In this document: piece by piece, positions 1 to 64,000 of the stretch
Layout of the letters: every line of letters begins with the position of its first letter
Position numbering within the stretch: the stretch's first letter is position 1
Source: an uncultured virus (IMG/VR IMGVR_UViG_3300044717_000012)
Lineage: Duplodnaviria > Heunggongvirae > Uroviricota > Caudoviricetes
Virus record (IMG/VR): IMGVR_UViG_3300044717_000012
Strand: one strand, 5' to 3'
Length of the DNA: 64,000 nucleotides
The notes under the pieces: model-generated
What the model was told of the DNA's origin: nothing
The model's input: only the letters and a program-made list of their open reading frames with translations
Database searches by the model: none
Translations under genes and position numbers: made by a program

Positions 1-1
1 G

Positions 2-259
2 GGTCGCGGCATTCCAGAACGTGATAAAACCGTAGGTACCCGCGGGTACCGGGATGGTCAGCGCGCCTGAGTTGGCCTGTGTGCCTCCCGTGACGCTGGC
101 CCAGGCCAATCCCTGCCGTGCGTACGAACCGCCGGACGCCTCGCCAGCGTTGGCCGTAGTGCCCAGGCCAGGATCCACGAGCGTGTGAGCGCCCGCGAAG
201 CTGATCTGACCCGAGATACCGGTGCACGCGGCATTCTTGGTAGTTACGTTAAATGGCAC
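2..259 (-). CDS. Minor tail/tail-fibre-type protein, 5' part (runs off window)
   Basis: Hand translation from GTG 259 (RBS GCAGGAGG): MPFNVTTKNAAC...GEASGGSYARQGLAW...TIPVPAGTYGFITFWNAAT; EaSGGSYARQ..W motif typical of actinophage tail proteins; not in ORF track. Confidence 0.7.
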   Translation of the reverse strand, partial: MPFNVTTKNAACTGISGQISFAGAHTLVDPGLGTTANAGEASGGSYARQGLAWASVTGGTQANSGALTIPVPAGTYGFITFWNAAT

Positions 260-272
260 TGCACAGACCTCC

Positions 273-286
273 TGCTACACTAAGTC
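273..286 (+). promoter_or_regulatory. Extended -10 leaderless promoter (TGcTACACT, 5 nt before ATG 287)
   Basis: TGnTAnnnT directly upstream of the ATG, no SD. Confidence 0.55.
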
Positions 287-472
287 ATGACAGAATGCGA
301 GTGCATTATTACGCTTGCTCGCCAGGGTGATATCGGTGAAATACGGGAGTGTCCTCAGTGCGGCCGGCGTTACGAGTTGATCAGTCGTGAAGTACACGGC
401 AGGCTAGGATGGTTAGCTCGCCAATTGTGGTACGAGATATGTAACTGGTTAAAACGTCAGACTGTCCGGTAG
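287..472 (+). CDS. Small Cys-rich (zinc-ribbon-like) protein, antisense to tail operon
   Basis: CEC...CPQCGRRY; fills an intergenic gap; resembles 22574 and 22844 ORFs. Confidence 0.6.
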   Translation: MTECECIITLARQGDIGEIRECPQCGRRYELISREVHGRLGWLARQLWYEICNWLKRQTVR

Positions 473-892
473 CGCGTCAAATGCCACCTCATAGATTTCA
501 TCCACAACACGCGCAGTGTCATTGGTTACCGGATTCCACATCTTTGCCTGAATCAGTGCCATAGGTGCGCGCCAATTGTCAGTCTGCGCTGGCGTCACAT
601 GGATGCGAATGCGGTAAGGATCTGTGTTGTCATTTCCGATGCCGGCGACGATGACGCCTTGGGTGCCGGTCGGTGCAGTTGACCATTCGGACATCACGGG
701 GTTTTGCATGCGGTACTGCCAGACACGCCGGCCAAGCGGAATGCGCGCATACCAGGCCCGGGCGACCGCGTGTACTTTCCAGCCGGTGACATCGATGAGA
801 TCACCCGTGCGCACGCTGCGGATATTCAGCGCTTCTATCCAGCAGTCCTCACCCTGACGGATCACACCCGCGGCAGCGTGCGGCGCAGTCAT
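449..892 (-). CDS. Hypothetical protein in tail module
   Basis: 147 aa, coupled to upstream tail gene. Confidence 0.7.
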   Translation of the reverse strand: MTAPHAAAGVIRQGEDCWIEALNIRSVRTGDLIDVTGWKVHAVARAWYARIPLGRRVWQYRMQNPVMSEWSTAPTGTQGVIVAGIGNDNTDPYRIRIHVTPAQTDNWRAPMALIQAKMWNPVTNDTARVVDEIYEVAFDALPDSLTF

Positions 893-1404
893 CAGAAGTC
901 CCCAATGATGGTGCTCGGACCCATGTTCGTCACAATGAGGCTGGTCGGCATGACTGGTGTGATTGTGCCGGTGCCGGCACCTAAGTGCACGATGGTGCCG
1001 GCGAAATACTGCAGCTCTGGCACGGTTGTCTTATAGATCACCTGCATATATCCGTAACTGATGTTCGGCGTGACGTAAACACCCAGCGCTACGGTCTCCC
1101 CGATGATGGTGCCGGCCACACTGGTTGTGCGTATTCGCATAGTCGCGTCATTGCCGGCTACGCTGGCAGTAAAAGCTAGGAAGTATTCGAGCTTAAACGC
1201 ACTGGCACCCACCAGAGCAAGTGTTTGGGTGTCAATGACTGTGGCCTCGATGGTGGATGTAGCAGAGCCCGGGGCTACCCGGCGCTTACCGCCGATGACA
1301 CCTAATGCATCTATTGACTGCGCAAGGCTCTGCACCCCCGCGGGACCGCTAGGGATGTCCCCTAAGTTGGGGAACGGTAGCCCAAATTTGGAGGTATTAC
1401 CCAC
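892..1404 (-). CDS. Minor tail protein
   Basis: N-terminal TSKFGLPFP..D..G..Q.LA..ID motif of actinophage tail proteins. Confidence 0.7.
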   Translation of the reverse strand: MGNTSKFGLPFPNLGDIPSGPAGVQSLAQSIDALGVIGGKRRVAPGSATSTIEATVIDTQTLALVGASAFKLEYFLAFTASVAGNDATMRIRTTSVAGTIIGETVALGVYVTPNISYGYMQVIYKTTVPELQYFAGTIVHLGAGTGTITPVMPTSLIVTNMGPSTIIGDF

Positions 1405-1421
1405 TGGCCCATAACCTCCGA

Positions 1422-2663
1422 TTACTTGGCATACGTGAGCTGTATGTACGGCTGGTAACTGGCGGTGCCAAATCCGCGGAAACCGGTTGATGCGTCACTA
1501 AATCCAGCCGGGCCACCCAAGACACTATTGGCATTGCTGTTGACTATGTAAGTCATCTGGCTAGCGATGTCAATGCTTCCCCAGCCCGGTATCGTGCCCC
1601 ATGCACCTTGGACGTCAGTGCCACCAACACCATTGGTGGGGAATGTGGTCTGAATGGTGGAGGTCGGGCTCCAAAACCAATTGTAGTCACCTGCTGAGCT
1701 GTCACAACGGAAGCAGTACAAAAACATTTGTGCAGACAGAATTGTGGCGCCGGTGAGGTCAGTGCGCATCTGTGTGGCATTAAAGGTCCACATATGCCGC
1801 TCGCTGCCGAATGACCGGCCGCTAAAGGACCCAAAGTATATATTGTTGTCGCCATCGGGACTGCCAATAAATGCGCCGTTGTGATCGTAGCTGCGCGAGC
1901 CCGTGGCAGTGTAGATCTTGGTGTAGGTGTCCGCGACTCCTGCGCCGGCAACCAGCTCACTGATGCGTAGCCACGAGCCTTGATTGAGGGTGCCCGCCGT
2001 GCCTGCAGAGGCCAGCGCGGTGCGCAGCTGCAACAGCCCGGGGGTGTCCGTGGTCTTAAACCAACCAGAGGGACGGCAGGTGGCCAGTGCGCCTAGGCCC
2101 TGAATGGTCTGTGTGGTGGTGTCTCCGTACGCAGTCATCGTATCGGTGAGAATTTCGTTAAGCGATGCATTCGACAGACCGAACATTGACCATTTGCACG
2201 CCATGTTCGGTGGCCCATTCCACGCAAATTTGATGTCTTGCGAGGTTGTGGAATTGTAGTAGAGCGCACCGTCTACGGCATATTCGGTGTTATCTTTGAT
2301 TAGAAAGTTCAGGTTGCCCGCATCAGCCAGCGTGATGGTGGTCAAGGGTATGTCGGATCCTACCCGGCGATGGCGTATCGGATCGAGAAACGCTACGGCG
2401 CCTGCAACAGCAAGCATCCCGAGAATAATGTAACCACCCGGAACCTTGGCCAGCAGAACCGTACCCTCAGTTAATCCCAGGGGACTGACTGAGGGGAGAT
2501 TGCGATAGGTTACCGGACCTACCACAACCGTGTTGGTGTGAGATATCGAATCCCATTGCGTCATTATCCCGCCAGCCCAATCTTGGGTTAGCGTGGGAAC
2601 TTGTGGGACATTGTACGGCGAAATGAATAACCGCGATAACCCAAATGCATCAGGTGAAGTCAT
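1422..2663 (-). CDS. Minor tail protein (candidate receptor-binding)
   Basis: 413 aa, beta/Gly-Thr-Ser rich, follows baseplate-hub-like gene. Confidence 0.75.
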   Translation of the reverse strand: MTSPDAFGLSRLFISPYNVPQVPTLTQDWAGGIMTQWDSISHTNTVVVGPVTYRNLPSVSPLGLTEGTVLLAKVPGGYIILGMLAVAGAVAFLDPIRHRRVGSDIPLTTITLADAGNLNFLIKDNTEYAVDGALYYNSTTSQDIKFAWNGPPNMACKWSMFGLSNASLNEILTDTMTAYGDTTTQTIQGLGALATCRPSGWFKTTDTPGLLQLRTALASAGTAGTLNQGSWLRISELVAGAGVADTYTKIYTATGSRSYDHNGAFIGSPDGDNNIYFGSFSGRSFGSERHMWTFNATQMRTDLTGATILSAQMFLYCFRCDSSAGDYNWFWSPTSTIQTTFPTNGVGGTDVQGAWGTIPGWGSIDIASQMTYIVNSNANSVLGGPAGFSDASTGFRGFGTASYQPYIQLTYAK

Positions 2664-3871
2664 TATGGCCCCAGGAATCCCAGACCCAACCCGTACCCCT
2701 CGGTAGCGGTCGGGATCCGTGTGGTAATGGTGCCGCCTGTTGCTGCGGTCAATGGCATCACAAAAGAATCAATAATGCAGCGGACCGGATCCATACCGGG
2801 ACGGTAGATTACGTCAATAGGATCATTGGTCTCCAGCGCTGGGTTAGGAATCACCGTGAGCGTGTTGGTTTCCGGTAGCATCCGATATCGACGTAGCAGT
2901 GTCTCGCCGGCGAGCTCCACATCGGCATTGGTCTGCAGCAAGGGTGAGGAATAGTACGTGGGTGCCGGGCCGAATGCCGGGTAGGTGGTTTTGTTGAAAG
3001 CCAGCGCTGATGCCGGGTCATTATTCAGGGTGATGATAAAGTCGGTTATGCTGGTCGGGTCACTTCCGTATGCGGTAACTGAATTTGCCACGTCCGTACG
3101 CTTAGTTACCCGCTTGGCTTTGATGATCTGGCCGCCGGCTCCACCGGTCAGCGTGTACACGGGGTAGCTGGCATCAATGGCAATCGAGTAGACCAGCAAC
3201 TCACCCGTATATGTGAATCGCATCATGCTGGCGTTGTATATCTTGATCAGGTCTCGCAGATAGCCATAGGCGTCATCCTCGACAATCTGATCGCCAATGA
3301 TAGTGGTGGTATCCGGGTTGTAACTAGTCCAGCTGATGGGTATGCGCGCGTTGGGATATGCCGCGAAGCCAGACGGCGAGAGCCCGGGGTAAGTAGCTTG
3401 CTGTGGGATTGCTATGCCATTAAACAACCGGTGAAAAACACTACGGTGGCTGTCCGCATTGTTGAGCGGCAAGGGAAATGCCAATTTATTTTGCTGCAGC
3501 TGGGCTATCCGGTCAAGCCCCTGGATACTCACCGGTCCATAGGGTGCCTCATCCTGAGTGATCTGCTCAATGCGGTAATAACCCAGGCCCACTAATTCGC
3601 GATCACCGTTAGCAAATTCCACGCCACGCTCGATGAACAATTCGGTGCCGTAAGGTTTCAGCACGGAGTAGTAGTCACCTGGCACAGTGAGCGAGAGTGT
3701 GGATTTCACATCAGACAATGACTGTGTGGTGATCGAGCCGCTAATAATGGGGATCTCGGTGCCTGTTGGGTTCAGTCCGAACTGCGGTGCTGCATCTACG
3801 AGCACGGCGCGCGATGCTACTTTGTGCGGTCCTTTCACCGCGGCCAGAAAACGACTGGACACACTGCGCAC
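2663..3871 (-). CDS. Minor tail protein (DUF5047-like baseplate hub)
   Basis: MRSVSSRFLAAV..H, GTELFIERGVEF..LGYYRI, YYSSPLL, PNPALE.ND motifs. Confidence 0.8.
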   Translation of the reverse strand: MRSVSSRFLAAVKGPHKVASRAVLVDAAPQFGLNPTGTEIPIISGSITTQSLSDVKSTLSLTVPGDYYSVLKPYGTELFIERGVEFANGDRELVGLGYYRIEQITQDEAPYGPVSIQGLDRIAQLQQNKLAFPLPLNNADSHRSVFHRLFNGIAIPQQATYPGLSPSGFAAYPNARIPISWTSYNPDTTTIIGDQIVEDDAYGYLRDLIKIYNASMMRFTYTGELLVYSIAIDASYPVYTLTGGAGGQIIKAKRVTKRTDVANSVTAYGSDPTSITDFIITLNNDPASALAFNKTTYPAFGPAPTYYSSPLLQTNADVELAGETLLRRYRMLPETNTLTVIPNPALETNDPIDVIYRPGMDPVRCIIDSFVMPLTAATGGTITTRIPTATEGYGLGLGFLGP

Positions 3872-5286
3872 TAGTGGCCTACCAGTGCATCAGCCGGCGT
3901 GCCGGACAGCGCGAGCACAGCCGCCCACGTGGCATTGGCATTGATCACGTCTTGCCACGTAGCATAATTAGTTATCAGAGTTGCCCATGTCACGGTATTA
4001 CCGCCAAGTGAGACATCAGGCATGGTGACCTCAGTGAGCGGTACCGTGTAGTTGTTGTTGTGGCTCAAGTGCGCGGGCCGGGTGTATTTGTAGTTGCCCA
4101 GTGATGCATACATGCTCTTGAGCGCGCAGTTCGGGGGAACTGAGAGCAGCATGATGTTGCCGAGTGAGAGCAACAGATCCAGTGCGGCTGTCTCGGCATC
4201 CCCCGTTGTCCACAGATTGATATTAACGGTGCGCGGTGACGCCATGTCCGTAACCGCGCTCGCGTCACGCTTGCCGATCACGCTGTAGGTGATGGCCCGG
4301 CTACTGCGGTTGAGGTCATCCCAGTCAATCAAGGTCACGGTGCGGTTGAGGTAGGGCGCGGTGGGCACTTTGAGCCAGACCTGCGATTGCACGGGGGTCA
4401 CGGTGGCCGTGGTGCGCAGGACGTAGACCGCACTGCGCAGAGCCACTACCGCGCCGTAGCTGATGGCTGCGCTGCCGCCGGTCACGGTAAATGCCCCGCC
4501 GATGACGGGTGCCGGCGTGGTTTGCACTTGGTAATCCCAGACCTGCCCGGCACCACTGCCCGCTGTACTGGTGACCTCGCCGATCTCGGTAGCTCCGCTG
4601 ATAGTGGCGACGTTAGGCACTGTCCAGCTGGATTGGCGCCAACCGAAATACAAGATCACATCCCAGCTGGACTGGAATGCCGCCACGCCCGGATAGGTGA
4701 TGTTGGCCCCGCTAGGATTGAGCTGATAGGCCGTGGTGGCGGGGATGAGCTCGGTGTTGCGCCAGGCTGCCATCTGGGAGAGCACGTCTGCGCCGGCCGC
4801 ACCGCCCGTGACGGTGACCGTAGGAGCCGACTCAGCCACTGCCGCGCGTTTGCCGAACAGTGCCCAGTTGTCGGCCGCCAGCAGTGCTGTGTAGCCCGTG
4901 GGGGCCACTACGGTGCCCGTGCCGCTGTTGCGGATGCTGGCCAGGATGAGTAACAGGTCGCCCTCTTGCCAGCCCGCCGGTAGGGCCGGGGTCACGCTGG
5001 CGTTGTTGGCAGTCGCTGCGGTGCCGGCGGCAACAAAGCTGGGCGCAGCCGCGGATACCGCGGACACCCGGTAGTAGTTCAGGATCCCCGGGCTGTACTC
5101 GTAGTCAAAGCAGCTGGCCGCGTTGCTCGCTACCGGTACCGCGGAGCTGCCCCGAACTGACCGCCAGTGCACATTGTCGTTTGACCACTCGAATGCCGCC
5201 GTGGTGGCGATAGCCGGTAGGTTGGTGGCAGCGATGAGCACCCGGCCCCGCGAATCATCGTAGGTGGCAGTGACGTTGATAGTCAT
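3871..5286 (-). CDS. Minor tail protein (distal-tail-like, with inserted beta domain)
   Basis: Follows tape measure; DYEY..G..YYRV, WLK.P..PYLN, C-terminal TWATL..YATWQDV repeats. Confidence 0.75.
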   Translation of the reverse strand: MTINVTATYDDSRGRVLIAATNLPAIATTAAFEWSNDNVHWRSVRGSSAVPVASNAASCFDYEYSPGILNYYRVSAVSAAAPSFVAAGTAATANNASVTPALPAGWQEGDLLLILASIRNSGTGTVVAPTGYTALLAADNWALFGKRAAVAESAPTVTVTGGAAGADVLSQMAAWRNTELIPATTAYQLNPSGANITYPGVAAFQSSWDVILYFGWRQSSWTVPNVATISGATEIGEVTSTAGSGAGQVWDYQVQTTPAPVIGGAFTVTGGSAAISYGAVVALRSAVYVLRTTATVTPVQSQVWLKVPTAPYLNRTVTLIDWDDLNRSSRAITYSVIGKRDASAVTDMASPRTVNINLWTTGDAETAALDLLLSLGNIMLLSVPPNCALKSMYASLGNYKYTRPAHLSHNNNYTVPLTEVTMPDVSLGGNTVTWATLITNYATWQDVINANATWAAVLALSGTPADALVGH

Positions 5287-5474
5287 CCGTCATCATCCGG
5301 CCGGTAGACCGCTATTGACTGGGCACAAACAGCAATAACCCGGATGCCAGGCAGTAGTTTCTCTAATTCGCCGGCTACTTCATCAGCATCTCTGCGTGAA
5401 TTCACGTTCGGCACCACTACTATCAGGATGTCACCCGGCTTGGCAACAGCGGCATAAAAATTGATATCAGTCAC
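5283..5474 (-). CDS. Hypothetical protein
   Basis: 63 aa, 4-nt overlaps with both neighbours. Confidence 0.6.
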   Translation of the reverse strand: MTDINFYAAVAKPGDILIVVVPNVNSRRDADEVAGELEKLLPGIRVIAVCAQSIAVYRPDDDG

Positions 5475-6628
5475 GCGAATGACCCCCCGCCCATGCGCGC
5501 TGTCATGGCCACACCCGCTGCATATCGGTCAATTTCATGCGACACGATATCACGCAGCTCACTATCACCAATCTTGACCGTGACGCTGGTATGGCCCGTG
5601 TGGATATTCGGGCTGATAAATCCGCCGCTACCGCCCATGGTCAGCACCTCTGGCCCGCGCTCACCCACGAGATAGGATTGTCCCGCAAGTACCGGGCCAC
5701 CTGCTGCCCGGCCGAACAGACCAGAGAAAAACGAGCCCACGCCTGATACCAGACCGCTGATAAACCCGCCGATGCCACCACCACCACTCGCAGCGGCACC
5801 CGTGCTGCCGGATCCTCCCCCGGTGATGCCGCCGGCAATACCAGTTATTGAGCTGATGCCGGTAAGAATCGGGGTGATAAATCCCATCACGGTGGTGAAC
5901 AAACCAATCAATCGGGTGACCAGCGGCAGCACAAAGTTGGTCATAATCGCAGCGAAGTCAGACATCAGCGTGATCATGTCGGGCATGAGAGCTTTGACTA
6001 CCGGCTCCATGGACGTGCCCCATTTGGCGAATGCGGTAAACCACGAACTGATGGTGCTGACTACCTGAGGCTCTGTGAGGAATTCCACGAGATCATGGCG
6101 CAACGTGCCCAGTATCGTGCTGATACCACCCATGCCCGCGCCCAGCACCGGAAAATAGACCTTAGCCAGATTATTGATATCGTCCGCTGCACCAGCCCAG
6201 AATCCTTGCTGGATAATACCATAAAGGTTTTTGATCTCTGGCGACAATAGTCTGGTAGCCATCACTGCATCACGCATTGCTGGCGCCATATTTCGGGTAG
6301 CAGCAACAAATGCTTGCGGACTGGACGCACTGATGGCATTCGAGAAATTCACAGTCGCCATGCTGACGATATTCATTGGGTTAACGAGTGCCATCAACAG
6401 ACCTGGCATGATAAATACCATGCGGGCCATCGATGCCAATCCGCCGACCACATCGCCAATGATCGGTTTCACGTTGCCGTGCAATAATGCTTGCGACAGA
6501 TCCTTACCAATTTTGACACCAGCGTTGCCCACGCGGGATATTTCGGTTACTGCCTTGCGGGTAGATCCGACCAACCCGCCAATAGAGCCCTTGAAATTTA
6601 TGATAATGGAACGGGACGGCGAGGCCAC
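5471..6628 (-). CDS. Tape measure protein (short, 385 aa)
   Basis: Helical Ala/Gly/Leu-rich; C-terminal GRAAGGPV..GQSYLVGERGPE motif; synteny. Confidence 0.75.
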   Translation of the reverse strand: MASPSRSIIINFKGSIGGLVGSTRKAVTEISRVGNAGVKIGKDLSQALLHGNVKPIIGDVVGGLASMARMVFIMPGLLMALVNPMNIVSMATVNFSNAISASSPQAFVAATRNMAPAMRDAVMATRLLSPEIKNLYGIIQQGFWAGAADDINNLAKVYFPVLGAGMGGISTILGTLRHDLVEFLTEPQVVSTISSWFTAFAKWGTSMEPVVKALMPDMITLMSDFAAIMTNFVLPLVTRLIGLFTTVMGFITPILTGISSITGIAGGITGGGSGSTGAAASGGGGIGGFISGLVSGVGSFFSGLFGRAAGGPVLAGQSYLVGERGPEVLTMGGSGGFISPNIHTGHTSVTVKIGDSELRDIVSHEIDRYAAGVAMTARMGGGSFA

Positions 6629-6671
6629 AGCACTCCCATCACAACGTTACTGATGAGTAACAGCACCTGCG

Positions 6672-8297
6672 TTAAGCGCCGTCATCGCTACCGTCATCGG
6701 GTAATTCTGGCGGGTTGTCGAACTGCGTACGCACGCTGCCCATGCCGCCCAAGGGACTAGACCACATATCCTGTGCATTCGGATTTGGCGCGCCCGGTTG
6801 GACCGGATCACCAATACCAGTAGCCTCATCATCTACACTGAATCCCGTAGGCTGGGCACCCATTGATTGCATGGTCTGCGCAACAAAAGCCGCGTCATCA
6901 GGATTATTGTAGACAATCCCGTTATCATCATTACGATATCCAGCGAAATCATCCCCCTGATACGCGCGGTTTAATATCCCCTGCCCGCCTTGGGCCATGT
7001 CTTTGGCTTGCCCCGCGAGTACTGCGCCGTGAGATTGGATACCCGGACCCATATTATCCCAGACACCCTCATTGGGTACTGATTGGCCAGTCCATGCCTC
7101 ACTGTTAAAACCGGTACCAGGATGGTCAAACGAGCCGATGGCATTATCGAGCTTACCCATCACCGCACCGCCCACAGACTGGTTAGTGCTCGCGGGGGTA
7201 GTAGCGTCCTGCCCTGCCACTGGCCCGGGTGCCATCGGACCAGCTGGCGCGAACTGCCCCGAGATATCTGCACCGCCACCGCTGCCGGGGATCATATCGG
7301 CTGGTGTCATTCCCGGCATGGGCATCGGGCCGCCGGATGTAGGTGGCGGTGCTGGAGAACTGCTCATAGTGCCATCACCGGGGGAACCGACCGCACCCCC
7401 GCCACCTGGCATGGGTGGCCCATCGCCGGCTATTGGTGGCGCTGGCGGTAATGGTGGAGGATTGGCTGCCGCCCACGCTGCCACCGCAGAGGTGAACCAC
7501 CCATGGGTGTCGCTGGCGAACTGCGGAGCGCTGCCCCCCTCGGATCCAAACGCCATGATCGATGCCGGCGCGCCTTTGTGCCCGACTGAGGACATGCCAC
7601 CCACCATGATGGCAATGCCGCTCAGTACCGCGGTGCCGGCCACGAGAGCGGCATGCGGGCCTGAGCTCGATGCGGCTGCAGCCACGGCAGAGGTGAGGCT
7701 GTCCGTAGCCCCAGGGACGTTTGCGCTGAGGTAGCCGGCAGCACCCCCGCCACCACCACCTCCCGCGGGTGGTGGCTGGCCCGGGCCGCCAGGTGCACCG
7801 GGGGCAGCCATTGGACCGGCGCCGGGTAGTTGGCCGCCAGCGCCGGGGGGATTGACGACTCCTGACATCCCGGGCGTGGCGTAGGTTGCTGGATTGGGTG
7901 CCGCGGTTTGGTCAGGTGCGTTGCCGCCAGGCATCCCAGGAATACCCACGCCCTGGGTGGCTGTCAGGCCTGACAAGTTCTCGACAGAGCTCTGCATATT
8001 ACTGGCAAGTTGGTTAGATGCCTGCTCGAATTGGCTAACCTGCGTTGTGGGCATATCAGCAGTGATGCTGTCAGCAGTGGAAGCACCCGCTATCTGTGCT
8101 GCGTCATTGAGCATTGCCCCGGGTACCGGTTCCTCACCGGGCCGCACTACCGCACCGGGAACACCCGCGTTGACACCAAACCCGGGCAGGCTAGTGGGAG
8201 CATCAAAATTCTCGGATGCCTCCCCAGTGAGCCCGGCGTCACCCTCCCACGCGTCACCAGTCCGGTCAGCCTCGGTAAAGTTCATCGGATTGGACAC
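6672..8297 (-). CDS. Low-complexity Gly/Pro/Ala/Met-rich 541-aa protein between chaperone and tape measure
   Basis: Long ORF filling the interval; one central hydrophobic stretch. Confidence 0.65.
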   Translation of the reverse strand: MSNPMNFTEADRTGDAWEGDAGLTGEASENFDAPTSLPGFGVNAGVPGAVVRPGEEPVPGAMLNDAAQIAGASTADSITADMPTTQVSQFEQASNQLASNMQSSVENLSGLTATQGVGIPGMPGGNAPDQTAAPNPATYATPGMSGVVNPPGAGGQLPGAGPMAAPGAPGGPGQPPPAGGGGGGGAAGYLSANVPGATDSLTSAVAAAASSSGPHAALVAGTAVLSGIAIMVGGMSSVGHKGAPASIMAFGSEGGSAPQFASDTHGWFTSAVAAWAAANPPPLPPAPPIAGDGPPMPGGGGAVGSPGDGTMSSSPAPPPTSGGPMPMPGMTPADMIPGSGGGADISGQFAPAGPMAPGPVAGQDATTPASTNQSVGGAVMGKLDNAIGSFDHPGTGFNSEAWTGQSVPNEGVWDNMGPGIQSHGAVLAGQAKDMAQGGQGILNRAYQGDDFAGYRNDDNGIVYNNPDDAAFVAQTMQSMGAQPTGFSVDDEATGIGDPVQPGAPNPNAQDMWSSPLGGMGSVRTQFDNPPELPDDGSDDGA

Positions 8298-8308
8298 GTG
8301 TACACCAC

Positions 8309-8520
8309 CTAGCCTGACATCTGTCTGCCTTGCTCATCGAAAGTTGCACCACTACGCGGGTCACGTGACATTTGCTCATCACGTTTGTTGCGCTGTTCTA
8401 GCAATTCCATCGCAGTGGCAATACTGCGCAAATCCTGCTTCCACCACACTTCCGGGCCAATCCCGCTGGCCAATGCCAGAGCAAGAATGGTACGGGTCAG
8501 CGACCCGGCAGCGTAGGGAC
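8309..8520 (-). CDS. Tail assembly chaperone C-terminal (-1 frameshift) extension
   Basis: Open -1 frame PYAAGSLTRTILALALASGIGPEVWWKQDLRSIATAMELLEQ... to TAG 8309-8311; candidate slip site GTCCCTAC. Confidence 0.7.
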
Positions 8521-8898
8521 CGGCTCTAATGACCTCAGCCGCAAACTGTCGAGCAATTCCACAACAGCATCTGTCACTCGCGCGGCAGTGGCATCTGGCG
8601 CGGCCATAGTTTTGTCAACCAGCGCGAGCAATTCCTCATAGTCCAGTACCTCAGAGGTATCCATCAGCGCCTCTACCGCGTACGTCTCCACATAATCATC
8701 ATAGGGTGGTATCTCGCGTACTCGCTGACGTTTCATAGCCAGATGCGACAATGAATAGTAATCATCCACGCAAGGCTGTTCCGCGATACGGCGCAGTGTG
8801 TTGCGCGGGTTGACGCGTTCCCACAGTCGGACATCGCGGCTGTCTGCTTTGATGCGGAATGCTTCACCGTCATCCGGTTTTATGATAAACGTGATCAC
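8497..8898 (-). CDS. Tail assembly chaperone
   Basis: A.SRDVRLWER motif; between tail and tape-measure genes; overlapping -1 frame. Confidence 0.7.
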   Translation of the reverse strand: MITFIIKPDDGEAFRIKADSRDVRLWERVNPRNTLRRIAEQPCVDDYYSLSHLAMKRQRVREIPPYDDYVETYAVEALMDTSEVLDYEELLALVDKTMAAPDATAARVTDAVVELLDSLRLRSLEPVPTLPGR

Positions 8899-9404
8899 GC
8901 GCTGGCTCCAATCACCGCGATTGTGTACGTCACTGTTGACCCTGCACCCGAGTTAGCAACCTGCAATAAATCCCCCGTGCCCGCAGTCACTGTGTAGCCC
9001 ACCGCGTCATTGGCACCCACAAACCATGCAACCGTACCGCCAGGGCGCACTGGTGTAGTGTGCGTGGTGGCCCCAAACAAAGTAGCCAGCGTGGTTGCGC
9101 CACCACCGATCACCACATTGTTTGTGTTACCCGCGGCAGCGGTGACCACCAACGCCTTGATGCGCGCCAAAGTGATCAGGTTATTGAGCAGGTCGCGCAG
9201 GGTGCCGGCAAAATCCCAAGTCTCTGACGTACTCGCCGCTAAGGTGCTCTGCACCCACCACGCCATATCAGCCTGACCCGCGCCAGTACCGTTAACTAAA
9301 TTCCATCCTAGCGGCAGATTGAGCGCAGCCTGCGCGGCACCCACTACAGGCGTTCCCACAATAGCGGCGGCCATTGAGAACTGTATGGTGGATTGCAATG
9401 TCAT
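8895..9404 (-). CDS. Probable virion structural protein
   Basis: Ala/Gly/Thr beta-rich, directly after major tail gene. Confidence 0.65.
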   Translation of the reverse strand: MTLQSTIQFSMAAAIVGTPVVGAAQAALNLPLGWNLVNGTGAGQADMAWWVQSTLAASTSETWDFAGTLRDLLNNLITLARIKALVVTAAAGNTNNVVIGGGATTLATLFGATTHTTPVRPGGTVAWFVGANDAVGYTVTAGTGDLLQVANSGAGSTVTYTIAVIGASA

Positions 9405-9410
9405 GGCAGA

Positions 9411-9848
9411 TCATCCAATCCGGCTATAGGGGGGCAACCCGAGTACAGGCAGCGTGACGGTTGTTTCCTCAGTGATGCGCGCGTCGCCACCAATGCTGGG
9501 TGCCCAGAGCTGGCATGTTCCCGTCCACCTCACGTGTTCGCCGACGATGTCGGGGTGATGGTCAAGGACAAATGCAGCGTACGCACGGTTATTGATAACG
9601 AGAAAATCAGATATACCGCCAGACCGCCAATCCGAAAAGAACCTGAGAGCGAGGGCATAGTCGTTATCGGTGTCCGTTCTGAATTCTGAAATGTTCCCCG
9701 CGTAGGTAAATGTCTTGGTGCCCAGTGCGGTGTTATTCTGCATCGTCCAGCTGGACATTTGTGTAGTAAAGTCCGTAGTGGCCAGCGTAAACGTGACCAC
9801 TTTGAGCCGTTGCTGATGCACCATGGGAGTGATAAGCGGTATCGTCAT
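9411..9848 (-). CDS. Major tail protein
   Basis: SDW..GISDFL..N, W.GT...P.IGG..R..E...LPV.G.P pattern; synteny. Confidence 0.7.
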   Translation of the reverse strand: MTIPLITPMVHQQRLKVVTFTLATTDFTTQMSSWTMQNNTALGTKTFTYAGNISEFRTDTDNDYALALRFFSDWRSGGISDFLVINNRAYAAFVLDHHPDIVGEHVRWTGTCQLWAPSIGGDARITEETTVTLPVLGLPPYSRIG

Positions 9849-9862
9849 TAGCGCAGCTCCTA

Positions 9863-10258
9863 CTATCTCAGCTCTTGCTGAAAGGTCACAATGTACGCTG
9901 GCAATGGACCGCCCGGGCTGGGATAAACCCCGGGGACAGAGCTCAGCACAATTCCCGGGGTGAAACGCTCAAGCGCATACATCACCGATGCTATGATCGA
10001 TCGCAAAATGTCTATCGCATACTGATTCATCACCACGACAATGTAAATGTTAAACTGCGCCGTGGTCAGTCCCGTACCAGCAAACGAGTAACCCCGGACA
10101 GACAGCCGTGGCGGGCCGATCACCAATGCCGGCGGTGCCACGGGTAGCGCTACCGAGTTGATGATGCGGAAATCCGGCACTGAGGCCAGTGCGAATTCGA
10201 TGCCGGATACCACTCGCTCAACGCCCGGGGTGCCGCTGATATCGCCGGGTGCACTCAT
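9863..10258 (-). CDS. Tail terminator / head-tail completion protein
   Basis: PPALVIGPP...LPAY.VT pattern; synteny. Confidence 0.6.
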   Translation of the reverse strand: MSAPGDISGTPGVERVVSGIEFALASVPDFRIINSVALPVAPPALVIGPPRLSVRGYSFAGTGLTTAQFNIYIVVVMNQYAIDILRSIIASVMYALERFTPGIVLSSVPGVYPSPGGPLPAYIVTFQQELR

Positions 10259-10608
10259 GCCAGACCACCCAGGATGCCCAGCTGTAGGTAGATGTCAGGG
10301 TCCACCGCGGGGATCTGCCCGGCGCCGAGCTCGCCCATCTGCACAAGCCCGGTAGGGCTATTACTCCTGATGAACCACCGCGCGGCCAGACGCAGCGTGC
10401 CTAGCCTGACCTCCCATGGCACCGTCCAGTTGCCGTGGTAATCGATGTCTTTGCGCCGGTCCATCACCCAGGACATCGCTGCGTAGAGGCTGCGCTGCAG
10501 CTTGGCATCATCGCGGGTGCTCAGCGGCACACCATCGAGCGACTGATCATTTTTCAGCTCATCCACGGTCAACCACGTCCCTGGCGGTGATGGCACGGGC
10601 GCGGTCAC
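10255..10608 (-). CDS. Head-to-tail adaptor (gp6/gp15-like)
   Basis: LTVDELK...VP.EVRLGTLRLAARWF.R.NSP.G...DPDI. Confidence 0.8.
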   Translation of the reverse strand: MTAPVPSPPGTWLTVDELKNDQSLDGVPLSTRDDAKLQRSLYAAMSWVMDRRKDIDYHGNWTVPWEVRLGTLRLAARWFIRSNSPTGLVQMGELGAGQIPAVDPDIYLQLGILGGLA

Positions 10609-11228
10609 GGCTTGGCCTCACTCCCGCCGGTTGTGGTCGGCGTGGCTGCGGTGCTGGTCGCCGGGGTTGCCGGGGGTGTCTTGGCCGCCGTGGGGCTCGA
10701 TGTGGTCGGCGTGGTTGTGGTGTCCTCGCCTGATGCAGTCGTGCCGGCCGCTGTAGTGGCCGTAGCCGGCGCTGACCGCTGCGGTGGCGGCGCGGATGCC
10801 GCCGGCCCACTGCCGGCCCTGATCTGGCGCTCTCGCAGCGTCTGGCGCCCTTCCGGCGGGGTGTCACGAGCCTCCGTGGTGGTGTCCCGGTCATCCCAGA
10901 CGCGCCGCATCTCGCCCAGCTCCTTATCAACCGCATAGACACGCTCTGTGTTGCCCAGTGCGTCCACAATCTCGCGCTCGCCCAACAGCTGGTTGATACG
11001 CGAGGCCAGCTGGTAGTAGGGAGAATCGGCTTGCTCGATCTCTGCGAGGTCATCAGCCGAAAAAGCCGCATCTGTCGGGCTGATTATCCCGGTGTCACCT
11101 CCCTGCGCTGCAGTGCGCGCTGCCGCGGTCTGGGTGGGCGAGCTGACCTCCGTAGGGGTAGCGCTGCCTGTGGTGGTCTGTGCCGGCGCGGTTGTGTCAG
11201 CTGGCGCTGGTTTATTTGAGCTGGTCAT
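10605..11228 (-). CDS. Thr/Pro/Ala-rich hypothetical protein with helical core
   Basis: 207 aa, coupled to neighbours. Confidence 0.65.
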   Translation of the reverse strand: MTSSNKPAPADTTAPAQTTTGSATPTEVSSPTQTAAARTAAQGGDTGIISPTDAAFSADDLAEIEQADSPYYQLASRINQLLGEREIVDALGNTERVYAVDKELGEMRRVWDDRDTTTEARDTPPEGRQTLRERQIRAGSGPAASAPPPQRSAPATATTAAGTTASGEDTTTTPTTSSPTAAKTPPATPATSTAATPTTTGGSEAKP

Positions 11229-11581
11229 CAGATGATCAACACTCCTACTGCAAACGTGACCGTAGGCGAGCCGGTACCGCCTACGGTGGCTACCGCCTGC
11301 ACGTAATCATCATTGACCAGTGCGGATGCAATGGCCGAGTTAGACGTGCCGGTGATCTGTGTGATGGCACCGCCCGGCAAGTCTGCCCACGTAGCTGCAT
11401 CATTGGAGCTCTGCAGCTTGACATCAAGCGTGTGTGTAGTGCCGGCAGCTGCGGATACATTGACGAAAGCTGCCACGAAATTGGCACCGCCGGCCACATC
11501 GAGCGGACCACTGGAAAATGTACCGGCTGCCTGAGTTTGCGAGGGAAATGCAAAATCAGATAGTGGTGTGTGCAGCGTCAT
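11228..11581 (-). CDS. Probable capsid decoration/structural protein
   Basis: Beta-rich VSAAAGTT.TLDVKLQ.S.D..TW.D; immediately after capsid; ATG 11581 has SD GGAGG. Confidence 0.6.
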   Translation of the reverse strand: MTLHTPLSDFAFPSQTQAAGTFSSGPLDVAGGANFVAAFVNVSAAAGTTHTLDVKLQSSNDAATWADLPGGAITQITGTSNSAIASALVNDDYVQAVATVGGTGSPTVTFAVGVLII

Positions 11582-11632
11582 GCCTAACCCTCCGTTCAGC
11601 GAACAATAGAGTAACAAACCAACTACGGAGAG

Positions 11633-13075
11633 TCAGAATGTAGGGCTGACAAATCCCGTCCCGGCAATCTTGGCGTTGGCCGCCGAATACCGGCGGAATG
11701 AATAGGCGAAATACCCATACAAGACTAGCAGAATGCCTAGCTGTGCAGCCGCGGGCTGTTCTGCGCGCATGAATACGGGCGCCTCGGGCGATTCCCATAA
11801 ATGGCATTCATCAGAGGCAATAATGTACATTTCGTCTTGATTAGTTCCGGCACCCAAGTTGGTGGCGATGTTATTGTCCACCACCGCAATCATGCCGTTA
11901 GGCATAATACCGCGAGCACCCCGGCCGTATTTTTCTGCGTAGTTGATGCCGGCGTGGGTGTCCACGATTCCGGGCTGCCCGAACAATGGGAACTGGTTGG
12001 TCAGCTGGCTCTGCAACCAGTACCAGCGCCGCGAGTGCATGAGAACCACATCGGGCTGTGCGAAACCAAGCAGAGACGCCTCAGACAGCGCCGCGCCGGC
12101 CAGGATCTTGGGCCAGGCCTCGACACCGCTAGGGCTGGCATCATCATAGGTGATGCCGGACGCTACCGCGGACAATCCGGTAGTGGTCTGGTTGATGAGA
12201 GTGGCGTCCAAGGCAGTCGCATAACGCCTAAAAAGGTCATCAACCACTACCTCCTCGATCCCAACACCACGCTCTGCAGCCTGCCGGGAAATGGTTTGCT
12301 GACCGGCCGCGGTTTGGATGACCTCAGTGAGCAACGTGTCATCCATATCAGTCGCGCTAACTGCAGTGTTTTCTGTGGCCTGCAATCCCACAGACGATGC
12401 CGTAGTAATCCGGGAAATGTTTACCGTCATCCCGTATGCGGGCAGGTCGTGATGATTACAAACGTCAGCAAATGGTCGCATGGCGGCCACTGCGGGTGCG
12501 TACATATCCGTTAAATACTGCGGCACGACTAATCCTGTAAACGCACCCGTACCAACCGCGCGCTCCATATATCCGGTGCTGGCGCGCTCAACTCTCTCCT
12601 CTGCCATGTGCATTGCCAGCCGGGTGCCGGCCTCGACATCCTTAAACATATGCTGGCGCACCACGTCTTTGACGAACATGGCGCCGCGGCGGTCATTTCC
12701 CTTGTGGTAGGTGCGCTCTCCGCGAGTGACCCGGCCCACCTGATCGTAGGCTGGCTTACCGCCAGTGCGCAATTCCGGCGCACCAGAGGGCTGTATATTA
12801 GCGAGCTGCGCGCGGTCGTGTTTGTCGTCCAGCTCGATCTTGCGCGCATTGGCCAGCTTGGTGGCAATAGATTCCTGATCGGCTTTGGCACCGTCACGCA
12901 TCTGGAATAGTTCGGCCACCCGCTTGTCTTCATCAGCGGTAAGGGATGGTCTGCCCTCTTGGCTGGCTAGCGCCAGAATGGAGCGAACCTCGATGGTGGC
13001 CTTATCGTAACGCTTTTGGGCCGCCTCTTGCTCCACCTCAATGCCGGCAATCAACTCTTGCACAGTGGTAGTCAC
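11633..13075 (-). CDS. Major capsid protein (HK97 fold, N-terminal delta domain)
   Basis: 480 aa; coiled-coil N-terminus, GLVVPQYL..MYAP..RPFAD, AGQQTISRQAAERG; follows protease. Confidence 0.9.
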   Translation of the reverse strand: MTTTVQELIAGIEVEQEAAQKRYDKATIEVRSILALASQEGRPSLTADEDKRVAELFQMRDGAKADQESIATKLANARKIELDDKHDRAQLANIQPSGAPELRTGGKPAYDQVGRVTRGERTYHKGNDRRGAMFVKDVVRQHMFKDVEAGTRLAMHMAEERVERASTGYMERAVGTGAFTGLVVPQYLTDMYAPAVAAMRPFADVCNHHDLPAYGMTVNISRITTASSVGLQATENTAVSATDMDDTLLTEVIQTAAGQQTISRQAAERGVGIEEVVVDDLFRRYATALDATLINQTTTGLSAVASGITYDDASPSGVEAWPKILAGAALSEASLLGFAQPDVVLMHSRRWYWLQSQLTNQFPLFGQPGIVDTHAGINYAEKYGRGARGIMPNGMIAVVDNNIATNLGAGTNQDEMYIIASDECHLWESPEAPVFMRAEQPAAAQLGILLVLYGYFAYSFRRYSAANAKIAGTGFVSPTF

Positions 13076-13193
13076 TGTTGTGCTCCCTCGCTATCTTGTG
13101 AGCCTGGCAATGGCTCGATATGCCGTGTACACGGCGCGTGGCCGTGTGATGAGCTGCACTGCGACAAATCGAATGAGCACGCGCCTATAGGCT

Positions 13194-14129
13194 TTATTCG
13201 CCAGCAAGTAACGCGCTACGGACCAAAGCGAGCGAGCGGCCAGCGGCTTGCTTTGTTTCGTTATTTTCCACAGAGCCATAACGTGCCTCCAATATCCGTA
13301 GTGCCTCCCGTGCTGCACGCTCTGGGAGATGGTCAATCTGCTCTAGGAATTGATGGGCACGATGGGCAATAGATGTATTGGGATTGGCACCGAAATTCAC
13401 TGCGGAGACATCCCCGCAGTCAAGATCAAGACGCAGGATGGTGAACTGGGTAAAATCGTCGTTCCATTCTCCTTCCTCTAGGAATGCCGCAAAAGACATC
13501 TGATCGATACTGCCCTCAGCAATAGCGATGGCTAGGTCGTGCACGTCATTGCGTTGACGGTTCGCCCACGTCTCGATAGCCAGCCCTTGTGGCATGGCTG
13601 ACAGCATCAATGTGCCGGCGCGGGTACGAGCCATAGTCAGCCCGCCGTGGTTTACCAGGAATGCCACATCAGGCCCGCGGGACAATGACGCATCGAATGC
13701 ACGAGAGCTGACTTTTTCCTCATACGGACCAAAAATGTCCCACATCGAATAGGGAGTCTCCACCACGGAAGCAACCCCCGATAAATGACACCAAAACGAT
13801 TCGCCATCACCCTCATTGTCAGGATCGGTGCAGGTACATTCACCGTCTGCGCACTCGCACTCCATGGCGCGTTTGGTCTTGGCCGGCGCAGAGCGGATCG
13901 CTGCGGTGCCCGGAAACGAGATGATCTCGCGTGGTGGCTGGTCATCCCGGGTGACCGGCGCCAAGTGCAGGGGGAACGTGAGCACCCGGCGTGTATCTAC
14001 CTCGATGGGTGCCGTCCCGCGGGCCAGGTGCAGGCCGTGGCGGTCCTCTGACTTGCCGCGTAGTAGCGCTGCCTTGCGCTCTGCCGCTGCCGTCTCACGG
14101 GTGATGGTGTTACTCGATGTCTTGGGCAT
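13194..14129 (-). CDS. Prohead protease (HK97 family)
   Basis: GVASV.ETPY, FLVNHGG..MART, QMSFA, DVSAVNFGANP. Confidence 0.9.
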   Translation of the reverse strand: MPKTSSNTITRETAAAERKAALLRGKSEDRHGLHLARGTAPIEVDTRRVLTFPLHLAPVTRDDQPPREIISFPGTAAIRSAPAKTKRAMECECADGECTCTDPDNEGDGESFWCHLSGVASVVETPYSMWDIFGPYEEKVSSRAFDASLSRGPDVAFLVNHGGLTMARTRAGTLMLSAMPQGLAIETWANRQRNDVHDLAIAIAEGSIDQMSFAAFLEEGEWNDDFTQFTILRLDLDCGDVSAVNFGANPNTSIAHRAHQFLEQIDHLPERAAREALRILEARYGSVENNETKQAAGRSLALVRSALLAGE

Positions 14130-14139
14130 TACCCTCTCC

Positions 14140-14155
14140 TGCTAGGCTGCGCGGC
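14140..14155 (+). promoter_or_regulatory. Extended -10 leaderless promoter (TGcTAGGCT, 7 nt before ATG 14156)
   Basis: Overlaps the RBS of the divergent protease gene. Confidence 0.55.
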
Positions 14156-14347
14156 ATGGCAGTAGTCCTGTACCGGCCTAAATGCACATGCGGATATGTG
14201 AGCTCTCTCGGTACCCCAGATAATGCGCGGGCATGGTTAATGGCGAATAGGCATTACACGGAGGAACACATCATGAAAGAAACCCTCATGAGTGAGTACA
14301 CCGCAATTCCCTACGTGATAGACGTTGAGCCCTACCTGCATGAGTAG
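14156..14347 (+). CDS. Small CxCG/His protein, antisense cassette
   Basis: YRPKCTCGY...NRHY; leaderless start. Confidence 0.55.
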   Translation: MAVVLYRPKCTCGYVSSLGTPDNARAWLMANRHYTEEHIMKETLMSEYTAIPYVIDVEPYLHE

Positions 14348-14528
14348 TGAATGCCCTGCATGCGGACCTGACTGCTGGCACCAACCCGCCGGCTATTTGT
14401 GGTGCCGGCCTTGCGAGGAACATCACCGGCCGCCGGAATGCGCGATAAACAGTGAGGGTCAGGCCTTGGCACCGTGCGGTTACCCATGGGATATGAACCC
14501 ATGCCCGTGCATGGCTGACCAAATCTAA
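14340..14528 (+). CDS. Small Cys-rich protein, antisense cassette
   Basis: CPAC..C..C.PC..HH..C; overlaps previous stop. Confidence 0.55.
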   Translation: MSSECPACGPDCWHQPAGYLWCRPCEEHHRPPECAINSEGQALAPCGYPWDMNPCPCMADQI

Positions 14529-15763
14529 AGCGGCGGCTGCGGTGCATTGGGCGGTGTGGTCGGATTGGTCGCACCCGGTGCTGGACGCGGGGGCCAGAAG
14601 CGGTCAAACTCTGCGCAATCCGCCTCCGTCAATGGCTGGCGGTCCAACATAAAGCGCGCCTCATTCGGTGTGAGCAACCGGCCGGCTACTTGCAGGTTCA
14701 GCATCTCTGTGAGAGTTTTCGGGTCACTTCGCAGAAGTGCATCAATGTTCATCTTCACAAATTGCTTGGCTGGCAGCATTTTGTTGAGGTTGTTTTCACG
14801 CCGAATGATGGCTGGCCCAAGACTCATCGATAAAAACTGCAGATTTCGCTGCGTCACATTAGCGTAAGTTACCGACTCCCCGGATATCGCAGCATCAATA
14901 AGATCTGCCGGCACGTCAAAGAAACGGGCCACCTCAATGGGTGTGAGCCGGCGAGCCTCGATCCATTCCATGCCGGTCTGCTCTGGACTGATGAGGGCAT
15001 AATCCCAGTCCTTACCCGTAACCAGCGCGTCACCTGACTGCACCGATTCTTTGAGCTTGGCCTTGATGCCAGCGGCTTGACCATCCGTGACAGTGGGCTG
15101 CGTGTTGTTTTTCAAGTGCCCGCGCGGTATTCCTCCCATGGTAAACCACGAAATCGCAAAGTCCTGAATACTCAATCCCTCACTAATAGACCATGCCGCG
15201 TACATCACCGGTGACAATCCCAGCGGGAAACCAGCCACCGTGTATTGTTTCTCATGCCAAATGAGCTCTGGTGGATATTCCTGACCACGGATATACCAAT
15301 GCGTGATACGATTGTCAATAGTGCGCACCGATACCCAGGACAGCGGGATCAGCTCAACTTCTGCAGGTAGCCCGTAACCATTGATCGAGCGGATGATGCC
15401 TACTGAGTTGCCAGCGCGGTCTAGGTCAAATTGTGTTGAGTACATCCACTCGACATAATCAGCTTGCGAGCCGCCCGGCCGTAGAATTGATGGTGGCGAG
15501 GGCACCTTGAGCGCGGGGAGGTCGCCCTCACCCTGGCGGAACGTTTCCAACGGAAAGGTGCTGATGAGGTTGGCACGCAAACGCAGGCATCCCCAGACGG
15601 CTGAGTGCCGCATCGCTGACTGGTCATTGACCATGTGGCCGGGTAGAACCTGTTGCATGGGCATGCGGTAGGGCACGAGATCGGCCGCGGTGGCGCCTAC
15701 AAACTCACCCCAGTAGCCCGCGTAAGGCCCCTGTATGTTGGCGGTGCGGAATAACAGACTCAC
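14525..15763 (-). CDS. Portal protein (HK97 family)
   Basis: AMRHSAVWGC..L.A..IS.FP, GLSPV.YA, EVARFFDVP..LI, TYANV.Q, LTPNEAR. Confidence 0.93.
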   Translation of the reverse strand: MSLLFRTANIQGPYAGYWGEFVGATAADLVPYRMPMQQVLPGHMVNDQSAMRHSAVWGCLRLRANLISTFPLETFRQGEGDLPALKVPSPPSILRPGGSQADYVEWMYSTQFDLDRAGNSVGIIRSINGYGLPAEVELIPLSWVSVRTIDNRITHWYIRGQEYPPELIWHEKQYTVAGFPLGLSPVMYAAWSISEGLSIQDFAISWFTMGGIPRGHLKNNTQPTVTDGQAAGIKAKLKESVQSGDALVTGKDWDYALISPEQTGMEWIEARRLTPIEVARFFDVPADLIDAAISGESVTYANVTQRNLQFLSMSLGPAIIRRENNLNKMLPAKQFVKMNIDALLRSDPKTLTEMLNLQVAGRLLTPNEARFMLDRQPLTEADCAEFDRFWPPRPAPGATNPTTPPNAPQPPL

Positions 15764-16002
15764 GGCATCAATTCCTTAATCTGCCGCAACAAATCAGTCT
15801 CATCAGAACCATCCCCGCCAAATACCCAAGGCTCGACACCATCACCTAGCAGATACCAAGCATCAGTATCTGTATCCACTGCCAACGCGTAGCCGCGCGG
15901 ATGAAATACGCACCGATTGATAAACCATAGCAATCCGTCTTCACGTAACCGCACGGGTCGCCCTTGACGTTTCGGTGCCTTAGAGAATTCGCTACTCATC
16001 AT
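15760..16002 (-). CDS. Hypothetical phage protein
   Basis: LREDGLLWFINR.VFHPRGYALA; coupled. Confidence 0.7.
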   Translation of the reverse strand: MMSSEFSKAPKRQGRPVRLREDGLLWFINRCVFHPRGYALAVDTDTDAWYLLGDGVEPWVFGGDGSDETDLLRQIKELMP

Positions 16003-16346
16003 GACAGTGGTATCCCGTCCTGCACCTGTACTGCTTGCATGCTTGCTTGCTGCACGCTGGCTGCCTGGCGCTCAGCCATGTAGCGCTGCACTGTTCGGGA
16101 GGTATTGACCAGTCCTGCCGGCGGCTCTGGTGGTGGTTGTTTCTCCGTGGCTCGCTCGATCTGCTCGCGCTGGGCGCGGGCCGCAATGTACGCGGCACCA
16201 ATCAGTCCGGCACCAGACACCAAAAGGAATCCCGCGGCACCAGTAACCCATGCGGCGAACACCCCCAATCCGAATGCGGCGAGGATCATGCCGATTGTTT
16301 CCAGAGCAGTGATGACAATCTCATTGATCAAAAGCAACCGCGGCAC
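15999..16346 (-). CDS. Two-TM membrane protein upstream of portal
   Basis: Hydrophobic hairpin; usual position in actinophages. Confidence 0.7.
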   Translation of the reverse strand: MPRLLLINEIVITALETIGMILAAFGLGVFAAWVTGAAGFLLVSGAGLIGAAYIAARAQREQIERATEKQPPPEPPAGLVNTSRTVQRYMAERQAASVQQASMQAVQVQDGIPLS

Positions 16347-16359
16347 TAGTCACCACCTC

Positions 16360-16375
16360 TGGTATCATGCAATCC
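16360..16375 (+). promoter_or_regulatory. Extended -10 leaderless promoter (TGgTATCAT, 7 nt before ATG 16376)
   Basis: Back-to-back with start of the 16346 minus gene. Confidence 0.55.
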
Positions 16376-16597
16376 ATGGCAGACTTTGAGATTGACGCTT
16401 ATGAACGTGCCGTGCTGCACGCGCTCGATAATCCGCTCCCACAAGATTTACATAGACTGATAGCGGAATACATCGAACCCGTCACAACCAACCGCCGATT
16501 AGATCACGGTGAGTGCATGAGTCTTATCGGCATCGCATATCCCTTGATCAATGAGTATCTGATACAACGCGCTAGAGAGCAGGGACCGCCATCATGA
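16376..16597 (+). CDS. Hypothetical protein, antisense operon gene 1
   Basis: ATGA-coupled to next ORF. Confidence 0.6.
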   Translation: MADFEIDAYERAVLHALDNPLPQDLHRLIAEYIEPVTTNRRLDHGECMSLIGIAYPLINEYLIQRAREQGPPS

Positions 16598-16773
16598 CGC
16601 GTAGGAGACGCCGGGGCCATCGAGCCGAGACGCGCAGCCGGCAGGATGCCTACGGCTGTGTGAGCTACTACGGCCGGTGCCGGGACTGCTCGTGGCGGGG
16701 CCAGCCGTGGTTTGAGCGGCCATGGCGTGCTGACCGGGACGTTAAGACGCATTGCGCCAGGGTGCGCTCATGA
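16594..16773 (+). CDS. Small CxxC protein (59 aa), antisense operon gene 2
   Basis: Hand translation MTRRRRRGHRAE...GRCRDCSWRG...KTHCARVRS; ATGA overlaps at both ends. Confidence 0.6.
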   Translation: MTRRRRRGHRAETRSRQDAYGCVSYYGRCRDCSWRGQPWFERPWRADRDVKTHCARVRS

Positions 16774-16982
16774 CCATTTGGAAGCGCATTACTAATGAGA
16801 TGGTATGGTGCCCACCTCATGGAATAAAGGTGCACGGCATCGCTACCGGTACCGACTGGATCCCAGCGTGGGTTGAGATTGACGGTGACGCATACCAACT
16901 GGGTGCATTCGATAAAGACAATCAAACCTACGAACTGCACCCACGGATTGCAGCCCCCTTAGCTCCACCCGTAGGATCGTAA
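16770..16982 (+). CDS. Hypothetical protein, antisense operon gene 3
   Basis: ATGA-coupled. Confidence 0.55.
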   Translation: MTIWKRITNEMVWCPPHGIKVHGIATGTDWIPAWVEIDGDAYQLGAFDKDNQTYELHPRIAAPLAPPVGS

Positions 16983-17132
16983 CCATTGTTTGTCATCTTC
17001 GGTTAATGCTTGCCTGAGCTCATATGCCGCTATCCGCTCAGCCATGTACTTACACCGCAACCCTTTGCTGCATTTCCGGCATGGGCAACTGATGATGTAC
17101 GGGTTAGCGTACGACTCAATGAAACCATCCAT
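16959..17132 (-). CDS. 57-aa CPCxKC protein, paralog of 31878-32057
   Basis: Hand translation MDGFIESYANPYIISCPCRKCSKGLRCKYMAERIAAYELRQALTEDDKQWLRSYGWS; TGATG-coupled to terL. Confidence 0.7.
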   Translation of the reverse strand: MDGFIESYANPYIISCPCRKCSKGLRCKYMAERIAAYELRQALTEDDKQWLRSYGWS

Positions 17133-18667
17133 CAGTGCACCGACTGCATGAGGTCATACATATTGATGCCGAACACCGCCAGGCCGTGCAGCGCGAGCGT
17201 CAAGGTCATCACAGATGTGATGTTGTACTCGCTGGCCTTGCGTCCCCAGGCCCATGCTCCATCACCGATGTCTCGTTTCTGCAGCGACTTAATTGCCTCA
17301 ATGACCACCACTTGGTTGAGGTGGCGGATCTTGTCAGCGTCCGGGTGGTGAGCTGCGTTGAGGAATTCGCCGCACGCTTGGCCTAGCTCAGTAGCGGTGA
17401 CCTCATAGGGCTCGATGCCGCGCTTTTGCAGCTCGATGAGCAGAGCCCGGGCCGGGCCGGTGGCATCGCACACCCAGGCCACGGGCTGCCAGGTGTCATT
17501 GAGCTCTACGATGCGGTCAACCATCCACTCCGTGCCCTCACGGTGGTCTAGCACGCCGTCTGCGCCCGTGATCTCCGCGTGCGGGATGCCATCGATCCGG
17601 TAGCCGGCCACACCGATGCAGCCGTGCGTGAGGCCCGGGGTCGCATCGAAAGCAAACACGCTGCCTGAGCTGATCTGGCTGGCGAGGTCGGCGTTGCGCG
17701 CCCAGGCAATGAGGTTGATCAGGGGTGCGCCGCGGGGATCCTCGAAGATGCACAGCACCTCACGGGCAAAGATGACCGGATCCATCGAGCGCTGCGCCCG
17801 GGCCAGCGTGGCGAGCGTGAGGTGCCGGCCAGGCACCGGGTAGCCGAGCGCGGGGTTGGATTTGGCCAACTGCCGCGGGTCCGTGGCTACCGCTTGCGGG
17901 TTGGCTCCGTACTCGATCTCATCTACCGACCACTCGTAGTAGGCCACTTCTGGATCACCAGCGATGCCGCGCTCGCGCACCGACCGCAGCGCGCTGGATT
18001 CCAGTTTGCCGCCCATGGACAGATACCAGATCTGCCAGTGTGCTTTCGCAAACATAATGGGCATAAGCGCGCCCACCATTTCGGCGGTCAATGCGAATGC
18101 CTCATCAAAGAAAATGATGTCATAACCGGCCCAACCACGGGCTGCGCTGCCGGTCCGTGCTACGAAATCAATACGGGCGCCCTCTACCGCGCGGCCTTTC
18201 GTCCCGCGGGATGCTGAGGTGATAAGCAGTGGTGCCTTGGGCGGTTTCAGTACTATGGATTGTTCCTCATTGGCCGTGCGGATCTGTTTTACCTCTTTGT
18301 CGAAATCCGGGTAGGATTCGATGAGTAACTGTATCCGCTCGCGCATTTTCCTGCTCGTGGCCATCAGGTGCGCCGTGTACACGAGCTTGGCTTTGCGCAG
18401 GTACAATCCCTCTAGGCTGGCTACTTCCGCGATGGTGCTCTTGCCGTTCTGCCGGCCCACCACAAGGCCGATCTCTGGCGCCGCCCAGGTACGATTCTCG
18501 CTCAGCCCTAGCGCACCGTCCAGCACATCGCATTGCCACTCATCAAGTGGCAGGCCAGCTAACCGACCGAGCTCAACCGCATCAGGCCCCGCTGTCGTCA
18601 CCCACGGGGGGACGCTGCAAATCCGGGGAGTCTGACATCCTTTGATTTCGCTTATCTCTGACAGCAT
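17132..18667 (-). CDS. terL: Terminase large subunit
   Basis: Walker A GRQNGKST, Walker B IFFDEAF, SNPALG, FAREVLC, RNase H-like FAFD. Confidence 0.93.
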   Translation of the reverse strand: MLSEISEIKGCQTPRICSVPPWVTTAGPDAVELGRLAGLPLDEWQCDVLDGALGLSENRTWAAPEIGLVVGRQNGKSTIAEVASLEGLYLRKAKLVYTAHLMATSRKMRERIQLLIESYPDFDKEVKQIRTANEEQSIVLKPPKAPLLITSASRGTKGRAVEGARIDFVARTGSAARGWAGYDIIFFDEAFALTAEMVGALMPIMFAKAHWQIWYLSMGGKLESSALRSVRERGIAGDPEVAYYEWSVDEIEYGANPQAVATDPRQLAKSNPALGYPVPGRHLTLATLARAQRSMDPVIFAREVLCIFEDPRGAPLINLIAWARNADLASQISSGSVFAFDATPGLTHGCIGVAGYRIDGIPHAEITGADGVLDHREGTEWMVDRIVELNDTWQPVAWVCDATGPARALLIELQKRGIEPYEVTATELGQACGEFLNAAHHPDADKIRHLNQVVVIEAIKSLQKRDIGDGAWAWGRKASEYNITSVMTLTLALHGLAVFGINMYDLMQSVH

Positions 18668-18911
18668 CTAGCTCACTTCGCGGCTGGTCAGCGGGCAGTA
18701 GACTACTCCACTCACGATGTAATTTGCGGAGCTCAGTCAGTACCCGCTGAACACCACCGCCCGATGGTTCGTGTCCCTTGTCGAAGTCCTGCGCGTGCCG
18801 CCGGCCGATCTCAATCAGTCCGCATTCCGCTAACTGCAGCTCAGCAGGTAATTGCCGGACCTGATCCTCATATGCCTCTAGGACAGTGGTGTACGCACGC
18901 GCATCGGACAT
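18582..18911 (-). CDS. Terminase small subunit (putative)
   Basis: Helical, directly upstream of terL, C-terminal ELD.VR.KR. Confidence 0.65.
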   Translation of the reverse strand: MSDARAYTTVLEAYEDQVRQLPAELQLAECGLIEIGRRHAQDFDKGHEPSGGGVQRVLTELRKLHREWSSLLPADQPRSELDAVRDKRNQRMSDSPDLQRPPVGDDSGA

Positions 18912-18917
18912 CAGTCA

Positions 18918-19328
18918 TCAGGATTTGGGTGCGGGCTTCTCATCATCGGGATCAGGATCTTTGGCCGCCCCGCCATCATCAGCTTTGGCGCCCGCGTCCT
19001 GATCATCGCTGTCTTCCTCACGCCGTAGCCGCCTACTACGCTCATCTTTGTCATCATCCTCATCAGGCTGACCAGTGCCCGATGCCGGCGAGCTGTCATC
19101 GGCGGCGAGCTCCACAATCCCGTGATCACCTGTAGGTGGATCCGGCATCGGCGGATTTGCGTTGCCCTCATCAACCGGCAGCTCAGGGATGCGGTGTAGC
19201 GACTCACGGCGCAGCTGCGCAGCCGTTGAGCGGGCCACTGCGCCCGCGGCCGGGGGAGGCACCGCGGTACCGGTGGTGTGCCTCTGTACCTGGCGGGTGC
19301 GTGGTGCGCTGTTCCGGGGATCAGGCAT
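18918..19328 (-). CDS. Acidic disordered hypothetical protein
   Basis: ATG 19328 with SD GAGGGAG; Asp/Glu-rich C-half. Confidence 0.55.
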   Translation of the reverse strand: MPDPRNSAPRTRQVQRHTTGTAVPPPAAGAVARSTAAQLRRESLHRIPELPVDEGNANPPMPDPPTGDHGIVELAADDSSPASGTGQPDEDDDKDERSRRLRREEDSDDQDAGAKADDGGAAKDPDPDDEKPAPKS

Positions 19329-19344
19329 TGCTATACTCCCTCGC
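19329..19344 (+). promoter_or_regulatory. Extended -10 leaderless promoter (TGcTATACT, 7 nt before ATG 19345)
   Basis: Near-consensus; overlaps RBS of divergent gene. Confidence 0.6.
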
Positions 19345-19509
19345 ATGATTATGCCGTGGTGGAGCTGGATACTTTTTATCCTCTTGCTACTATCGCCATA
19401 CGCGGTGGCGCTGACACTGGGTGTAATCCATGGACGACGCGGCGGTAAGCCCAACAGCAAACAACCGAATACCGCATTGTTGGGTATCGGCATCTACCAT
19501 GAGGAGTAA
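19345..19509 (+). CDS. Small membrane protein, first gene of antisense operon
   Basis: MIMPWWSWILFILLLL...; followed by coupled small ORFs 19513-19602, 19599-19778, 19775-19909. Confidence 0.55.
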   Translation: MIMPWWSWILFILLLLSPYAVALTLGVIHGRRGGKPNSKQPNTALLGIGIYHEE

Positions 19510-19598
19510 TCCGTGTCAGCCATACAGATAATAATTGTGCTGTGCTGTTTTTTGTGGCTTACAGTTTGTGCCCGCCAATGGATGAAAGTGAGGAACAA

Positions 19599-19778
19599 AT
19601 GACCCCAGAAAATACCAGACAAGCACTATCATGGGAGGGTGACCCGCACCGCCACCCAAATCAATTTGGCGGCCGCATGTGTCACGCTCACGATGATTTC
19701 ACATACCATTGTCACGATCTTATCCCACCACCAAATAGTGGGTTGGAATCCGGTCAAGCATATTGGAGCAACAAATGA
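19599..19778 (+). CDS. Small His/Cys-rich protein
   Basis: SD GAGGA; ATGA overlaps. Confidence 0.5.
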   Translation: MTPENTRQALSWEGDPHRHPNQFGGRMCHAHDDFTYHCHDLIPPPNSGLESGQAYWSNK

Positions 19779-19927
19779 ACGAACGTCAAGCCTTTGCACT
19801 CGCACACCCACTCAATGAGCCTGATGACCTGAATTTGCTACTGCAACTAAGTGATGTCCGCACCATTTACGGCAACACCATCTGCATTGTTCTCGCTATC
19901 GACCGTTGAGCACGTCTCAATGACAGC

Positions 19928-20212
19928 ATGCCAGTCTGGCACGCAAGCGTAAGTATGCGGGATGCACTAGGGCAGCTGATGCGCTCACCCACGCAATTAG
20001 AGCGCATCGCTATTGAGGCTTGTGACGGCGTGGGCAACAACCGTGAATGGTGGTTCTGGAATCGTGACCCGCGCAGTCTCATCGGTCATCTGCGAGTCGG
20101 TGTGACACTCGATGAATACGCGCAGCTGGGCTACTATGTTGCCAAAGGGGACGCCGGCCCGGCCGGATCAGAGCGCCCGCGGCGTTATCACCCGAAAGTG
20201 GGAGCGAAATGA
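19928..20212 (+). CDS. Hypothetical protein
   Basis: PVWHASVS...GVG..REWW..HLRVGVT..E. Confidence 0.65.
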   Translation: MPVWHASVSMRDALGQLMRSPTQLERIAIEACDGVGNNREWWFWNRDPRSLIGHLRVGVTLDEYAQLGYYVAKGDAGPAGSERPRRYHPKVGAK

Positions 20213-20418
20213 CTAACGAACCAATCACCAATGAGCCTTACGATAAAACCGAGTGGTGCTCATTTACCGGACCTCACCCAAATGATGGTGAGGTTACCTA
20301 CCACGATAATGAGCATGAGGCCCATTTGTTCGCCAACATGGCACCGCACCGCAAGCTAGCTAAGCGTGTCGTGCACTACCCGGCATGGGAAATCCTCGAT
20401 GACCAACCACTACGTTAG
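20209..20418 (+). CDS. Hypothetical protein
   Basis: SD GGGAG, ATGA coupling. Confidence 0.6.
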   Translation: MTNEPITNEPYDKTEWCSFTGPHPNDGEVTYHDNEHEAHLFANMAPHRKLAKRVVHYPAWEILDDQPLR

Positions 20419-20583
20419 TTAGGGGCAACACCTACGCGGGTACTCAGCCTCAACACTTGGTCCACTCACCAATGAGCGCTTTGATGATCTGTTCCCTAGT
20501 CACCAAATCAATCTGATCGATCCGCTGATCAGCTGGGCTATCCTCATCAGTCTTGTTATCGTCAAGCTGGTTTATCGGATTCA

Positions 20584-20931
20584 TCACGGCATGATGATAC
20601 CGGGTGGCTGTGCCCCGCTGTTGCCGCCATTGTTAGCTGTGGTGAGTAGCCGAGTACGCTCAGCCATCAAGCCCTTGATCTGCTCGTTTACGACGTTCTC
20701 AATAGCAGATGCCGGCGCACCGATCGGGACGATAAACGTCCGCTGCAGGTATGCGCCCAGCATGTGCAGCGCAGCGCAGTGGACGTAGCAGACATAAGAC
20801 GTGATCGGTCCGTTGGGTGTAGGGACTATCGCCCAATTGATATCCCATACCAGATCCTCGCCCCAGGATGCCTTCTCAATTGCTTCTGCAAACACCGGCC
20901 GAATAGACGCGATGAGCTCAGTCACTGCCAT
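20584..20931 (-). CDS. Hypothetical protein
   Basis: 115 aa, SD GGAG. Confidence 0.65.
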   Translation of the reverse strand: MAVTELIASIRPVFAEAIEKASWGEDLVWDINWAIVPTPNGPITSYVCYVHCAALHMLGAYLQRTFIVPIGAPASAIENVVNEQIKGLMAERTRLLTTANNGGNSGAQPPGIIMP

Positions 20932-20986
20932 GTGGAGATCTCCAGTCCTGCCGGTGCCATCAGGAAACAGCGAGGGTACCGCATCA

Positions 20987-21205
20987 TCATCCCCGCCGGC
21001 CTAGCTTTTTCCGCGCCCGGCCCAGCTCCCCCGCCAGCGCCGTTGTCATAGCCCCTGGCACCGCTGGCACGCCCGTGCGCTCAGCCTCATCAGTCAGTTT
21101 GCGCAGCTGCGCCCGCGAGCTCGTGAGGGTCGCCAGCGCCGTGATGAGACCGGTCAACGCGGACAGCGAGGGGATCACCGCGGCGGCTACATCTCCCACG
21201 CTCAC
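20987..21205 (-). CDS. Small single-TM protein
   Basis: N-terminal hydrophobic helix, coupled to 4-TM gene. Confidence 0.55.
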   Translation of the reverse strand: MSVGDVAAAVIPSLSALTGLITALATLTSSRAQLRKLTDEAERTGVPAVPGAMTTALAGELGRARKKLGRRG

Positions 21206-21627
21206 GGGGTGCCTCCTGCCGTGGGTAACGTTGCGTAAACTCGGGTCAAGCCCTGCACGTAATGCCGGATCTGGCGCGTCCGGTCAAAATTCACGACTGC
21301 AAACAGGATCAACGTTAATGCCACATAGGCGACGTGGCCAAACGTGCTGGTGCGGATGCCGGCAATGATAAAAGCCAGCGCGTACGCCATGATGAGCCCT
21401 GTCATAAACAACAGTGCCGCGCGCTCTATTATAAGGGATAAGTTTGTGAACATCATTTCCCCGACAATGGCGACAGCCGCGCTCAGCAGGAGACCGACAT
21501 ACCAGATCAATCGCGCCCAGAATGGAAACGTGGCAGTGACCACACCCTCATTGGTCAATCCGAACTGAATAGCGAAAGCCATGGTGAGTAACAGCAGAAA
21601 GACCTCGTAGTAATTGCGCGAGTGCAT
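21202..21627 (-). CDS. Four-TM membrane protein (holin-like)
   Basis: Four hydrophobic segments; layout like 23630-24064. Confidence 0.65.
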   Translation of the reverse strand: MHSRNYYEVFLLLLTMAFAIQFGLTNEGVVTATFPFWARLIWYVGLLLSAAVAIVGEMMFTNLSLIIERAALLFMTGLIMAYALAFIIAGIRTSTFGHVAYVALTLILFAVVNFDRTRQIRHYVQGLTRVYATLPTAGGTP

Positions 21628-21629
21628 CC

Positions 21630-21731
21630 CTATTCCTTTACCATGGAATTGATAGACTTTAGCATGACTTTACGCACGACGATTGTTCCCCCTATCAATA
21701 CAATGGCGGCTATTGCAATCCACTTTACCAT
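21630..21731 (-). CDS. 33-aa single-TM peptide
   Basis: Hand translation MVKWIAIAAIVLIGGTIVVRKVMLKSINSMVKE, SD GAAAGGGA. Confidence 0.5.
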   Translation of the reverse strand: MVKWIAIAAIVLIGGTIVVRKVMLKSINSMVKE

Positions 21732-21789
21732 TCCCTTTCTCCATTCTTTGCCATTCCGTGCTATTCACCCCGGCTGCATACCGACTGCA

Positions 21790-22115
21790 TAAAGTGTGAT
21801 CCACTATTCGCATAAACCGCTGGAGAGAGAAATGCCGGAGACAGGCGGGTCTCCAAATGTTAATCCCTAAAAAAGAATTGCAATGATCAACTTTGCATGT
21901 GCAATTACTTATTATTCATATGATCATGTACATATACAATATGACCACATGATTAGCACATGCAATTATTATTTATTCATTTGATGATGCTATTTGCCAT
22001 TGCAACCAATCGTGTACACGAGCTCGTGTTGATTGTGTGTACACACATCATGCATTAGTATCACATGCATGAATGAATAACCAATCACACACATGAATAG
22101 AACAATCACACATAC
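21790..22115. other. AT-rich non-coding region, candidate cos/packaging (genome end) region
   Basis: Very low GC; imperfect repeats TGCAATTA(C/T)T..TATTCAT near 21899 and 21961; between HNH and terminase genes. Confidence 0.5.
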
Positions 22116-22119
22116 AGCC

Positions 22120-22148
22120 TTGACAGACTAAGTCAGATCTGACATACT
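22120..22148 (+). promoter_or_regulatory. Sigma70-type promoter with palindromic operator, copy 1
   Basis: TTGACA-17-CATACT, 6 nt before ATG 22155; palindrome GTCAGATCTGAC 22132-22143. Confidence 0.8.
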
Positions 22149-22154
22149 TATTGT

Positions 22155-22376
22155 ATGGCATCGAGGACAACATCACTCAGACCCACCACCCGTAGCAAGC
22201 AGAGTAGTAAGAACATCAAGGTACTAGGCCGTAAGGTATCCCTACTCAGGCTACTAGGTATCATCTTCCTCATTGGCCTACTCACCCATAGGGTGCTCAG
22301 CATCGCAGTGCTACTAGTACCTGATGACTCAGCCTGGCATGGTGTGCTCCACATCATCACCGCATACCTGCTCTAG
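22155..22376 (+). CDS. Small basic membrane protein
   Basis: Leaderless start behind strong promoter; hydrophobic C-half. Confidence 0.6.
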   Translation: MASRTTSLRPTTRSKQSSKNIKVLGRKVSLLRLLGIIFLIGLLTHRVLSIAVLLVPDDSAWHGVLHIITAYLL

Positions 22377-22386
22377 GCTGGCCTGC

Positions 22387-22572
22387 ATGCAGCCTGCACC
22401 ACCTACCATGCCCTGCCCTACCTGCTACCTACGCACACGAACACCGGCACAGATGCTGTTATCAGCATTGGCCAATGGAAACAACTACCGCCAAGGCAGC
22501 AGCTACTGCCCTACCTGCAGTCATCACTGGTACACGAACACCTACACGTGGTACTACGTACAACCCATCTAG
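22387..22572 (+). CDS. Small CxxC...CxxC protein
   Basis: CPTC...CPTC. Confidence 0.45.
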   Translation: MQPAPPTMPCPTCYLRTRTPAQMLLSALANGNNYRQGSSYCPTCSHHWYTNTYTWYYVQPI

Positions 22573-22573
22573 G

Positions 22574-22834
22574 ATGGCCTGCATGGGTGTCAGGTGGCTA
22601 CGGCAGGGAACACCACGGCACTACTGCGACCTACCCTGCAAGGCTCATCCTGGCGCCGTAGTGCAGTGCGTCGACTGCCGGCGCCGTTGGTCGGCAGTCC
22701 GAGATAGCGTGGATCAACTGCGCTGGTACCGCCGGTACTGGCTATGGCCACGCGAGAGACCACATCCGGGTGACTGGATCACGTCGGTAGACCAACCGCC
22801 CAGCGAACCTGCCACACCGCGGCGCGAGCTCTAG
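22574..22834 (+). CDS. Small zinc-ribbon-like protein
   Basis: HYCDLP...G.VVQCVDCRRRW...W.R.YW.WPR. Confidence 0.6.
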   Translation: MACMGVRWLRQGTPRHYCDLPCKAHPGAVVQCVDCRRRWSAVRDSVDQLRWYRRYWLWPRERPHPGDWITSVDQPPSEPATPRREL

Positions 22835-22843
22835 GATGGCCGC

Positions 22844-23161
22844 ATGTCCGGTACTTTCCTGCACCATGGTCCGATCGAGCACCGTTGTGAGATGCCGCCG
22901 GGTGGGCACATGGGCGATGTCTGGCGGTGCGACTGCGGGCGCCGTTGGTACTGCTGGTCAGCCCGTACAGAACGCGTAGGTGGCGGGTACCTAGTCGGGC
23001 CGCACTGGCGCCGTAGCTATTGGCCGTGGCCTCGAAAAGCACGCACTAAGTGGGTTAACCTGCCAGAATCAGGAAATCACTTTGAGCCGGTAGTCGAACC
23101 CATCACACCACCGCGAGGATCTGGCGCAGGCAGTCAGGGCAACCGCTCTAATTGCGAGTAG
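22844..23161 (+). CDS. Small zinc-ribbon-like protein (paralog of previous)
   Basis: HRCEMP...GDVWRCDCGRRW...WRRSYWPWPR. Confidence 0.65.
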   Translation: MSGTFLHHGPIEHRCEMPPGGHMGDVWRCDCGRRWYCWSARTERVGGGYLVGPHWRRSYWPWPRKARTKWVNLPESGNHFEPVVEPITPPRGSGAGSQGNRSNCE

Positions 23162-23633
23162 ATGGCGGGTCAGGCACATCAGGCAATGCCTTTTCTACAG
23201 TAGTACCGATATCATCAACAGTAATACCGATATCATCAACTGTAGTACCCATGTCCCTAACAGTAGTTCCCATCACATTGACCCGTTTCAGCAATTCCGC
23301 AATCTGTCGCCTAGCAATATCCTGATCAGTCTGCAACTCAGCCACAATCGCAGCTATGCGCATATTCTCAGTATGTGCTAGACGCAGTTGTTCAGTGAGA
23401 CGCAATACATCATTGTCGTGACTGGTCTCACTAGCCACACTCCGTTGGCCAAGAATCTCTATTTGCTTCTGCAATTGATCAACCAGTACCCCCGCTGAGG
23501 TAACCAACTTGGCATCAGTATCCACATTTGTCTCACGCAGCACAGTACGGCGATTGAACAAATAAATAACCAGCGGCACTACTGCACCAGTCATGACCGC
23601 TCCCAAGAAAGGCAGTAGTGTCTCAGAATTCAC
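23148..23633 (-). CDS. Single-TM coiled-coil protein
   Basis: N-terminal TM, coiled coil, (M/I)GTTV.D heptad repeated four times. Confidence 0.7.
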   Translation of the reverse strand: MNSETLLPFLGAVMTGAVVPLVIYLFNRRTVLRETNVDTDAKLVTSAGVLVDQLQKQIEILGQRSVASETSHDNDVLRLTEQLRLAHTENMRIAAIVAELQTDQDIARRQIAELLKRVNVMGTTVRDMGTTVDDIGITVDDIGTTVEKALPDVPDPPSTRN

Positions 23634-24064
23634 GAATTCTCAATCTTCTGCCGACTGTTGGAATGTCGCACCATGAATAATACGCGAGACATCATGACCA
23701 CGGAGATACCGATATATCCGATACCTGATACCAGCCCTTGCGTACCGAGACCAATCATAATAGCCAGGCCGTAGAACATGGCACCCAACGCGGTACCTAA
23801 CGAACCAAAGGTCTCACATATCGCATCATGGGTGACAAAACCATAGAGAATCACCGCGGCACTGACAACCAACTCAGCACCCAGCGCACGAATAGTTAGA
23901 TCGCCACCCACATAATCAAATGATTTTGCAGCATGACGGCCGAACACGAGTGCTGACAATCCAGCCAGGAGAAGTGTGCTCGGAAGGATAAACAATGTCT
24001 GCGTACGCGTCAGCCAATGGTAACCACGGAGAAGAAACACTGGCTGTTTCTGTTCCGTCATCAT
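23630..24064 (-). CDS. Four-TM membrane protein (holin-like)
   Basis: Four hydrophobic segments, downstream of peptidase. Confidence 0.65.
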   Translation of the reverse strand: MMTEQKQPVFLLRGYHWLTRTQTLFILPSTLLLAGLSALVFGRHAAKSFDYVGGDLTIRALGAELVVSAAVILYGFVTHDAICETFGSLGTALGAMFYGLAIMIGLGTQGLVSGIGYIGISVVMMSRVLFMVRHSNSRQKIENS

Positions 24065-24073
24065 AAATTCTCC

Positions 24074-24631
24074 CTATCCACCAGGACGTGTAACCGCGGG
24101 ATTCTGCGACTCAATCCGTTTGTATAGATCCGCGGGTGATACCAGATTCGGATCCTGCCCGTTGACCTCAACTAGGATACCAGCATGTGCGTAGCAATCC
24201 GCCACCAATGCTGAGCACACCCGCCATTGATCCTGGCGGAATACACTGTCCAATTGAGTGCCTGAACGTAGATGCAGCAATTCTAGACCGAAACCTACAT
24301 ATGCCGGCCAGTCATAGGGAGTGCCTACCAGCGCGTAGGCCCGGGCAATGATAGCCATCCGCGCATTCTCACTAATTACTTCACGGCTGTTCCACACCGA
24401 CTCTGGATAGATGTAAGCCGGCACAATATCGGCTACTGGCGGCACACCCTGCACCATCTGCCCATTGCCAATATAAACGAATGCGTGGCCAGCCCACGAG
24501 TTTGTGGCATGGCGGATCAACGCACCAGTCATGCCGGCACCGTGTGACACCCCGAAACATCCGGCAGTGACCACCTCACCATCATGTGAGGTGAACGGCG
24601 CCAGGTCGGACAGCTGTGCTGGACTGGGCAC
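24074..24631 (-). CDS. Permuted papain-like NlpC/P60 (YiiX/YebB-type) hydrolase
   Basis: His (GHAFVY) precedes GTPYDW and catalytic Cys (VCSALVADCY), VSPADL. Confidence 0.75.
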   Translation of the reverse strand: MPSPAQLSDLAPFTSHDGEVVTAGCFGVSHGAGMTGALIRHATNSWAGHAFVYIGNGQMVQGVPPVADIVPAYIYPESVWNSREVISENARMAIIARAYALVGTPYDWPAYVGFGLELLHLRSGTQLDSVFRQDQWRVCSALVADCYAHAGILVEVNGQDPNLVSPADLYKRIESQNPAVTRPGG

Positions 24632-24656
24632 GTCACTACCTCCGCGAGTCTAGGGG

Positions 24657-24685
24657 TTGACAAACTAAGTCAGATCTGACATAGT
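24657..24685 (+). promoter_or_regulatory. Sigma70-type promoter with palindromic operator, copy 2
   Basis: TTGACA-17-CATAGT; 27/29 identical to 22120-22148; GTCAGATCTGAC 24669-24680. Confidence 0.8.
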
Positions 24686-24692
24686 AGGAGCT

Positions 24693-25925
24693 ATGACCAC
24701 GACAACAACCCGCCAGCTCAGAGAATACCAGCAAGAGGGCTACGATGCCGTGTTAGCCGAGTGGGCACAAGGCATCAATCGCACCGTAGTCGTACACGCC
24801 ACGGGGCTAGGCAAAACTGACATCATCGCCAAACTGTGCACCGATGAGGCACTAGCCGGCGGCCGACCCATGGTCATAGCGCACCGCTCAGAGCCTCTGG
24901 ATCAGTTCGTGGCCCGGGTAGCGCAGTATGCAGCCATCCCGGTAGGCCGCATCCAGGCTGGCCTCAATGAGACTCACTGCCGCATCCTCGCCGCATCGGT
25001 GCAGACGTTGTGCCGGCCCAAGCGGATGGCCAGCTGCCCGAAACCCACCATGCTGATCATCGATGAGTGCCATCACGCAATGGCTGATTCCTACTGGGAT
25101 ATCATGCAGTGGGCTGGTTGTTTCGAGGGCCACGGTACCCGCACCGTTGGGTTTACCGCCACCCTGTACCGCGCGGATGGCCAGGCATTCGACCCGCTGT
25201 TCTCCAGCGTTGCAGATGTCAAGGGCATTGATTGGGCCATCGAGCACGGCTGGTTGGTCGAACCATACGGCCGGGTCATCAAGCTGCGCCAGTCACTCGA
25301 TCACATCCGCACCGTGGCCGGGGATCTTTCCGCCAGCGGCGTGGGCAACGTCATCGAGCAAGACGCACGGCGAATCGTCAAAGGCTGGCTGCGCGAGGCT
25401 GACAACCGCATCACGGTCGCCTTCGCACCCACCATCGAGAGTGCTAACGTGTTGGTAGATGCTTTCCTGGCAGCTAGCGTGGCCGCTGAGCTCGTGATCG
25501 GGTCAACCCCGCACGAGGATCGCAGCGCCATCTACAAGCGCCTGGCGGCCGGTGAGACTCGCGTGATGGTCAACGTAGGCGTGGCCACTGAGGCTTGGGA
25601 TTGCCCCGCAGTGTCCTGCGTACTCATCGCCCGGATGACCCAATCAGCGGGCCTCTATGAGCAGATGGTAGGCCGCGGGCTGCGTCTAGCCGATGGCAAG
25701 ACAGACTGTCTGGTGCTCGATGTGGTCGGCGTGACGCGCAAGTTCGAGCTCGTGACCCTGATCGATATCCGCAACGCGCGCTACCGCAGCATGCCAGAGA
25801 TGCCCCGCAATGGTGCCCGACCAGCCAAGCGTCATTGGTGGCAGCGCACGAACTACTCAGACGTAGGCCTCCTGCCTACCCCCAGCTTTGGCCGCCGCGT
25901 TCTCGATTTCATCAGAGGAAAGTGA
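24693..25925 (+). CDS. SF2 DExH helicase (ResIII/Irc3-like), copy 1
   Basis: LREYQ, TGLGKT, DECH, TAT, TEAWD.P, QMVGRGLR. Confidence 0.9.
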   Translation: MTTTTTRQLREYQQEGYDAVLAEWAQGINRTVVVHATGLGKTDIIAKLCTDEALAGGRPMVIAHRSEPLDQFVARVAQYAAIPVGRIQAGLNETHCRILAASVQTLCRPKRMASCPKPTMLIIDECHHAMADSYWDIMQWAGCFEGHGTRTVGFTATLYRADGQAFDPLFSSVADVKGIDWAIEHGWLVEPYGRVIKLRQSLDHIRTVAGDLSASGVGNVIEQDARRIVKGWLREADNRITVAFAPTIESANVLVDAFLAASVAAELVIGSTPHEDRSAIYKRLAAGETRVMVNVGVATEAWDCPAVSCVLIARMTQSAGLYEQMVGRGLRLADGKTDCLVLDVVGVTRKFELVTLIDIRNARYRSMPEMPRNGARPAKRHWWQRTNYSDVGLLPTPSFGRRVLDFIRGK

Positions 25926-25932
25926 GACACCC

Positions 25933-26151
25933 ATGGCAAAGACCAGAACACAAATTATCAGACAACTATCTACGGATGACACCATCGAATTACTGCAATG
26001 GTTTACCGAGTCATATCATGACGGATGGCGTCCAACCATCCAATCCCACGTGGAGGGAATATCCGGCCGAATCAACACCCCTACACAACACGCACTGTGC
26101 CTTAAAGCAAAAAAGTTATTACAACAAATCAATGAGAATGAGTGCAGATAA
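25933..26151 (+). CDS. Hypothetical protein
   Basis: Operon position. Confidence 0.55.
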   Translation: MAKTRTQIIRQLSTDDTIELLQWFTESYHDGWRPTIQSHVEGISGRINTPTQHALCLKAKKLLQQINENECR

Positions 26152-26161
26152 GAGGTAACTG

Positions 26162-26413
26162 ATGTTCCGCACTACTCACGTCCGGGCGGTTGTGGCTGAA
26201 CTGCTCAAGACACCTGATGCTGAGCACTACGGCGGTGAGCTCAAGACTGCGCTAGACCTCAATACCAGTGTGGTCTACGGGATCCTGAGCAGACTGACCG
26301 ATCACGGCTACCTGACTGATCTGGGTATGCGTCCGTCAGAGACAGGCGGCTCGCCCCGGCACGCCTACCGGGTAGCTGACATCGAGGGGTTACGCACACT
26401 GCTCAGCCTGTAG
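26162..26413 (+). CDS. PadR-like winged-helix regulator
   Basis: EHYGGEL...VYGILSRL...GYL...PRHAYRV. Confidence 0.8.
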   Translation: MFRTTHVRAVVAELLKTPDAEHYGGELKTALDLNTSVVYGILSRLTDHGYLTDLGMRPSETGGSPRHAYRVADIEGLRTLLSL

Positions 26414-26837
26414 TAGGTACGGTAATGAAATGCGCAGCTTTGGATAGCCGGCTCCACCCGATGCAGGTGAGCTCTGGTACTTCTGTAAAATTGATACAGC
26501 CAGTCAGGTAGTCCGGGGTCATACCGAGCTCATCAGCCATCGTGGCGTGTACACGCTCTGCAATTTCAAGAGCGTTCTCCGTAGTGGTAGGTGTAGTACT
26601 GCGTCGGACGCCACTGGCACGCATGCGGAAATCCAGCACTTTGCGCATGACATCGGCAACATCACCCAGCAATGGCGCACCCTCTAATGTCTCTGGTGGC
26701 AGTCGCCCATAGAGCCCGCGCAATACATACCATGTACCGCCATCACCCGTGCCGTATAGAACCTGCCATTGACGCAATGAATCATCCATCAGCTGCCCCG
26801 AACTGATAAATAAACTGCGCAATTCTTGGATTCCCAC
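26403..26837 (-). CDS. Hypothetical protein
   Basis: 144 aa ORF. Confidence 0.55.
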   Translation of the reverse strand: MGIQELRSLFISSGQLMDDSLRQWQVLYGTGDGGTWYVLRGLYGRLPPETLEGAPLLGDVADVMRKVLDFRMRASGVRRSTTPTTTENALEIAERVHATMADELGMTPDYLTGCINFTEVPELTCIGWSRLSKAAHFITVPTTG

Positions 26838-27016
26838 AATTTGCGTAATCCGTCCGCGAGGTCAGGGTCATCCGGCAATACCTCTACCAGCCAGAGGCCC
26901 AGCGTGTAGTATTTATCGGCAACATCACGGGGGATAGCCGATAGCTTCGGGTTAGGCTCTAGCCTCCGCAATGCTGCCTGGGTGGCTGGGTGTCGCCCGG
27001 TGATGTCCAGTGCCAT
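26789..27016 (-). CDS. Small helical-hairpin phage protein
   Basis: GRHPAT...LPD.PDL..GLRKLWESKNCAV. Confidence 0.7.
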   Translation of the reverse strand: MALDITGRHPATQAALRRLEPNPKLSAIPRDVADKYYTLGLWLVEVLPDDPDLADGLRKLWESKNCAVYLSVRGS

Positions 27017-27026
27017 GGCCAGGATC

Positions 27027-27332
27027 CTATCCGTGGTGCGGGCTGCGGTGGTCGCGGGTGGCCGGCGGTGGGGCAGTCGTGATGTGCGGGTCGGTGTGCT
27101 CTGCAGCAACATGGCGCAGGCCCATCATGCGCCCACGCGGCGCGTGCGGGACCTCATCGGTCGCGGTGGTCTGCCCGCTGTCCTCATCCGCGTCATTGGC
27201 GTAGAGGGCAGCCAGTTGCTGTTGAGCCTCGCTCTTGCTGCCGTGACAGCCCATCGTCGCGCCGCCTTCCGCGAGGACAGCCCATTGACTAGCACCACAC
27301 GTGCCGCCACCTTGGCTGATCGAGTACGGCAT
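27027..27332 (-). CDS. Conserved phage hypothetical protein
   Basis: MPY.I...C...W.V...GCH.S..EA.QQLAALYAN; SD GGAGGG. Confidence 0.7.
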   Translation of the reverse strand: MPYSISQGGGTCGASQWAVLAEGGATMGCHGSKSEAQQQLAALYANDADEDSGQTTATDEVPHAPRGRMMGLRHVAAEHTDPHITTAPPPATRDHRSPHHG

Positions 27333-27344
27333 AGCTCACCCTCC

Positions 27345-27396
27345 ATACCTGACATTAAGCCTTGACATGGTGCACGGACACAGATAGGATTAGGCC
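27345..27396 (+). promoter_or_regulatory. Leaderless sigma70 promoter (TTGACATGGT family)
   Basis: TTGACA 27362-17-TAGGAT-6-ATG; upstream box shared with 28284. Confidence 0.75.
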
Positions 27397-27621
27397 ATGG
27401 CCGAAAACGCAAAAACAGTCACTGTGACCACCACCCAGCGCACCGGGCTCCCCCGCTTTACGATCGAATTTTCCACACTACCGGGCCGGGTATTCGGACC
27501 GCACAACTTCACCGAAACAGCACACGATCTCCACGTCGCCGGCCTGTTACCCCTCGCAGACGCGCGCAACCTCATCCTCGATGCCCACAGCCAGGGCAGC
27601 GCAACCCGCGCGGTTGGGTAA
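27397..27621 (+). CDS. Hypothetical protein
   Basis: Directly behind promoter. Confidence 0.65.
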   Translation: MAENAKTVTVTTTQRTGLPRFTIEFSTLPGRVFGPHNFTETAHDLHVAGLLPLADARNLILDAHSQGSATRAVG

Positions 27622-27662
27622 CCGCCCATATACCAGCCGAATAACTGAGATAGGGTTAGGAT

Positions 27663-27887
27663 ATGACAGCGACTCCAGAGACCGCCCCGGGCACACTACT
27701 GTCTTGGTCTCTCAAACAACACCGACCAGCTTACTACTCCAACAAAAATAATCATTGGAGAGCTAGCTGTGATCGGCATCTGAATCTCTACACGAGTGAT
27801 GAACTACGGGACAGAGGCTATCCTGTACCCCGTAATCGCACGATCAAGATCTGCCGGCGGTGCTTTCCCGCCAGCCCAACCGCGTAG
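27663..27887 (+). CDS. Small Cys-containing protein (C..CRRC)
   Basis: TAGGGT-6-ATG leaderless start. Confidence 0.6.
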   Translation: MTATPETAPGTLLSWSLKQHRPAYYSNKNNHWRASCDRHLNLYTSDELRDRGYPVPRNRTIKICRRCFPASPTA

Positions 27888-28268
27888 CTACCAGCGCCGC
27901 GAGGTGATCGGATCTGACAGCGCAGCGGCAATGCCCGTTAGGCCAGTTGCAGTGTTCGGTCGGACACCACGGCGCACCGCGCGGCGCAGCTGGTTGGACA
28001 ACCTGGCGTTGCAGCCGTAGTGACACGGCGCGAGGTTGGCCGGATCGAGCGGGTGGCCGCCCATCCATAGCTCTGTGATGTGGTGTGCGGTCGGGGCCAT
28101 CCGGTGCCGCGGTGCGATCCTGCCCAACGCGTAGTTGATCGGTTGCCGGCAGCCGTAGCAAGGCGTCCCGCTGGCCTCACCGGCAGCCAGACAGGCAGCA
28201 CGAGCCCGCCGGTAAGCGGATCCCTTGTGGCCGGCGGTAGGGCTGAACACACGCCCGATAGCGAGCAC
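27888..28268 (-). CDS. HNH endonuclease (packaging-associated type)
   Basis: CYGC..PINY, T.HHI.EL..GGHPLD.ANLAPCHYGCN. Confidence 0.85.
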   Translation of the reverse strand: MLAIGRVFSPTAGHKGSAYRRARAACLAAGEASGTPCYGCRQPINYALGRIAPRHRMAPTAHHITELWMGGHPLDPANLAPCHYGCNARLSNQLRRAVRRGVRPNTATGLTGIAAALSDPITSRRW

Positions 28269-28283
28269 CCACCTCACCCCCTT

Positions 28284-28335
28284 ATACCTGGCATAAAGTC
28301 TTGACATGGTGCGGGTGCAGGCATATCCTTAGATC
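28284..28335 (+). promoter_or_regulatory. Leaderless sigma70 promoter (TTGACATGGT family)
   Basis: TTGACA 28301-17-TATCCT-6-ATG. Confidence 0.75.
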
Positions 28336-28626
28336 ATGACCGCAGCCACGCAAGCCGCCACCCGCACCGCTACTCGGCACTTCTGCTCACTGGACATCTC
28401 GCCGCGGTGCGTCAAGGGTGATGGCAAAGGCCCGGCATCGGGCAAGTGCCGCCATTGCGGAGGCAAGATCTACACCGCCCGCGGTCTGTGGGGCGTATTC
28501 ACGTGGACGGGTACCGGCCGCTACCCCGCGGCAGACGCTAAGCGCACCTACGTTCGTCAGGGTGCAGCGGAGAGCTGGGCGACCGCGAACGGTACTGAGC
28601 TCGTGATCCGTTGGATTCCGAGCTAG
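28336..28626 (+). CDS. Hypothetical Cys-containing protein
   Basis: Directly behind promoter; CRHCGG. Confidence 0.65.
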   Translation: MTAATQAATRTATRHFCSLDISPRCVKGDGKGPASGKCRHCGGKIYTARGLWGVFTWTGTGRYPAADAKRTYVRQGAAESWATANGTELVIRWIPS

Positions 28627-28943
28627 GACGTAGCCGGGGTCGGCGGCTCGACTGGCGGGGGCACGGCGACCATGGGTGTGGTCGGGTGCGTGTCCTCAGC
28701 CAGGCCCGGGATGTAGGGCTTATCGCTGGCGCTGGACTGCATCGGCAACGCGGCGCTAGGTGCGTTGGTATCCCAGACCGCGGTGACCGTTTTCAGCGGG
28801 CCGGTACCGAGAATTTTGGTCTTGCCGGACAGCTTGGCATCACGGGGCATTCCCACGCGCTCGCAGGTGGCCAGGAAGTCATAGAGGTCCGCTAGCGTGT
28901 GCTGGCCGTTAAAGCTGCCGTCAATTGATACGCGCATGGCCAT
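28623..28943 (-). CDS. Hypothetical protein
   Basis: TAATG coupling. Confidence 0.55.
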   Translation of the reverse strand: MAMRVSIDGSFNGQHTLADLYDFLATCERVGMPRDAKLSGKTKILGTGPLKTVTAVWDTNAPSAALPMQSSASDKPYIPGLAEDTHPTTPMVAVPPPVEPPTPATS

Positions 28944-29122
28944 TACGCTTCCCTTGCCGTCAGTGATAATGGCAACCAGTCGACTACCTGTTCGTCCGAA
29001 AATATCTGCACCGTCAATCCCACATCGTCTTTCAAGTAAGTGAGTATCCAGTGGCCCTGATTGTTGAAATTGCATTCGGGGAAGTGTTGGGCCACGAAAC
29101 CATCAGGGCTCATTCGGGCCAT
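28943..29122 (-). CDS. Hypothetical protein
   Basis: Fills gap in operon. Confidence 0.5.
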   Translation of the reverse strand: MARMSPDGFVAQHFPECNFNNQGHWILTYLKDDVGLTVQIFSDEQVVDWLPLSLTAREA

Positions 29123-29132
29123 GCGTGTCTGG

Positions 29133-30149
29133 TCAGCCACGGCACAGCTCCGCTTGCTGGTGCAGCACTGTGTACACGTCATCCATAGATCGCTTACCAC
29201 GCAGGGCCAGGCCACACGATGCTCCCACGTCCACCGTGCGGGCCAGGAGGCTGTCAGCTAGCCCTACGATCGGCTGCAGCTGGCTAGCAGTGACGTGCTC
29301 ATGGCAGCATCCCAGCACCACCCGCACACCCTCTGGCACGCGTAGCCGTTTCAGGTCGGTGTACCAGCCCGGGTCAACAACTGGCGGCCGGGCTCCCTCA
29401 CACAGGGGCAAATGCACGTAGGCCAGGGTATACCCGCGCGGCCAGGTGTCACAGAGCTCATTAACCCAATCCACCAACGGCGTCAGGTGCGGCAGATTCG
29501 CCTTGGACTTATGATTGAGATCGCCCAAGCACGGGTGAATACCAATGCGCATGCCTTGCGGGCACTGCTTGACGAAATCAACCACGTGGGCAACCATTTT
29601 GCGGATGACCAGTGAGCGTGCCATGCCAGGGGATTTCAATGCGCCGATGAGCTCGTAGGGTGCCTCGATCGAGAACACCACGCTTTCATCATGCGTGTAG
29701 ATCTTCATGACGTCGCGCGCAGTCGCTCTAATAAATGATTTGTAATGTCGCAGATGCCGGCCCGGACCCACGGTAATCATGGATTGGTCAAATGGACTGG
29801 CAATACCTACCTGAGTTGTCAACGCCACACCATAGGATTTGATCAACCGCTGCGCTATCTCACTTTCCGCGCGGTAGATATCGTAGTAACCCAGATCGAG
29901 ATTACTCAAATCGCCTTTGGATGCAAGCACAGTCAGGTCATTATAATCAGTATTCCCACCTTGGCGTACTACCGAAAACAGATCGGTTTGTTTAGCCAGT
30001 TCCTCAGTGACACTAGCCGCCCAGTTCGGTCTCCCGGTGAATGGGCAGGGGAGGAACAAAAGATAAGGCCCCAAAGTAGAAAGGGCCAGATCGATTGATT
30101 CCTCTGTAGTTGTACCCGGCAGCGAGCCGGCCAGCCATGCACGGCGCAC
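29133..30149 (-). CDS. MetE/UROD-like TIM-barrel protein of unknown function
   Basis: L.GSLP start, QVGIASP, IE.PYE, GIHPCLGD..H, YVHLP, C-terminal SCGL (putative H-x-C..C metal ligands). Confidence 0.65.
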   Translation of the reverse strand: MRRAWLAGSLPGTTTEESIDLALSTLGPYLLFLPCPFTGRPNWAASVTEELAKQTDLFSVVRQGGNTDYNDLTVLASKGDLSNLDLGYYDIYRAESEIAQRLIKSYGVALTTQVGIASPFDQSMITVGPGRHLRHYKSFIRATARDVMKIYTHDESVVFSIEAPYELIGALKSPGMARSLVIRKMVAHVVDFVKQCPQGMRIGIHPCLGDLNHKSKANLPHLTPLVDWVNELCDTWPRGYTLAYVHLPLCEGARPPVVDPGWYTDLKRLRVPEGVRVVLGCCHEHVTASQLQPIVGLADSLLARTVDVGASCGLALRGKRSMDDVYTVLHQQAELCRG

Positions 30150-30178
30150 GAGATCGGCGCTCCCCTCGGTAGGTGGCA

Positions 30179-30217
30179 GTAACCCGCTGTTAACGATCCA
30201 GTTTGGCAGCGGGTTAC
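30179..30217. terminator. Stem-loop between peptide and MetE-like gene
   Basis: GTAACCCGCTG...CAGCGGGTTAC perfect 11-bp stem. Confidence 0.55.
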
Positions 30218-30244
30218 GCTCTGATCACCTACCGTGCGTGAGGG

Positions 30245-30418
30245 TCAGTCGTCATCGCACCACCGCGACTGCCAGCCGTAGTACCGGCCACACCACTGGC
30301 GCTCCCAGTGCCCGCGGTGCCGGCGGTGCTCGTACTCGTGCTGGTCACGGTCGTGATCACCGTGGTCACCCCGGCCGGTAACCCGGGTGCCTGAGCTGAA
30401 AATCTCGGAAACCTGCAT
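30245..30418 (-). CDS. 57-aa His/Arg/Asp/Trp-rich peptide
   Basis: Hand translation MQVSEIFSSG...GDHGDHDRDQHEYEHRRHRGHWERQWCGRYYGWQSRWCDDD; SD GAGGGAG. Confidence 0.6.
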   Translation of the reverse strand: MQVSEIFSSGTRVTGRGDHGDHDRDQHEYEHRRHRGHWERQWCGRYYGWQSRWCDDD

Positions 30419-30839
30419 AGCGACTCCCTCGCTAGATCTTTGGGTGGTCGCCGGTTGTATCGCCAGACGCGAGCCATCGGTTAGCGGCGTGGCGCAGCTG
30501 GCTTATATGTGGCCAGGTGGCCACCTACCCCTTGACTCTTTCGGGTGAATCTCAGCCCGAAATCAAGATCGAGAGTACGTAGAGAGCACCTACCAGCATC
30601 GTTACCAAGAGCACCGCGGCAGTAGCCAGCAACCCCGTCAAGATCATCATCTGAGTTGTCCCGCGGGCCAGCGATGTCTGGGTACGCAGGATCAGCCGGG
30701 GGTCCAAAGTGCTACACCCCGTTACATCGCAGGTCAGAGGGGCACTACAGCCCACTACGTGATCATCTGGGATGGCGCCAGGGACAACACTGGCACGATA
30801 AAGCCATAGTGCGGCAAGTAACCCGCCGGCAGCAAGGGG

Positions 30840-31031
30840 TCACCTTCGCTTGCTCGTGCGCGGCAGCCGACCATCCGGGCCACGGAGACTGGCGAGCTCA
30901 GAGACCTCTAGAGGATCAACCAGCCAGGCCCGGCCGCGGTGCGTGGCGGTCAGCCGGCCGGCAGTTATCCATGACCGGATGGTGCGCTCAGGTACTCCAG
31001 ACAGCCGCGCCGCGTCCTTTGTGGTCTCCAC
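30840..31031 (-). CDS. MerR/excisionase-like HTH protein
   Basis: TTKDAARLSGVPERTIRSWI..GRL. Confidence 0.75.
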   Translation of the reverse strand: METTKDAARLSGVPERTIRSWITAGRLTATHRGRAWLVDPLEVSELASLRGPDGRLPRTSKRR

Positions 31032-31701
31032 TGGTGCGCGTAACGAGAGCCCGGCGTTTCAGATGCTCTCGTAGCCGGTTGATCCGCTCGCCCGCGCTGC
31101 GCCAGGATTCGGTAGGCCATGGCTCGCGGTGCCGGCGGCAGTCCGGGTTACGGCAGCGCATCACTGCCGGCTCAATGCCCACCCGCACCGGGACGTAGGC
31201 CACTACCTCGAAAGCGCAGTAGCGGGAATCGATGATTTCCGGGCACGGACCTACCGGAAACCGGGTGCGGTGCGGTGGCAGGTCTATCACACTGCGAGCT
31301 CGGCACACTGCCCGGTCTATCTGGCAATAGGCGTCACCCGCAAAAACCAGCGCGCGCAACCAGTCCAGTCGATTGGCCAACCAGCCCGCCACCTCGCCCA
31401 GCGTGTTGGGAATCTCCCAGATGCTCGCCCGCGCATGGGCCACTTGCTGCGCCCAGTGCACCACCGCGCTGACCATCTCCGTGCTGGCCTCCGTCGCTCC
31501 GCTGGCAAACGGCAGGCCCTGCTCACCACCACGGCCGGCAGACACGCTCAGGACATCCCAGCGGGCATGGGTTAGCGCGAGCTCGTGATGCAGCTCAGGC
31601 ACCGCGCTCAGGTGGTCAGCGAGCCGATCTCCACAGAACTGGCATAGCGCCATCCCATCGCCGGGCGAGCGCGAGCACGTGACACAACACCGGGCAGGCA
31701 C
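30988..31701 (-). CDS. Cys-rich phage protein (possible late regulator)
   Basis: CxxC..LCxxC N-term, VGPCP...C..PDC C-term; precedes HTH. Confidence 0.65.
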   Translation of the reverse strand: MPARCCVTCSRSPGDGMALCQFCGDRLADHLSAVPELHHELALTHARWDVLSVSAGRGGEQGLPFASGATEASTEMVSAVVHWAQQVAHARASIWEIPNTLGEVAGWLANRLDWLRALVFAGDAYCQIDRAVCRARSVIDLPPHRTRFPVGPCPEIIDSRYCAFEVVAYVPVRVGIEPAVMRCRNPDCRRHREPWPTESWRSAGERINRLREHLKRRALVTRTSGDHKGRGAAVWST

Positions 31702-31877
31702 ATGGCCAATCAACCCACAACGGACGGTAAACGTTCTAGCCCACACTGGTTAGCTCTCGGTAAGCTGAGATACAATCGGCGTTGCGAGCTCTGGTTGACC
31801 ACCTACCCCGATCGGTGCACGACACAGACCCCGCAACGGTCCCCGCCGCTGAAACCCCCCTCAGTGGCGGGGATCAC

Positions 31878-32057
31878 CTACACCCAACCGTGTGAATGCA
31901 ACCATTCTTTATCCTCTTTTGTCAATACTTTACGTAATTCATACTGTTCTATCCAAAGAGTCATTACTGTACAACGACTACCGCGTACGCATTTTTTACA
32001 AGGACAATCCACAGTATATGGATCATCAGTAAAATTTAAGGGACCACACCACACCAT
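31878..32057 (-). CDS. 59-aa CPCxKC protein, paralog of 16959-17132
   Basis: Hand translation MVWCGPLNFTDDPYTVDCPCKKCVRGSRCTVMTLWIEQYELRKVLTKEDKEWLHSHGWV; SD AGGAGG. Confidence 0.7.
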   Translation of the reverse strand: MVWCGPLNFTDDPYTVDCPCKKCVRGSRCTVMTLWIEQYELRKVLTKEDKEWLHSHGWV

Positions 32058-32059
32058 GA

Positions 32060-32398
32060 TTACTGATTACCTCCTAACTCACCGCGTAGCATGTCACGCA
32101 ATGCATCCATCAATGCCGCGTGCGAGGTGTCCGTAGGTAGACCCAACACCTGCCGAATCTCATTGAGCTGACTCATAGCCGAATTAGCCAGATGCTCTAC
32201 CAGCATGAATTGCAGTGTAGTGGGTTCCATTACTGATTTGTCTCCTAACTCGCCACGGGGCATATCCCGGAACAGCCGCATCAGTTCTAGCACTTCCCCG
32301 TGTGATGCCGTGGCAGAGAGCCCGGCAGATAACCTGATCTCTTTGAGCTGATTGGACGCTGTCAGCAGTAGTATCTGCAGCTGGTTAAGCGCCAGCAT
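32060..32398 (-). CDS. Hypothetical protein with internal duplication
   Basis: QL.EIR..GL...SH...RDM.RGELG occurs twice. Confidence 0.65.
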   Translation of the reverse strand: MLALNQLQILLLTASNQLKEIRLSAGLSATASHGEVLELMRLFRDMPRGELGDKSVMEPTTLQFMLVEHLANSAMSQLNEIRQVLGLPTDTSHAALMDALRDMLRGELGGNQ

Positions 32399-32831
32399 CA
32401 GTCACCTCATCAATCTGTGCTATCAGCCGCTCAGTGTCCTCACGCTTAATCGCATCGAACGGGTATTCCGATTTACCGGACATCTCAGCCTTAGCCAACC
32501 ATCCCGGCCGTGGCTGTTCTACTGCCGGGTCAGGATCAGGAGGGCTACGAACTAGATCTGCCAAGAATCGTGCCTGATGTCTTACTGCCATACGCAATTG
32601 CTCGAATAACCCGGCTGTGGCATACAAGATGTGTCCTTCCTGAGTGCGTATGTTCGTGTCCAGATACAACACCTGATCAAGAGGCTCTAGCATTCTGGAC
32701 GGATCATTGTCTAGTTCCCAAAAACGCGGGTAGGGACGGGGCACCGGTACCCGCCATTGGATCGGCCGCTCGCGCAACTCAACTGTCTGACCCTCTGCCG
32801 GGCCACCACACAGTTGGATAATGACAGTCAT
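32385..32831 (-). CDS. Hypothetical protein
   Basis: L.GGPAEG N-terminus common in small phage proteins. Confidence 0.6.
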   Translation of the reverse strand: MTVIIQLCGGPAEGQTVELRERPIQWRVPVPRPYPRFWELDNDPSRMLEPLDQVLYLDTNIRTQEGHILYATAGLFEQLRMAVRHQARFLADLVRSPPDPDPAVEQPRPGWLAKAEMSGKSEYPFDAIKREDTERLIAQIDEVTDAGA

Positions 32832-32935
32832 ATCAGCACCCGTGTTTTTTCCGGTAATGTGCTTCTAACTTAGCCGGGGTAGTGCAGCCCTTACCACAAA
32901 GCATACAATACCATGCACGCCGTCTGCCCATTACT

Positions 32936-35900
32936 TTAGCCTTTCGCTAGTGGGTGGTCATTGGACAACCAACGGTCAGATGGGTTGATCCATTTGGGTT
33001 CGGCACCGATGCGCACGCCGTAGAGCTCTGAGGCCATGCACTGCCCTAGAGCTGCCATGGCCTCATCAGCCTCTGCCGCGGGCACAGTGGCCAGAATCTC
33101 ATCATGCACGGGCACAATGATGCCGTAGTCGCCCCACTTTGTCTGGCGCCACCTCAGCAAACCATCCACAAGAATTTCCCTAGCGGTCCCCTGCACATAG
33201 TAGTTAACGATCTTGTGCGGTGTCGCAGACGGCAGATGCAATACCCGGCCGGAATAAAGCTGTATTCGCTGCATTCCCGCTTTCGCGCGGTTGCGCAAAT
33301 CATAGCCCCAACGCTTAGCGTGTGGTGCCAGGTCATCCAACGCCCGGACCATTTCGGTAGCTTCCTCATCACTGCAGCCAACTGTACTAGCGATGCGTTG
33401 GATACCCGCGCCGTAGAGTTTGGCAAAGACGCCGTTTTTGACGTAACCATACTGGCGGGGTGTGTATCCAGAGCCATAGACCTGCTCAGCAATGATTTTA
33501 TGCAGCTTCCGGCCGCTGGCCACTAGCTCTAGCAATACCTCATCCTGCGATAGCGCGGCCAGCACCGCGACCTCAACGCCCGATAGGTCAGCGTCGATAA
33601 ACAGGTCACCGGGGTCACAAACGTAGCATTCTCGAATACCGCCGTGAGTCGGGATGTTCTGTAGGTTTTCATGCACGCAGCTAAATCGGCCAGTATCAGC
33701 TTGTAGCGTGTACACGGTGGACCGCATCCGGCCGTCTCCCTGAGTACACAGCAAATAATATGGCTTGAGATAAGTAGACAACACCCGCTGGTGGTGCCGA
33801 TAGGTCAATAAAGCATCCACCACGGGGGCCAAATCCACTGTGCGTGGCAGCCGGTCCAACACATCTGCCTTGACGCTGGGTTTCCGAGCTTTCTCAGTGA
33901 GTGGAATCTGACCAGGACCATCACCCACTACAGCACCGCGCCGTAGCAGCTCAACCGCGACTTGGTCATTACTGGACGGGTTGAGGATCCCAAACTCAGC
34001 CAGCCGTGCCACCGCTGCCGCTCGCTGCGGTGAGTGCTCGGCAATCTTGGTCTCGATGTGGTCGCGATCGAGCGCAATCCCCACGTAGGAAACCGCTCCT
34101 ACAGCCGCCTGTACGGCCACCTCCCGGGCGTAGACCGCGGGCGCCGGCATCGGTAGTGCCTCGCCCAGCGCGGCTGTGTCATGGATGTCAGAGACGGCGT
34201 AATCGATGCTCGTGCGGTACCGGGGGTCGGCGTTGGCCCAGCCAGAGCGCGAGCGGTCCACCCAGCCACCGCTGTCATCGTCCCTGCCAGCAGAGCCCTT
34301 GACTTTCGTGTCGGTCAGCCAGCCGCCAGCCTTAAACAGCGCCGCGCGCCGCGCATCAGCCGCTGGGCTGACCGGATCGGGCAGATGCAGCCGGGATTGG
34401 GCCTTGAGTCCGTCATCGTGGCTCTCGGTACCAACCGGGTTGTGTAGCTGGGATTGGATCACAACGTCACGAGCGCGCAGCCAGCCGCTGCGGTAATCGA
34501 TCATGCCGATGTAGGCCAGGTTGGATATCTCGACTGATGCGGAGTAGGCCTCAATCTCGGTTGCCTCGCTCAGTAGCAAGGTGCACACGGCGAACTGCAC
34601 CGGGTCAGTGACATCCCAGTCCGTGCCGGTGATCTTGTCGCCCAGCTGCAGCGTGCGCACGCCATAGTCGGGGTGCCCGATCGGGTAGGCGTTGGATTCG
34701 ATATCGGCAGTCACACGGCCAGCCCGGGCCGCCATCGTGGCTCGCAGCGCAGCGGCAGCCTCATCGATTGAGCACGAGCGGGCCGGCTGACCCCGCAGCT
34801 TGATCACCGGCAGCTCTAGGAGATCGCCGCCAGCCGCGGCCACCGCAGCCGCTCGCTTGGCCGCCGCGCGGTGCCCCCGGATCATCACCTCGACTTGCTT
34901 GATCTCGCCGGCCAGCTGACCCACTGTGTACGTGTACACGCCGTGCAGGGGATCTGCCTCGCTAGTTTTCTTGATCAACCTGTTGAGCTGGGTGCGCTGG
35001 GCTCGCAGGTCGGCTAGCCGCGCCGTGGCGCTGTCCTCATCCATTTGGGCTAGCGGCTCGCAGGCCGCGATTGGCGCGGGGCTGGCCGCGGGCTCCGTGA
35101 CTGGTTGGGAAAATATCCCGTCACACCCGTTGTTCGAGGTCACGGGCTCGAAATCGCCTCCTGTGACGGGTGACGGGTTACCCCCGGGTTTATCCCCATA
35201 TATTTGCTCAGAGATCATTAAGGGAGATTGATCTTCATTTTTTATGACAGCTCCATAGCTAGAAAAACCCGTCAACCCGTCACATAGATCAAAAATAAGA
35301 CTATTACTACTGGTAGGGGGAATGTTGATCTTGTGACGGGTTTGTGACGGGTCGTGTGACGGGTTGCAACCCGTCACAAGATCAGGTCTCGTTTCAGTCA
35401 CAGGAGGGTGAACGGCGGGTGAAGTTGATTGCGTGGTACACGGGGTTGATGAATCGGACATTTCACTCGTTTGATCTTGTGAAGATCGTTTGTTACTCTG
35501 TTCGTGTCCGCGATCAAGCTCAGCGCTCGCGGCGAGGTCACCATCACCATCCGTTTGGCTTAGTTTTTCGCAGACGCGGTCACTATCAGGGGAACGGGGG
35601 TCAGCAGATGCGGTTTCGTTTGCTTGTGCACAGTTCCGCATTTGCGGCTCCGTTTTGAGACCGGGGGTAGGCTCATGCGGAACTACAGGTGGGCTACCTA
35701 TGATCGTTTCAGTTGGGGATGTGGGCAGGTCGCCGGGGTTGTCAGACGGTGACGCACTACCCCCGTCAGGTGCCGTAGTCGGTGCCGCATCTGCGGAGGG
35801 GCCTGTTGATCTGGGTGCGGCATTGCGTTGGTCGTACTGGATCACTGTGAGCGGGGGCATAGGGGGCAGCGGTGCATGGATCGGTTGGCCCGGCCCAGGT

Positions 35901-38476
35901 GCGCCTGGCGGGGGTACGTCAGGCCCGTAGTTGGTCTGCCGGCGCCGCAACGGGCGGTGTTTGCCGTCCCGTTGGTGGATGGCCGCGTAGCCCAGCTCAG
36001 TCAGTTTGCGGCCGAACAGCGTAGAGCTGGGAGGGTTGGCCCGGGGTGCGACCTTGCGCAGCCAGTCAATAAACCAGATGAGCAGGTCGCTGACCCGTGT
36101 TCCGTGCTCGCACGGTTCCATCTCGGCATCGATCCACTGCCTGATCTGATCTTCCTCATTGGCGATGTCTTCCGCGCGCCAGCGGATCGCCTCAGGCGCA
36201 CTCCACTGCGCAGCCACACCCGGATCATCGAGCCAGCGAGCGGTACAGTGCATCAGCTTGGCCAGCACGCCCGGTGCCTCTGCCCGCCAGATCGCCGGGG
36301 TGATCGCAGCCCGCGCCCGGCCGACCTCATCAGGCTTGCCCTCGCACGGGATCAATCGCAGCCGGCGCCGCAACGCCTTGTCTTGAAATCCTGGTGTCTC
36401 CTCTGGGTTGCAGGTCAACATCAAGGTGTGCGAGGGATCGAAGTTCACCGGGTTACCGCGCATCGGGTTGCCGGTCAGCCGGGCTCCCCCGGTGAGCTGC
36501 TTGAGTTTGGACACTGCCCATTTGGCATCTCGTGGCCCCTCATCGATGAAGGCCAGCCGGACCCCCCGCAGGGCGTAGATGATCGAGGCATGCGCGTTGT
36601 CGGCCGCGCTGGTCAGCAGTCGGGGATCCGCCGCGATGGCATAGCTGCCCAGCACGGACATCACCAGCGCGGTAAACGCCGTCTTCCCCCGGCCGGTCTC
36701 CCCCCAGAGCAGCGGCATCACCGCGTCTGAGTAGCCGGTCAGGGCCACAGAGACCACGTGCAGCGCCCACTCCCGGATAGCCGGATCTGGCCACACGGCG
36801 GCCAGAAAGGCATCCCAGGCCGGCGTAGGGTGCTCGATGCCCAGCCCAGAGGGCGCCACGCCGGCTGAGTGCAGGTGCGGGGTGTCCGCGGGCAGGCTGG
36901 CCAGCGCGGGACGCTCGATGCAGCTGCGCAGCGCCCACGGCAGCCGACCAGCCCACATAATCTCGGGATCGGCATCGAGATCGGACAACCGGACCGTGCT
37001 CGATGCGCCAGAGGCCCGCACCAGCGCCCGCAGTTTGCTCGCTATCCCCGCTGACCCGCTGTTTTGCCCAAATCGTTTGCGCCGTGACGCGCGGTCCTGC
37101 GCCTCAGTGGATTCTGAGTCCGGGTCGCCGTGGGGCATCAGGTCGAACAGCTCCGTCAGTGCCCAGTCGGCCATATCGCCGGGCGCCATATCCCAGGAAT
37201 ACGGGCCACGGACCGCCCACGCACCCACATCGGTGGCGAACCGCAGCACCGGTTGGATCCGCTCTAGCGCTTGGGCAGCGAGCACCTGATCGAGATGCCC
37301 GCGGGGATCGAAGGCACCAGTGCCGATCAGCGCTCGCCTAGACCAGACAATGGGCGGTGCCGGCGCGGGGATATCGAGCACATCGGCATCACTGGCGTCA
37401 TCGAGCTCACCATCAGGGCCAGTCGTGTGGCTAGGCCGGCCCGGGACCGGCGGCGCGACGACGGTACCCATCAGGCATGGGTCATAGGCCACGGGCACCG
37501 GGCAGCCGGTGGCGCTGACTTCGGTTACTGCCTTGCACGCCGCGGAGCTGGCCATCCGCTCGAACTCATCGGCCCGGTGCTCGCCAGAGGTCAGGGCATC
37601 CCAGCGGGTGCGCAGGTCAGCCAGCACCTCGCCTGCGCCAGGGTGGCCGAACGCAGCCGCCCGGATCAGCTGGAAGATCCGACCGGTGGCGATGTCATGA
37701 CGGCTGCCCGCCGCTGCGTGGTCAAGCTCATCGGCCGCGGTCAGGGCGATGTTGGTGATGTCCGCGCACGGCGGCCGGTCATCATCGAGCAGAGCAGCGA
37801 GCAGCGCCGCGCCCTCCTGCATAGGTGCTGCCGGTGCGCTGGCCGCGCTGGCGCCTTCCGCGAGCCCGATCACCCAGGCGTTGGGCAGTAGCGCCAGCTC
37901 ATCGATCCACGGTGGCCGTTGCTCGCCCAGATCCCCGGGGGAATACCAGTAGTACTGCGCATTGTTGGCGTCCGGGTTGATCGAAGGCCACACCACGCAG
38001 TAGCGGTGGTGGCGCTGCAGGATTTCCACCGCGCCGTTGCGCGGGTCGCCCAGAGTGGTGGCGTAGCGCCCTGGCGGCACCCGGTAAAACAGCGTCCGGG
38101 AAGGGCCGGCGCCCGTGTTGGGATCCCCTCGCGCGGTGCTCGCCCAGGTGGGCGGCAGCGGTCCCCACTTGGCCTCATATTCGGTGATGGTGTCATTGCC
38201 CCGCTTGGCCACCACGGTGACCGTGCCATCGGGCAGCACCTTGGGCTTATCGTAATGATCGATATCGATACAGATCACGCCGGCCGGCAGCCGCAATGCG
38301 ATCGAGTCATCCGCGTGAGCTCGCTCCCATTTCGCCAGCACCTCAGGCGCTACCACATCGGTACCGTGATCACCCGTGTAGCCGGTAGGTGGCGGTGTCT
38401 TCGACCGGACCGGCACCGGCAGCACACACCGCCAGCCAGCTATCACATAGAATGATGCATATCCACCGTAAGCCAT
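32936..38476 (-). CDS. Fused bifunctional primase-polymerase + SF3 (P4/D5-like) helicase + 3'-5' exo-like + family A DNA polymerase
   Basis: Prim-Pol: KTPP.TGYTG, ICIDIDHY, YCVVWPS. SF3: GETGRGKT, LAFIDE, LKQLTGG, TCN, RRRL. PolA: ADIE, YAVSD, TGRFS..NLQNIP, DLSGVE, KNGVFAKLYG, VQGTAREI, VHDE. Confidence 0.9.
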   Translation of the reverse strand: MAYGGYASFYVIAGWRCVLPVPVRSKTPPPTGYTGDHGTDVVAPEVLAKWERAHADDSIALRLPAGVICIDIDHYDKPKVLPDGTVTVVAKRGNDTITEYEAKWGPLPPTWASTARGDPNTGAGPSRTLFYRVPPGRYATTLGDPRNGAVEILQRHHRYCVVWPSINPDANNAQYYWYSPGDLGEQRPPWIDELALLPNAWVIGLAEGASAASAPAAPMQEGAALLAALLDDDRPPCADITNIALTAADELDHAAAGSRHDIATGRIFQLIRAAAFGHPGAGEVLADLRTRWDALTSGEHRADEFERMASSAACKAVTEVSATGCPVPVAYDPCLMGTVVAPPVPGRPSHTTGPDGELDDASDADVLDIPAPAPPIVWSRRALIGTGAFDPRGHLDQVLAAQALERIQPVLRFATDVGAWAVRGPYSWDMAPGDMADWALTELFDLMPHGDPDSESTEAQDRASRRKRFGQNSGSAGIASKLRALVRASGASSTVRLSDLDADPEIMWAGRLPWALRSCIERPALASLPADTPHLHSAGVAPSGLGIEHPTPAWDAFLAAVWPDPAIREWALHVVSVALTGYSDAVMPLLWGETGRGKTAFTALVMSVLGSYAIAADPRLLTSAADNAHASIIYALRGVRLAFIDEGPRDAKWAVSKLKQLTGGARLTGNPMRGNPVNFDPSHTLMLTCNPEETPGFQDKALRRRLRLIPCEGKPDEVGRARAAITPAIWRAEAPGVLAKLMHCTARWLDDPGVAAQWSAPEAIRWRAEDIANEEDQIRQWIDAEMEPCEHGTRVSDLLIWFIDWLRKVAPRANPPSSTLFGRKLTELGYAAIHQRDGKHRPLRRRQTNYGPDVPPPGAPGPGQPIHAPLPPMPPLTVIQYDQRNAAPRSTGPSADAAPTTAPDGGSASPSDNPGDLPTSPTETIIGSPPVVPHEPTPGLKTEPQMRNCAQANETASADPRSPDSDRVCEKLSQTDGDGDLAASAELDRGHEQSNKRSSQDQTSEMSDSSTPCTTQSTSPAVHPPVTETRPDLVTGCNPSHDPSQTRHKINIPPTSSNSLIFDLCDGLTGFSSYGAVIKNEDQSPLMISEQIYGDKPGGNPSPVTGGDFEPVTSNNGCDGIFSQPVTEPAASPAPIAACEPLAQMDEDSATARLADLRAQRTQLNRLIKKTSEADPLHGVYTYTVGQLAGEIKQVEVMIRGHRAAAKRAAAVAAAGGDLLELPVIKLRGQPARSCSIDEAAAALRATMAARAGRVTADIESNAYPIGHPDYGVRTLQLGDKITGTDWDVTDPVQFAVCTLLLSEATEIEAYSASVEISNLAYIGMIDYRSGWLRARDVVIQSQLHNPVGTESHDDGLKAQSRLHLPDPVSPAADARRAALFKAGGWLTDTKVKGSAGRDDDSGGWVDRSRSGWANADPRYRTSIDYAVSDIHDTAALGEALPMPAPAVYAREVAVQAAVGAVSYVGIALDRDHIETKIAEHSPQRAAAVARLAEFGILNPSSNDQVAVELLRRGAVVGDGPGQIPLTEKARKPSVKADVLDRLPRTVDLAPVVDALLTYRHHQRVLSTYLKPYYLLCTQGDGRMRSTVYTLQADTGRFSCVHENLQNIPTHGGIRECYVCDPGDLFIDADLSGVEVAVLAALSQDEVLLELVASGRKLHKIIAEQVYGSGYTPRQYGYVKNGVFAKLYGAGIQRIASTVGCSDEEATEMVRALDDLAPHAKRWGYDLRNRAKAGMQRIQLYSGRVLHLPSATPHKIVNYYVQGTAREILVDGLLRWRQTKWGDYGIIVPVHDEILATVPAAEADEAMAALGQCMASELYGVRIGAEPKWINPSDRWLSNDHPLAKG
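35097..35402. repeat. Iteron-like GTGACGGG/CCCGTCAC cluster around AT-rich core (candidate replication origin)
   Basis: Copies at 35117, 35163, 35170, 35276, 35333, 35344, 35356, 35370, variants at 35097, 35268; palindrome 35356-35377. Confidence 0.75.
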
Positions 38477-38844
38477 TATGCACCCACACTTATCCCGGTT
38501 AGTAATGCTGCGGTTGTGTCATATGTCTCCCATTGCAGGGCTATTCCGGTGCCCTGGCAGATAGGACAGATCCGGCTACGTCCACCACGTCTCTTTAATT
38601 GTCTTTCGAGAAAACGGTCACCATCCCACACCCGGGCCAGTTGCCATTCGATACCAGCATCATTGATGACCCGCACCAACCGCGAGCCATTGCCATTCTT
38701 GTGCGCGGTCAGCCGGGCGATGAGATCTTTTGACCAGCCCAGGTAATGTTTCGCACACTGGTATTTTTTGCCTGGATGCTGGATTGCCACGTAGGGAACT
38801 GTGAAATGCAAAAGGTATACCTGCCCTGGCACGTGTGACTGCAT
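38476..38844 (-). CDS. GIY-YIG-like endonuclease
   Basis: VYLLHF...HYLGWS..L.ARL.AH..G.G.RL...LERQLK. Confidence 0.75.
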   Translation of the reverse strand: MQSHVPGQVYLLHFTVPYVAIQHPGKKYQCAKHYLGWSKDLIARLTAHKNGNGSRLVRVINDAGIEWQLARVWDGDRFLERQLKRRGGRSRICPICQGTGIALQWETYDTTAALLTGISVGA

Positions 38845-38890
38845 TAGTAACCACCTACCCCGTATGTGTATGCCGAATCGTGCCAGTTCT

Positions 38891-39106
38891 TTAGATTATG
38901 GTCCTACATGATTTCGATTGTGCCGGGCCGCCGTTTTCCCAGGTGTGCCGTGGTGTCAACTGCAACCCCCGCCATGCGTGCTTAGCATCTTCCACGGTGC
39001 GAAATAGCCCGCATGTACTGCCGTTGACAACCAATTTGTATTGCGAGGATCCGGTCCATTCGTCCACATAAACGCTTTCGTCATCAGTCAAAAAGATGCG
39101 GGCCAT
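38891..39106 (-). CDS. Hypothetical protein
   Basis: SD AGGAGG. Confidence 0.55.
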   Translation of the reverse strand: MARIFLTDDESVYVDEWTGSSQYKLVVNGSTCGLFRTVEDAKHAWRGLQLTPRHTWENGGPAQSKSCRTII

Positions 39107-39399
39107 TTCGTCACCTCCTACCGTTATCTATTCTCGTCACACATCGTATTCCAGTCGAGCTCGGCAGATTCGATTGCTTCCCCCTCTGTGTAACCATCAG
39201 GTGTGTCCATTTTTGTCACCTCCTAAAATCCCATCCAGCAGTATCCGAGTAGTATCCCTAATACAACTAATGCCGCTATGGTCATAGCGTCACCTCTTGC
39301 GTAATCTGGTGTAAAGCATGTTGATCGGGCCGGCTACCCACGAGTACACCGCTGCCAGCGTGTACACGACGTTGATAAGGAATGCCCGCAGACGCGCCA

Positions 39400-40245
39400 T
39401 CACATCCCCCATCTATCGCGCGGTACCCAGTCTGGCCATCCGACATCAGCTTGTGCAGTCGGCAGCACGTCCGGGCTTAGTTTGATTGTTTTTCTCATGG
39501 CGTTGCTCTGGGCATCTGTCACCGCATGATCGGATTTCCCAAGAGCCTGCAGCACCCGGCCGGCGGCAGCGTGTACGTCACCATCAGCGTAGGTGCGCGA
39601 GTACATCGCCACGGTGGTCAGGTCATCAGCGGTAGCACCACCTGAACGGCATTGGACCTGTTTTTCAATCGGTATACGCTGATCTATGCAGGAATCGGTG
39701 TGCCAAATTGGTTCGTCCTCACCCGGCCGGATGCAATCACAGATCATCACATCAAGTGGGAAAATAGGCATTTCAAGATCCCAGGCTGTACGGGTTTCCA
39801 GCCGGGCACCTCTGGATTTTTCCCAGCCCGGCAGCATCACCAATGCGTCACACCACAACATTGCGTGCAGGTCACGTTTCATTGCGCCTTGCCAACCCAA
39901 CATGATGAGATTGCCGTACTCAGCTGGATTGATCACCACGTGACCGCATGCCCGCAGCGCAGCGGCAGCCTCGTGGAATGCCGGGTGATTGTGATCAGGG
40001 TATCCTGCCATTGGACCGGCGAGATAACACACGTTGATTGTATGTTTCATAGTATCGGGAGTCATTTTTCTGATGATCCTTCCCTGCGCACGTTGACCAC
40101 ATGAACAGTAAACACAACGGCCGATTTGCTTACGTGTATGTTGGTTGTGCCGGTTGGTGCCGGTGAGTATGTCATTTAAGTCTTGCAAATGGGCACGAAC
40201 AAGAGCGACCTGCTCAGGCGTAGGTACACTCCAGTTAGTGCTCAT
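39400..40245 (-). CDS. DUF4406 / nucleoside 2-deoxyribosyltransferase-like domain protein
   Basis: YLAGPM.G....N.PAF..AA..LR..G..V.NPA...CDA.VMLPGWEKSRGA.LE. Confidence 0.8.
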   Translation of the reverse strand: MSTNWSVPTPEQVALVRAHLQDLNDILTGTNRHNQHTRKQIGRCVYCSCGQRAQGRIIRKMTPDTMKHTINVCYLAGPMAGYPDHNHPAFHEAAAALRACGHVVINPAEYGNLIMLGWQGAMKRDLHAMLWCDALVMLPGWEKSRGARLETRTAWDLEMPIFPLDVMICDCIRPGEDEPIWHTDSCIDQRIPIEKQVQCRSGGATADDLTTVAMYSRTYADGDVHAAAGRVLQALGKSDHAVTDAQSNAMRKTIKLSPDVLPTAQADVGWPDWVPRDRWGM

Positions 40246-40643
40246 AGTCTTTTGCCCCCATGCCGGTATTCACGGGTGCGGTTGTACGCTGTCTTTCGGT
40301 CGTATTCGGCTTGTAGATCGATGCCGTGCACGTAGCAGTAATGCATAAGTCGGATAAAGATGTCTGCGAATTCTGACCCGACACCCTCAGGCTTGCCGTC
40401 TTTGCCTTCCCAGGCCTCGAATCCGCGTTTGCGGTATGCCTCGAATGCCTCGCTGGCCTCTGTGTGAATCAGTGCAATCTCATCACCAAAGGTGCGGGTA
40501 TGTGCGTCTTCCTCCCATCCTTTTGAGACGGCCACCTCATACGACTCTATAGTCAGATCAGCCAGGTAGTGACCCCGCGTGCTCTCGATGGCTTTTTTGA
40601 CAGCCTCTGAGATGTCCTGCTGAGTGGCGGTGAAATAGCTCAT
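40242..40643 (-). CDS. MazG-like nucleotide pyrophosphohydrolase
   Basis: IALIHTEASEAFEAYR...SEFADIFIRL...K..YN.TR.YRHGGK. Confidence 0.85.
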   Translation of the reverse strand: MSYFTATQQDISEAVKKAIESTRGHYLADLTIESYEVAVSKGWEEDAHTRTFGDEIALIHTEASEAFEAYRKRGFEAWEGKDGKPEGVGSEFADIFIRLMHYCYVHGIDLQAEYDRKTAYNRTREYRHGGKRL

Positions 40644-41272
40644 GATTGCGTAGCCCTTTCAATGATTGTTCGGATATCCTCTGTGGGTGGGCGGTAGTTG
40701 ACACCCTTGGTGACTTTGTTGTCCTCGCGCAGCGCGGGACTGCCATCAGCATTGGTGCGCGTGAGCAGTGACCGGTACAACGCCCGCAGCACTTCATCGA
40801 GCGGGATACCCAGGCTGTGTGCCGTGCCATAGGCCACCCACACCACATCGGCCAGCTCGTGCGCCACCGCGGTCAACCAATCGACCACACCGGTACCGCC
40901 TGGGGCATTCGACTCCAGTGCCTCGATGAGCTCGGCATGTTCGCTGTTGTGCAAGTTGATGCGCAGACTGCAATCCCCGGTGCCCTCCCCGAAACGTTCG
41001 TCATAGGCCCACCCATGGAAATATGCCACAAGATGAGCTGGGCTCATTGCGCGCTGCACTCGCGGCTCTGGTCGGGGATGTTCGGCACCCATGCCCCCGC
41101 ATAATGACGGCAAAACACTAGGCGTTGCTTCCCAATTTTGGCCACGGATATTGCTCATATTGATGTCCTGTAATGTTGGGCAATCAGGATTGTGGGTAGC
41201 GTTGACACATGCGTTGCACCCGCGGCAGTGTTTGCTCCAATGCGCATTGCAGGTGCCACACATGGATGTCAC
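40640..41272 (-). CDS. MazG/PRA-PH-like (all-alpha) NTP pyrophosphatase
   Basis: LR..L..SEHAEL.EA...HELADVVWVAYG.A..LGIPLD...RED.KV.KG.NY.PP. Confidence 0.8.
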   Translation of the reverse strand: MTSMCGTCNAHWSKHCRGCNACVNATHNPDCPTLQDINMSNIRGQNWEATPSVLPSLCGGMGAEHPRPEPRVQRAMSPAHLVAYFHGWAYDERFGEGTGDCSLRINLHNSEHAELIEALESNAPGGTGVVDWLTAVAHELADVVWVAYGTAHSLGIPLDEVLRALYRSLLTRTNADGSPALREDNKVTKGVNYRPPTEDIRTIIERATQS

Positions 41273-41778
41273 GGGGCCACCGCCGCGAGCTTGTGCCGCT
41301 TGCTCAGCGGGTCGGGCACGCCGGCATCGTGGGTGGCGCAGTACAGCGCCTGCTTGGCCCCATCCCGGGCGTGAGTCATGCCCTTGACCAGCATGTGCAG
41401 CCCGGCGCGCTCTAGGCGTTCCTCCATGCCCCAGGGCTTGACCGCAGACGCTTGGTGGTGGCGCAGCACGATGCGGTTGTCGCTGTAGGCCAGCGTCTGC
41501 AGAGCTCCACAGAACCGCGCGGTGGCAGCGCTGGCAGCTGGCGTGCTCACCTTGGCCGATCGTGCACCCATCACGAAAGGCTCATAGGACAGATAGATGC
41601 GCTTGACATCCCCCGGGATAATGGTCTGGATACACGCTATTGCGACGTTAAGCGTGCACTGAATGATGGCCGGTGCCGCGGTGCGCACCCGCTGCGGTGA
41701 GTAGCGCAGACCGACAATGCCAGGACGCGGGCCAGGATCAACTCCGATCACCACGATATCCTCAACTGAGATGGTCAC
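41269..41778 (-). CDS. RuvC-like Holliday junction resolvase
   Basis: VIGVDPG...YE.F...HARDG.KQAL. Confidence 0.75.
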   Translation of the reverse strand: MTISVEDIVVIGVDPGPRPGIVGLRYSPQRVRTAAPAIIQCTLNVAIACIQTIIPGDVKRIYLSYEPFVMGARSAKVSTPAASAATARFCGALQTLAYSDNRIVLRHHQASAVKPWGMEERLERAGLHMLVKGMTHARDGAKQALYCATHDAGVPDPLSKRHKLAAVAP

Positions 41779-41969
41779 TTGATGCCTCCCAGCGCGCGTA
41801 ATTGTTGCTCACAGACCGAACAGCAAGTAGGCCCGGCAACGCGCTCTTTGCTGATCGTGCCGGTCGGTGTCCAACCCCCGCACAATGATTGGCCCGCTGT
41901 GAAGTAATGCGCTTTGCGCGCGGTCAGCGGCCAGCTCCATCCGCTTTTTTCAGTGGCCGTGGTCATCAC
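41775..41969 (-). CDS. Small Zn-binding hypothetical protein
   Basis: GW.WP..ARKAHYF..G.SLCG.W...C.VC. Confidence 0.65.
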   Translation of the reverse strand: MMTTATEKSGWSWPLTARKAHYFTAGQSLCGGWTPTGTISKERVAGPTCCSVCEQQLRALGGIK

Positions 41970-42670
41970 CTGCTGATACCCCCGTTAGCCCGTTCGTCCT
42001 CAGTCTTGGGCAGCCACGGAGGGCGCACAGAGGTATAACCGCGGAGCTTGCTAGCCCGGGCGTAACCCACCTCGATAACCCCGGCCTCTACTAGCGCGTC
42101 TAAGAGCTTGGTGTAAGCCTCCCAGGGCACATCACAGTCAATGTAGAGATGCCAGTGCCCGGGAGTGCTGGACGGCAACAACTTGGCTGGCAGATCGATA
42201 TCGAGCGCCACTTTGTGCATGCCCGGCTTACCCGCCACCTCAGAGGTGAGGATGTTAGCCTCATCCACGGGGCATACTTCTGTTTTATTGACGGATGCAT
42301 CCCATTCGGGATCAGCGTCATGCAGACTGTACGGCGCGCGGCCGGGCCGGTTTAGCACGGGTGCTTTGCGTGGCGTGAGCTCAGGCAGCGGCAGGGGATG
42401 AGTTGTCACCCACTGCATTTTCTCGGAATCCCACGCGTATTTAGGTGGTTCAGGGTAAGGAATGTGCAGGGTGTACAACGGCGGTGGTGGCATCGGGGGT
42501 TCCGGTATTGCGGGTAGGTTGTCAGCGTCACTGGGTGCGTGGATGAGCGGCAGGAATGGGTTGTATTCCCATGCACTAGTTGGGGGCCTCAGAGCCGATT
42601 GTGGCAGTGGCAGCGGTGGCGGTTCCGGGTACGGTTCCCAGCGGAAATGAGCATCAGATGAGGTGGTCAC
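41966..42670 (-). CDS. Hypothetical protein, Pro-rich N-terminus
   Basis: Globular C-domain H...LDID..A.L.PSSTPGH.HLYID. Confidence 0.7.
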   Translation of the reverse strand: MTTSSDAHFRWEPYPEPPPLPLPQSALRPPTSAWEYNPFLPLIHAPSDADNLPAIPEPPMPPPPLYTLHIPYPEPPKYAWDSEKMQWVTTHPLPLPELTPRKAPVLNRPGRAPYSLHDADPEWDASVNKTEVCPVDEANILTSEVAGKPGMHKVALDIDLPAKLLPSSTPGHWHLYIDCDVPWEAYTKLLDALVEAGVIEVGYARASKLRGYTSVRPPWLPKTEDERANGGISR

Positions 42671-42856
42671 AGTGGCGAGTCCTTTGGTCTAGGAACATCT
42701 GGCAGACGGTGCACCGGCAGTTGATAGGCCGGTGGGCTAGGTGGAGAATGACAATTTGCATCTCCAGTGTGGATTGTTCGGTATCACCTATGACGGTGAT
42801 TGGTGCGGCTGCAGTGGTCATGATTCCCTATCCCGATCGGTGCTGTAGGTGATTTT

Positions 42857-43189
42857 CTACGTGTTCTGTATCTGTCTCTGGTCGTATTCGGGTGGTAGTT
42901 GAGTCGCGTACGTGGGAATCATCGCGCAGATGCTGGCATTGTCTCCCCGGTGTGGCCCGCCATCGGGGGTACCCGTGAAGTTTTCCGCTCGCCATTCCTC
43001 GAAACGCTCCGCGAGTTTGCGGATCTGCCCGCAGTACTCAGGATCCATCCCGTGCTGATACTGGGCAACATCTGCATAGGCACGTAATGCGTGCGGCGCC
43101 GCGGGATCTGATGCACCGATCACGAACCATGGCCAGCTGGGTACGGATCCGTCCCGGCGCCTTACCAGGAATTTGTTAAATAGCCTCAT
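42857..43189 (-). CDS. Conserved phage hypothetical protein
   Basis: KFLV.RRDG...FV.GA.DP.A..ALRAYA. Confidence 0.7.
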   Translation of the reverse strand: MRLFNKFLVRRRDGSVPSWPWFVIGASDPAAPHALRAYADVAQYQHGMDPEYCGQIRKLAERFEEWRAENFTGTPDGGPHRGDNASICAMIPTYATQLPPEYDQRQIQNT

Positions 43190-45078
43190 GCTGCTTTGAC
43201 CTTTCCTCCGAATAGTTGACGGACAATGCGGGGATCTGCCAGGTACTGTGAGAGTTGTGCGGCCTTTCCGTGGAGTATTTCGCGGATGCGGTTATCGACA
43301 CTGTTTTCCGCCACGAGATCAACAATGTCGAGAGTGGGATACCGCTCACCCACGCCGCGATCCTCTGCCTGAGTAGAATCCACAAACGAGTACGGGCGCT
43401 GTAAGAAGATCTCCGTGCCGGCTGCATTGAGCGTGAGGCCCGTACCGCCGGCCTGAACGACCACGCACAGCAGATCGAGCTTGCCGGCTTGGAATGCGTC
43501 CACATCAGCATCACGCACCCGGGTGGTCTGGCCGCCCACCACGTAGCCCACGCGGGCGCCCTGGCGCGCTGCCTCCTGCCCCGCAATGAGCATCAGCGGC
43601 TTGGATATGCCGAACGCGATAGCCGGCCACTCCAGCTCAGCCAGCACATCGATCATGGCGTCTACTTTCCAGCTGGGCAGCCGCGGTGTCAGGTGCTGGT
43701 GCTCGATGTCATCGCCGGTTTCCTCATCCTGTGTGTAGGTAACCGACAGATCGCAAGCCGATGCGGATAACTGTTGCAGCCGCTGGATCTTGGTGATAGT
43801 GGACATCACGGTGACCTCATCACCGTTGTCCAGCTCCGCGATCATCTTGTTTTCCATATCTTTGTACATCTTGAGATATGGCTGCGGGATCGGCACCATG
43901 CGCGTGCTGTAGGTTTTGCTGCTCAGCCATTCCGCCACGTCCTCGCGAGCCCGGCGCAACTGCCGGCCCAGAAAACACGTGCGCATCTCAGCCTCACGCA
44001 GCGGGTTGATACCGGTGATTTTGGTGCCGTAATCCAGTGACTTTTGAGTGCACCACCGCGTGACAATGCGCTCTCTGGCCGGGAATGCCGGCGGCTCGAA
44101 TACCTCCAAAGTCGGCTGCATATTGGAAATGTTGTGATTGAAAGGCGTACCTGACAGCGGGATAAAGATGCGAGCCTGGCGGGCCAGCCGCTGCGTTGCC
44201 CGGGTTTGCTGAGCATCAGGATTGCCCAGCCAGTGATACTCATCCGCGATCACCGTTGGTGCTTTGATCCGGGCCAGTGGGGAGTCACCCAGGTTGGCCC
44301 CGGCCTTGGCATCGCGACGCGCAACGGCGTAGCTGGCTACGTAGACGTCATAGGCACCGACCCACTCGCGGCGCTGATCTTTGTTGCCGCCGCGCCAGGC
44401 TATGACGCGCCAGTGCGGAGCCCAGAGCTCGAAGGCCCGCACCCACGCGGTGACCACCGATGCCGGGCACACCACCACGCACGGCGTGACGTCCCCATAG
44501 ACCGGCCAGCAGGCCCGCTCAGCGAGGCCCACAATCGCGCTGATGGTTTTGCCCAGCCGCGGGGCATCTTCCAGCAGGCAGCCCATATGAGCCACCTGGC
44601 GCACCGCCAGCGGCTGCCACGGACGCAGCTCTAGGCCCGCCGGCAGCTGGTAGCGCAGCGGCTTGTCAATCCATTGGGTGCGCCGCGCGAGCTCCCCGAA
44701 AAACCACGTCTGCAGCCGGTTGCCTGCCGACCAGTTCGAGCCGAACGCACACGACAGCTGAATGATGGTCGGCCAAGTCAGCGGTGTGGTCAGAGTCAGG
44801 CCATCCTCTGCTGGCTTGATCTTAGCGGTGAACTCGGCCAGCTCATCAAATGCTTTCTCACATGACCACGGATCACCGCTCACTACCAGCACGATGCTGC
44901 GACCATCCGCCGTGAGCTCACCAAACACAGTGGCCGGCTGCACTCGCGGATTTCGGCTCGCCAGTCCAAAACTGATACCGGGCAGTGGTGCTGGCCGAAA
45001 TCCAGCCCGGTTGAAAGATGGCCGGGGCAACGCGGGTGGCAGTGGTGGTGCATCCGCGGGTACCCAGTTGAGTGGCAT
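43186..45078 (-). CDS. SNF2-family helicase
   Basis: LRPWQ, DAPRLGKT, VVCPASV..W, DEYH, LSGTP, GGTGLTL, QAEDR. Confidence 0.88.
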   Translation of the reverse strand: MPLNWVPADAPPLPPALPRPSFNRAGFRPAPLPGISFGLASRNPRVQPATVFGELTADGRSIVLVVSGDPWSCEKAFDELAEFTAKIKPAEDGLTLTTPLTWPTIIQLSCAFGSNWSAGNRLQTWFFGELARRTQWIDKPLRYQLPAGLELRPWQPLAVRQVAHMGCLLEDAPRLGKTISAIVGLAERACWPVYGDVTPCVVVCPASVVTAWVRAFELWAPHWRVIAWRGGNKDQRREWVGAYDVYVASYAVARRDAKAGANLGDSPLARIKAPTVIADEYHWLGNPDAQQTRATQRLARQARIFIPLSGTPFNHNISNMQPTLEVFEPPAFPARERIVTRWCTQKSLDYGTKITGINPLREAEMRTCFLGRQLRRAREDVAEWLSSKTYSTRMVPIPQPYLKMYKDMENKMIAELDNGDEVTVMSTITKIQRLQQLSASACDLSVTYTQDEETGDDIEHQHLTPRLPSWKVDAMIDVLAELEWPAIAFGISKPLMLIAGQEAARQGARVGYVVGGQTTRVRDADVDAFQAGKLDLLCVVVQAGGTGLTLNAAGTEIFLQRPYSFVDSTQAEDRGVGERYPTLDIVDLVAENSVDNRIREILHGKAAQLSQYLADPRIVRQLFGGKVKAA

Positions 45079-45088
45079 CAGTGCGGGC

Positions 45089-45421
45089 TTAGTCGCTGGC
45101 CAGCAGTCGAGAGGCTGCGTTTCGGTAGTCCTGCAAATTAAAGTTGTCGATCATCTCCAATACCTTGGCGTTTACCTCTTGATGCATCACAACCTCGTAT
45201 TTGTAATCGAATGAGCCGTCATCCATACAGATGTTGGCCATGTTAGGGAATGCTTCCATAGTGAATTCGATATGCTCGCTTGCGATCCACTCCAGACGTG
45301 ACAATCGATCGGGGGTCCGCGCATCTGGGATTATGAGGTGGCCCATTTCGCTGTGACCATTCGGACGGAAGTATCGGCGCATAGGCACAAAGAGTGTGGT
45401 TTCATTGATGTTTTCGAGCAT
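45089..45421 (-). CDS. Hypothetical protein
   Basis: 110 aa ORF with SD. Confidence 0.6.
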   Translation of the reverse strand: MLENINETTLFVPMRRYFRPNGHSEMGHLIIPDARTPDRLSRLEWIASEHIEFTMEAFPNMANICMDDGSFDYKYEVVMHQEVNAKVLEMIDNFNLQDYRNAASRLLASD

Positions 45422-45605
45422 GGGTGGCGAGTCCTTTAGGTGAAGTGACGTTGATCTATTGATATCCTATTTTCTACCAAGCCAATCAGTAACTTTGAGT
45501 ACTTTGTCCACACTGCGATCTACCTTATCCGCAACTCGCTTTACTCGCTCGATTTTGGTGGGCTTTTTCGTCATGTCATTGTCCTTTGTTAGTAGTTTGG
45601 ATAGG

Positions 45606-45655
45606 GCCGGGGGATCAACTAGACACCAGAGCGTGTACACGCTGACCCCCCCGGC
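45606..45655. terminator. Stem-loop after SSB-like gene
   Basis: GCCGGGGGATCA...TGACCCCCCCGGC imperfect stem; encloses palindrome AGCGTGTACACGCT. Confidence 0.5.
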
Positions 45656-45678
45656 AAGTGGATGTTTCGGCTAGTTGC

Positions 45679-46920
45679 CTAGCTGCCGGCGAACGCTGCG
45701 TGAGTTGGGTTGAGATCATCGGGGATGGCTACCCCGGTGCGCTCAGCCACCACCGCGCGCACGGCAGGTTGCATCTGCGCCCACTGCTCACGGGTGATCT
45801 GCGGAGCCGGCGGCGCAGCGGTCGGAACAGCTCCATTGACAGCCGCTGGCGAGCCGTCTGCCGTAGCCACGTGAGCTGCAGCCGCCTGGACAGCTTGAGC
45901 GGACTGCGGAGCCGGCGGTGCACTGGGTGGCGGCACCGCCGGGCTTGCTGGCGCTGTAGGTGGCACGGTGGCTGGTGGCGGTGGTGCCGCTGCCGGCGGT
46001 GGCAGGGGTGTGGTCGCCGGGGGTGTTGGCGGTGCTGGTGCTGGTACTGGTGCTGGTGCCGACGTGGGTGCAGCTGAGTTGGTTGCTGCGGGCACCGCGG
46101 GTGCCGTGACCGCTGGTGTGGCTGGCCCGGCCGCTGCCGGTGCCACCATCACCCACTGGCGAGTGGTCGGGTCATAACGCATCTCGGGTGGTGGCGGGGC
46201 ATCCTCGACAGCGGCAACCGCGCCCTCGATCTCAGCCCGAATCGCCGCGATGTTCGGATCATCCGGGTTGCGGTAGTGCACCTCATAGATGTACTTGGTG
46301 AAACCCTCACCCTTTGCGGTTTTGCCTTGCTGCTCTGCCACCTTGGTCATCTGAATGAACGCACCCGGCTGCGGAACGTACCCAGCGCGGCCAGAGGCCT
46401 CATCCGTGGTTAGTGGAGCACCCACCGCGGCCATAGCCGCATTGAGCTTGTCACGACCATCACCAGCCTTAAACACCGCAGTAGCATGCCCATCGGTGTA
46501 CTCACCCTCAGGCATCACCAGCATGGGCACGAGCAGCTGGTATTTTTTCTGTCCGTTCTGCTCAATTACTTTGCCCTCACTATCAGTCTGGGCGACTACC
46601 CGGACGTCTATATCGGCGGCGACAATCCCGCGGTAGGAAGTTCCTATCGGCTTCTGGTGGAATTTCCATGTCTTGCCGGAACCGCCTTGCGCGGCTTGCT
46701 GGTCGAAATAGTCGGTGAGCGTGCCCAACACCATTTGCGGCCGGGGCTTGTCTGTCCCGTCCCCATTGCTGGCAGCGGCCGACAACGGTGGTGTGGTCGG
46801 TGCCTCGGGTACCACATCCCAAGCGTTGGTAGCTGCATTGTAGGTAAACCACCGCTCACCATTCCACTGCGCGCCCTCAACCGGCGGGGGGCCGGGAGGG
46901 GCAACGGTAGAAGTAGTCAT
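45679..46920 (-). CDS. Putative ssDNA-binding/recombination protein with Pro/Ala-rich tail
   Basis: Beta-rich core (KF...IGT..RG.V) next to exonuclease; long low-complexity C-term. Confidence 0.55.
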   Translation of the reverse strand: MTTSTVAPPGPPPVEGAQWNGERWFTYNAATNAWDVVPEAPTTPPLSAAASNGDGTDKPRPQMVLGTLTDYFDQQAAQGGSGKTWKFHQKPIGTSYRGIVAADIDVRVVAQTDSEGKVIEQNGQKKYQLLVPMLVMPEGEYTDGHATAVFKAGDGRDKLNAAMAAVGAPLTTDEASGRAGYVPQPGAFIQMTKVAEQQGKTAKGEGFTKYIYEVHYRNPDDPNIAAIRAEIEGAVAAVEDAPPPPEMRYDPTTRQWVMVAPAAAGPATPAVTAPAVPAATNSAAPTSAPAPVPAPAPPTPPATTPLPPPAAAPPPPATVPPTAPASPAVPPPSAPPAPQSAQAVQAAAAHVATADGSPAAVNGAVPTAAPPAPQITREQWAQMQPAVRAVVAERTGVAIPDDLNPTHAAFAGS

Positions 46921-46976
46921 GTGTTATGCCTTTCCATCAGTGTGTGCGAGTCTGGTTACTGCCGGGTATTGCTTTG

Positions 46977-47201
46977 CTACGCGGAGCTTCCCTCAAATGA
47001 GATGATAATGAAAGGATCATTTGAGTCATAATTGTTGTACTCAGGTGGTTTGATGGGATGTCCGTACTCATTTTCTACGGGTAGATCACCGTGTTTGTCT
47101 ATCAGTTCAAGTAATCTTTCAATTAAGGCGGATGCGATCATTTTTGGTTTACCTCCCCTCACTTTTTCATGCGGCCGGCGATGAGATGATGCCCGGCGCA
47201 T
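46977..47201 (-). CDS. Hypothetical protein
   Basis: AS.LIE.L.ELI.KHGDLPV motif; true start probably internal Met. Confidence 0.55.
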   Translation of the reverse strand: MRRASSHRRPHEKVRGGKPKMIASALIERLLELIDKHGDLPVENEYGHPIKPPEYNNYDSNDPFIIISFEGSSA

Positions 47202-47995
47202 CCGGTGGCATTAGGATCGGTCAGTACATCAGCGCGATAGAATGGGCAAAAGTAGCACTCCTCATCATCAGGGGTAGGTGTGATGTCATTGAGCGAGAGC
47301 ACACCATCGCGCACCGCCGTAGCCAGTGCTTTGCGCACCTGCATCCACGTGAAGACATCATCGAGCAGCACATCATCCTCAGGCGTCAACGTGTGCTCGT
47401 AGACATAGGTGGTATCGAGGCTTGACTTGGTGCGAGGCCACGCCACGAGCACCGTGCGCCGAACTGGCAGGCCCATCAGTCGGAAACCCCGCGCATAGGC
47501 CAACTTCTGCACGAAATACCGCCGCACCGGCCCATGGTTGCGTAAATGCTTCATCGGGGTTTCACCCAAGTTTTTGTGATCTACTACCGCCTCCTCTGTG
47601 AAGTCGTACAAGTCGCCGGTACCTGGGTGGTCAGGGTGCGGATGCACGCGGAATTCGGTAAGCCACCGCACGTAGTTGTGATAGCGATTATCCCAGTCAA
47701 ACGCTTGGGCAAACCAGGCATGCAGCGCGGTGCCCACGATGCTGGCCCACGGGTCAACAATGTGGTTGGTCCGCTCGATGGCGGCCAGCTTGCCCACCAC
47801 CTGCCGATCACACAAGGTGCCGATCTCGCTAGGTCCGAGCTCTTTTTGCAGGGACCGCGGCGAGTGGTTGGCGTAATCAACCACCACCCGGCGCAGCGAC
47901 AGCGCGTAGCTCTCTGCCCATGCGGTGTTGCCGCTGAACGGCTTAGGCGCCCGCGCCATGAAATCTGCGGGTGCAGGAGGCTTGGATATGGCCAT
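47159..47995 (-). CDS. Cas4/RecB-like PD-(D/E)XK exonuclease
   Basis: GPSEIG..CDR, GTALH, E.RV, G..DLYD, VDHK, Q..AY, CYFCP...C. Confidence 0.85.
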   Translation of the reverse strand: MAISKPPAPADFMARAPKPFSGNTAWAESYALSLRRVVVDYANHSPRSLQKELGPSEIGTLCDRQVVGKLAAIERTNHIVDPWASIVGTALHAWFAQAFDWDNRYHNYVRWLTEFRVHPHPDHPGTGDLYDFTEEAVVDHKNLGETPMKHLRNHGPVRRYFVQKLAYARGFRLMGLPVRRTVLVAWPRTKSSLDTTYVYEHTLTPEDDVLLDDVFTWMQVRKALATAVRDGVLSLNDITPTPDDEECYFCPFYRADVLTDPNATGCAGHHLIAGRMKK

Positions 47996-48004
47996 GCCAG
48001 CACG

Positions 48005-48646
48005 CTACCGCGGGGGTCTGACAGTTGGGTTTGACGCGGATTCCGCACAGAACACACAGGTAGCCGGATGGTGTCCGTGGGAGTAACCCGTGTGTGTGTC
48101 TCTCTGTAAATCTTTACCTACGCACGCATCGCAGTATTCATCTGATGAAATCCCATGGGGGCATACGGGGTCGGGTGGTGGATCCGACAAACCGCCGCAG
48201 AGGTATCCAGTGATAGTGCCGCTGTGCATGATGTTGCGTAGTTCGGTGAGTATGGTTGGTCTGAATCGGTTTTGGGCATCTGCTTTGCGTAGCTCATAAG
48301 CGCAAGCGCTACACGATTCACTCAGGGGTGCACCGTGCTTGCATTGTTGGCTGTAGTCCCGGAAGTCTTTATCATCGAGCACACAGGTTGCGCACGCTGC
48401 CAGCTTGCTGCCGTGTTTGCAGGTCCGGTTGCGCACATCATGTGCGAGGTCGCGGACACGTTCGTCTAGGATCGCCTGGCGGCTGCGTTTGACAACTGTG
48501 TAGCTCTTGACATTGCCCATAATCGGGAAGACTGTACGGCTAGAGTCATCATCGGCGTTTACAATTAATTCCCAGCTGTTGCGCTCCCAGCCGTGTTTGA
48601 TACTGATCTTAGTTGTCTCACCATTGTAGTGTTCAATGATGAGCAT
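48005..48646 (-). CDS. Protein with repeated C.HG...C..C motifs
   Basis: CKHG..CATC, CKHG..CSAC, CPHG..CDAC, SHG..CVFC. Confidence 0.6.
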   Translation of the reverse strand: MLIIEHYNGETTKISIKHGWERNSWELIVNADDDSSRTVFPIMGNVKSYTVVKRSRQAILDERVRDLAHDVRNRTCKHGSKLAACATCVLDDKDFRDYSQQCKHGAPLSESCSACAYELRKADAQNRFRPTILTELRNIMHSGTITGYLCGGLSDPPPDPVCPHGISSDEYCDACVGKDLQRDTHTGYSHGHHPATCVFCAESASNPTVRPPR

Positions 48647-48696
48647 TGGCCACCTACCCCGTTTGTGCATAATCCCTATCCCCGATCGTGTGTTAT

Positions 48697-48918
48697 TTAC
48701 GTACCAATGCCAATTCCATTGGGCGGATCTTTATCGTCATCCTCATCAACGGCAAAGAAGCTACATCCGCGGGCTGAATCTGTACCCACCTTGGCAAAGT
48801 ACCCCTTGCGAATATCGCTATCCCGCAGAGGTAACCAATCGCGGTCACTGTCCATGAAATAGACACTTAGCTCTTGCGGCATTCTGTCTAGAAGCTGTAT
48901 CAGTTCGTGGACTGTCAA
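48697..48918 (-). CDS. Hypothetical protein
   Basis: MTV.ELI..L..MPQ...V. Confidence 0.6.
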   Translation of the reverse strand: MTVHELIQLLDRMPQELSVYFMDSDRDWLPLRDSDIRKGYFAKVGTDSARGCSFFAVDEDDDKDPPNGIGIGT

Positions 48919-49154
48919 AACGATCTACCCCCTAGTTCCAGATTTGACTGCATAGGACGAAACCAGCCCGTATGCGGGTTACCGAAAGAATAACCAATCT
49001 CATTGAGCACGGTGATCTCAACAATTTGATGATCTTTGTCGTCTGTGAATCCCCCCGGACCAGTCCACATACCTACCCTGATGATTCCGGTTACTAACGT
49101 TAGGAAGATGACACCGATACACACAGCTGTACCAATGGCTGCACGTTTCATCAT
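48915..49154 (-). CDS. Small membrane protein
   Basis: N-terminal TM, coupled. Confidence 0.55.
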   Translation of the reverse strand: MMKRAAIGTAVCIGVIFLTLVTGIIRVGMWTGPGGFTDDKDHQIVEITVLNEIGYSFGNPHTGWFRPMQSNLELGGRSF

Positions 49155-49663
49155 CCCTGCCCTCTAGACCTAGAGCCGACCCAGCGCAATCCCCACTGCG
49201 GTTTCTTATACACGGCAGCCGCGTAAGCCGCGGGGAACTGGGATTTAAGCACATCGCTGTTGACATAGGTTTTTTCCTCAGCCGCGAGTGCGAGGCCATC
49301 GGACCGGCCTAGCCGGTATAGCTGCACCTTTGTTGCTCTGGGATCGAGGTGGTGCAGGGTGGCCTTGATGGCGTCTTTGAGCTCACCTACGCGAGTCTCC
49401 AGCGCATCGAGTTGCGGCTTGAGCTGGTCGTATTCGTCATACAACTGCTCTAGCCGGTCGCCGGGGGTAGCGATGAACTGCGTCACCGGCTTGCGATCTT
49501 TCTCAGCCTTGCGTAGCTGGGATAGTGCTGCGATTACGGCGGGATCTTCCGGGTCGGCATCCGGGGGTATAGCCGGCGGCCGGGAAAGCACCGGAACACC
49601 GAGCTCACGCAGAATCTGGTCAACCTCGGCTTGGTTGGGCATGCTGGATCCGGGCGTGGCCAT
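49151..49663 (-). CDS. Coiled-coil phage protein
   Basis: SD AGGAG; helical core then beta C-term. Confidence 0.65.
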   Translation of the reverse strand: MATPGSSMPNQAEVDQILRELGVPVLSRPPAIPPDADPEDPAVIAALSQLRKAEKDRKPVTQFIATPGDRLEQLYDEYDQLKPQLDALETRVGELKDAIKATLHHLDPRATKVQLYRLGRSDGLALAAEEKTYVNSDVLKSQFPAAYAAAVYKKPQWGLRWVGSRSRGQG

Positions 49664-50055
49664 ATACCACTCTCCTGTAGTTCTGTCAGCGGTGGCGAGT
49701 CCGCGGGTGTGCGTGGCGCACAGAGGGCTTAGCGTACCCCTTGCGAGCTGTCCCGGGCAAGGGACCACGTTATGTACCGCACGAACGGGCGACGTGTCAA
49801 GTCCTCGCAGGTAAGCCGTAGGTTAGCGGTCAGTAAGTTGATCCACATGAGTAGGTGTACACGCCCTTGCTCTGCGTGCCGTTGACGCGCTACTGGCCAG
49901 TAGAGGTAAGCTGTGCGTGCTGGCATGCGGGTGGCCGCTTGTGTAGCTGTCAGATCCTCGTGGCGAGTCTGACAAATGGTGGTCCCCCTGTCACCCGGCG
50001 CGGCTGGAGCCCAGGTCTAGCAAGCGCGTGGCAGGGGGATCGCCTCACCTCACAG

Positions 50056-50652
50056 TCAATGCTTTCTACCGCTGCGCCGGATTGTGACCCAATCACAGAT
50101 TGCTGACAACAACCCCTTGCGCCAGATGAGCCATCCTATTGCTAGAGCTATCTCCGTGGCTATCATCGCAGCCCGGCCGTGCCATAGATAGGCTGCCTGC
50201 AGGGGGATCGCCAGGACTGATATCAGAGAGAGCGCATTAAGGGCGCATAACCAACAGGAGGCCCGGCTGTTGCGTGCGGCAATTTTAGGAATGATTCGCC
50301 GCGTGGTGTAGTCCTCGGCATCAACATTAGCTATAAATCCCAGTGTGCCCGCTGAGATCTCTCCGTCCATATCGCGGACGATTACGTACCATTCCCAGTA
50401 ACGTCCCTGTTGCGCGGTGCACTCTGCAGTCACGGTTACCCAGGATCCCCGGACCGCTGGCGCGGTATGCCGTATGTCGAATTTGACACCTAAAGACACC
50501 CCCGGCAGTGCCGGCATTATTGCCAATTCGCACAACCATAGCAAACGCGCGCTGGCGAGCACCCGCGGTTTCTGCTTGGATTTCCCCAGGCATCGGTAGA
50601 TGTTCGATGCAAGGTCATCCTCCTGCACGCGGTAGTGAATAGTGCGGGACAC
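50056..50652 (-). CDS. FlK-like hot-dog thioesterase with C-terminal TM helices
   Basis: VLAS..LL.LCE.A, SLG...I.H.APA..G..V.V.A, V.D..GEI..G. Confidence 0.7.
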   Translation of the reverse strand: MSRTIHYRVQEDDLASNIYRCLGKSKQKPRVLASARLLWLCELAIMPALPGVSLGVKFDIRHTAPAVRGSWVTVTAECTAQQGRYWEWYVIVRDMDGEISAGTLGFIANVDAEDYTTRRIIPKIAARNSRASCWLCALNALSLISVLAIPLQAAYLWHGRAAMIATEIALAIGWLIWRKGLLSAICDWVTIRRSGRKH

Positions 50653-50656
50653 TCAA

Positions 50657-51250
50657 TTAACCCCCGGAAGGATAGATCAGGCCCTCAACACCCATCACCC
50701 AGGCTAGCGTACGGGTGAGCTCGCCCGGGTCATAGCAAGCCTCTGCGCCCAGCTCAGGCAGCACGATGCGGTCAGAGGGCATGATGTAGGGCGCCCGCTG
50801 CGCTGCGTCCATCCATGTGCGCCAGTCCGCGTAAGTGGTCAGGGTGTCTTCTATCGACCATGGGCAGCTGCGCGACGCTGCCCAGGACCAACCTAGACGG
50901 CGTGAGGCTACTCCGTACCATGTCCACGTGATCGAGCACTCGTCAGGGACGTAGGGCAGATCCGTCCCGTCTTCCCGCGGCAGGACTACCGCCCGCATCA
51001 CAAACTCACCCTGGCGAGCTCGCCTAGCCGGCGGTGGCCACGGCTGCGCCCGGGAGTCTGGCGGATGCAGCTCACGCGTTGTGGCCCACTCGGACGGGTC
51101 GGTAGTCAGCACTTTGCGGCGCAATGCCTCGATAATCTCATCCGCGCGCTGGCGACTGAAACCCAGCGCAGTACCAATCTGTTTAGCGCTCTGATTGATC
51201 CGGTAGAGGTTTAGTACCGCTAGCTGCGTTGGTGTGAGGTTTGCCAGCAC
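50657..51250 (-). CDS. HTH (sigma region 4/LuxR-like) domain protein
   Basis: LTPTQLAVL.LY...SAKQIG.ALGFSRQ. Confidence 0.6.
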   Translation of the reverse strand: MLANLTPTQLAVLNLYRINQSAKQIGTALGFSRQRADEIIEALRRKVLTTDPSEWATTRELHPPDSRAQPWPPPARRARQGEFVMRAVVLPREDGTDLPYVPDECSITWTWYGVASRRLGWSWAASRSCPWSIEDTLTTYADWRTWMDAAQRAPYIMPSDRIVLPELGAEACYDPGELTRTLAWVMGVEGLIYPSGG

Positions 51251-51431
51251 AGCAGTTAGACTACCAGCACTGCATGCCAGACAACGGCTAGGGAGATCAC
51301 CCGCGTGACCGCCACACGAGCTCGTACGAGAGCCAAACCACCTAGCCAACGCCGTCCTCGCCGCGCACCGGTCGCCAGGCGCGGATGGCAGCAACGCAGA
51401 CTTGATATCTGGACTGCCGTGGCTGAATTCT

Positions 51432-51761
51432 TTAGCTGATCGCCCACAACCGCAACCGCGCGATGACGTGCGCGGGGTCATGCTCATCCCAGATAGGCGC
51501 ACGGTCACACACATTAGCCCCGGTGAGCTGGTAGGCAGCCCACCACACATCGCGCACGTGATAGGTGATCTGACCCGCCGGCAGTTCCATCCCCGCGATA
51601 AAAAATCCCTCGAAGGCCGTACCGTCATGATGTAGCCGGGACATCCATGCGCGTTCAGGTGCGCAGTGCATCAGAGCGGCCAGTAGCGCGGCGCGGTGCT
51701 CATAGAGCTCACCGAATGTGTGATAGCCATCGCTGATGTCATCAGTGGAATTGCTGGTCAT
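51432..51761 (-). CDS. Conserved phage protein (WDGH-like)
   Basis: SDGYHTF.ELY.HR..L...H.DG...GQITYH...APIWDEH. Confidence 0.75.
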   Translation of the reverse strand: MTSNSTDDISDGYHTFGELYEHRAALLAALMHCAPERAWMSRLHHDGTAFEGFFIAGMELPAGQITYHVRDVWWAAYQLTGANVCDRAPIWDEHDPAHVIARLRLWAIS

Positions 51762-52117
51762 GTCGGCGTCCCGTCTGCAGGTGGCGTGGGAGTGGAGCGC
51801 TGGTTTGGCTGGTCATTAAGGATGAGGTCTACCACGAGATTGAGCGCGAATGCGGTCTCATCGGGAAGGGGGCTGTTATCTGTCCCGTCCAGTAGTGCAA
51901 CCACTCTGCGCAGTGGCTGCCCGCGCCCATCGGTGCTGTACACGAGATCAGCTAGTATCGTCAGTCTCCCTGCAGCTTCTATCTGGCGAGCTATCCGGTA
52001 TTCTCGCCGTAGTTCGTGATCGAATGGTTTTTTACGAGTCGCCATTGTTGACCTCACTGAGATGTTTGAGGCATTCCGGGCAGTCGATATCACCTCGGCC
52101 CGGCATTGATGCTGCAC
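51758..52117 (-). CDS. Hypothetical protein
   Basis: Operon position; start uncertain. Confidence 0.5.
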   Translation of the reverse strand: MQHQCRAEVISTARNASNISVRSTMATRKKPFDHELRREYRIARQIEAAGRLTILADLVYSTDGRGQPLRRVVALLDGTDNSPLPDETAFALNLVVDLILNDQPNQRSTPTPPADGTPT

Positions 52118-52275
52118 GCCTCCCGCAATAGGTTAGCGCCTGCATGATGCCTGAGTAGTCGGGTGCAAAAAGCCGATGCGTCCACACCTGATCGAAACCC
52201 AGGCACGTATCCGTGCCGTCCGGGGCATCCATCCAATTGCCCTCATGGTCTAGACGCCGCATCATTGATCCCCCC

Positions 52276-52488
52276 TCAGCATCCGTGCGCGCAACTGCCA
52301 TCAGCCTCACGAGCGTGGAAACGCCAATGACGGTAGGCACTGATATATTCCTCTGGCAGCACGGGCATATTGGGTGCACCACAGTTATCCTCGCACTCGA
52401 CGTAAGGACCGTAGCGTGGCGCTACGCGAATCTGCCATTGCAATGTGTCCAGTGGCATAAAGTCCTCAACAATTGTGGTTTCTAGCAT
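52276..52488 (-). CDS. Small Cys/His protein
   Basis: Coupled ORF. Confidence 0.5.
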   Translation of the reverse strand: MLETTIVEDFMPLDTLQWQIRVAPRYGPYVECEDNCGAPNMPVLPEEYISAYRHWRFHAREADGSCAHGC

Positions 52489-52489
52489 G

Positions 52490-53062
52490 TCACTTCACCC
52501 AATCTGCAATGAGCTGGTGCTGTGCTTGATCCAGCGTGAGCGCACCAGAGCATACCTTACTGTGTAGCGCATCCTCCTCGTGATCTTTGACGTGCGCGCC
52601 GGCCGGCCCATCCCATAATTCTGGGTAGAAGTTCGCCGGCAGCCCGGTCGGGCCTTTGGTGTAGCCGGGATCGCCATCGAGCTGCAGCGTGCCGATGTGG
52701 TCACCCTCGACAGAGCTCAGAGGTTGGCCGCTCATCCCGTAGGCCGCCATCACCTGACGTTTCCATTGGTTCGTGACTGTTGTGGGCGGCCGGCGTGACG
52801 CTATCCAACGCGGCTCTACCCCCTTGGGCTGGCAGAGCGTGTGTTTGTACAGCGGCGCGTCTGCGGTCACCTCAGGGCTATGTGCGAACAGCCCGGGCGA
52901 ACAGTGGGCATCCGCTCTGCCGTTCACTTCGTGGCACGCGGCTGCAGCCGGGATTGCTACCGGGGACATGACGGATTGCTGCAGCTGCCCAGATGCAGGA
53001 TGTGGTGTACACGCGGTGGTCAGCACGACACAAGCAACAACCGTGGCGAGTTGCAATTTCAT
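52490..53062 (-). CDS. Lipoprotein with HNH-like nuclease fold
   Basis: Lipobox LTTAC; EGDH...L.LDG.P...N.YPE...KD..E..L...VCSG.LTL..AQ...DW. Confidence 0.65.
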   Translation of the reverse strand: MKLQLATVVACVVLTTACTPHPASGQLQQSVMSPVAIPAAAACHEVNGRADAHCSPGLFAHSPEVTADAPLYKHTLCQPKGVEPRWIASRRPPTTVTNQWKRQVMAAYGMSGQPLSSVEGDHIGTLQLDGDPGYTKGPTGLPANFYPELWDGPAGAHVKDHEEDALHSKVCSGALTLDQAQHQLIADWVK

Positions 53063-53377
53063 TTTCTGCCCTCTGTCTCAGTGTGCCAACGCAGGTGATC
53101 GGCTGCGTAATTTATGGGTACCAATGCAAAGCATTTGTTGCACATGACGGGTAGGTCTCTGGTTGCTATGAGATTGACGCCACTGTCGTCAAGGTGTCCA
53201 AAAATAGTCAGTTTATTATTCATCTTCTGTCTCTGTAGTGATCGTAGTTAAAAGTCAGTGACCAAGCAACCGAAACAATGATAGCGCTGAGCAGTACAGC
53301 CCACCAACCCATTGCGAACACAGCTTCCGCAATCTGTGCGATTGCTTCCAGCGCGCCGTTCCACCACTGTTCGGGAA

Positions 53378-53797
53378 TCATTGTCTATACACCACTGGCC
53401 GGCGCACATCGCGGTGCATGATTTGAGTATTGATGCCAGCCGCGGTCAATTGCTCTGCGATCTCTTGCACAAGCACAACGGAACGGTGCCGGCCACCGCT
53501 ACAACCGATATCCACGCGCACCAAGATACCGTGTACATCATGCTGCAACACAAACGACTGTATCAGCCGGGTCATGTTGGTGATGAGACCGGCCGCGCCT
53601 GAGCACGCTATCACTTTATCTCGAATGATCTCATCCATACCGGTGAGCTCGCGCAGCATGGCATCTGTATGCGGATCGTAGAGTAGTTTGCGCGCGTCTA
53701 TTGTGATATGTGCTGGTATGGCAGGGTCGCCGTGCAGATAGCCGAATGAGCGCAGCTGCACTTTAGGCATTGAGCTCCAGTCTTCCACGTACGACAT
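53378..53797 (-). CDS. RapZ C-terminal-domain-like protein
   Basis: SFGYLHG.P, D.R..L.DP, LRELTG.D, IGC.GGRHRSV, HRD. Confidence 0.85.
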   Translation of the reverse strand: MSYVEDWSSMPKVQLRSFGYLHGDPAIPAHITIDARKLLYDPHTDAMLRELTGMDEIIRDKVIACSGAAGLITNMTRLIQSFVLQHDVHGILVRVDIGCSGGRHRSVVLVQEIAEQLTAAGINTQIMHRDVRRPVVYRQ

Positions 53798-53926
53798 AAT
53801 TGGGAGCCTTTCTTTAGAGGATGCCCAGTAGTTTGAGCAGTAGTATGCCGGTGATGTTGGCTGTAACCATCAGGAGGAACAGAACAATCACAGAGGTGAC
53901 CGCGTTAGCTGGCCTATCCGATGGTT

Positions 53927-54937
53927 TCACGCTATCCAAGCCTTTCTACGCGCATAGCGGGTGCTGATCTCAATAATAACAGCCAGGCCGGCGAGGATGC
54001 ACAATCCCCACACAATGTAGCTCTGCACTATCATCACCTCAGCGTGCGGGCGGATACCCGGAATGAGATAGATACCCAATGCCACCATAGGCACCCACAG
54101 AACTAGAATCTCAAACGGACCGCCGGCCCGGAATGCCAGCCACTTGGGCAGTCGCCAGAATCGATTGAGCTTCCGGCCGGGGATACCCATCTCGGTTGGT
54201 GCGTCACCCAGGATATGCAAATACATGCCAAGGCAGACAATGACACCGACCCAAGGCCCATGCTCCACAACGTAAGGATAACGGATGGCGATGAGAGCGA
54301 AATCCGCGGCTACCGCGATAACACCGATCTTGCCTACCGGAATGTGTATTTTCCACCAATAAGTGAAATGAATTGTGTAGGTGCGAATGGCATGCTTGCG
54401 GGCTCGCTTGAGCACGGCCATAAATGGGATCAAGTCAATGATGCCATGTGCGGTTTTCATTGTCCAGCGATGACGGACGGTATGGTTTTGTTGCACCACA
54501 TAGTCAGGGACGGTGATGCCTCGAATGGCGCCCGTGTAGAGCACTAGGAGAACACCGAAAATAACCCACTTGCTCCAGTAGCAACCGAACGCCACGAGCC
54601 CACCAGTGACCAGCGGAGCCGGCCACCAATGCGTGATGCCGCGGTGCGGACCTGGCGGCCGGCGGTCACCTCCGTCTGCAGTGAGAGCCGCTACCGTGTA
54701 GTGGAGCTCGATGACACCCTCATGCACGAGATGGCTTAGCGGGCCGAATGCGGTAGTGATGGTTGAGTTTGGGTGATCCCAATCAGCGATGATGGCTGCG
54801 CCGGCCCACGCCAATGCGGTGCCGAGTGTAAGCAGTAGCGCGGCGAGTGCAGGCAGGTCGGCAAACAGTGACAGTGCATTGATAACCATCAGCCCAGCGC
54901 ACCACCCACTGAATGAATGACCAGCTGCCATCATCAT
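53927..54937 (-). CDS. Membrane metal-dependent hydrolase (YdjM/DUF457-like)
   Basis: GHS, D.DHP.S, HRGITH, HILGD.PT..G.P; several TMs. Confidence 0.85.
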   Translation of the reverse strand: MMMAAGHSFSGWCAGLMVINALSLFADLPALAALLLTLGTALAWAGAAIIADWDHPNSTITTAFGPLSHLVHEGVIELHYTVAALTADGGDRRPPGPHRGITHWWPAPLVTGGLVAFGCYWSKWVIFGVLLVLYTGAIRGITVPDYVVQQNHTVRHRWTMKTAHGIIDLIPFMAVLKRARKHAIRTYTIHFTYWWKIHIPVGKIGVIAVAADFALIAIRYPYVVEHGPWVGVIVCLGMYLHILGDAPTEMGIPGRKLNRFWRLPKWLAFRAGGPFEILVLWVPMVALGIYLIPGIRPHAEVMIVQSYIVWGLCILAGLAVIIEISTRYARRKAWIA

Positions 54938-55103
54938 GATTATTTATCCCTAGCTTTCTTTGTGATATTACGGCTCAATTGGTCTATTTTGCGGTGATGT
55001 TGATTCATGCGTTTGCCCCACTGATAAGCTCGCGCGGCTCTATGTATGTATTGACGCAACTGTCGCGGTAACCAGTGATGCCAGCGAGGGCACGGGCTCA
55101 TAT

Positions 55104-55391
55104 TCAGTCACACACCTTGCGCACCGCGGTGCAGTCGCATTCCTTACACGATCTTTTCTCAATACGTATAGGGTACTCGTTTCTCAGCGCAGCCCGGTGT
55201 GTAATGACAGCGTGACCGCAAACATGACACATGCGCACAAATTCATAACCCAAACGCAGGCGTGTGATTTCATCAATCAATTTGTGTAGTAGTAAGTACT
55301 CGCCTATGCTTGCGTCTATCTTGCTCATTTCATTGATACGTATATCCGCCTCATCAATGATATCCGCGTAGGTTGGGCGCAGTACGCTCAT
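55104..55391 (-). CDS. Hypothetical Cys-containing protein
   Basis: C..CGH...H...C..CDC. Confidence 0.55.
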   Translation of the reverse strand: MSVLRPTYADIIDEADIRINEMSKIDASIGEYLLLHKLIDEITRLRLGYEFVRMCHVCGHAVITHRAALRNEYPIRIEKRSCKECDCTAVRKVCD

Positions 55392-55672
55392 AGTACTTTC
55401 CTTACCCGCTCGATGACTTCATCACGCCATTGGTCACGAGTAATCTCGGCCTGTTCCTCTGCGCACAAACCGCAAACGATCCGACCTTTGAGCAATCGGC
55501 CATCACGACGTGCGTGTGCCCACCGATGGAATAGGGGACTGGTCACGATTATGAGGTGTATGTATGTGATACAGACGCCGATAAGTACATCAGCGTAGAA
55601 TGCATAATCATCAGGCATTGTTATCCATTCCTCCTGATTCTGATTGCACCCGGGGTAGGGCCTCGCGGACAT
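55388..55672 (-). CDS. Small membrane protein
   Basis: One TM; start uncertain. Confidence 0.5.
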   Translation of the reverse strand: MSARPYPGCNQNQEEWITMPDDYAFYADVLIGVCITYIHLIIVTSPLFHRWAHARRDGRLLKGRIVCGLCAEEQAEITRDQWRDEVIERVRKVL

Positions 55673-56139
55673 CCTTTCACCACAACAGTGCCGGCATCCT
55701 TACCGCCACCTTGCAGGACGTAAAGCACCGCAAGGATGGCCAGCAATGCCAATACGCAGTCACCAATGATGACAGCGCTATGGGCCTCGACATAGTGCAG
55801 CCCATCCATCAGCGTCTGTATTGCGGTCTGTATCCACTGAATAAACGTCACAAGCGTTGCGATTCCCAAACCAGTCACGACCACAGTACCGACAATAATT
55901 ACCGCCTCGCCATCAACAACGGCATCTTTGATTCGCGCCGGCATCGAGGTGGTGTGGACTATTTCCAACTCTGCCGCGGGCGGTGCGAGCTCCCTAGAGA
56001 TTTCCCTTGTGGGCTGGCTAATGAGGGCCGGCGGATGGGTCAATGGAGCCGCTGCATCGAGAATACGGCCATCAGTATCAATGATGATTGGGTCGGCTGT
56101 AGTAGGTGGTCGCTCTCTGCGCTTATCCTGATCGCTCAT
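55621..56139 (-). CDS. Two-TM membrane protein
   Basis: Two hydrophobic segments. Confidence 0.6.
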   Translation of the reverse strand: MSDQDKRRERPPTTADPIIIDTDGRILDAAAPLTHPPALISQPTREISRELAPPAAELEIVHTTSMPARIKDAVVDGEAVIIVGTVVVTGLGIATLVTFIQWIQTAIQTLMDGLHYVEAHSAVIIGDCVLALLAILAVLYVLQGGGKDAGTVVVKGCPRGPTPGAIRIRRNG

Positions 56140-56153
56140 TTCCCTATCAATCC

Positions 56154-56618
56154 TTACGTGTTGTTTGTGACTGGGCTGTCATCGGATGAATTGTCGCCAT
56201 CGTGCGGGCCAGTTAGATTGTCGAGCCAGCTCCCTTTTGTTGTGTATTGGCTGCCGTCAGGATGTGAGTCGTAATCACCTTTGTCTTTCGCGCAGTAGTC
56301 GCTGGTGGTTTCATCATGCGGGCCGGTGATCCTATCGAGTTGTAATGTCCAGCATCCGAATGATGGGTTATACCCGCGGTGTGCTTTCACCGTCCATGTC
56401 TTTACTTCACCGGGATTGCTGTGCAATTCGGGTGGCAATGACCCTTGTGCGTCTCCCTCCTGCATTGTATTACTTGGCGAGTGCGTGTTTGATTGGTATC
56501 CGGCGCCGCCATCGGGGAGGAAATGAATTACTGCTAGGATAATGAGGATGCCTCCAATGACGCTGCGCACCGTGCGTGGTGATTGTTGCTGTCCACTGAA
56601 TCGCGGTCCCCCGGACAT
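56154..56618 (-). CDS. Membrane-anchored/secreted protein
   Basis: SD GGAGGGAG, one N-terminal TM. Confidence 0.6.
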   Translation of the reverse strand: MSGGPRFSGQQQSPRTVRSVIGGILIILAVIHFLPDGGAGYQSNTHSPSNTMQEGDAQGSLPPELHSNPGEVKTWTVKAHRGYNPSFGCWTLQLDRITGPHDETTSDYCAKDKGDYDSHPDGSQYTTKGSWLDNLTGPHDGDNSSDDSPVTNNT

Positions 56619-56866
56619 TACTCCCTCCATTCTTTCGGCTCTTTCGGGCCAAACATGATGTACCTGAACCACAAACCACCAAAGACAAAAACTAGAATGC
56701 TGCAAATCATGGCTGCCGTCATCGCAATGGGCCGGTGTGTCAGGTTATGGGTAATGCACTGCATACAACCCACAATGATGCCAAGGCTAATGGCAGTAAC
56801 CCAGAAAGCACCATTGCTAATCTTTGTCACGTTTCGACCTCCCCGGGTAGTAGAGCCCGTAAACAA
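56618..56866 (-). CDS. Two-TM small protein
   Basis: Hydrophobic hairpin. Confidence 0.55.
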   Translation of the reverse strand: MFTGSTTRGGRNVTKISNGAFWVTAISLGIIVGCMQCITHNLTHRPIAMTAAMICSILVFVFGGLWFRYIMFGPKEPKEWRE

Positions 56867-57125
56867 ACATCAAGATACTGACAGATACCACTGCCCCGAC
56901 TACAAATCCGCATAGGGCTGCAACCCATATCAGTGACTCAACCATGGCGGGTGTACCTTTTGTTGCCCCGCGATGTGCGGATGTCATCTCGGGCTGCGAC
57001 CAAACCGCGGCGCAGTGTCCGAGTCATACCGCGCACATTACGCAAATCCACATCCACATCCTCGATTTCATCCCACCATGCGGCAGTAAGATTGGCCCCA
57101 CTCCGCGTAGTGACCTTTCGTGTAT

Positions 57126-57527
57126 TCATCGCTGCGACTCCTCACATATCTCTGCGTCTTGTGCCACCACGAGCTCTATAGCCTCGCGCACAGTCAAGAG
57201 CTTAGGACCGAAACCGAATATGTAATCTGACTCCGCGACTAGAGCTTCAGCTTTGTCTAAAAGGGCTTTTATCTCAGCTTCCTGATCGAAGTAGTATTGA
57301 TCGGGGTAGGACAGATGATGTGGGTACTCATTTGTGCAGTAGGTTAGGCCGGTAGGATCAACGCGTAGATTAGATTTTCCATCCCATAGCCGCCACGACT
57401 CAGCGAGCCAGGCATTGACTCGGGTGGTGTCTCCGTACTCCATTGCTTCCCTTGCGCGATGGCGCGCATAGCCGGCTGCAGTCGTGTCATACATATCGGT
57501 CAGCTTTCTCCCTCGGTTGTGTGCCAC
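57126..57527 (-). CDS. Hypothetical protein
   Basis: Operon position; start uncertain. Confidence 0.55.
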   Translation of the reverse strand: MAHNRGRKLTDMYDTTAAGYARHRAREAMEYGDTTRVNAWLAESWRLWDGKSNLRVDPTGLTYCTNEYPHHLSYPDQYYFDQEAEIKALLDKAEALVAESDYIFGFGPKLLTVREAIELVVAQDAEICEESQR

Positions 57528-57742
57528 ACAATGACATCATCAGTAATCTTGACGCAATGCCGAGCCCAACGGTTAATCAGTGCTTCCTCCTCTGTTAGTG
57601 GGATGTCATGGGCGATGACATCCAAATCATCCGGCAATGTGACTTCGTCTGGTGCTAGCTCATCCTCTTTGATAGCAGCTGTGATGTAATCCTCGACCTC
57701 GACCTCATATGTGATGGTGTGAGTAATCTGCATGCGAGTCAT
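57500..57742 (-). CDS. Acidic hypothetical protein
   Basis: ATGA-coupled start at 57742. Confidence 0.55.
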   Translation of the reverse strand: MTRMQITHTITYEVEVEDYITAAIKEDELAPDEVTLPDDLDVIAHDIPLTEEEALINRWARHCVKITDDVIVWHTTEGES

Positions 57743-57897
57743 AGCCGGTGACCCATACGGAAACCGAAAGGACCGGGGAATGAGATGTAACAACGGTGCG
57801 CGAATGATCGGTGATTCCGACTGCGGGCGAATCGGTGTCCGGCAAACGCAAAGTGGATGATGGCGTAGATGATGCAGAGGACAATGATTGTGTGCAT
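57739..57897 (-). CDS. Small membrane protein
   Basis: SD GGGAG; N-terminal TM then S.PGPFG. Confidence 0.55.
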   Translation of the reverse strand: MHTIIVLCIIYAIIHFAFAGHRFARSRNHRSFAHRCYISFPGPFGFRMGHRL

Positions 57898-57902
57898 GGT
57901 AG

Positions 57903-59084
57903 TTATCTCCCTTGTACTGAGTGCCATAGCTTCTGCAGGAGGTGAGGTCGTTTTTCCTCTCGCACGTTTCGCGGGTTGATGTCAATGAGAGTGGTTAGGT
58001 CGAATTTCCAAGTTGCACCGACCGTATCGAGTATTAGACAATTGGTTTTTGCCTTTCCGGTAGTGGGATCAATCCACGGTTGTTGTGTTGCCGGATCAAT
58101 GCAAGGTCGTAAACCCCTCCCAATCATCTGGGTGAATAGTCCTGCTGATTGTGTGGAACGTGCGAGGAGAATGCAACTTACCTGTGGGCAATCAAATCCC
58201 TCGGTAGCTACATTGACGTTAACCATTACTCTGATCTCGCCGCCGGCCAGTTGCTTGTAGATGAGTTTGCGATCCTCGTAAGGTGTCGCCCCGATGACTA
58301 AAGCAACTGGAACGTGGAGGCTCTCAAATGCGGCAGTGAGGTAATGAGCTTCCTCAATACTCTGCGCGTAAGCAATCGTGATCCGATTCTGTGCCTTGCG
58401 CACCCATCCCTCTGCAACCCGTTGGGCATCGCGCTGGAGTAGTTCCTCTGCGGAAAGAGAGCGGAAGCTGAATCGATCCCAGAATCGATTGAGACTAATG
58501 TGTCTTACAACGGGCTGCACCAATAACTTCTGGCGGAATGCCCAGTCATAGGAGATCACATCAGCAACCGACTGGAACAGACCATCGAAAGATTGTCCGT
58601 CAGTGCGGCTGAGAGTGGCGGTGACGCCGAGCAGTCTGGTGCGCCGGCCGTCAAAGCAGCCAGCCCATTGCGCGATATCCAGATACGAGTCAGTCATGCT
58701 GTGCTGGCACTCATCAATGATGACCAGCGTGGGCTGCCAGTTGAGCGCGGCTCGACGTTTCGGCCGGCACAATGTCTGGACGGAGGCCACCACGATTGAT
58801 TGGTCGGTGTCGCTGCGGTTTCCCTGGATCCGTCCGACTGGCAGTGGTGAGTAGTGGCTGATGCGCGTGATTATTTGATCCAGTAGTTCTACCCGGTGGG
58901 CGAGAAACAGCACGCGTCCACCATTGTCCACCTCATCCACGCATAGCTTTGCGGTCGTGTCGTTTTTGCCGGCACCCGTGGGATGAACAATGGCGGTCCG
59001 AACAATCCCGCCGGCCCACTCGGTTTGGATGTGGGTGATGGCATTCTGTTGGTATGATCGCAGCTGGCGAGTGCTGGCGGTCAT
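57903..59084 (-). CDS. SF2 helicase (ResIII/Irc3-like), copy 2, variant motifs
   Basis: LRSYQ, TGAGKN, DECQ, TAT, TEGFD.P, QMIGRGLR; colinear with 24693-25925. Confidence 0.88.
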   Translation of the reverse strand: MTASTRQLRSYQQNAITHIQTEWAGGIVRTAIVHPTGAGKNDTTAKLCVDEVDNGGRVLFLAHRVELLDQIITRISHYSPLPVGRIQGNRSDTDQSIVVASVQTLCRPKRRAALNWQPTLVIIDECQHSMTDSYLDIAQWAGCFDGRRTRLLGVTATLSRTDGQSFDGLFQSVADVISYDWAFRQKLLVQPVVRHISLNRFWDRFSFRSLSAEELLQRDAQRVAEGWVRKAQNRITIAYAQSIEEAHYLTAAFESLHVPVALVIGATPYEDRKLIYKQLAGGEIRVMVNVNVATEGFDCPQVSCILLARSTQSAGLFTQMIGRGLRPCIDPATQQPWIDPTTGKAKTNCLILDTVGATWKFDLTTLIDINPRNVREEKRPHLLQKLWHSVQGR

Positions 59085-59090
59085 GACAGA

Positions 59091-59327
59091 TCAGCTCTCC
59101 TCTGAGATGGCAATCGAGGTGGAATCGATCCATACCCGGCCGGTGCCCGCCATCGGCTCAACCTCATAGCGGAGGGTGCCATAGCTGACCTTGGCATCTA
59201 CGATCCGCACGAACACGGAGCACTCACCGCGAAAGAGCACGGCGCCGATTTTGTTGATGTTTTTGGTCATCTCAGCGGCGGTCATTGTCTCGGATCCTTC
59301 CCAAGCTGGCTGGTCATTGCCTGACAT
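59091..59327 (-). CDS. Hypothetical protein
   Basis: V.I.DAK.SYG..RY.V.P..G.G..W; behind promoter. Confidence 0.7.
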   Translation of the reverse strand: MSGNDQPAWEGSETMTAAEMTKNINKIGAVLFRGECSVFVRIVDAKVSYGTLRYEVEPMAGTGRVWIDSTSIAISEES

Positions 59328-59332
59328 GGATA

Positions 59333-59361
59333 ACGATAGCGGTTCGTGTACACCACGTCAA
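59333..59361 (-). promoter_or_regulatory. Sigma70 promoter TTGACG-17-TATCGT with GTGTACAC in spacer
   Basis: 5 nt before ATG 59327. Confidence 0.7.
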
Positions 59362-59385
59362 GACTACTTGCGAGGTGATTATCGG

Positions 59386-59649
59386 TCAGGTAGTCTTGGT
59401 TGTCTTGCGAGCTCGCGGGGCAGCGGTCGCGGTGCGGCGAGCTGGCTTGCGGACTGGCTGGTAACCGAGCAGATACCACATCGCGCAGATCAGCTGCAGG
59501 ATCATCGCGAGCAACGTCATGTACCAATTCTGAGTCCACACAGAGAACGGGACTGCGATGCTGGCAACCATGTTGGCCTCGAACCACATTTGGGGCATCG
59601 CGCGCCGCGTGGTGATCGATTTGTGGGCGGCTTTGATGATCTTGTGCAT
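59386..59649 (-). CDS. Two-TM membrane protein
   Basis: SD GGGAG; basic tail. Confidence 0.6.
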   Translation of the reverse strand: MHKIIKAAHKSITTRRAMPQMWFEANMVASIAVPFSVWTQNWYMTLLAMILQLICAMWYLLGYQPVRKPARRTATAAPRARKTTKTT

Positions 59650-59752
59650 GTCTGTCGCTCCCGCTCGAACCGCTGGCGGCTACCGCATAGACGTTGGCGG
59701 TGATCTGACCCCCCTTACCTGCCAGGGGCACTACACCCTTCCAACACCTCAA

Positions 59753-59782
59753 ACGATACCCTTGCCAACCACACCATGTCAA
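59753..59782 (-). promoter_or_regulatory. Sigma70 promoter TTGACATGGT...TATCGT (18 spacer)
   Basis: Same family as 27362, 28301, 63781. Confidence 0.65.
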
Positions 59783-59801
59783 GGGGTATGATGAGGTAAT
59801 G

Positions 59802-60149
59802 TCAGACATCATCGCCTCGCATGTTCTCAGGCAGGTTGCGCAGCGCGCGAGCTCCACCCAAGATCGAGATCAGCCGGGCCTCCCAGCGCATCTTCTTGCC
59901 CGTGCCTCCGCAGCTGCCGATGCCGAGCAGAGCGCCGGGGCAGAACTCGCCGAAGTGTTCACCCTTCCCATCCCAGCTACGTCCCTTGTCACAGTGCTTG
60001 CAGGGCACAATCGGGCGCCGGGTTACATCCACCCACCACACCACCACGGCGGCCGGCACAAGCAGTACGACGTGTGCCACGAACGCCATTGGCCAGGTCA
60101 GGGACAGCGCCGCAATGATCACCATCGCAAACATCATCAAGATTGCCAT
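59802..60149 (-). CDS. Membrane protein with DnaJ-like CxxC.G..C.GTG zinc motif
   Basis: Two TMs then RP..PCKHC.KG...C...CGGTGK.MR; type often next to FtsK in actinomycete elements. Confidence 0.7.
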   Translation of the reverse strand: MAILMMFAMVIIAALSLTWPMAFVAHVVLLVPAAVVVWWVDVTRRPIVPCKHCDKGRSWDGKGEHFGEFCPGALLGIGSCGGTGKKMRWEARLISILGGARALRNLPENMRGDDV

Positions 60150-60202
60150 GCTCGGTCACCTCACCCCTTGCGGGTCCGCTGTCTGCAAGGGCCAGTGTGC
60201 CC

Positions 60203-60323
60203 CACTACAAAGATCAACTGTGTAGCGCCCCAGGCCACTACAATCATGATCAAATGCTACAGGGGTGCTACACATGATCAAGCTCTGACCTGCGATGTAG
60301 CATCTGCCCACTACGCTGTAGTG
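60203..60323. repeat. CTACA/TGTAG repeat cluster downstream of FtsK-like gene
   Basis: Eight copies in both orientations (60203, 60221, 60236, 60256, 60267, 60296, 60309, 60317) plus ATGATCAA twice. Confidence 0.65.
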
Positions 60324-60328
60324 CCCCC

Positions 60329-62368
60329 TCATGGCGAGCTCTCCCGTGCTTTGATAGCCGCGGCGACATCCTCGCGGTGATAGCACTGCAGCGGTTTCTT
60401 ATTGACCTGACAGCGACCGCTGCGAGCGCTAATAACAGCACCTTTGCTGTTACCCGGTACTTCTCTACGCAGTGCGTCAGCTAGTGAGCCTTGCGTCCAC
60501 TTATCCCCTTGCTCATTGGCGTATTTCACTACCAACGCGCTGGATAGGATATTGGCGCCGTAATGGCGTAATGCCATTTCAACCGCAGTAAGAGCCGGCG
60601 GCAATTCCTCAGCATCTATGTATGCTGCCGGTGCGGTATGAGACTCGATCGGAAGCATAGGCCGATTACCTTGCTGCGCCCATTCGGTTTCCCGGCGCAT
60701 TGCCCGCGCCTTGACCTTAAACGGCCAGTAGCTGCGCACGTAGTCGGAACCGAAACCGGGGCCATCAACAATTGCCATGCCTGCGTCATTGATATTGTGC
60801 TCATCTGCCGGCTGCAGTAGGTGTGGTGCATAACCCTGATCACGCTTATCTTTGCCGAGCAAATCTACGGTATCCCGTTCTGTACACGGACCGATAATCT
60901 TGACGTTGGCCTGCTTGTAGATAACCGATGATCCCCAGTCCTCGTTACCGGATGCCTGGCAGGCTAGCACCAGCGACACCCCCAACCCGGATCCTGTACG
61001 CATGATGGTTTCAACCATATCTAGCAGATTTGGCTTGCCGTCTTGGTGGACTTTGGTTCCGTCATACTTTGCGATCCACGGGAATTCATCGAGGACGCAT
61101 ACGATAGCCGGCCCCAGTGTGGGATTCCATTTGTCAACATCATTGCTTGGATCATCATCTGAGTTGATATCTTTGAGCATCTGATCACGCTGCTGAATCT
61201 GCCCGATCAACCATTCCAGCAACTCAGTCAGTTGGTTTACATTCTCGGCTTTTTTATAAATCACCGAACGCCAGGCATCAAAAATCGAAGATTTGATCAA
61301 TGCCCCTGCGCAGGTAACCACATCACTGGTAGCCGACAATCTGTCAATGACAGTAGACAGAGTTACTGACTTACCGCCACGAGTGCGGCTGACTAACAGA
61401 ACATTGCGCATTACCAGCACGAGCTCATAAGGGCAGCTGGGATCGATAGACAGCCCCAGATCGAGCGGATCCCAACCAGACACCGTGCCTGCCGGGATCC
61501 ACGGAGCTTCTGGCACATTCGCCAGCGGGTTGCCCGTAGAGACCACCAGTGTTTGCAGCGCTGCGTTTTCGGGATTGACCACTACCCTGATGGCGCGGTC
61601 GGGTGCGTAGATGCGTTTTTCCAGAGCGCGCAACAGCTCAGGCTTGATCGCTATTGCGGTGACAAGATCGATGTAGTAGGCGTGACGCTGCGGAGCAAAC
61701 CGCACCGTGGCTACGGTGATCGCGTTGTCTAGCCCTTCCTCCTCTAGGAAGATCTTTACCTCGCGCTTGACTGTGGAGGTGGGCATGCCATTTTTCAGCG
61801 GTACCGGGGTGTGCGGAGGTGCCTCAGATTTGGGTCGCCCGTGACGGCCGATCGCATCGAGCACCGCGCCCAGCCCGATGCCGGCCAGCTCTCCGTAGGA
61901 CGGGTAGTAGATCCCCAACCACAAGCCGAGAATGGACACCGCCCCCAGGGCTGCCCAGAGCACGGCACCACGCCGGGACCGCACATTGACGTGACGTTCA
62001 GCACCCCGGTAGGCGTGCGTGGTCCCTACGGCCACCGCGGCGGCTCTTTCGTGGTTGATCGCAATCGACCACGCGTAAAGCCCATCGATGACCCGCAGCC
62101 CGCCGGACCACACGTAGCGAATCTCGCCCAGCGCACCGAAAATCCCCCGGCCAGCCCAGTAGATGATCGCCTTAGGGATCCTGTACCAGGGATCCACTGC
62201 ATATTGGATGCTCGCCCAGAGCCGGTGCTTGTCGAGGATCAGCGTGTGTTCCTCAGCCTTGCGCAACCACCCAGGGATGTAGGGCTCCGCGGCGCCGGAC
62301 TGCCGCGGCGCGTGCATCGGCACGAGCTCACGGGATGACTCGGATGAGTGATCATTGCGGAGCGTCAT
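60329..62368 (-). CDS. FtsK/SpoIIIE-family (TraB-like) DNA translocase
   Basis: N-terminal TMs; Walker A variant SRTRGGKS, VLDE, R.G..LGV.L..A.Q; C-terminal small domain. Confidence 0.8.
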   Translation of the reverse strand: MTLRNDHSSESSRELVPMHAPRQSGAAEPYIPGWLRKAEEHTLILDKHRLWASIQYAVDPWYRIPKAIIYWAGRGIFGALGEIRYVWSGGLRVIDGLYAWSIAINHERAAAVAVGTTHAYRGAERHVNVRSRRGAVLWAALGAVSILGLWLGIYYPSYGELAGIGLGAVLDAIGRHGRPKSEAPPHTPVPLKNGMPTSTVKREVKIFLEEEGLDNAITVATVRFAPQRHAYYIDLVTAIAIKPELLRALEKRIYAPDRAIRVVVNPENAALQTLVVSTGNPLANVPEAPWIPAGTVSGWDPLDLGLSIDPSCPYELVLVMRNVLLVSRTRGGKSVTLSTVIDRLSATSDVVTCAGALIKSSIFDAWRSVIYKKAENVNQLTELLEWLIGQIQQRDQMLKDINSDDDPSNDVDKWNPTLGPAIVCVLDEFPWIAKYDGTKVHQDGKPNLLDMVETIMRTGSGLGVSLVLACQASGNEDWGSSVIYKQANVKIIGPCTERDTVDLLGKDKRDQGYAPHLLQPADEHNINDAGMAIVDGPGFGSDYVRSYWPFKVKARAMRRETEWAQQGNRPMLPIESHTAPAAYIDAEELPPALTAVEMALRHYGANILSSALVVKYANEQGDKWTQGSLADALRREVPGNSKGAVISARSGRCQVNKKPLQCYHREDVAAAIKARESSP

Positions 62369-62464
62369 GGCATATCCGGTTGGGTCGGGGGCACGTGTCT
62401 CGGTAGTCTATAGCCATGATTCACACCTGTGAATCCAGACCGTAAATCACGAGCGGAGACCGAC

Positions 62465-62899
62465 ATGCCCCCAACGCCACGGCGACCGGCCAGCCCGGTG
62501 CCCTACCGATCCACCACGCCGGCTGTTGAGCCACCTGCGCCGGCACCTGCCAATGACGACACCGCGCCGGCTAACACCATCGAGGCTGACCAGATATACG
62601 CAGAGGGCATCACCGCGGCAGACGCGCTGGCCACCGTGCTGGGTGACCGGGTGACCGGCGTGCATCAAACCGACTGCAAGGCAGCTATGGCGGTTATCGA
62701 TGAGTGGCTGGCCAACATTCCGCTCTGGCGGTCGCTGATCTTGCACCTGATGTTCAATGACTACGCGCACCGGGGAGATCAACCAGAGAGCGACCGGTGG
62801 ATGTGGGTAGCCCATCAGCTGCGCAAACCCAAGGCCACCGTGCACAAGTACGCGCACGCAGTGGAGTCCTGCAGTGCCATCGGCAGCGAGGGCCAGTAA
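62465..62899 (+). CDS. Hypothetical protein with possible C-terminal HTH
   Basis: SD GGAG; WVAHQL.KPKATVHKYA; divergent from FtsK-like gene. Confidence 0.55.
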   Translation: MPPTPRRPASPVPYRSTTPAVEPPAPAPANDDTAPANTIEADQIYAEGITAADALATVLGDRVTGVHQTDCKAAMAVIDEWLANIPLWRSLILHLMFNDYAHRGDQPESDRWMWVAHQLRKPKATVHKYAHAVESCSAIGSEGQ

Positions 62900-63074
62900 T
62901 AGGGGCAGGCCTCGCGCTCACTGTGGGGGGAAGTGCGAGGCCTGCCAGGCAGACGGTACCAACCCAATACCGTGCGCCGGTCTGCCGGGGACAGCGGAGA
63001 TGTCAGGCAACGTATCCACGCGGGCAGACGCAGCTGAGTCTAGTCAGCCCAGCGCAGCCGTGTACACAAGCAAT

Positions 63075-63104
63075 TTGACAAACAACCATCAGCGGGTCCA
63101 TAGT
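63075..63104 (+). promoter_or_regulatory. Sigma70 promoter for lsr2
   Basis: TTGACA-18-CATAGT, GTGTACAC just upstream. Confidence 0.6.
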
Positions 63105-63173
63105 CGCGGGCGCACGCCGCGCACAAACATCCCGCGGTGAAAACAGACCATCCGATAGCAGGAGGAACCATCT

Positions 63174-63692
63174 ATGGGTACCAAGACTGTACGATTTGAT
63201 GACCTCGATCAGACTGAGCACTCTGATACCGCACCCGTGACCACGCACAGCATCGAGTTGGACGGCACCACGTATGAGATCGATCTGACGGACACCAACT
63301 TTGGTGGCCTGAGCACCGCGCTGGCGCCGTATGTGCAAGCTGCCCGTAAGCCCACCGCCAGTGCCCCGGCCCGCAGCGTTGGGCGACCCAGGACGGTGAC
63401 GGCCGGTGGTGCCGCGCCAGTTCGTGCGGTTACCCGGGCAGACCGTGAGCAGAATGCGGCAATCCGGGCTTGGGCCACTAACCACGGTTACCCCGTGAGC
63501 GACCGCGGACGCATTCCGTTGGGTGTGCTCGATGCGTACAACCTTGGTGGTGACGCTGGAGTACAGGCACTGCAGGCACTGCTCACAGCACCCCCGGTGC
63601 AAGAGGCGCAGGCCCCCGATACCAACGGGCAGGCCACCGCGCCTAAAGCCACCTCTACCAAGGCCACCATTCCTGAGCCAGCAGGCGTGTGA
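63174..63692 (+). CDS. lsr2: Lsr2 nucleoid-associated protein
   Basis: DDLD...LDG..YEIDL...N...L..Y...AR; AIRAWA..G..VSDRGRIP; SD AGGAGG. Confidence 0.93.
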   Translation: MGTKTVRFDDLDQTEHSDTAPVTTHSIELDGTTYEIDLTDTNFGGLSTALAPYVQAARKPTASAPARSVGRPRTVTAGGAAPVRAVTRADREQNAAIRAWATNHGYPVSDRGRIPLGVLDAYNLGGDAGVQALQALLTAPPVQEAQAPDTNGQATAPKATSTKATIPEPAGV

Positions 63693-63714
63693 CGTGGTCT
63701 GAGTGTGTGGCAGG

Positions 63715-63759
63715 AAGATCCGGCTGCAGGGTGCTCGATGCCCGGGCCGGATTTTCTTT
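63715..63759 (+). terminator. Intrinsic terminator after lsr2
   Basis: AAGATCCGGC...GCCGGATTTT stem then TTTTCTTT. Confidence 0.6.
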
Positions 63760-63780
63760 GCCCTCACCTCACAAGATGTC

Positions 63781-63815
63781 TTGACATGGTACGGGCTGGC
63801 CGGTAGTTTTGTCTC
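63781..63815 (+). promoter_or_regulatory. Leaderless sigma70 promoter (TTGACATGGT family)
   Basis: TTGACA-17-TAGTTT-6-ATG. Confidence 0.7.
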
Positions 63816-64000
63816 ATGAGCAGATCAATCTCAGAGCGTATGCATCACATTATCGAGACTAACCGCGCTGCAGGTCGGCTCTGTGCTAATGCTGAGACGC
63901 ACTGCTGTGCAACAGCGACCATCAATGTGACGCAGGATGTCTGGTCAGTGTCTGTAGGAGTGGGGAGGTCACGTGTACTTGTGATGACTATGTGCAATAA
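63816..64000 (+). CDS. Hypothetical protein, partial
   Basis: Open from leaderless ATG to window end (MSRSISERMHH...). Confidence 0.55.
   Translation, partial: MSRSISERMHHIIETNRAAGRLCANAETHCCATATINVTQDVWSVSVGVGRSRVLVMTMCN

Follow-up and report, generated by a model that had tools for sequence, protein, structure and literature searches.

A strict palindromic word, conserved at the DNA level and dispersed through the genome of an uncultured actinophage

The 64,000-nt window under study (W, the whole stretch of DNA analysed, from an uncultured soil actinophage) carries a short palindrome, GTGTACAC. It is a genuine, strict and lineage-specific word, conserved at constant density and imposed on coding sequence. 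Our preferred reading, which is tentative (probability roughly 0.4), is that the copies form a lattice on which a dimeric DNA-binding protein encoded by the phage docks. We infer that a protein reads the word, that it is phage-encoded and dimeric, and how it would act after binding.

An exact count gave 16 copies of GTGTACAC in the window, all at coordinates given by the initial annotation, and nine of these are the 10-mer CGTGTACACG, again as it had stated. In dinucleotide-preserving shuffles (n = 100) the 8-mer occurred on average 0.98 times (maximum 4; 0/100 reached 16) and the 10-mer 0.07 times (maximum 1). Markov models of order 0, 1, 2 and 3 predicted 0.88, 1.06, 1.12 and 0.74 copies, the first of these agreeing with an earlier zero-order estimate of less than one, while the order-6 expectation of 12.96 is uninformative because its component 7-mers (18 each) sit almost solely inside the motif. 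By significance, GTGTACAC is the most strongly over-represented 8-mer of W, and it is also the top 8-mer in two relatives, G1 (a complete genome roughly 90% identical to W) and G2. GTAC alone is not enriched in the window (224 against 185–261 expected), nor are one-mismatch variants of the word (12 against 18–26 expected). Each of the eight positions carries 2 bits of information, and the base flanking the 8-mer about 1 bit (C in 40 of 52 half-sites); beyond 10 bp there is none, the flanks of the copies having nothing in common. The copies, and the one region that stands out around them, are:

3153..3160, site 1, inside tail gene 2663-3871 (minus strand), frame 0, Val-Tyr-Thr
8298..8305, site 2, in the narrow interval separating ORF 8309-8473 from tape-measure-like ORF 6672-8297
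13125..13132, site 3, between the protease and major capsid genes, within a 14-bp palindrome (13122-13135)
18375..18382, site 4, inside the terminase large subunit gene 17132-18667 (minus strand), Val-Tyr-Thr
22012..22044, doublet of copies 22012-22019 and 22037-22044, 25 bp start to start, the second within a 14-bp palindrome (22034-22047)
21630..22150, A+T-rich non-coding region of about 500 bp with direct and inverted repeats, housing the doublet
26547..26554, site 7, inside ORF 26403-26837 (minus strand), frame 1, Arg-Val-His
29170..29177, site 8, close to the 3' end of ORF 29133-30149 (minus strand), Val-Tyr-Thr
33708..33715, site 9, within the PrimPol-helicase-PolA gene, Val-Tyr-Thr
34932..34939, site 10, within the same gene, Val-Tyr-Thr (Ile-Tyr-Ala in the relative G4)
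39360..39367, site 11, intergenic, lying 33 nt downstream of gene 39400-40245
45633..45640, site 12, intergenic between 45679-46920 and 45089-45421, within a 14-bp palindrome (45630-45643)
49855..49862, site 13, intergenic, 87 nt upstream of gene 49151-49768 (minus strand)
53005..53012, site 14, in the signal peptide/lipobox (Ala-Cys-Thr-Pro) of lipoprotein gene 52490-53062 (minus strand)
59346..59353, site 15, intergenic
63060..63067, site 16, intergenic, before the phage Lsr2 gene

Nine of the 16 copies are intergenic in a genome that is 83% coding (P ~4e-4 by our own arithmetic), and the seven genic copies represent all three reading frames. The three longer palindromes claimed earlier were each read from the flanks as 14 bp. 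Likewise borne out were the placements of site 2 at a start codon (it adjoins the first GTG of ORF 6672-8297) and of site 3 in the capsid leader (the capsid gene starts 50 nt downstream). Region 21630..22150 is the sole large A+T-rich non-coding stretch, separates the leftward structural/late genes from small rightward ORFs, and is likely a control or origin region. Its doublet is retained in G1, and the equivalent intergenic region of G2 also has one copy of the word.

The copies are also more evenly spread over W than under random placement (CV 0.42, P=0.0004; maximum gap, P=0.0001; 20,000 simulations). The largest gap between neighbours is 6,341 bp, in line with the 6.3 kb first estimated. 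Evenness is weaker across the whole G1 genome, which has one 12.5-kb gap (CV 0.63, P=0.02), and there is none for the corresponding word of G4 (CV 0.92, P=0.49).

All 16 copies are unbroken in G1, where 52.8% of aligned 8-mers are intact (P=3.6e-5), and all 16 site-by-fragment comparisons in eight further fragments were intact, site 3 being unbroken in 5/5 fragments spanning it. Sites 9 and 11 are kept in G1 at local identities of just 73% and 81%. The word also constrains the protein. Val-Tyr-Thr, encoded by five of the seven genic copies, occurs only five times in W, and all five are spelled GTGTACAC, where codon usage predicts 0.31 for each. At sites 1, 8 and 10 the amino acids differ between W and its relatives, the W protein having changed to carry the word: at site 1 relatives have V-A-T or K-A-T, and the Tyr codon is therefore specific to the motif lineage; at site 8 weak relatives have V-V-P or T-T-T. 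At site 4 V-Y-T is family-wide in the terminase, and only W, G1 and G2 spell it GTGTACAC (GTC TAC ACC in G4, GTT TAC ACC in G5); this copy is the exact ortholog of G2 site 14701. Judged from these alignments, the word is under purifying selection at the DNA level, with protein changes as the cost.

These comparisons bear on the simplest alternative, that the count is a by-product of composition, of Val-Tyr-Thr codon-pair bias (which the initial annotation had named as what would undo its proposal) or of recent duplication. The frequency of Val-Tyr-Thr among the genic copies speaks for bias. Against it, shuffles and low-order Markov models give about one copy, more than half of the copies are non-coding, the tripeptide is always in the word's spelling and was created by amino-acid change at three sites, and alternating purine-pyrimidine 8-mers taken together show no enrichment in W (282 against 280.5). 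Duplications or a mobile element as the source of the copies are ruled out by the unrelated flanks beyond 10 bp. We consider this explanation refuted for practical purposes.

Comparison with relatives shows how the word varies. G2, as distant from W as G4 is, has the same word. G4, which shares the whole early/replication module with W, carries the variant cGTGCGCACg in place of cGTGTACACg, differing at the two central bases, with 23 copies of GTGCGCAC (about 5 expected) and 16 of CGTGCGCACG (0.25 expected). Flank preference and architecture are identical for the two words. Neither word occurs in G3 or G5, which have only structural genes in common with W. Density is one copy per 4.0 kb in W, 4.1 in G1, 4.6 in G2 and 3.8 in G4, although most copy positions differ among W, G2 and G4. 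At two orthologous spots G4 has its own word: in the lipoprotein codons of site 14 (GCG TGC GCA CC, Ala-Cys-Ala-Pro) and upstream of the ortholog of gene 49151 (G4 17107, near site 13), where the nucleotide alignment is poor. Two words alike save for their central bases look like a specificity change in one evolving protein.

The initial annotation had proposed a genome-wide protein-binding code. That the word is retained genome-wide for DNA-level recognition is well supported, because all copies are kept at ~10% divergence and imposed on codons and amino acids, and because recognition is strict, density equal in three lineages and the two-base variant lineage-specific. The specific options offered (stoperator, partition/compaction, modification) found no firm support or were contradicted. 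Stoperator-like repressor sites are at odds with a palindromic word, with the failure to find a repressor or integrase in W or the rest of G1, and with the promoter-like matches, which only two of the 16 copies touch, at differing relative positions. These two are as first described: site 15 lies in the spacer of a minus-strand match (TTGACG-17-TATCGT) and site 16 beside a -35, 7 nt upstream of a plus-strand match (TTGACA-18-CATAGT). Partition or compaction sites are not borne out, as no ParB/KorB-type domain was found among the ORFs scanned, and the scan revealed no ribbon-helix-helix or other clearly dimeric DNA-binding family. Modification marks fare no better: no methyltransferase, restriction enzyme or nickase family was found among the ORFs scanned, and enrichment of an enzyme target has no explanation.

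Which protein might read the word? The candidates, together with two further proteins (the neighbour of one of them, and that at 62429), are:

30840..31031, minus strand, 63-aa HTH_17/excisionase-type DNA-binding protein
30988..31746, minus strand, 252-aa Cys-rich protein; adjoins the HTH_17 gene and has the same phyletic pattern
50660..51298, minus strand, 213-aa protein whose N-terminal helix-turn-helix is sigma-region-4-like
62429..62899, plus strand, 156-aa protein; its C-terminal part resembles a sigma-region-4-type helix-turn-helix by our own reading, with no family match
60329..62368, minus strand, 679-aa FtsK/HerA-superfamily ATPase; carried by W, G1 and G4 but not by G3 or G5
32936..38476, minus strand, 1,846-aa PrimPol-helicase-PolA fusion; in W, G1 and G4 only

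Four helix-turn-helix proteins had been named earlier. The one at 30840 has an HTH_17/excisionase-type domain, and those at 50657 and 62465 (gene 62429) both have sigma-region-4-like motifs; that at 26162 is weakly PadR-like and absent from the G4 lineage. The HTH_17 gene is one of three that every motif-bearing record has (W, G1, G2, G4) and that G3 and G5 both lack, in a comparison of four motif-bearing and two motif-free records in which the whole early module co-varies and no single gene is singled out. In a contiguous 10-bp palindrome about 5 bp separate the centres of the half-sites, which leaves no room for two classical helix-turn-helix domains on the same DNA face; the helix-turn-helix candidates therefore fit poorly.

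The ATPase suggests that the word could be what the phage's own FtsK/TraB-like DNA pump recognises: its C-terminal domain would bind the 8-mer and load the pump on phage rather than host DNA, possibly to carry the genome from one compartment to another in a mycelial or sporulating actinomycete. We regard this as unlikely. By our own reading the protein has two hydrophobic N-terminal segments, Walker A (TRGGKS) and Walker B (VLDEFP) motifs and an additional C-terminal domain of about 100 aa. It matches PHROG FtsK/SpoIIIE families (E 7e-7 and 1.9e-6), 5/21 members of its family match Pfam FtsK_SpoIIIE (best E 2.2e-6), and its cultured-phage matches are solely 86 Streptomyces phages annotated as FtsK-like translocase (19–25% identity). 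However, the window protein itself is below Pfam significance (E 0.13), its family profile reaches only E 0.2–0.4 against FtsK structures, modelling gave no usable fold for its C-terminal domain (pLDDT 32), and about 25 other early genes have the same phyletic pattern. KOPS and SRS, the words of FtsK and SpoIIIE, are 8-mers, and the strictly required core of the W word is also exactly 8 bp and scattered, including inside genes. TraB likewise recognises 8-bp TRS repeats, with clt-like sequences on chromosomes, in the available text of PMC4170104. All of these pump words, however, lack symmetry and act either through their polarity or as clusters of direct repeats, whereas the W word is a perfect palindrome without orientation.

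The fusion protein, with its PrimPol (PF09250, E 1.2e-15), D5-like helicase (DUF5906) and family A DNA polymerase domains, would make the word a loading or priming site of this replicase: 5'-C-GTG appears on each strand of the palindrome, so that a pair of helicase rings or primases would initiate back to back and create numerous regularly spaced origins or priming sites for the lagging strand. The idea accounts for enzyme-like strictness, a word on both strands, the regular spacing and capped maximum gap in W, and indifference to coding context, and it fits the doublet in the A+T-rich region and the confinement of the gene to the W, G1 and G4 lineages. The pRN1 primase of the same enzyme family synthesises primers solely where the template contains the triplet GTG, starting 5' of it, where the W word too has a preferred base; what is described of pRN1 involves a triplet rather than an 8-10-mer, with neither palindrome nor genome-wide spacing (PMC2965215, in part). 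Yet primases normally use words of 3-5 nt, for which a palindrome is not required, the majority of copies are in G+C-rich coding DNA without an A+T-rich unwinding element, and the flank base after C prefers G as often as T, a poor fit to a primase that initiates with purines. Helicase and polymerase are joined by a disordered linker of ~350 aa rather than by an additional DNA-binding domain, and no helix-bundle domain was demonstrated. We know of no phage with some 20 identical origins, and hold this replicase reading to be unlikely.

Recognition that is all-or-none, with sharp edges, is more what one expects of an enzyme than of a regulator, which counts against the docking lattice. The word could instead be the target of a sequence-specific phage enzyme, either a nicking or cutting nuclease, as in the fixed single-strand interruptions of some phages, or a base-modifying enzyme. 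An 8-bp palindrome is of the sort read by type II enzymes, the phage has an HNH nuclease gene (27888-28307), and a nucleotide-metabolism cluster (39400-41272; DUF4406, nucleoside deoxyribosyltransferase-like, plus three MazG-like pyrophosphatases) could accompany modified DNA. The HNH gene, however, is also in the motif-free G3 and G5, a symmetric nick site would lead to double-strand breaks, and selection raising and spacing the number of targets is left without a reason; together with the failure of the ORF scans to find such enzyme families this makes such a target quite improbable.

A host nucleoid or segregation protein or transcription factor could also read the word, each lineage being adapted to its own host. 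No phage-encoded reader could be named, and the sharing of one word by W and G2, though G4 is no more distant, would suit shared versus different hosts no less than a reader encoded by the phage; lytic Bacillus phages reportedly carry host Spo0J sites. Reference genomes scanned with two phage proteins yielded nothing. The word, however, tracks the phage early module and not the structural module, and both words have identical architecture, so a host reader seems to us distinctly unlikely.

Among known systems, Cluster A mycobacteriophage stoperators are asymmetric and transcription-oriented, show some degeneracy and serve temperate phages as binding sites of the immunity repressor; the W word has none of these traits. 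Many copies of one short word in and between genes are common to both (PMC4351075). The available text of that source also describes the 17-bp dyad-symmetric repeat TGTTCGGNNNCCGAACA of Cluster O mycobacteriophages (34 invariant copies, a third in genes), of unknown function, for which its authors expect that a dimer binds and that the repeat serves something other than transcription initiation. Here too the phage is an actinophage, not obviously temperate, and the likeness extends to invariant palindromic copies genome-wide (>30 in Cluster O, ~1/3 of them genic), many intergenic and mostly off promoters (PMC4351075). Unlike that repeat as described there, the W palindrome runs uninterrupted over 8-10 bp with no spacer, occurs at about half the density (1 per 4 kb), is evenly spread in the window rather than crowded at one end, and has a two-base variant in a sister lineage. 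Cluster O phages were not among the matches of the W capsid protein search, in which all 61 matched records were Mycobacterium phages (named rows Omega, Bipper and similar). KorB operators (OB) of IncP plasmid RK2 offer a palindromic operator dispersed over a ~60-kb replicon, 4-10 bp to >1 kb from promoters, and KorB bound there exerts its effect over a distance; OB spans 16 bp, and its reader is a CTP clamp of the ParB family partnered by KorA (PMC11790492, in part), whereas no ParB-type domain was found in W and the word is too short for such a helix-turn-helix pair.

In the docking-lattice reading, cGTGTACACg would be a strictly defined, dyad-symmetric recognition word, about one per 4 kb, to which a putative phage-encoded protein attaches as a symmetric dimer. 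The gene of this protein would lie in the early/replication module, common to lattice-bearing relatives only. The copies would form a genome-wide lattice comparable to the dispersed KorB operators of RK2 rather than to classical promoter operators, and the bound protein would act from there on the whole chromosome. Such a lattice may provide global organisation or long-range control of the genome, and may allow phage DNA to be told apart from host DNA.

The palindromic 8-mer GTGTACAC occurs in 16 copies in the window, with number and positions exactly as the initial annotation had listed them. Dinucleotide shuffles of the window contained 0.98 copies on average and 4 at most (n = 100), Markov models of order 0 to 3 gave an expectation of 0.7-1.1, and the perfect 10-mer form, CGTGTACACG, was present 9 times against 0.07 expected. 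GTGTACAC is the most significant 8-mer of the window, where it is ~16-fold enriched with no sign of avoidance. It is also conserved in related phages. In G1, a complete record of 82,450 bp that is ~90% identical to the window and holds 20 copies, all 16 window copies are intact, including those in segments of 73-85% local identity; as only 52.8% of aligned 8-mers are intact between the two, the probability of 16 out of 16 is 3.6e-5. Eight further fragments kept the word, and even its flanking bases, in 16 of 16 comparisons. In a comparison with contigs of soil runs, none of the 40 differences listed, out of 1,913, falls in a site, an observation to which we give no weight.

We mapped genes from the third-codon-position periodicity of substitutions between the window and G1. 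By this map the window is 83% coding and 9 of its copies lie between genes, a statement of intergenic enrichment that covers the window only. (Crude gene calls based on GC3 gave 4 intergenic sites and were judged unreliable.) The 7 genic copies encode Val-Tyr-Thr (five), Arg-Val-His (one) and Ala-Cys-Thr-Pro (one). Every one of the five Val-Tyr-Thr tripeptides in the proteome is written with the word, for which codon usage predicts 0.31 each; the V-Y-T of the terminase is family-wide, with the word spelling found only in the window, G1 and G2, a more distant relative; and at sites 3153, 29170 and 34932 relatives carry other amino acids. Codon-pair bias, which the initial annotation had named as the explanation that would undo its proposal, therefore fails to account for the count. 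Selection on the word is strong enough to alter protein sequences, and the proposal of a genome-wide recognition code, in its general form, has good support.

The window covers the greater part of an uncultured tailed phage genome. Genes for the portal, protease, major capsid, terminase, tape-measure and tail proteins lie on its minus strand. A long early/replication block contains a replicase fusion, a SNF2 helicase, two ResIII helicases, a RecB-like exonuclease, three MazG-like pyrophosphatases, a DUF4406 protein, an FtsK-like ATPase and an Lsr2 homolog.

Features of the window
21630-22150, between leftward late genes and rightward small ORFs: A+T-rich, repeat-rich non-coding region of ~500 bp
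24693-25925 (plus strand) and 57903-59084 (minus strand): ResIII/DEAD-type helicase paralogs on opposite strands
32936-38476, minus strand: PrimPol, D5-like helicase and family A DNA polymerase in one 1,846-aa ORF
39400-41272, minus strand: cluster of DUF4406 (nucleoside 2-deoxyribosyltransferase-like) and MazG/PRA-PH-like pyrophosphatase genes
52490-53062, minus strand: predicted lipoprotein whose lipobox codons contain the lattice word
63174-63692, plus strand: Lsr2 homolog with both dimerisation and DNA-binding domains

Lsr2, together with capsid and polymerase matches to actinophages only, points to an actinobacterial host. That a factor of the host reads the word is among the least likely explanations. 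GTGTACAC was enriched in only two groups of relatives, the closest group, which includes G1, and G2. The contigs that carry window sequence were assembled from soil metagenomes, and a near-identity search with the first 25 kb of the window found no close relative among GenBank phages. Neither tRNAs nor Rfam families were found in the window. An ORF at 63003-63767, on the strand opposite the Lsr2 gene, is probably spurious, judged by substitution periodicity, and G3 and G4, two further relatives, each have one region that matches both ResIII/DEAD-type paralogs. In contigs of three other soil runs, 228-231 bp at 16361-16593 are skipped and replaced by 9-12 other letters, an indel that is polymorphic between strains.

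A search of IMG/VR by capsid returned 366 relatives, and 80 loci were retained. G2, a fragment of 27.6 kb whose capsid is 65% identical, has 6 copies of GTGTACAC against 0.3 expected: one is exactly orthologous to the terminase copy, one lies in the equivalent control region and four are elsewhere. G3 (71 kb) and G5 (79 kb), which have structural genes alone in common with the window, contain none. G4 (88 kb), which shares nearly the entire early module at 33-67% protein identity, has 3 copies of GTGTACAC and a word of its own. The leading palindrome in G4 is GTGCGCAC, with 23 copies where about 5 are expected, and CGTGCGCACG occurs 16 times against 0.25 expected. The words of the window and G4 differ only in their centre, TA versus CG. 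Both prefer the same flanking base (C in 35 of 46 half-sites in G4), and by the one-mismatch variant test recognition is as strict in G4 as in the window. In the lipoprotein gene the same codons carry the respective word of each phage, GCG TGT ACA CC in the window and GCG TGC GCA CC in G4, so that the lipobox residue after Cys is Thr or Ala, tracking the TA or CG of the word. Each also has one copy of its own word upstream of the ortholog of gene 49151. Density is about equal throughout, one copy per 3.8 to 4.6 kb. Four features make this an unusually clean case for lattice function: a word of only 8-10 bp with all-or-none recognition, the strength of selection on it, a density that stays at ~1 copy per 4 kb in three lineages despite turnover of positions, and the switch of just the two central bases in a sister lineage that shares the gene module.

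Searches for further members of the clade, among viral contigs (with the SNF2 helicase and the 252-aa, sigma-4-like and FtsK-like proteins), metagenome contigs (with an SNF2 alignment) and, twice, reference genomes, yielded only G1, G2, G4, close fragments and one distant record, G16. None of 10 other large capsid-related records has the SNF2 gene. Other words were seen in these and other phages. G5 (L097-L100) has 10 copies of AAAGCATGCTT within 5 kb at 57335-62487, four of them at 23-26 bp spacing, which looks, from its arrangement, like a local operator or early-promoter array rather than a lattice. G16 (L123-L126), which has an FtsK-like gene with 34% identity to that of the window, carries a 24-bp tandem array with the asymmetric 8-mer TCACCGTG at both contig ends (9 copies), and dispersed copies of TCACCGTG number 13 on one strand versus 4 on the other. 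Of nine dispersed plus-strand copies in called ORFs, seven are antisense to the gene, six of these seven in one frame, and coding bias may be the source of the strand skew. In Streptomyces phage Coruscant (L119, bases 1-50000), G+C-rich repeats of the TGGCGCCGGGCGCC type occur 13 times in a genome of 48.5% G+C that further codes for an FtsK-like translocase, Lsr2 and a protein with a ParB N-terminal domain. Since its top word over these 50 kb is a different, G+C-rich repeat, Coruscant was not informative as a comparison for the window word.

What kind of recognition does the word suggest? In a symmetrised logo of 52 half-sites, information is complete at all 8 core positions, the next base outward is C in 40 of 52, and positions further out carry none. 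Variants with one mismatch show no enrichment (in the window 12 observed where 18-26 are expected, in G1 21 against 25-35). These limits of the logo and the unenriched variants argue that recognition, as read from the sites themselves, is compact, symmetric and all-or-none. Both words alternate perfectly between pyrimidine and purine, yet alternating 8-mers as a class are unenriched, and a Z-DNA-type explanation was rejected. The fairly even spacing that had been noted holds in the window, where gaps are more uniform than expected at random (CV 0.42, P = 0.0004; largest gap 6,341 bp, P = 0.0001). Circular G1 has one gap of 12.5 kb (CV 0.63, P = 0.02), and the spacing of the G4 word is indistinguishable from random.

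As for the proposed placement at regulatory spots, good promoter-like matches are touched by two copies only, one in the spacer and one just upstream of the -35; promoter-like matches overall are not above shuffles in the window. The only doublet among the window copies lies inside the A+T-rich region, where several repeats, direct and inverted, also occur, among them one of 37 nt at 21892 and 21953. Contigs of three other soil runs have 337 extra letters at 21732-21741.

Our preferred reading is that the copies form a docking lattice for a phage-encoded symmetric DNA-binding protein, which would bind at each of them; we put its probability at roughly 40%. More specific functions had been suggested for the sites in the initial annotation. 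Stoperators of the Cluster A kind are asymmetric and oriented with transcription, whereas GTGTACAC is its own reverse complement, and neither an immunity repressor nor integrase or partition genes were found in the window or the rest of G1. KorB/OB (PMC11790492) is the closest understood system. As in ParB/KorB-type lattices, the sites of the window are identical, dispersed and at variable distance from promoters. However, ParB/KorB sites span 13-16 bp or more and are read by a helix-turn-helix pair, while the information of the window word is confined to 10 bp, and the defining protein, with its ParB/Srx (CTPase) N-terminal domain, was not found, which together argue against partition sites of this type. 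No ParBc or related match was obtained for window ORFs (83, 15 and 21 against Pfam, 71 and 34 against PHROGs, 47 against NCBIfam) or among 42 ORFs of at least 70 aa in the 19.5 kb that G1 has beyond the window, in searches at family level that remote folds could escape.

Pfam, PHROG and NCBIfam scans of the window, and the remainder of G1, likewise gave no methyltransferase, restriction enzyme, integrase or repressor. The word is enriched where the target of a type II restriction-modification system is avoided or neutral, which, with no methyltransferase or endonuclease found, speaks against a mark of this type, and a target for an enzyme of any kind is as improbable as a host factor. The DUF4406-MazG cluster and a class V aminotransferase gene in G1 outside the window (L081:17079-18428) may together reflect unusual nucleotide metabolism or DNA modification.

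The closest published case of dispersed identical palindromes without known function is the 17-bp repeat of Cluster O phages (PMC4351075), the sole comparable report in our searches of the actinophage-palindrome literature. By the text of that paper, these repeats are invariant, dyad-symmetric, dispersed, partly genic and untied to promoters or start codons, all of which applies to the window word as well; the window word differs from their 7-3-7 sequence, TGTTCGGNNNCCGAACA, in both sequence and architecture. Another capsid search matched 61 Mycobacterium phage records; Omega, Optimus, Bipper and similar phages are among the matches listed, and Corndog is not. In a full-text literature search for the 8-mer, the 25 matches listed, out of 555, were unrelated to phages.

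Among candidate readers, three genes fit best by phyletic distribution. An HTH_17/excisionase-type gene, its neighbour for a Cys-rich 252-aa protein and a gene for a 115-aa protein are present in all four motif-bearing records and absent from G3 and G5, although G2 is a fragment and the pattern across the window, G1 and G4 fits about 25 early genes. An Atlas search with the 252-aa protein gave DUF7341/DUF7340 leads only, and PDB sequence searches of three unassigned proteins returned nothing usable. A 213-aa protein (AlphaFold pLDDT 75.8) has a sigma-region-4-like domain, matching sigma region 4 over ~57 residues only; its model had no Foldseek match at E<=0.001, and its C-terminal domain received no assignment. 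In its putative recognition helix, 8 of 9 database and window sequences have SRQRADE or SRQRTDE and the ninth has TRQRADE, against TRQRGQE in G4; as a link to the word, the difference between the window and G4 is suggestive only.

The FtsK-like protein of the window is, by sequence comparison, a divergent FtsK/HerA-superfamily ATPase. It has PHROG FtsK/SpoIIIE-like matches (E 7e-7 and 1.9e-6); Pfam PF01580 reached E 0.13 only, with 5 of 21 family members matching (best 2.2e-6), and the family profile gave E 0.21-0.43 against FtsK structures. The protein database contains about 20 FtsK-like and 8 sigma-4-like homologs, on contigs of up to 88 kb. FtsK/SpoIIIE/TraB systems combine an FtsK-family ATPase with a C-terminal winged-helix domain by which the 8-mer is read, and the window offers a candidate for the former. 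The C-terminal segment of ~100 aa is conserved, and an AlphaFold model of residues 290-679 reached a mean pLDDT of only 32. The words of these systems either are asymmetric 8-mers that have strand polarity or form clustered direct repeats (clt), in contrast to the palindromic window word with its one doublet. We regard a word for an FtsK/TraB-like pump as unlikely.

Loading or priming sites for the replicase have the same low standing. The PrimPol primase of pRN1 recognises a template GTG (PMC2965215), and the window replicase also has a PrimPol catalytic domain (PF09250, E 1.2e-15, residues 9-189 of 1,846 aa). A pRN1-type site would also call for a helix-bundle domain to read the template word; residues 200-550 gave no family match. 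The linker between helicase and polymerase is disordered, ~350 aa long, Pro/Ser/Thr-rich and poorly conserved; it is also present in G1 and is shorter in G4. In a more specific and still less probable version, every copy would act either as a small origin working in both directions or as a priming site of a single-chain replisome, read as 5'-C-GTG on both strands, with ~20 identical, evenly spaced starts on the 82-kb genome and the central TA/CG as a specificity code confining each replicase to its own genome.

If the replicase or the FtsK-like pump is the reader, the word would be a novel means by which a virus labels its own DNA. As no ParB-type protein was found, such lattices may exist without one, and may have more than one molecular basis.

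Follow-up and report, generated by a model that had tools for sequence, protein, structure and literature searches.

A single-chain Prim-Pol, SF3 helicase and family A polymerase replicase of soil actinomycete phages, with a candidate replication origin in its linker codons

The stretch of DNA analyzed here (the window; 64,000 nucleotides of IMG/VR record IMGVR_UViG_3300044717_000012) carries on its minus strand the gene P0001, which runs from ATG to TAA as a single uninterrupted ORF of 1846 aa (Table 1). An earlier note, made from the letters alone, had reported this uninterrupted ORF and interpreted it as a primase-polymerase (Prim-Pol), an SF3 helicase and a family A DNA polymerase (PolA) in one chain. 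Both claims were borne out. All motifs quoted there were found (DID, YCVVWPS, GETGRGKT, DIE, YAVSD, and PolA motifs A, B and C), and the domain reading agrees with Pfam, NCBIfam and PHROG matches, the profile searches matching PF09250, DUF5906, TIGR01613 and DNA_pol_A in P0001. No tRNAs were found in the 64-kb window. We read P0001 as the single-chain replicase of an ~82-kb tailed phage of soil actinomycetes, in which a long disordered tether connects the primase-helicase half with the proofreading polymerase.

Table 1. Position and basis of the features of the P0001 locus (window coordinates; residues of P0001)
Feature	Residues	Position	Strand	Basis
Whole replicase ORF (P0001)	1846 aa	32936..38476	minus	one frame across both halves kept in relatives
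AEP Prim-Pol domain	9-189	37910..38452	minus	PF09250, E 1.2e-15
P4/D5-type SF3 helicase	548-791	36104..36835	minus	TIGR01613, PF19263
C-terminal winged-helix-like domain	about 795-845	35942..36094	minus	AF2 model
Inter-domain linker, Pro/Ser/Thr-rich	about 850-1215	34832..35929	minus	GC3, dN/dS, stop counts
Iteron cluster, 10 ACCCGTCAC copies		35097..35377	both orientations	7 exact + 3 one-mismatch
AT-rich stretch between iteron groups, 154 bp		35179..35332		GC 0.40, sub-stretches 0.39 and 0.33
3'-5' exonuclease domain	about 1250-1450	34127..34729	minus	phrog_17, motifs
Family A DNA polymerase	1481-1817	33026..34036	minus	PF00476, E 2.7e-42

The PHROG primase phrog_1156 covers residues 3-835, and PF09250 scores 58.7 bits against a cutoff of 22.8. 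DID occupies residues 71-73 and HHRYCVVWPS residues 156-165 (YCVVWPS 159-165); we take DID and HHRY (156-159) to be AEP motifs I and II. In an alignment of 15 relatives (A1), variation is absent at V161, V162, P164 and S165 and rare at D71, D73, H156 and H157. The helicase passes the NCBIfam cutoff for TIGR01613 (P4-family primase C-terminal/helicase) by a narrow margin (111.0 bits versus 108.7) and matches DUF5906, the SF3 ATPase core (PF19263), at residues 590-704 (E 3.8e-6), with the Walker A motif GETGRGKT at residues 592-599 (36680-36703), and the Walker B motif (FIDE, residues 643-646) at 36536-36553. Structure prediction, which the earlier note had proposed as a check, gave a model of residues 545-862 with a pLDDT of 85.5 (AF2), whose top Foldseek matches were the ASFV C962R PrimPol (E 2e-12), MPXV E5 and the SaPI5 primase-helicase 7ola (1.2e-8). 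The winged helix consists in this model of helices 251-265 and 274-283 followed by strands 289-291 and 294-301, and both H834 (35975-35977) and K839 (35960-35962) lie on its predicted beta-hairpin.

Beyond the linker, the PHROG DNA polymerase phrog_17 covers residues 1249-1828. Support for the exonuclease domain of P0001 comes from its motifs and from matches in PHROG and NCBIfam, PF01612 being matched only in relatives. Exo I (TADIES) lies at residues 1256-1261 (34694-34711) and Exo III (YAVSD) at residues 1426-1430 (34187-34201); D1258 and E1260 are almost fully conserved among relatives, Y1426 and D1430 fully so. The PF00476 score is 145.5 bits (cutoff 34.3). All three PolA motifs contain invariant residues: D1630 in motif A (1628-1635), K1680, Y1688 and G1689 in motif B (1680-1691), and H1791, D1792 and E1793 in motif C (VHDE, 1790-1793). 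When full-length P0001 was compared with the PDB by sequence, only the PolA part was matched, by the Taq, Klenow and PREX polymerases (PREX E about 2e-14). The helicase of PREX is of the DnaB/Twinkle type.

The single reading frame is shared by other sequences. Contigs X2-X5, from four other soil-metagenome studies, cover the ORF at 90-99% likeness; among them, the ORF is disturbed only by a +1/-1 indel pair (34957/34960, with 3 nt between the two) in a single contig of low depth. The earlier note had suggested looking for homologs with the triple fusion, and PF00476 is listed together with the N-terminal families PF09250 and/or PF19263 in 85 of the 95 long relatives of P0001. One frame runs from helicase to PolA in 31/31 testable IMG/VR loci (a count that leaves out L028, cut by its contig end), in 14/16 actinomycete genome loci and in 2/2 metagenome loci, the latter being the only two that a metagenome scan with P0001 found. 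Dozens of independent assemblies share this uninterrupted frame, among them genomes of Micromonospora, Nocardioides, Kribbella and Labedaea isolates, and some fused relatives from Micromonospora or Nocardioides are named "DNA polymerase" in NCBI. In P0004, L040 and L041, an endonuclease VII-like module is inserted in frame, so that the frame is kept; in L056, a frameshift within the exonuclease domain breaks the gene. Eight further relatives (P0098-P0105; 46-51% identity) are only 850-973 aa long and stop within the linker or close to it. Three of the five that were read (P0098, P0099, P0102, P0103 and P0105) have frameshift-like tails, and P0098 and P0103 may be true unfused forms. Judged from these comparisons of sequence, the fusion is real and under selection, and the fused Prim-Pol/SF3/PolA architecture defines a sizeable family, already present in the databases and widespread among phages and prophages of soil actinomycetes. 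The statement of the earlier note that PolA is normally a separate gene stands for cultured actinophages: 0 of 2903 matching records cover at least 80% of the query, and in those listed the primase/helicase and Pol I genes are distinct neighbors.

The linker, ~370 aa between the helicase/winged helix and the exonuclease, is open in the frame of P0001. Its GC3 is 0.42-0.52 versus 0.75-0.85 in the flanks, and its dN/dS is 0.33-0.46, the enzyme domains having 0.04-0.14. In 31 non-redundant linkers, with 5639 codons, stops number 0 in the gene frame, which is by definition the longest ORF, and 173 and 234 in the other two frames; the zero follows in part from that choice of frame. The low-complexity linker of the earlier note encodes a weakly constrained Pro/Ser/Thr-rich peptide, but it is more than a spacer, since a conserved iteron/AT-rich element lies in its DNA. 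A search of Rfam with 34400-36200 returned only two miRNA-type hairpin matches (E 0.72 and 0.74), one of which is the iteron inverted repeat; as both are below threshold, no known RNA family explains the linker.

Seven of the eight exact ACCCGTCAC copies in the 64-kb window fall within 215 bp of the linker, and 10 of its 27 matches with up to one mismatch within 281 bp, where about 0.08 would be expected by chance. The copies stand in both orientations and in different codon phases and flank the AT-rich stretch on either side, as they do in relatives; a perfect 17-nt inverted repeat (35326-35342 / 35368-35384) lies within the cluster region. The AT-rich stretch, a candidate unwinding element, has the lowest GC of the ORF and the fourth to fifth lowest of the window (tied at 200 nt). 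In 29/32 related loci, the 8-mer cluster in the linker is the densest anywhere in the ~10 kb of the locus, in 30/32 the linker also contains the lowest-GC 120-nt window of the ORF, and linkers hold 5-18 iteron copies versus 0-7 in the remainder of the locus. A complete relative of 82,450 bp has all 8 of its copies within 262 bp, a 110-kb record has all 10 ACCCTCCAC copies within 282 bp, and complete relatives have one iteron cluster only per genome. Clusters are weak in L004, L030 and L031 (4-7 copies, no clear excess). In L001, L040 and L041, a -1/+1 frameshift is compensated within about 37 nt, and identical iterons are therefore read in another frame. The element in the linker is conserved at the DNA level.

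Besides ACCCGTCAC, the iterons occur in the forms ACCCTCCAC and ACCCTTCAC. Several other signals were set aside: the dN/dS of the candidate origin core (0.71) was discarded as evidence, as the compensated frameshift inflates the value; GC skew is uninformative as an origin marker because it is dominated by one-strand transcription; and an apparent GATC enrichment of the AT-rich core (7 sites per 300 nt) was dropped because such sites abound in the window as a whole (400, or 6.25 per kb), with other stretches reaching 8.

Unfused genes were compared at the corresponding position. In L055, an unfused Prim-Pol/helicase with 36% identity, inverted ATCCGCCAC groups flank an AT/purine-rich stretch that begins 6 nt past the stop codon. 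As negative controls served six cultured phages in which the primase/helicase gene lies next to a separate Pol I gene (Rona, Shaeky, Rowa, Swervy, Nitro and Samy). They have no repeat cluster at the junction, with at most 3 copies per 350 nt; an origin between these genes is therefore not general in actinophages.

The core dinucleotide of the iteron (positions 5-6) varies by lineage (GT, TT, TC, TG, GA and GG). Of the 1324 columns in the alignment, those outside the linker that best predict this core are residue 839 for base 5 and residue 834 for base 6, the latter ranking first overall. In independent-pair tests on a tree built without the winged helix, base 6 changed in the same direction in about 6 of 7 pairs and never in the opposite one (p about 0.031); base 5 did so in about 4 of 5, again never in the opposite direction, which is not significant (p about 0.125). 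L075, found later, agrees with the residue/core rule. Exceptions at 839 are L002 and L029 (W with a GT core), L056 and L057 (R) and L014 (R with TC), and at 834 L012 (Q) and L007 (P). Together, the replicase appears, from this co-variation, to read the iteron motif through the winged-helix hairpin at H834/K839.

Several characterized initiators share parts of this arrangement. P4 alpha is like P0001 in its helicase, that of P0001 passing the TIGR01613 cutoff, and the P4 origin lies outside the alpha gene. P4 alpha and D5-family members bind origins via a C-terminal winged helix, and P4 alpha differs from P0001 in its DnaG-type primase and lack of a polymerase (PMC4889955). Closer in layout are the SaPI Rep/PriRep proteins of Staphylococcus aureus, which have an SF3 helicase (joined in SaPI5 to a primase) whose C-terminal winged helix is said to read short iterons, 6-12 of which flank an AT-rich region just downstream of rep, so that two iteron groups around an AT-rich centre adjoin the helicase coding sequence (PMC9371898). 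The window likewise has at least two opposed iterons on each side of an AT-rich centre. The SaPI origin is non-coding and immediately downstream of rep, whereas the element of the window and of all fused relatives is inside the ORF; only in the unfused L055 does it follow the gene. P0001 further differs from the SaPI proteins in that its iterons are 9-mers inside a reading frame that runs on into the exonuclease and PolA, and in its AEP Prim-Pol primase, actinomycete host and membership of a full tailed phage. Phage lambda is alike in gene/origin layout only: its origin, with iterons and an AT-rich region, lies inside gene O, whose product binds it (PMC5043065). O lacks helicase, primase and polymerase, whereas the candidate origin of P0001 separates two enzyme modules; no O-like family was found in the Pfam, PHROG and NCBIfam scans of P0001.

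The fusion is real, but all-in-one replicases have already been described. The "four-in-one replicase" gp55 of Lactococcus phage 1706 joins SF3 helicase, AEP primase, 3'-5' exonuclease and DNA polymerase in one chain, and all four activities have been shown in vitro (PMC12205980, PMC4889955, in their available portions). In gp55 the polymerase belongs to family B and the helicase precedes the primase, whereas P0001 has a family A polymerase and another domain order, so that P0001 does not carry the gp55-type set of SF3, AEP and family B; the available portions of the two papers do not mention an intragenic origin in gp55. Pas55 of Actinoplanes phage phiAsp2 (Micromonosporaceae) is a helicase-primase-PolA fusion (PMC4889955, available text; NC_005885), with a primase of the Toprim/DUF3854 type rather than Prim-Pol. 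Only its PolA part aligns with P0001 (26% identity, E 1e-18), and its gene has no AT dip; the densest 7-mer there, the GC-rich CCCGGAG, clusters only weakly, with 5 copies over about 310 nt. Apicoplast PREX combines primase, helicase, exonuclease and PolA in one chain and differs in its TOPRIM primase and in being a eukaryotic organelle enzyme (PMC10201439, as far as its accessible text goes). Searches of an open-access literature library found no description of an actinophage Prim-Pol, SF3 and PolA fusion, nor of an origin in its linker.

Taken together, these observations make the DNA encoding the tether a candidate for the phage replication origin, which it probably is. We think the odds somewhat favor P0001 being a SaPI-Rep/P4-alpha-like self-loading initiator whose origin would lie in frame within its own gene. 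The winged-helix hairpin (H834, K839) would read the middle of each iteron, hexamers would load themselves on either side of the AT-rich DNA and then melt it, the Prim-Pol domain would prime, and tethered PolA units would extend. A hexamer tethering several PolA units, as the earlier note had proposed, is a plausible predicted arrangement. More tentatively, and with rather less than even confidence, the 5.5-kb ORF might be a one-gene replicon comprising initiator, helicase, primase, proofreading polymerase and, in the tether codons, its own origin. Specificity would then be set largely by H834/K839 against the central dinucleotide, with repeated natural re-pairing (GT with H/K, TT with H/N, TC with K or R/N, and TG with K/H).

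Other explanations of the same data were weighed. The fusion may be real and the repeat cluster another kind of cis site, to which the replicase or a different protein binds; it could act in partition or packaging, as a roadblock in autoregulation, or as an enhancer of the P4-crr kind. Initiation would then take place elsewhere, such as in the AT-rich region of strand switch near 22 kb. No part of the window is richer in AT than 21856-22150 in that region (GC 0.26-0.33); this intergenic stretch contains the palindromes TTGCATGTGCAA / GCACATGCAA and could be the origin in place of the linker. We nonetheless hold this to be unlikely, since iteron groups around an AT-rich centre beside an SF3 helicase and winged helix match the SaPI origin in its available description, each complete genome has a single cluster, co-variation points to the winged helix of the replicase itself as the reader, and the unfused L055 has the same element directly past its helicase gene.

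A decidedly unlikely alternative is that one chain is translated and the enzymes act separately, through polyprotein-like cleavage or an internal PolA start, with the open linker serving mainly for translational coupling. The linker peptide is indeed weakly constrained, at the dN/dS given above, and tolerates large insertions, cultured relatives make the two enzymes as separate gene products, some shorter relatives may be true unfused forms, and gp55 forms mainly dimers rather than hexamers in the available text of its description (PMC12205980). Against this, the gene frame is without stops in 31/31 linkers measured while stops are frequent in the other two frames, relatives with the frameshift return to frame within about 37 nt, and neither a conserved internal start nor a ribosome-binding site was found near residue 1200 in the window and L001, which counts as weak evidence. 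That the long ORF is an assembly or frameshift artefact joining two genes seems extremely improbable: the assembly is of metagenome type and linker repeats break unitigs at 35366-35479, yet the same frame recurs in dozens of independent assemblies, isolate genomes included, and in the contigs of four other studies.

All-in-one replicases are sought as minimal replication machines. To these, the P0001 family adds a PolA-based version, and it suggests that the missing cis element, the origin, lies inside the same gene. If the one-gene replicon holds, it could allow origin-specific, primer-independent replication of small DNA with few host factors and would provide ready-made orthogonal origin/initiator pairs. 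For annotators, the family is a warning that the "low-complexity linkers" of replication proteins may be conserved as DNA. If the tether DNA is the origin, this would explain why a linker that evolves fast and looks like junk stays open in all lineages, and the family would constitute a natural series of matched initiator/origin specificities. It would also show how a gene fusion can come about by read-through of an origin that once lay between the helicase and polymerase genes.

The replicase ORF of the window (P0001) joins a Prim-Pol domain, an SF3 helicase and a family A DNA polymerase (PolA) in a single frame. This architecture, proposed in the earlier note from the sequence alone, was borne out by Pfam, NCBIfam and PHROG matches and by relatives, and all motifs quoted there were found where it placed them. 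Contigs from four other soil studies likewise confirmed continuity across the ORF, with no frame-breaking indel. The source of the window is a tailed phage, with genes for the large terminase, portal, protease, major head protein, tail proteins and tape measure at 1-19 kb and a module for replication and nucleotide metabolism at 24-48 kb; a 91%-identical relative sits in a genome of 82,450 bp that is complete and has direct terminal repeats. The window also carries a paralogous gene pair matching PHROG phrog_16 'DNA helicase' (24693-25925, plus strand, E 9.5e-79; 57903-59084, minus strand, E 8.4e-71) and a third helicase-like gene (phrog_62) at 43186-45078. Genes with matches to nucleoside 2-deoxyribosyltransferase and MazG-like pyrophosphatases lie directly upstream of the replicase (39400-41272), and DpoZ models matched the PolA part weakly, far below threshold (24 bits; cutoff 500). 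This gene neighbourhood is at most suggestive of modified bases.

Features of the replicase, its linker and the unfused counterpart L055
Feature	Position	Strand	Detail
Replicase ORF P0001, ATG to TAA	32936..38476	-	1846 aa
Prim-Pol domain	residues 9-189		Pfam
DUF5906, SF3 ATPase core	residues 590-704		Pfam
DNA_pol_A	residues 1481-1817		Pfam
P4-family model TIGR01613	residues 548-791		NCBIfam, score barely over cutoff
PHROG division of P0001	residues 3-835; 1249-1828		primase part; polymerase part
Iteron cluster	35097-35377		10 ACCCGTCAC copies (7 exact, 3 one-mismatch), both orientations
L055 iteron element	3975-4253 (locus L055)		3-4 copies of GTGGCGGAT from 6 nt past the stop codon, then an AT/purine-rich stretch, then 4-5 reverse-complement copies

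In cultured actinophages, the primase/helicase and PolA halves are separate neighbouring genes, and of 2903 phage records with a match to P0001, none reached 80% query coverage. A large protein collection yielded 95 matching proteins of 1015-3231 aa: PF00476 plus PF09250 and/or PF19263 was listed for 85, PolA alone (with or without the exonuclease family) for eight despite lengths of 1540-1588 aa, and the two lacking PolA are truncated fragments, one with an intein in Walker A. A single frame was kept in all 31 testable IMG/VR loci (L028, cut by a contig end, falls outside this count), in 14 of 16 actinomycete genome loci (Nocardioides, Micromonospora, Kribbella, Labedaea, Mycobacterium and others) and in both metagenome loci. 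The two genome loci that depart from this are L055, which is unfused and only distantly related, and L056, whose frameshift lies in the exonuclease domain, outside the linker. Across 5639 codons from 31 non-redundant linkers, no stop interrupts the gene frame, against 173 and 234 in the other two forward frames; as the gene frame is by definition the longest ORF, the zero is mainly another way of saying that this ORF always covers both halves. Eight shorter relatives (850-973 aa, 46-51% identity) were also found; among the five read, P0099, P0102 and P0105 have tails resembling frameshifted translation, while P0098 and P0103 may, by sequence, be true unfused forms. Fusion is the rule within the clade, possibly with exceptions.

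The interpretation in the earlier note stood as regards architecture but overstated uniqueness, and it missed the most interesting part. Phage 1706 gp55 is an SF3, AEP and PolB fusion with all four activities in vitro, and phiAsp2 Pas55 is another documented helicase-primase-polymerase fusion (PMC4889955, PMC12205980). Pas55 differs from P0001 in its DUF3854/Toprim-type N-terminus, alignment being limited to the PolA part, and it lacks a linker iteron cluster or AT dip of the P0001 family's kind, its densest 7-mer being GC-rich and only weakly clustered (5 copies in ~310 nt). In a 2023 PolA survey, PREX is a polyprotein of TOPRIM primase, helicase and PolA, AEP fusions are listed only in the 'Hot Spring' cluster, and D29-like actinophage PolAs have 'no known partners' (PMC10201439). 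Neither a Prim-Pol, SF3 and PolA family nor an origin in its linker is described in the open-access literature searched.

At ~370 aa, the linker between helicase and exonuclease/PolA is longer in the window and its closest relatives than in most other relatives, where it measures 100-190 aa. Its peptide evolves fast (dN/dS 0.33-0.46; enzyme domains 0.04-0.14), it lacks the GC3 signal seen in the flanks, and its few conserved protein 'islands' in the alignment of relatives (A1) are the translated DNA repeat. The iterons of the window flank a 154-bp stretch (GC 0.40) and include a triple direct repeat and a perfect 17-nt inverted repeat; 7 of the 8 exact ACCCGTCAC copies in the 64 kb fall within this cluster. 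Among 32 IMG/VR loci of ~10 kb, the linker contained the densest 8-mer cluster of the locus in 29 and the lowest-GC part of the ORF in 30; with 7-mers, there were 5-18 copies per linker against 0-7 in the remaining locus; clusters were weak in L004, L030 and L031. Motifs are lineage-specific (ACCCGTCAC, ACCCTTCAC, ACCCTCCAC, ACCCTGCAC, ACCCGACAC, ACTGGTCAC, AACTGTCCG), and whole records contain one cluster only, a single ~300-bp stretch with 8/8, 10/10 and 11/13 of the copies. Six cultured phages with separate genes did not exceed 3 copies per 350 nt. Assembly graphs of other runs split into short alternative unitigs right at the iteron block (35366-35479) because of the repeats, and such bubbles may lie behind some of the family's database proteins that are truncated or frameshifted.

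Iteron copies occur in both orientations and in varied codon phases and therefore yield unrelated peptides. L001, L040 and L041 each lack one nucleotide and gain another ~37 nt away, so that two iterons are read in a shifted frame before the original one returns; these iterons are identical in DNA to those of the window but differ in peptide. Both the DNA motif and the open frame are thus under constraint.

A ~110-aa in-frame insertion in the linker of close relatives (L040, about 5000-5350; L041; P0004, A1 columns about 1003-1090) has the signature of recombination endonuclease VII, with PF02945 listed for P0004; by this signature, it is a putative mobile nuclease module inserted in the tether, the frame unbroken. 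Compared with L001, the exonuclease/PolA DNA of the window (32936-34729) is 78% identical and the N-terminal part 95% (dS 0.90 and 0.18), L040 is about 94-95% identical to the window in both parts, and the GC of the window's PolA half is lower (0.54-0.57 vs 0.68). The gene is a mosaic, and its polymerase half appears to have been swapped at a breakpoint near the linker. Intein-like insertions lie in PolA of P0012 and P0008, beside DTGR/SCVHEN and KNGVF/AKLYG junctions, and in the helicase Walker A motif of P0045, with LAGLIDADG_3; split PolA alignments and ORFs longer than most (1864-2004 codons) suggest the same for L018, L021 and L025. One 101,680-bp MAG contig carries the locus in duplicate, ~47 kb apart (L045, L046), which suggests a tandem prophage or concatemeric assembly.

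The candidate iteron reader is the C-terminal winged helix (WH) of the helicase. An AlphaFold model of residues 545-862 (37 relatives in the input, pLDDT 85.5) places helices and a beta-hairpin after the SF3 core, the hairpin strands carrying H834 and K839, and its Foldseek matches are the D5-like primase-helicases ASFV C962R, MPXV E5 and SaPI5 PriRep. In an alignment of 36 non-redundant proteins, we scored 1324 columns by how strongly each was associated with the iteron central dinucleotide (bases 5 and 6). Linker columns score high trivially because they are iteron translations; outside the linker, base 5 was most strongly associated with column 839 and base 6 with column 834, which for base 6 ranked first overall. 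Residue 839 is K or R where base 5 is G, and N, H or V where it is T; residue 834 is H where base 6 is T, and mostly K or R where it is C or G. These pairings would fit common amino-acid/base preferences. On a tree of the N-terminal part, WH left out, about 4 of 5 independent pairs agreed in direction for base 5 (p about 0.125) and about 6 of 7 for base 6 (p about 0.031), with none opposite. Motif switches between closely related proteins include L003 vs L008 and L012, L016 vs L019 and L045, and L017 vs L024; the later-found L075 obeys the rule, which has exceptions.

Under the proposed mechanism, the WH would bind iterons within its own gene, SF3 rings would load at both flanks of the AT-rich stretch and melt it, primers would come from the Prim-Pol domain, and the tethered exonuclease/PolA would extend them. 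As speculation, coupled transcription-translation could favour cis action, since the WH coding sequence lies immediately upstream of the sites, and transcription across the origin could promote its opening, as described for lambda (PMC5043065). The main alternative places the origin in the intergenic stretch at 21856-22150, located at a strand switch, where the AT content of the window peaks (GC 0.26-0.33) and palindromes recur (TTGCATGTGCAA / GCACATGCAA); this stretch is probably an operator/promoter region.

The fused family has an unfused counterpart in L055, a Pseudonocardia MAG locus whose Prim-Pol/helicase is 36% identical and in which no PolA was detected in ~1.4 kb downstream. Inverted groups of ATCCGCCAC flank its AT/purine-rich stretch, and the whole resembles a classical origin of SaPI type, here in an actinomycete element. 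SaPI origins are described as having 6-12 iterons that lie directly downstream of rep around an AT-rich centre and are recognised by the WH of Rep, a self-loading helicase (PMC9371898); the L055 layout is alike, with iterons just past the helicase gene and an AT-rich centre between groups. This layout suggests, and we infer, that the fused family arose when the frame ran on through an origin of this kind into the polymerase gene beyond it. The replicase is best read as a SaPI-Rep/P4-alpha-like initiator-helicase-primase fused to PolA, with its presumed origin embedded in frame.
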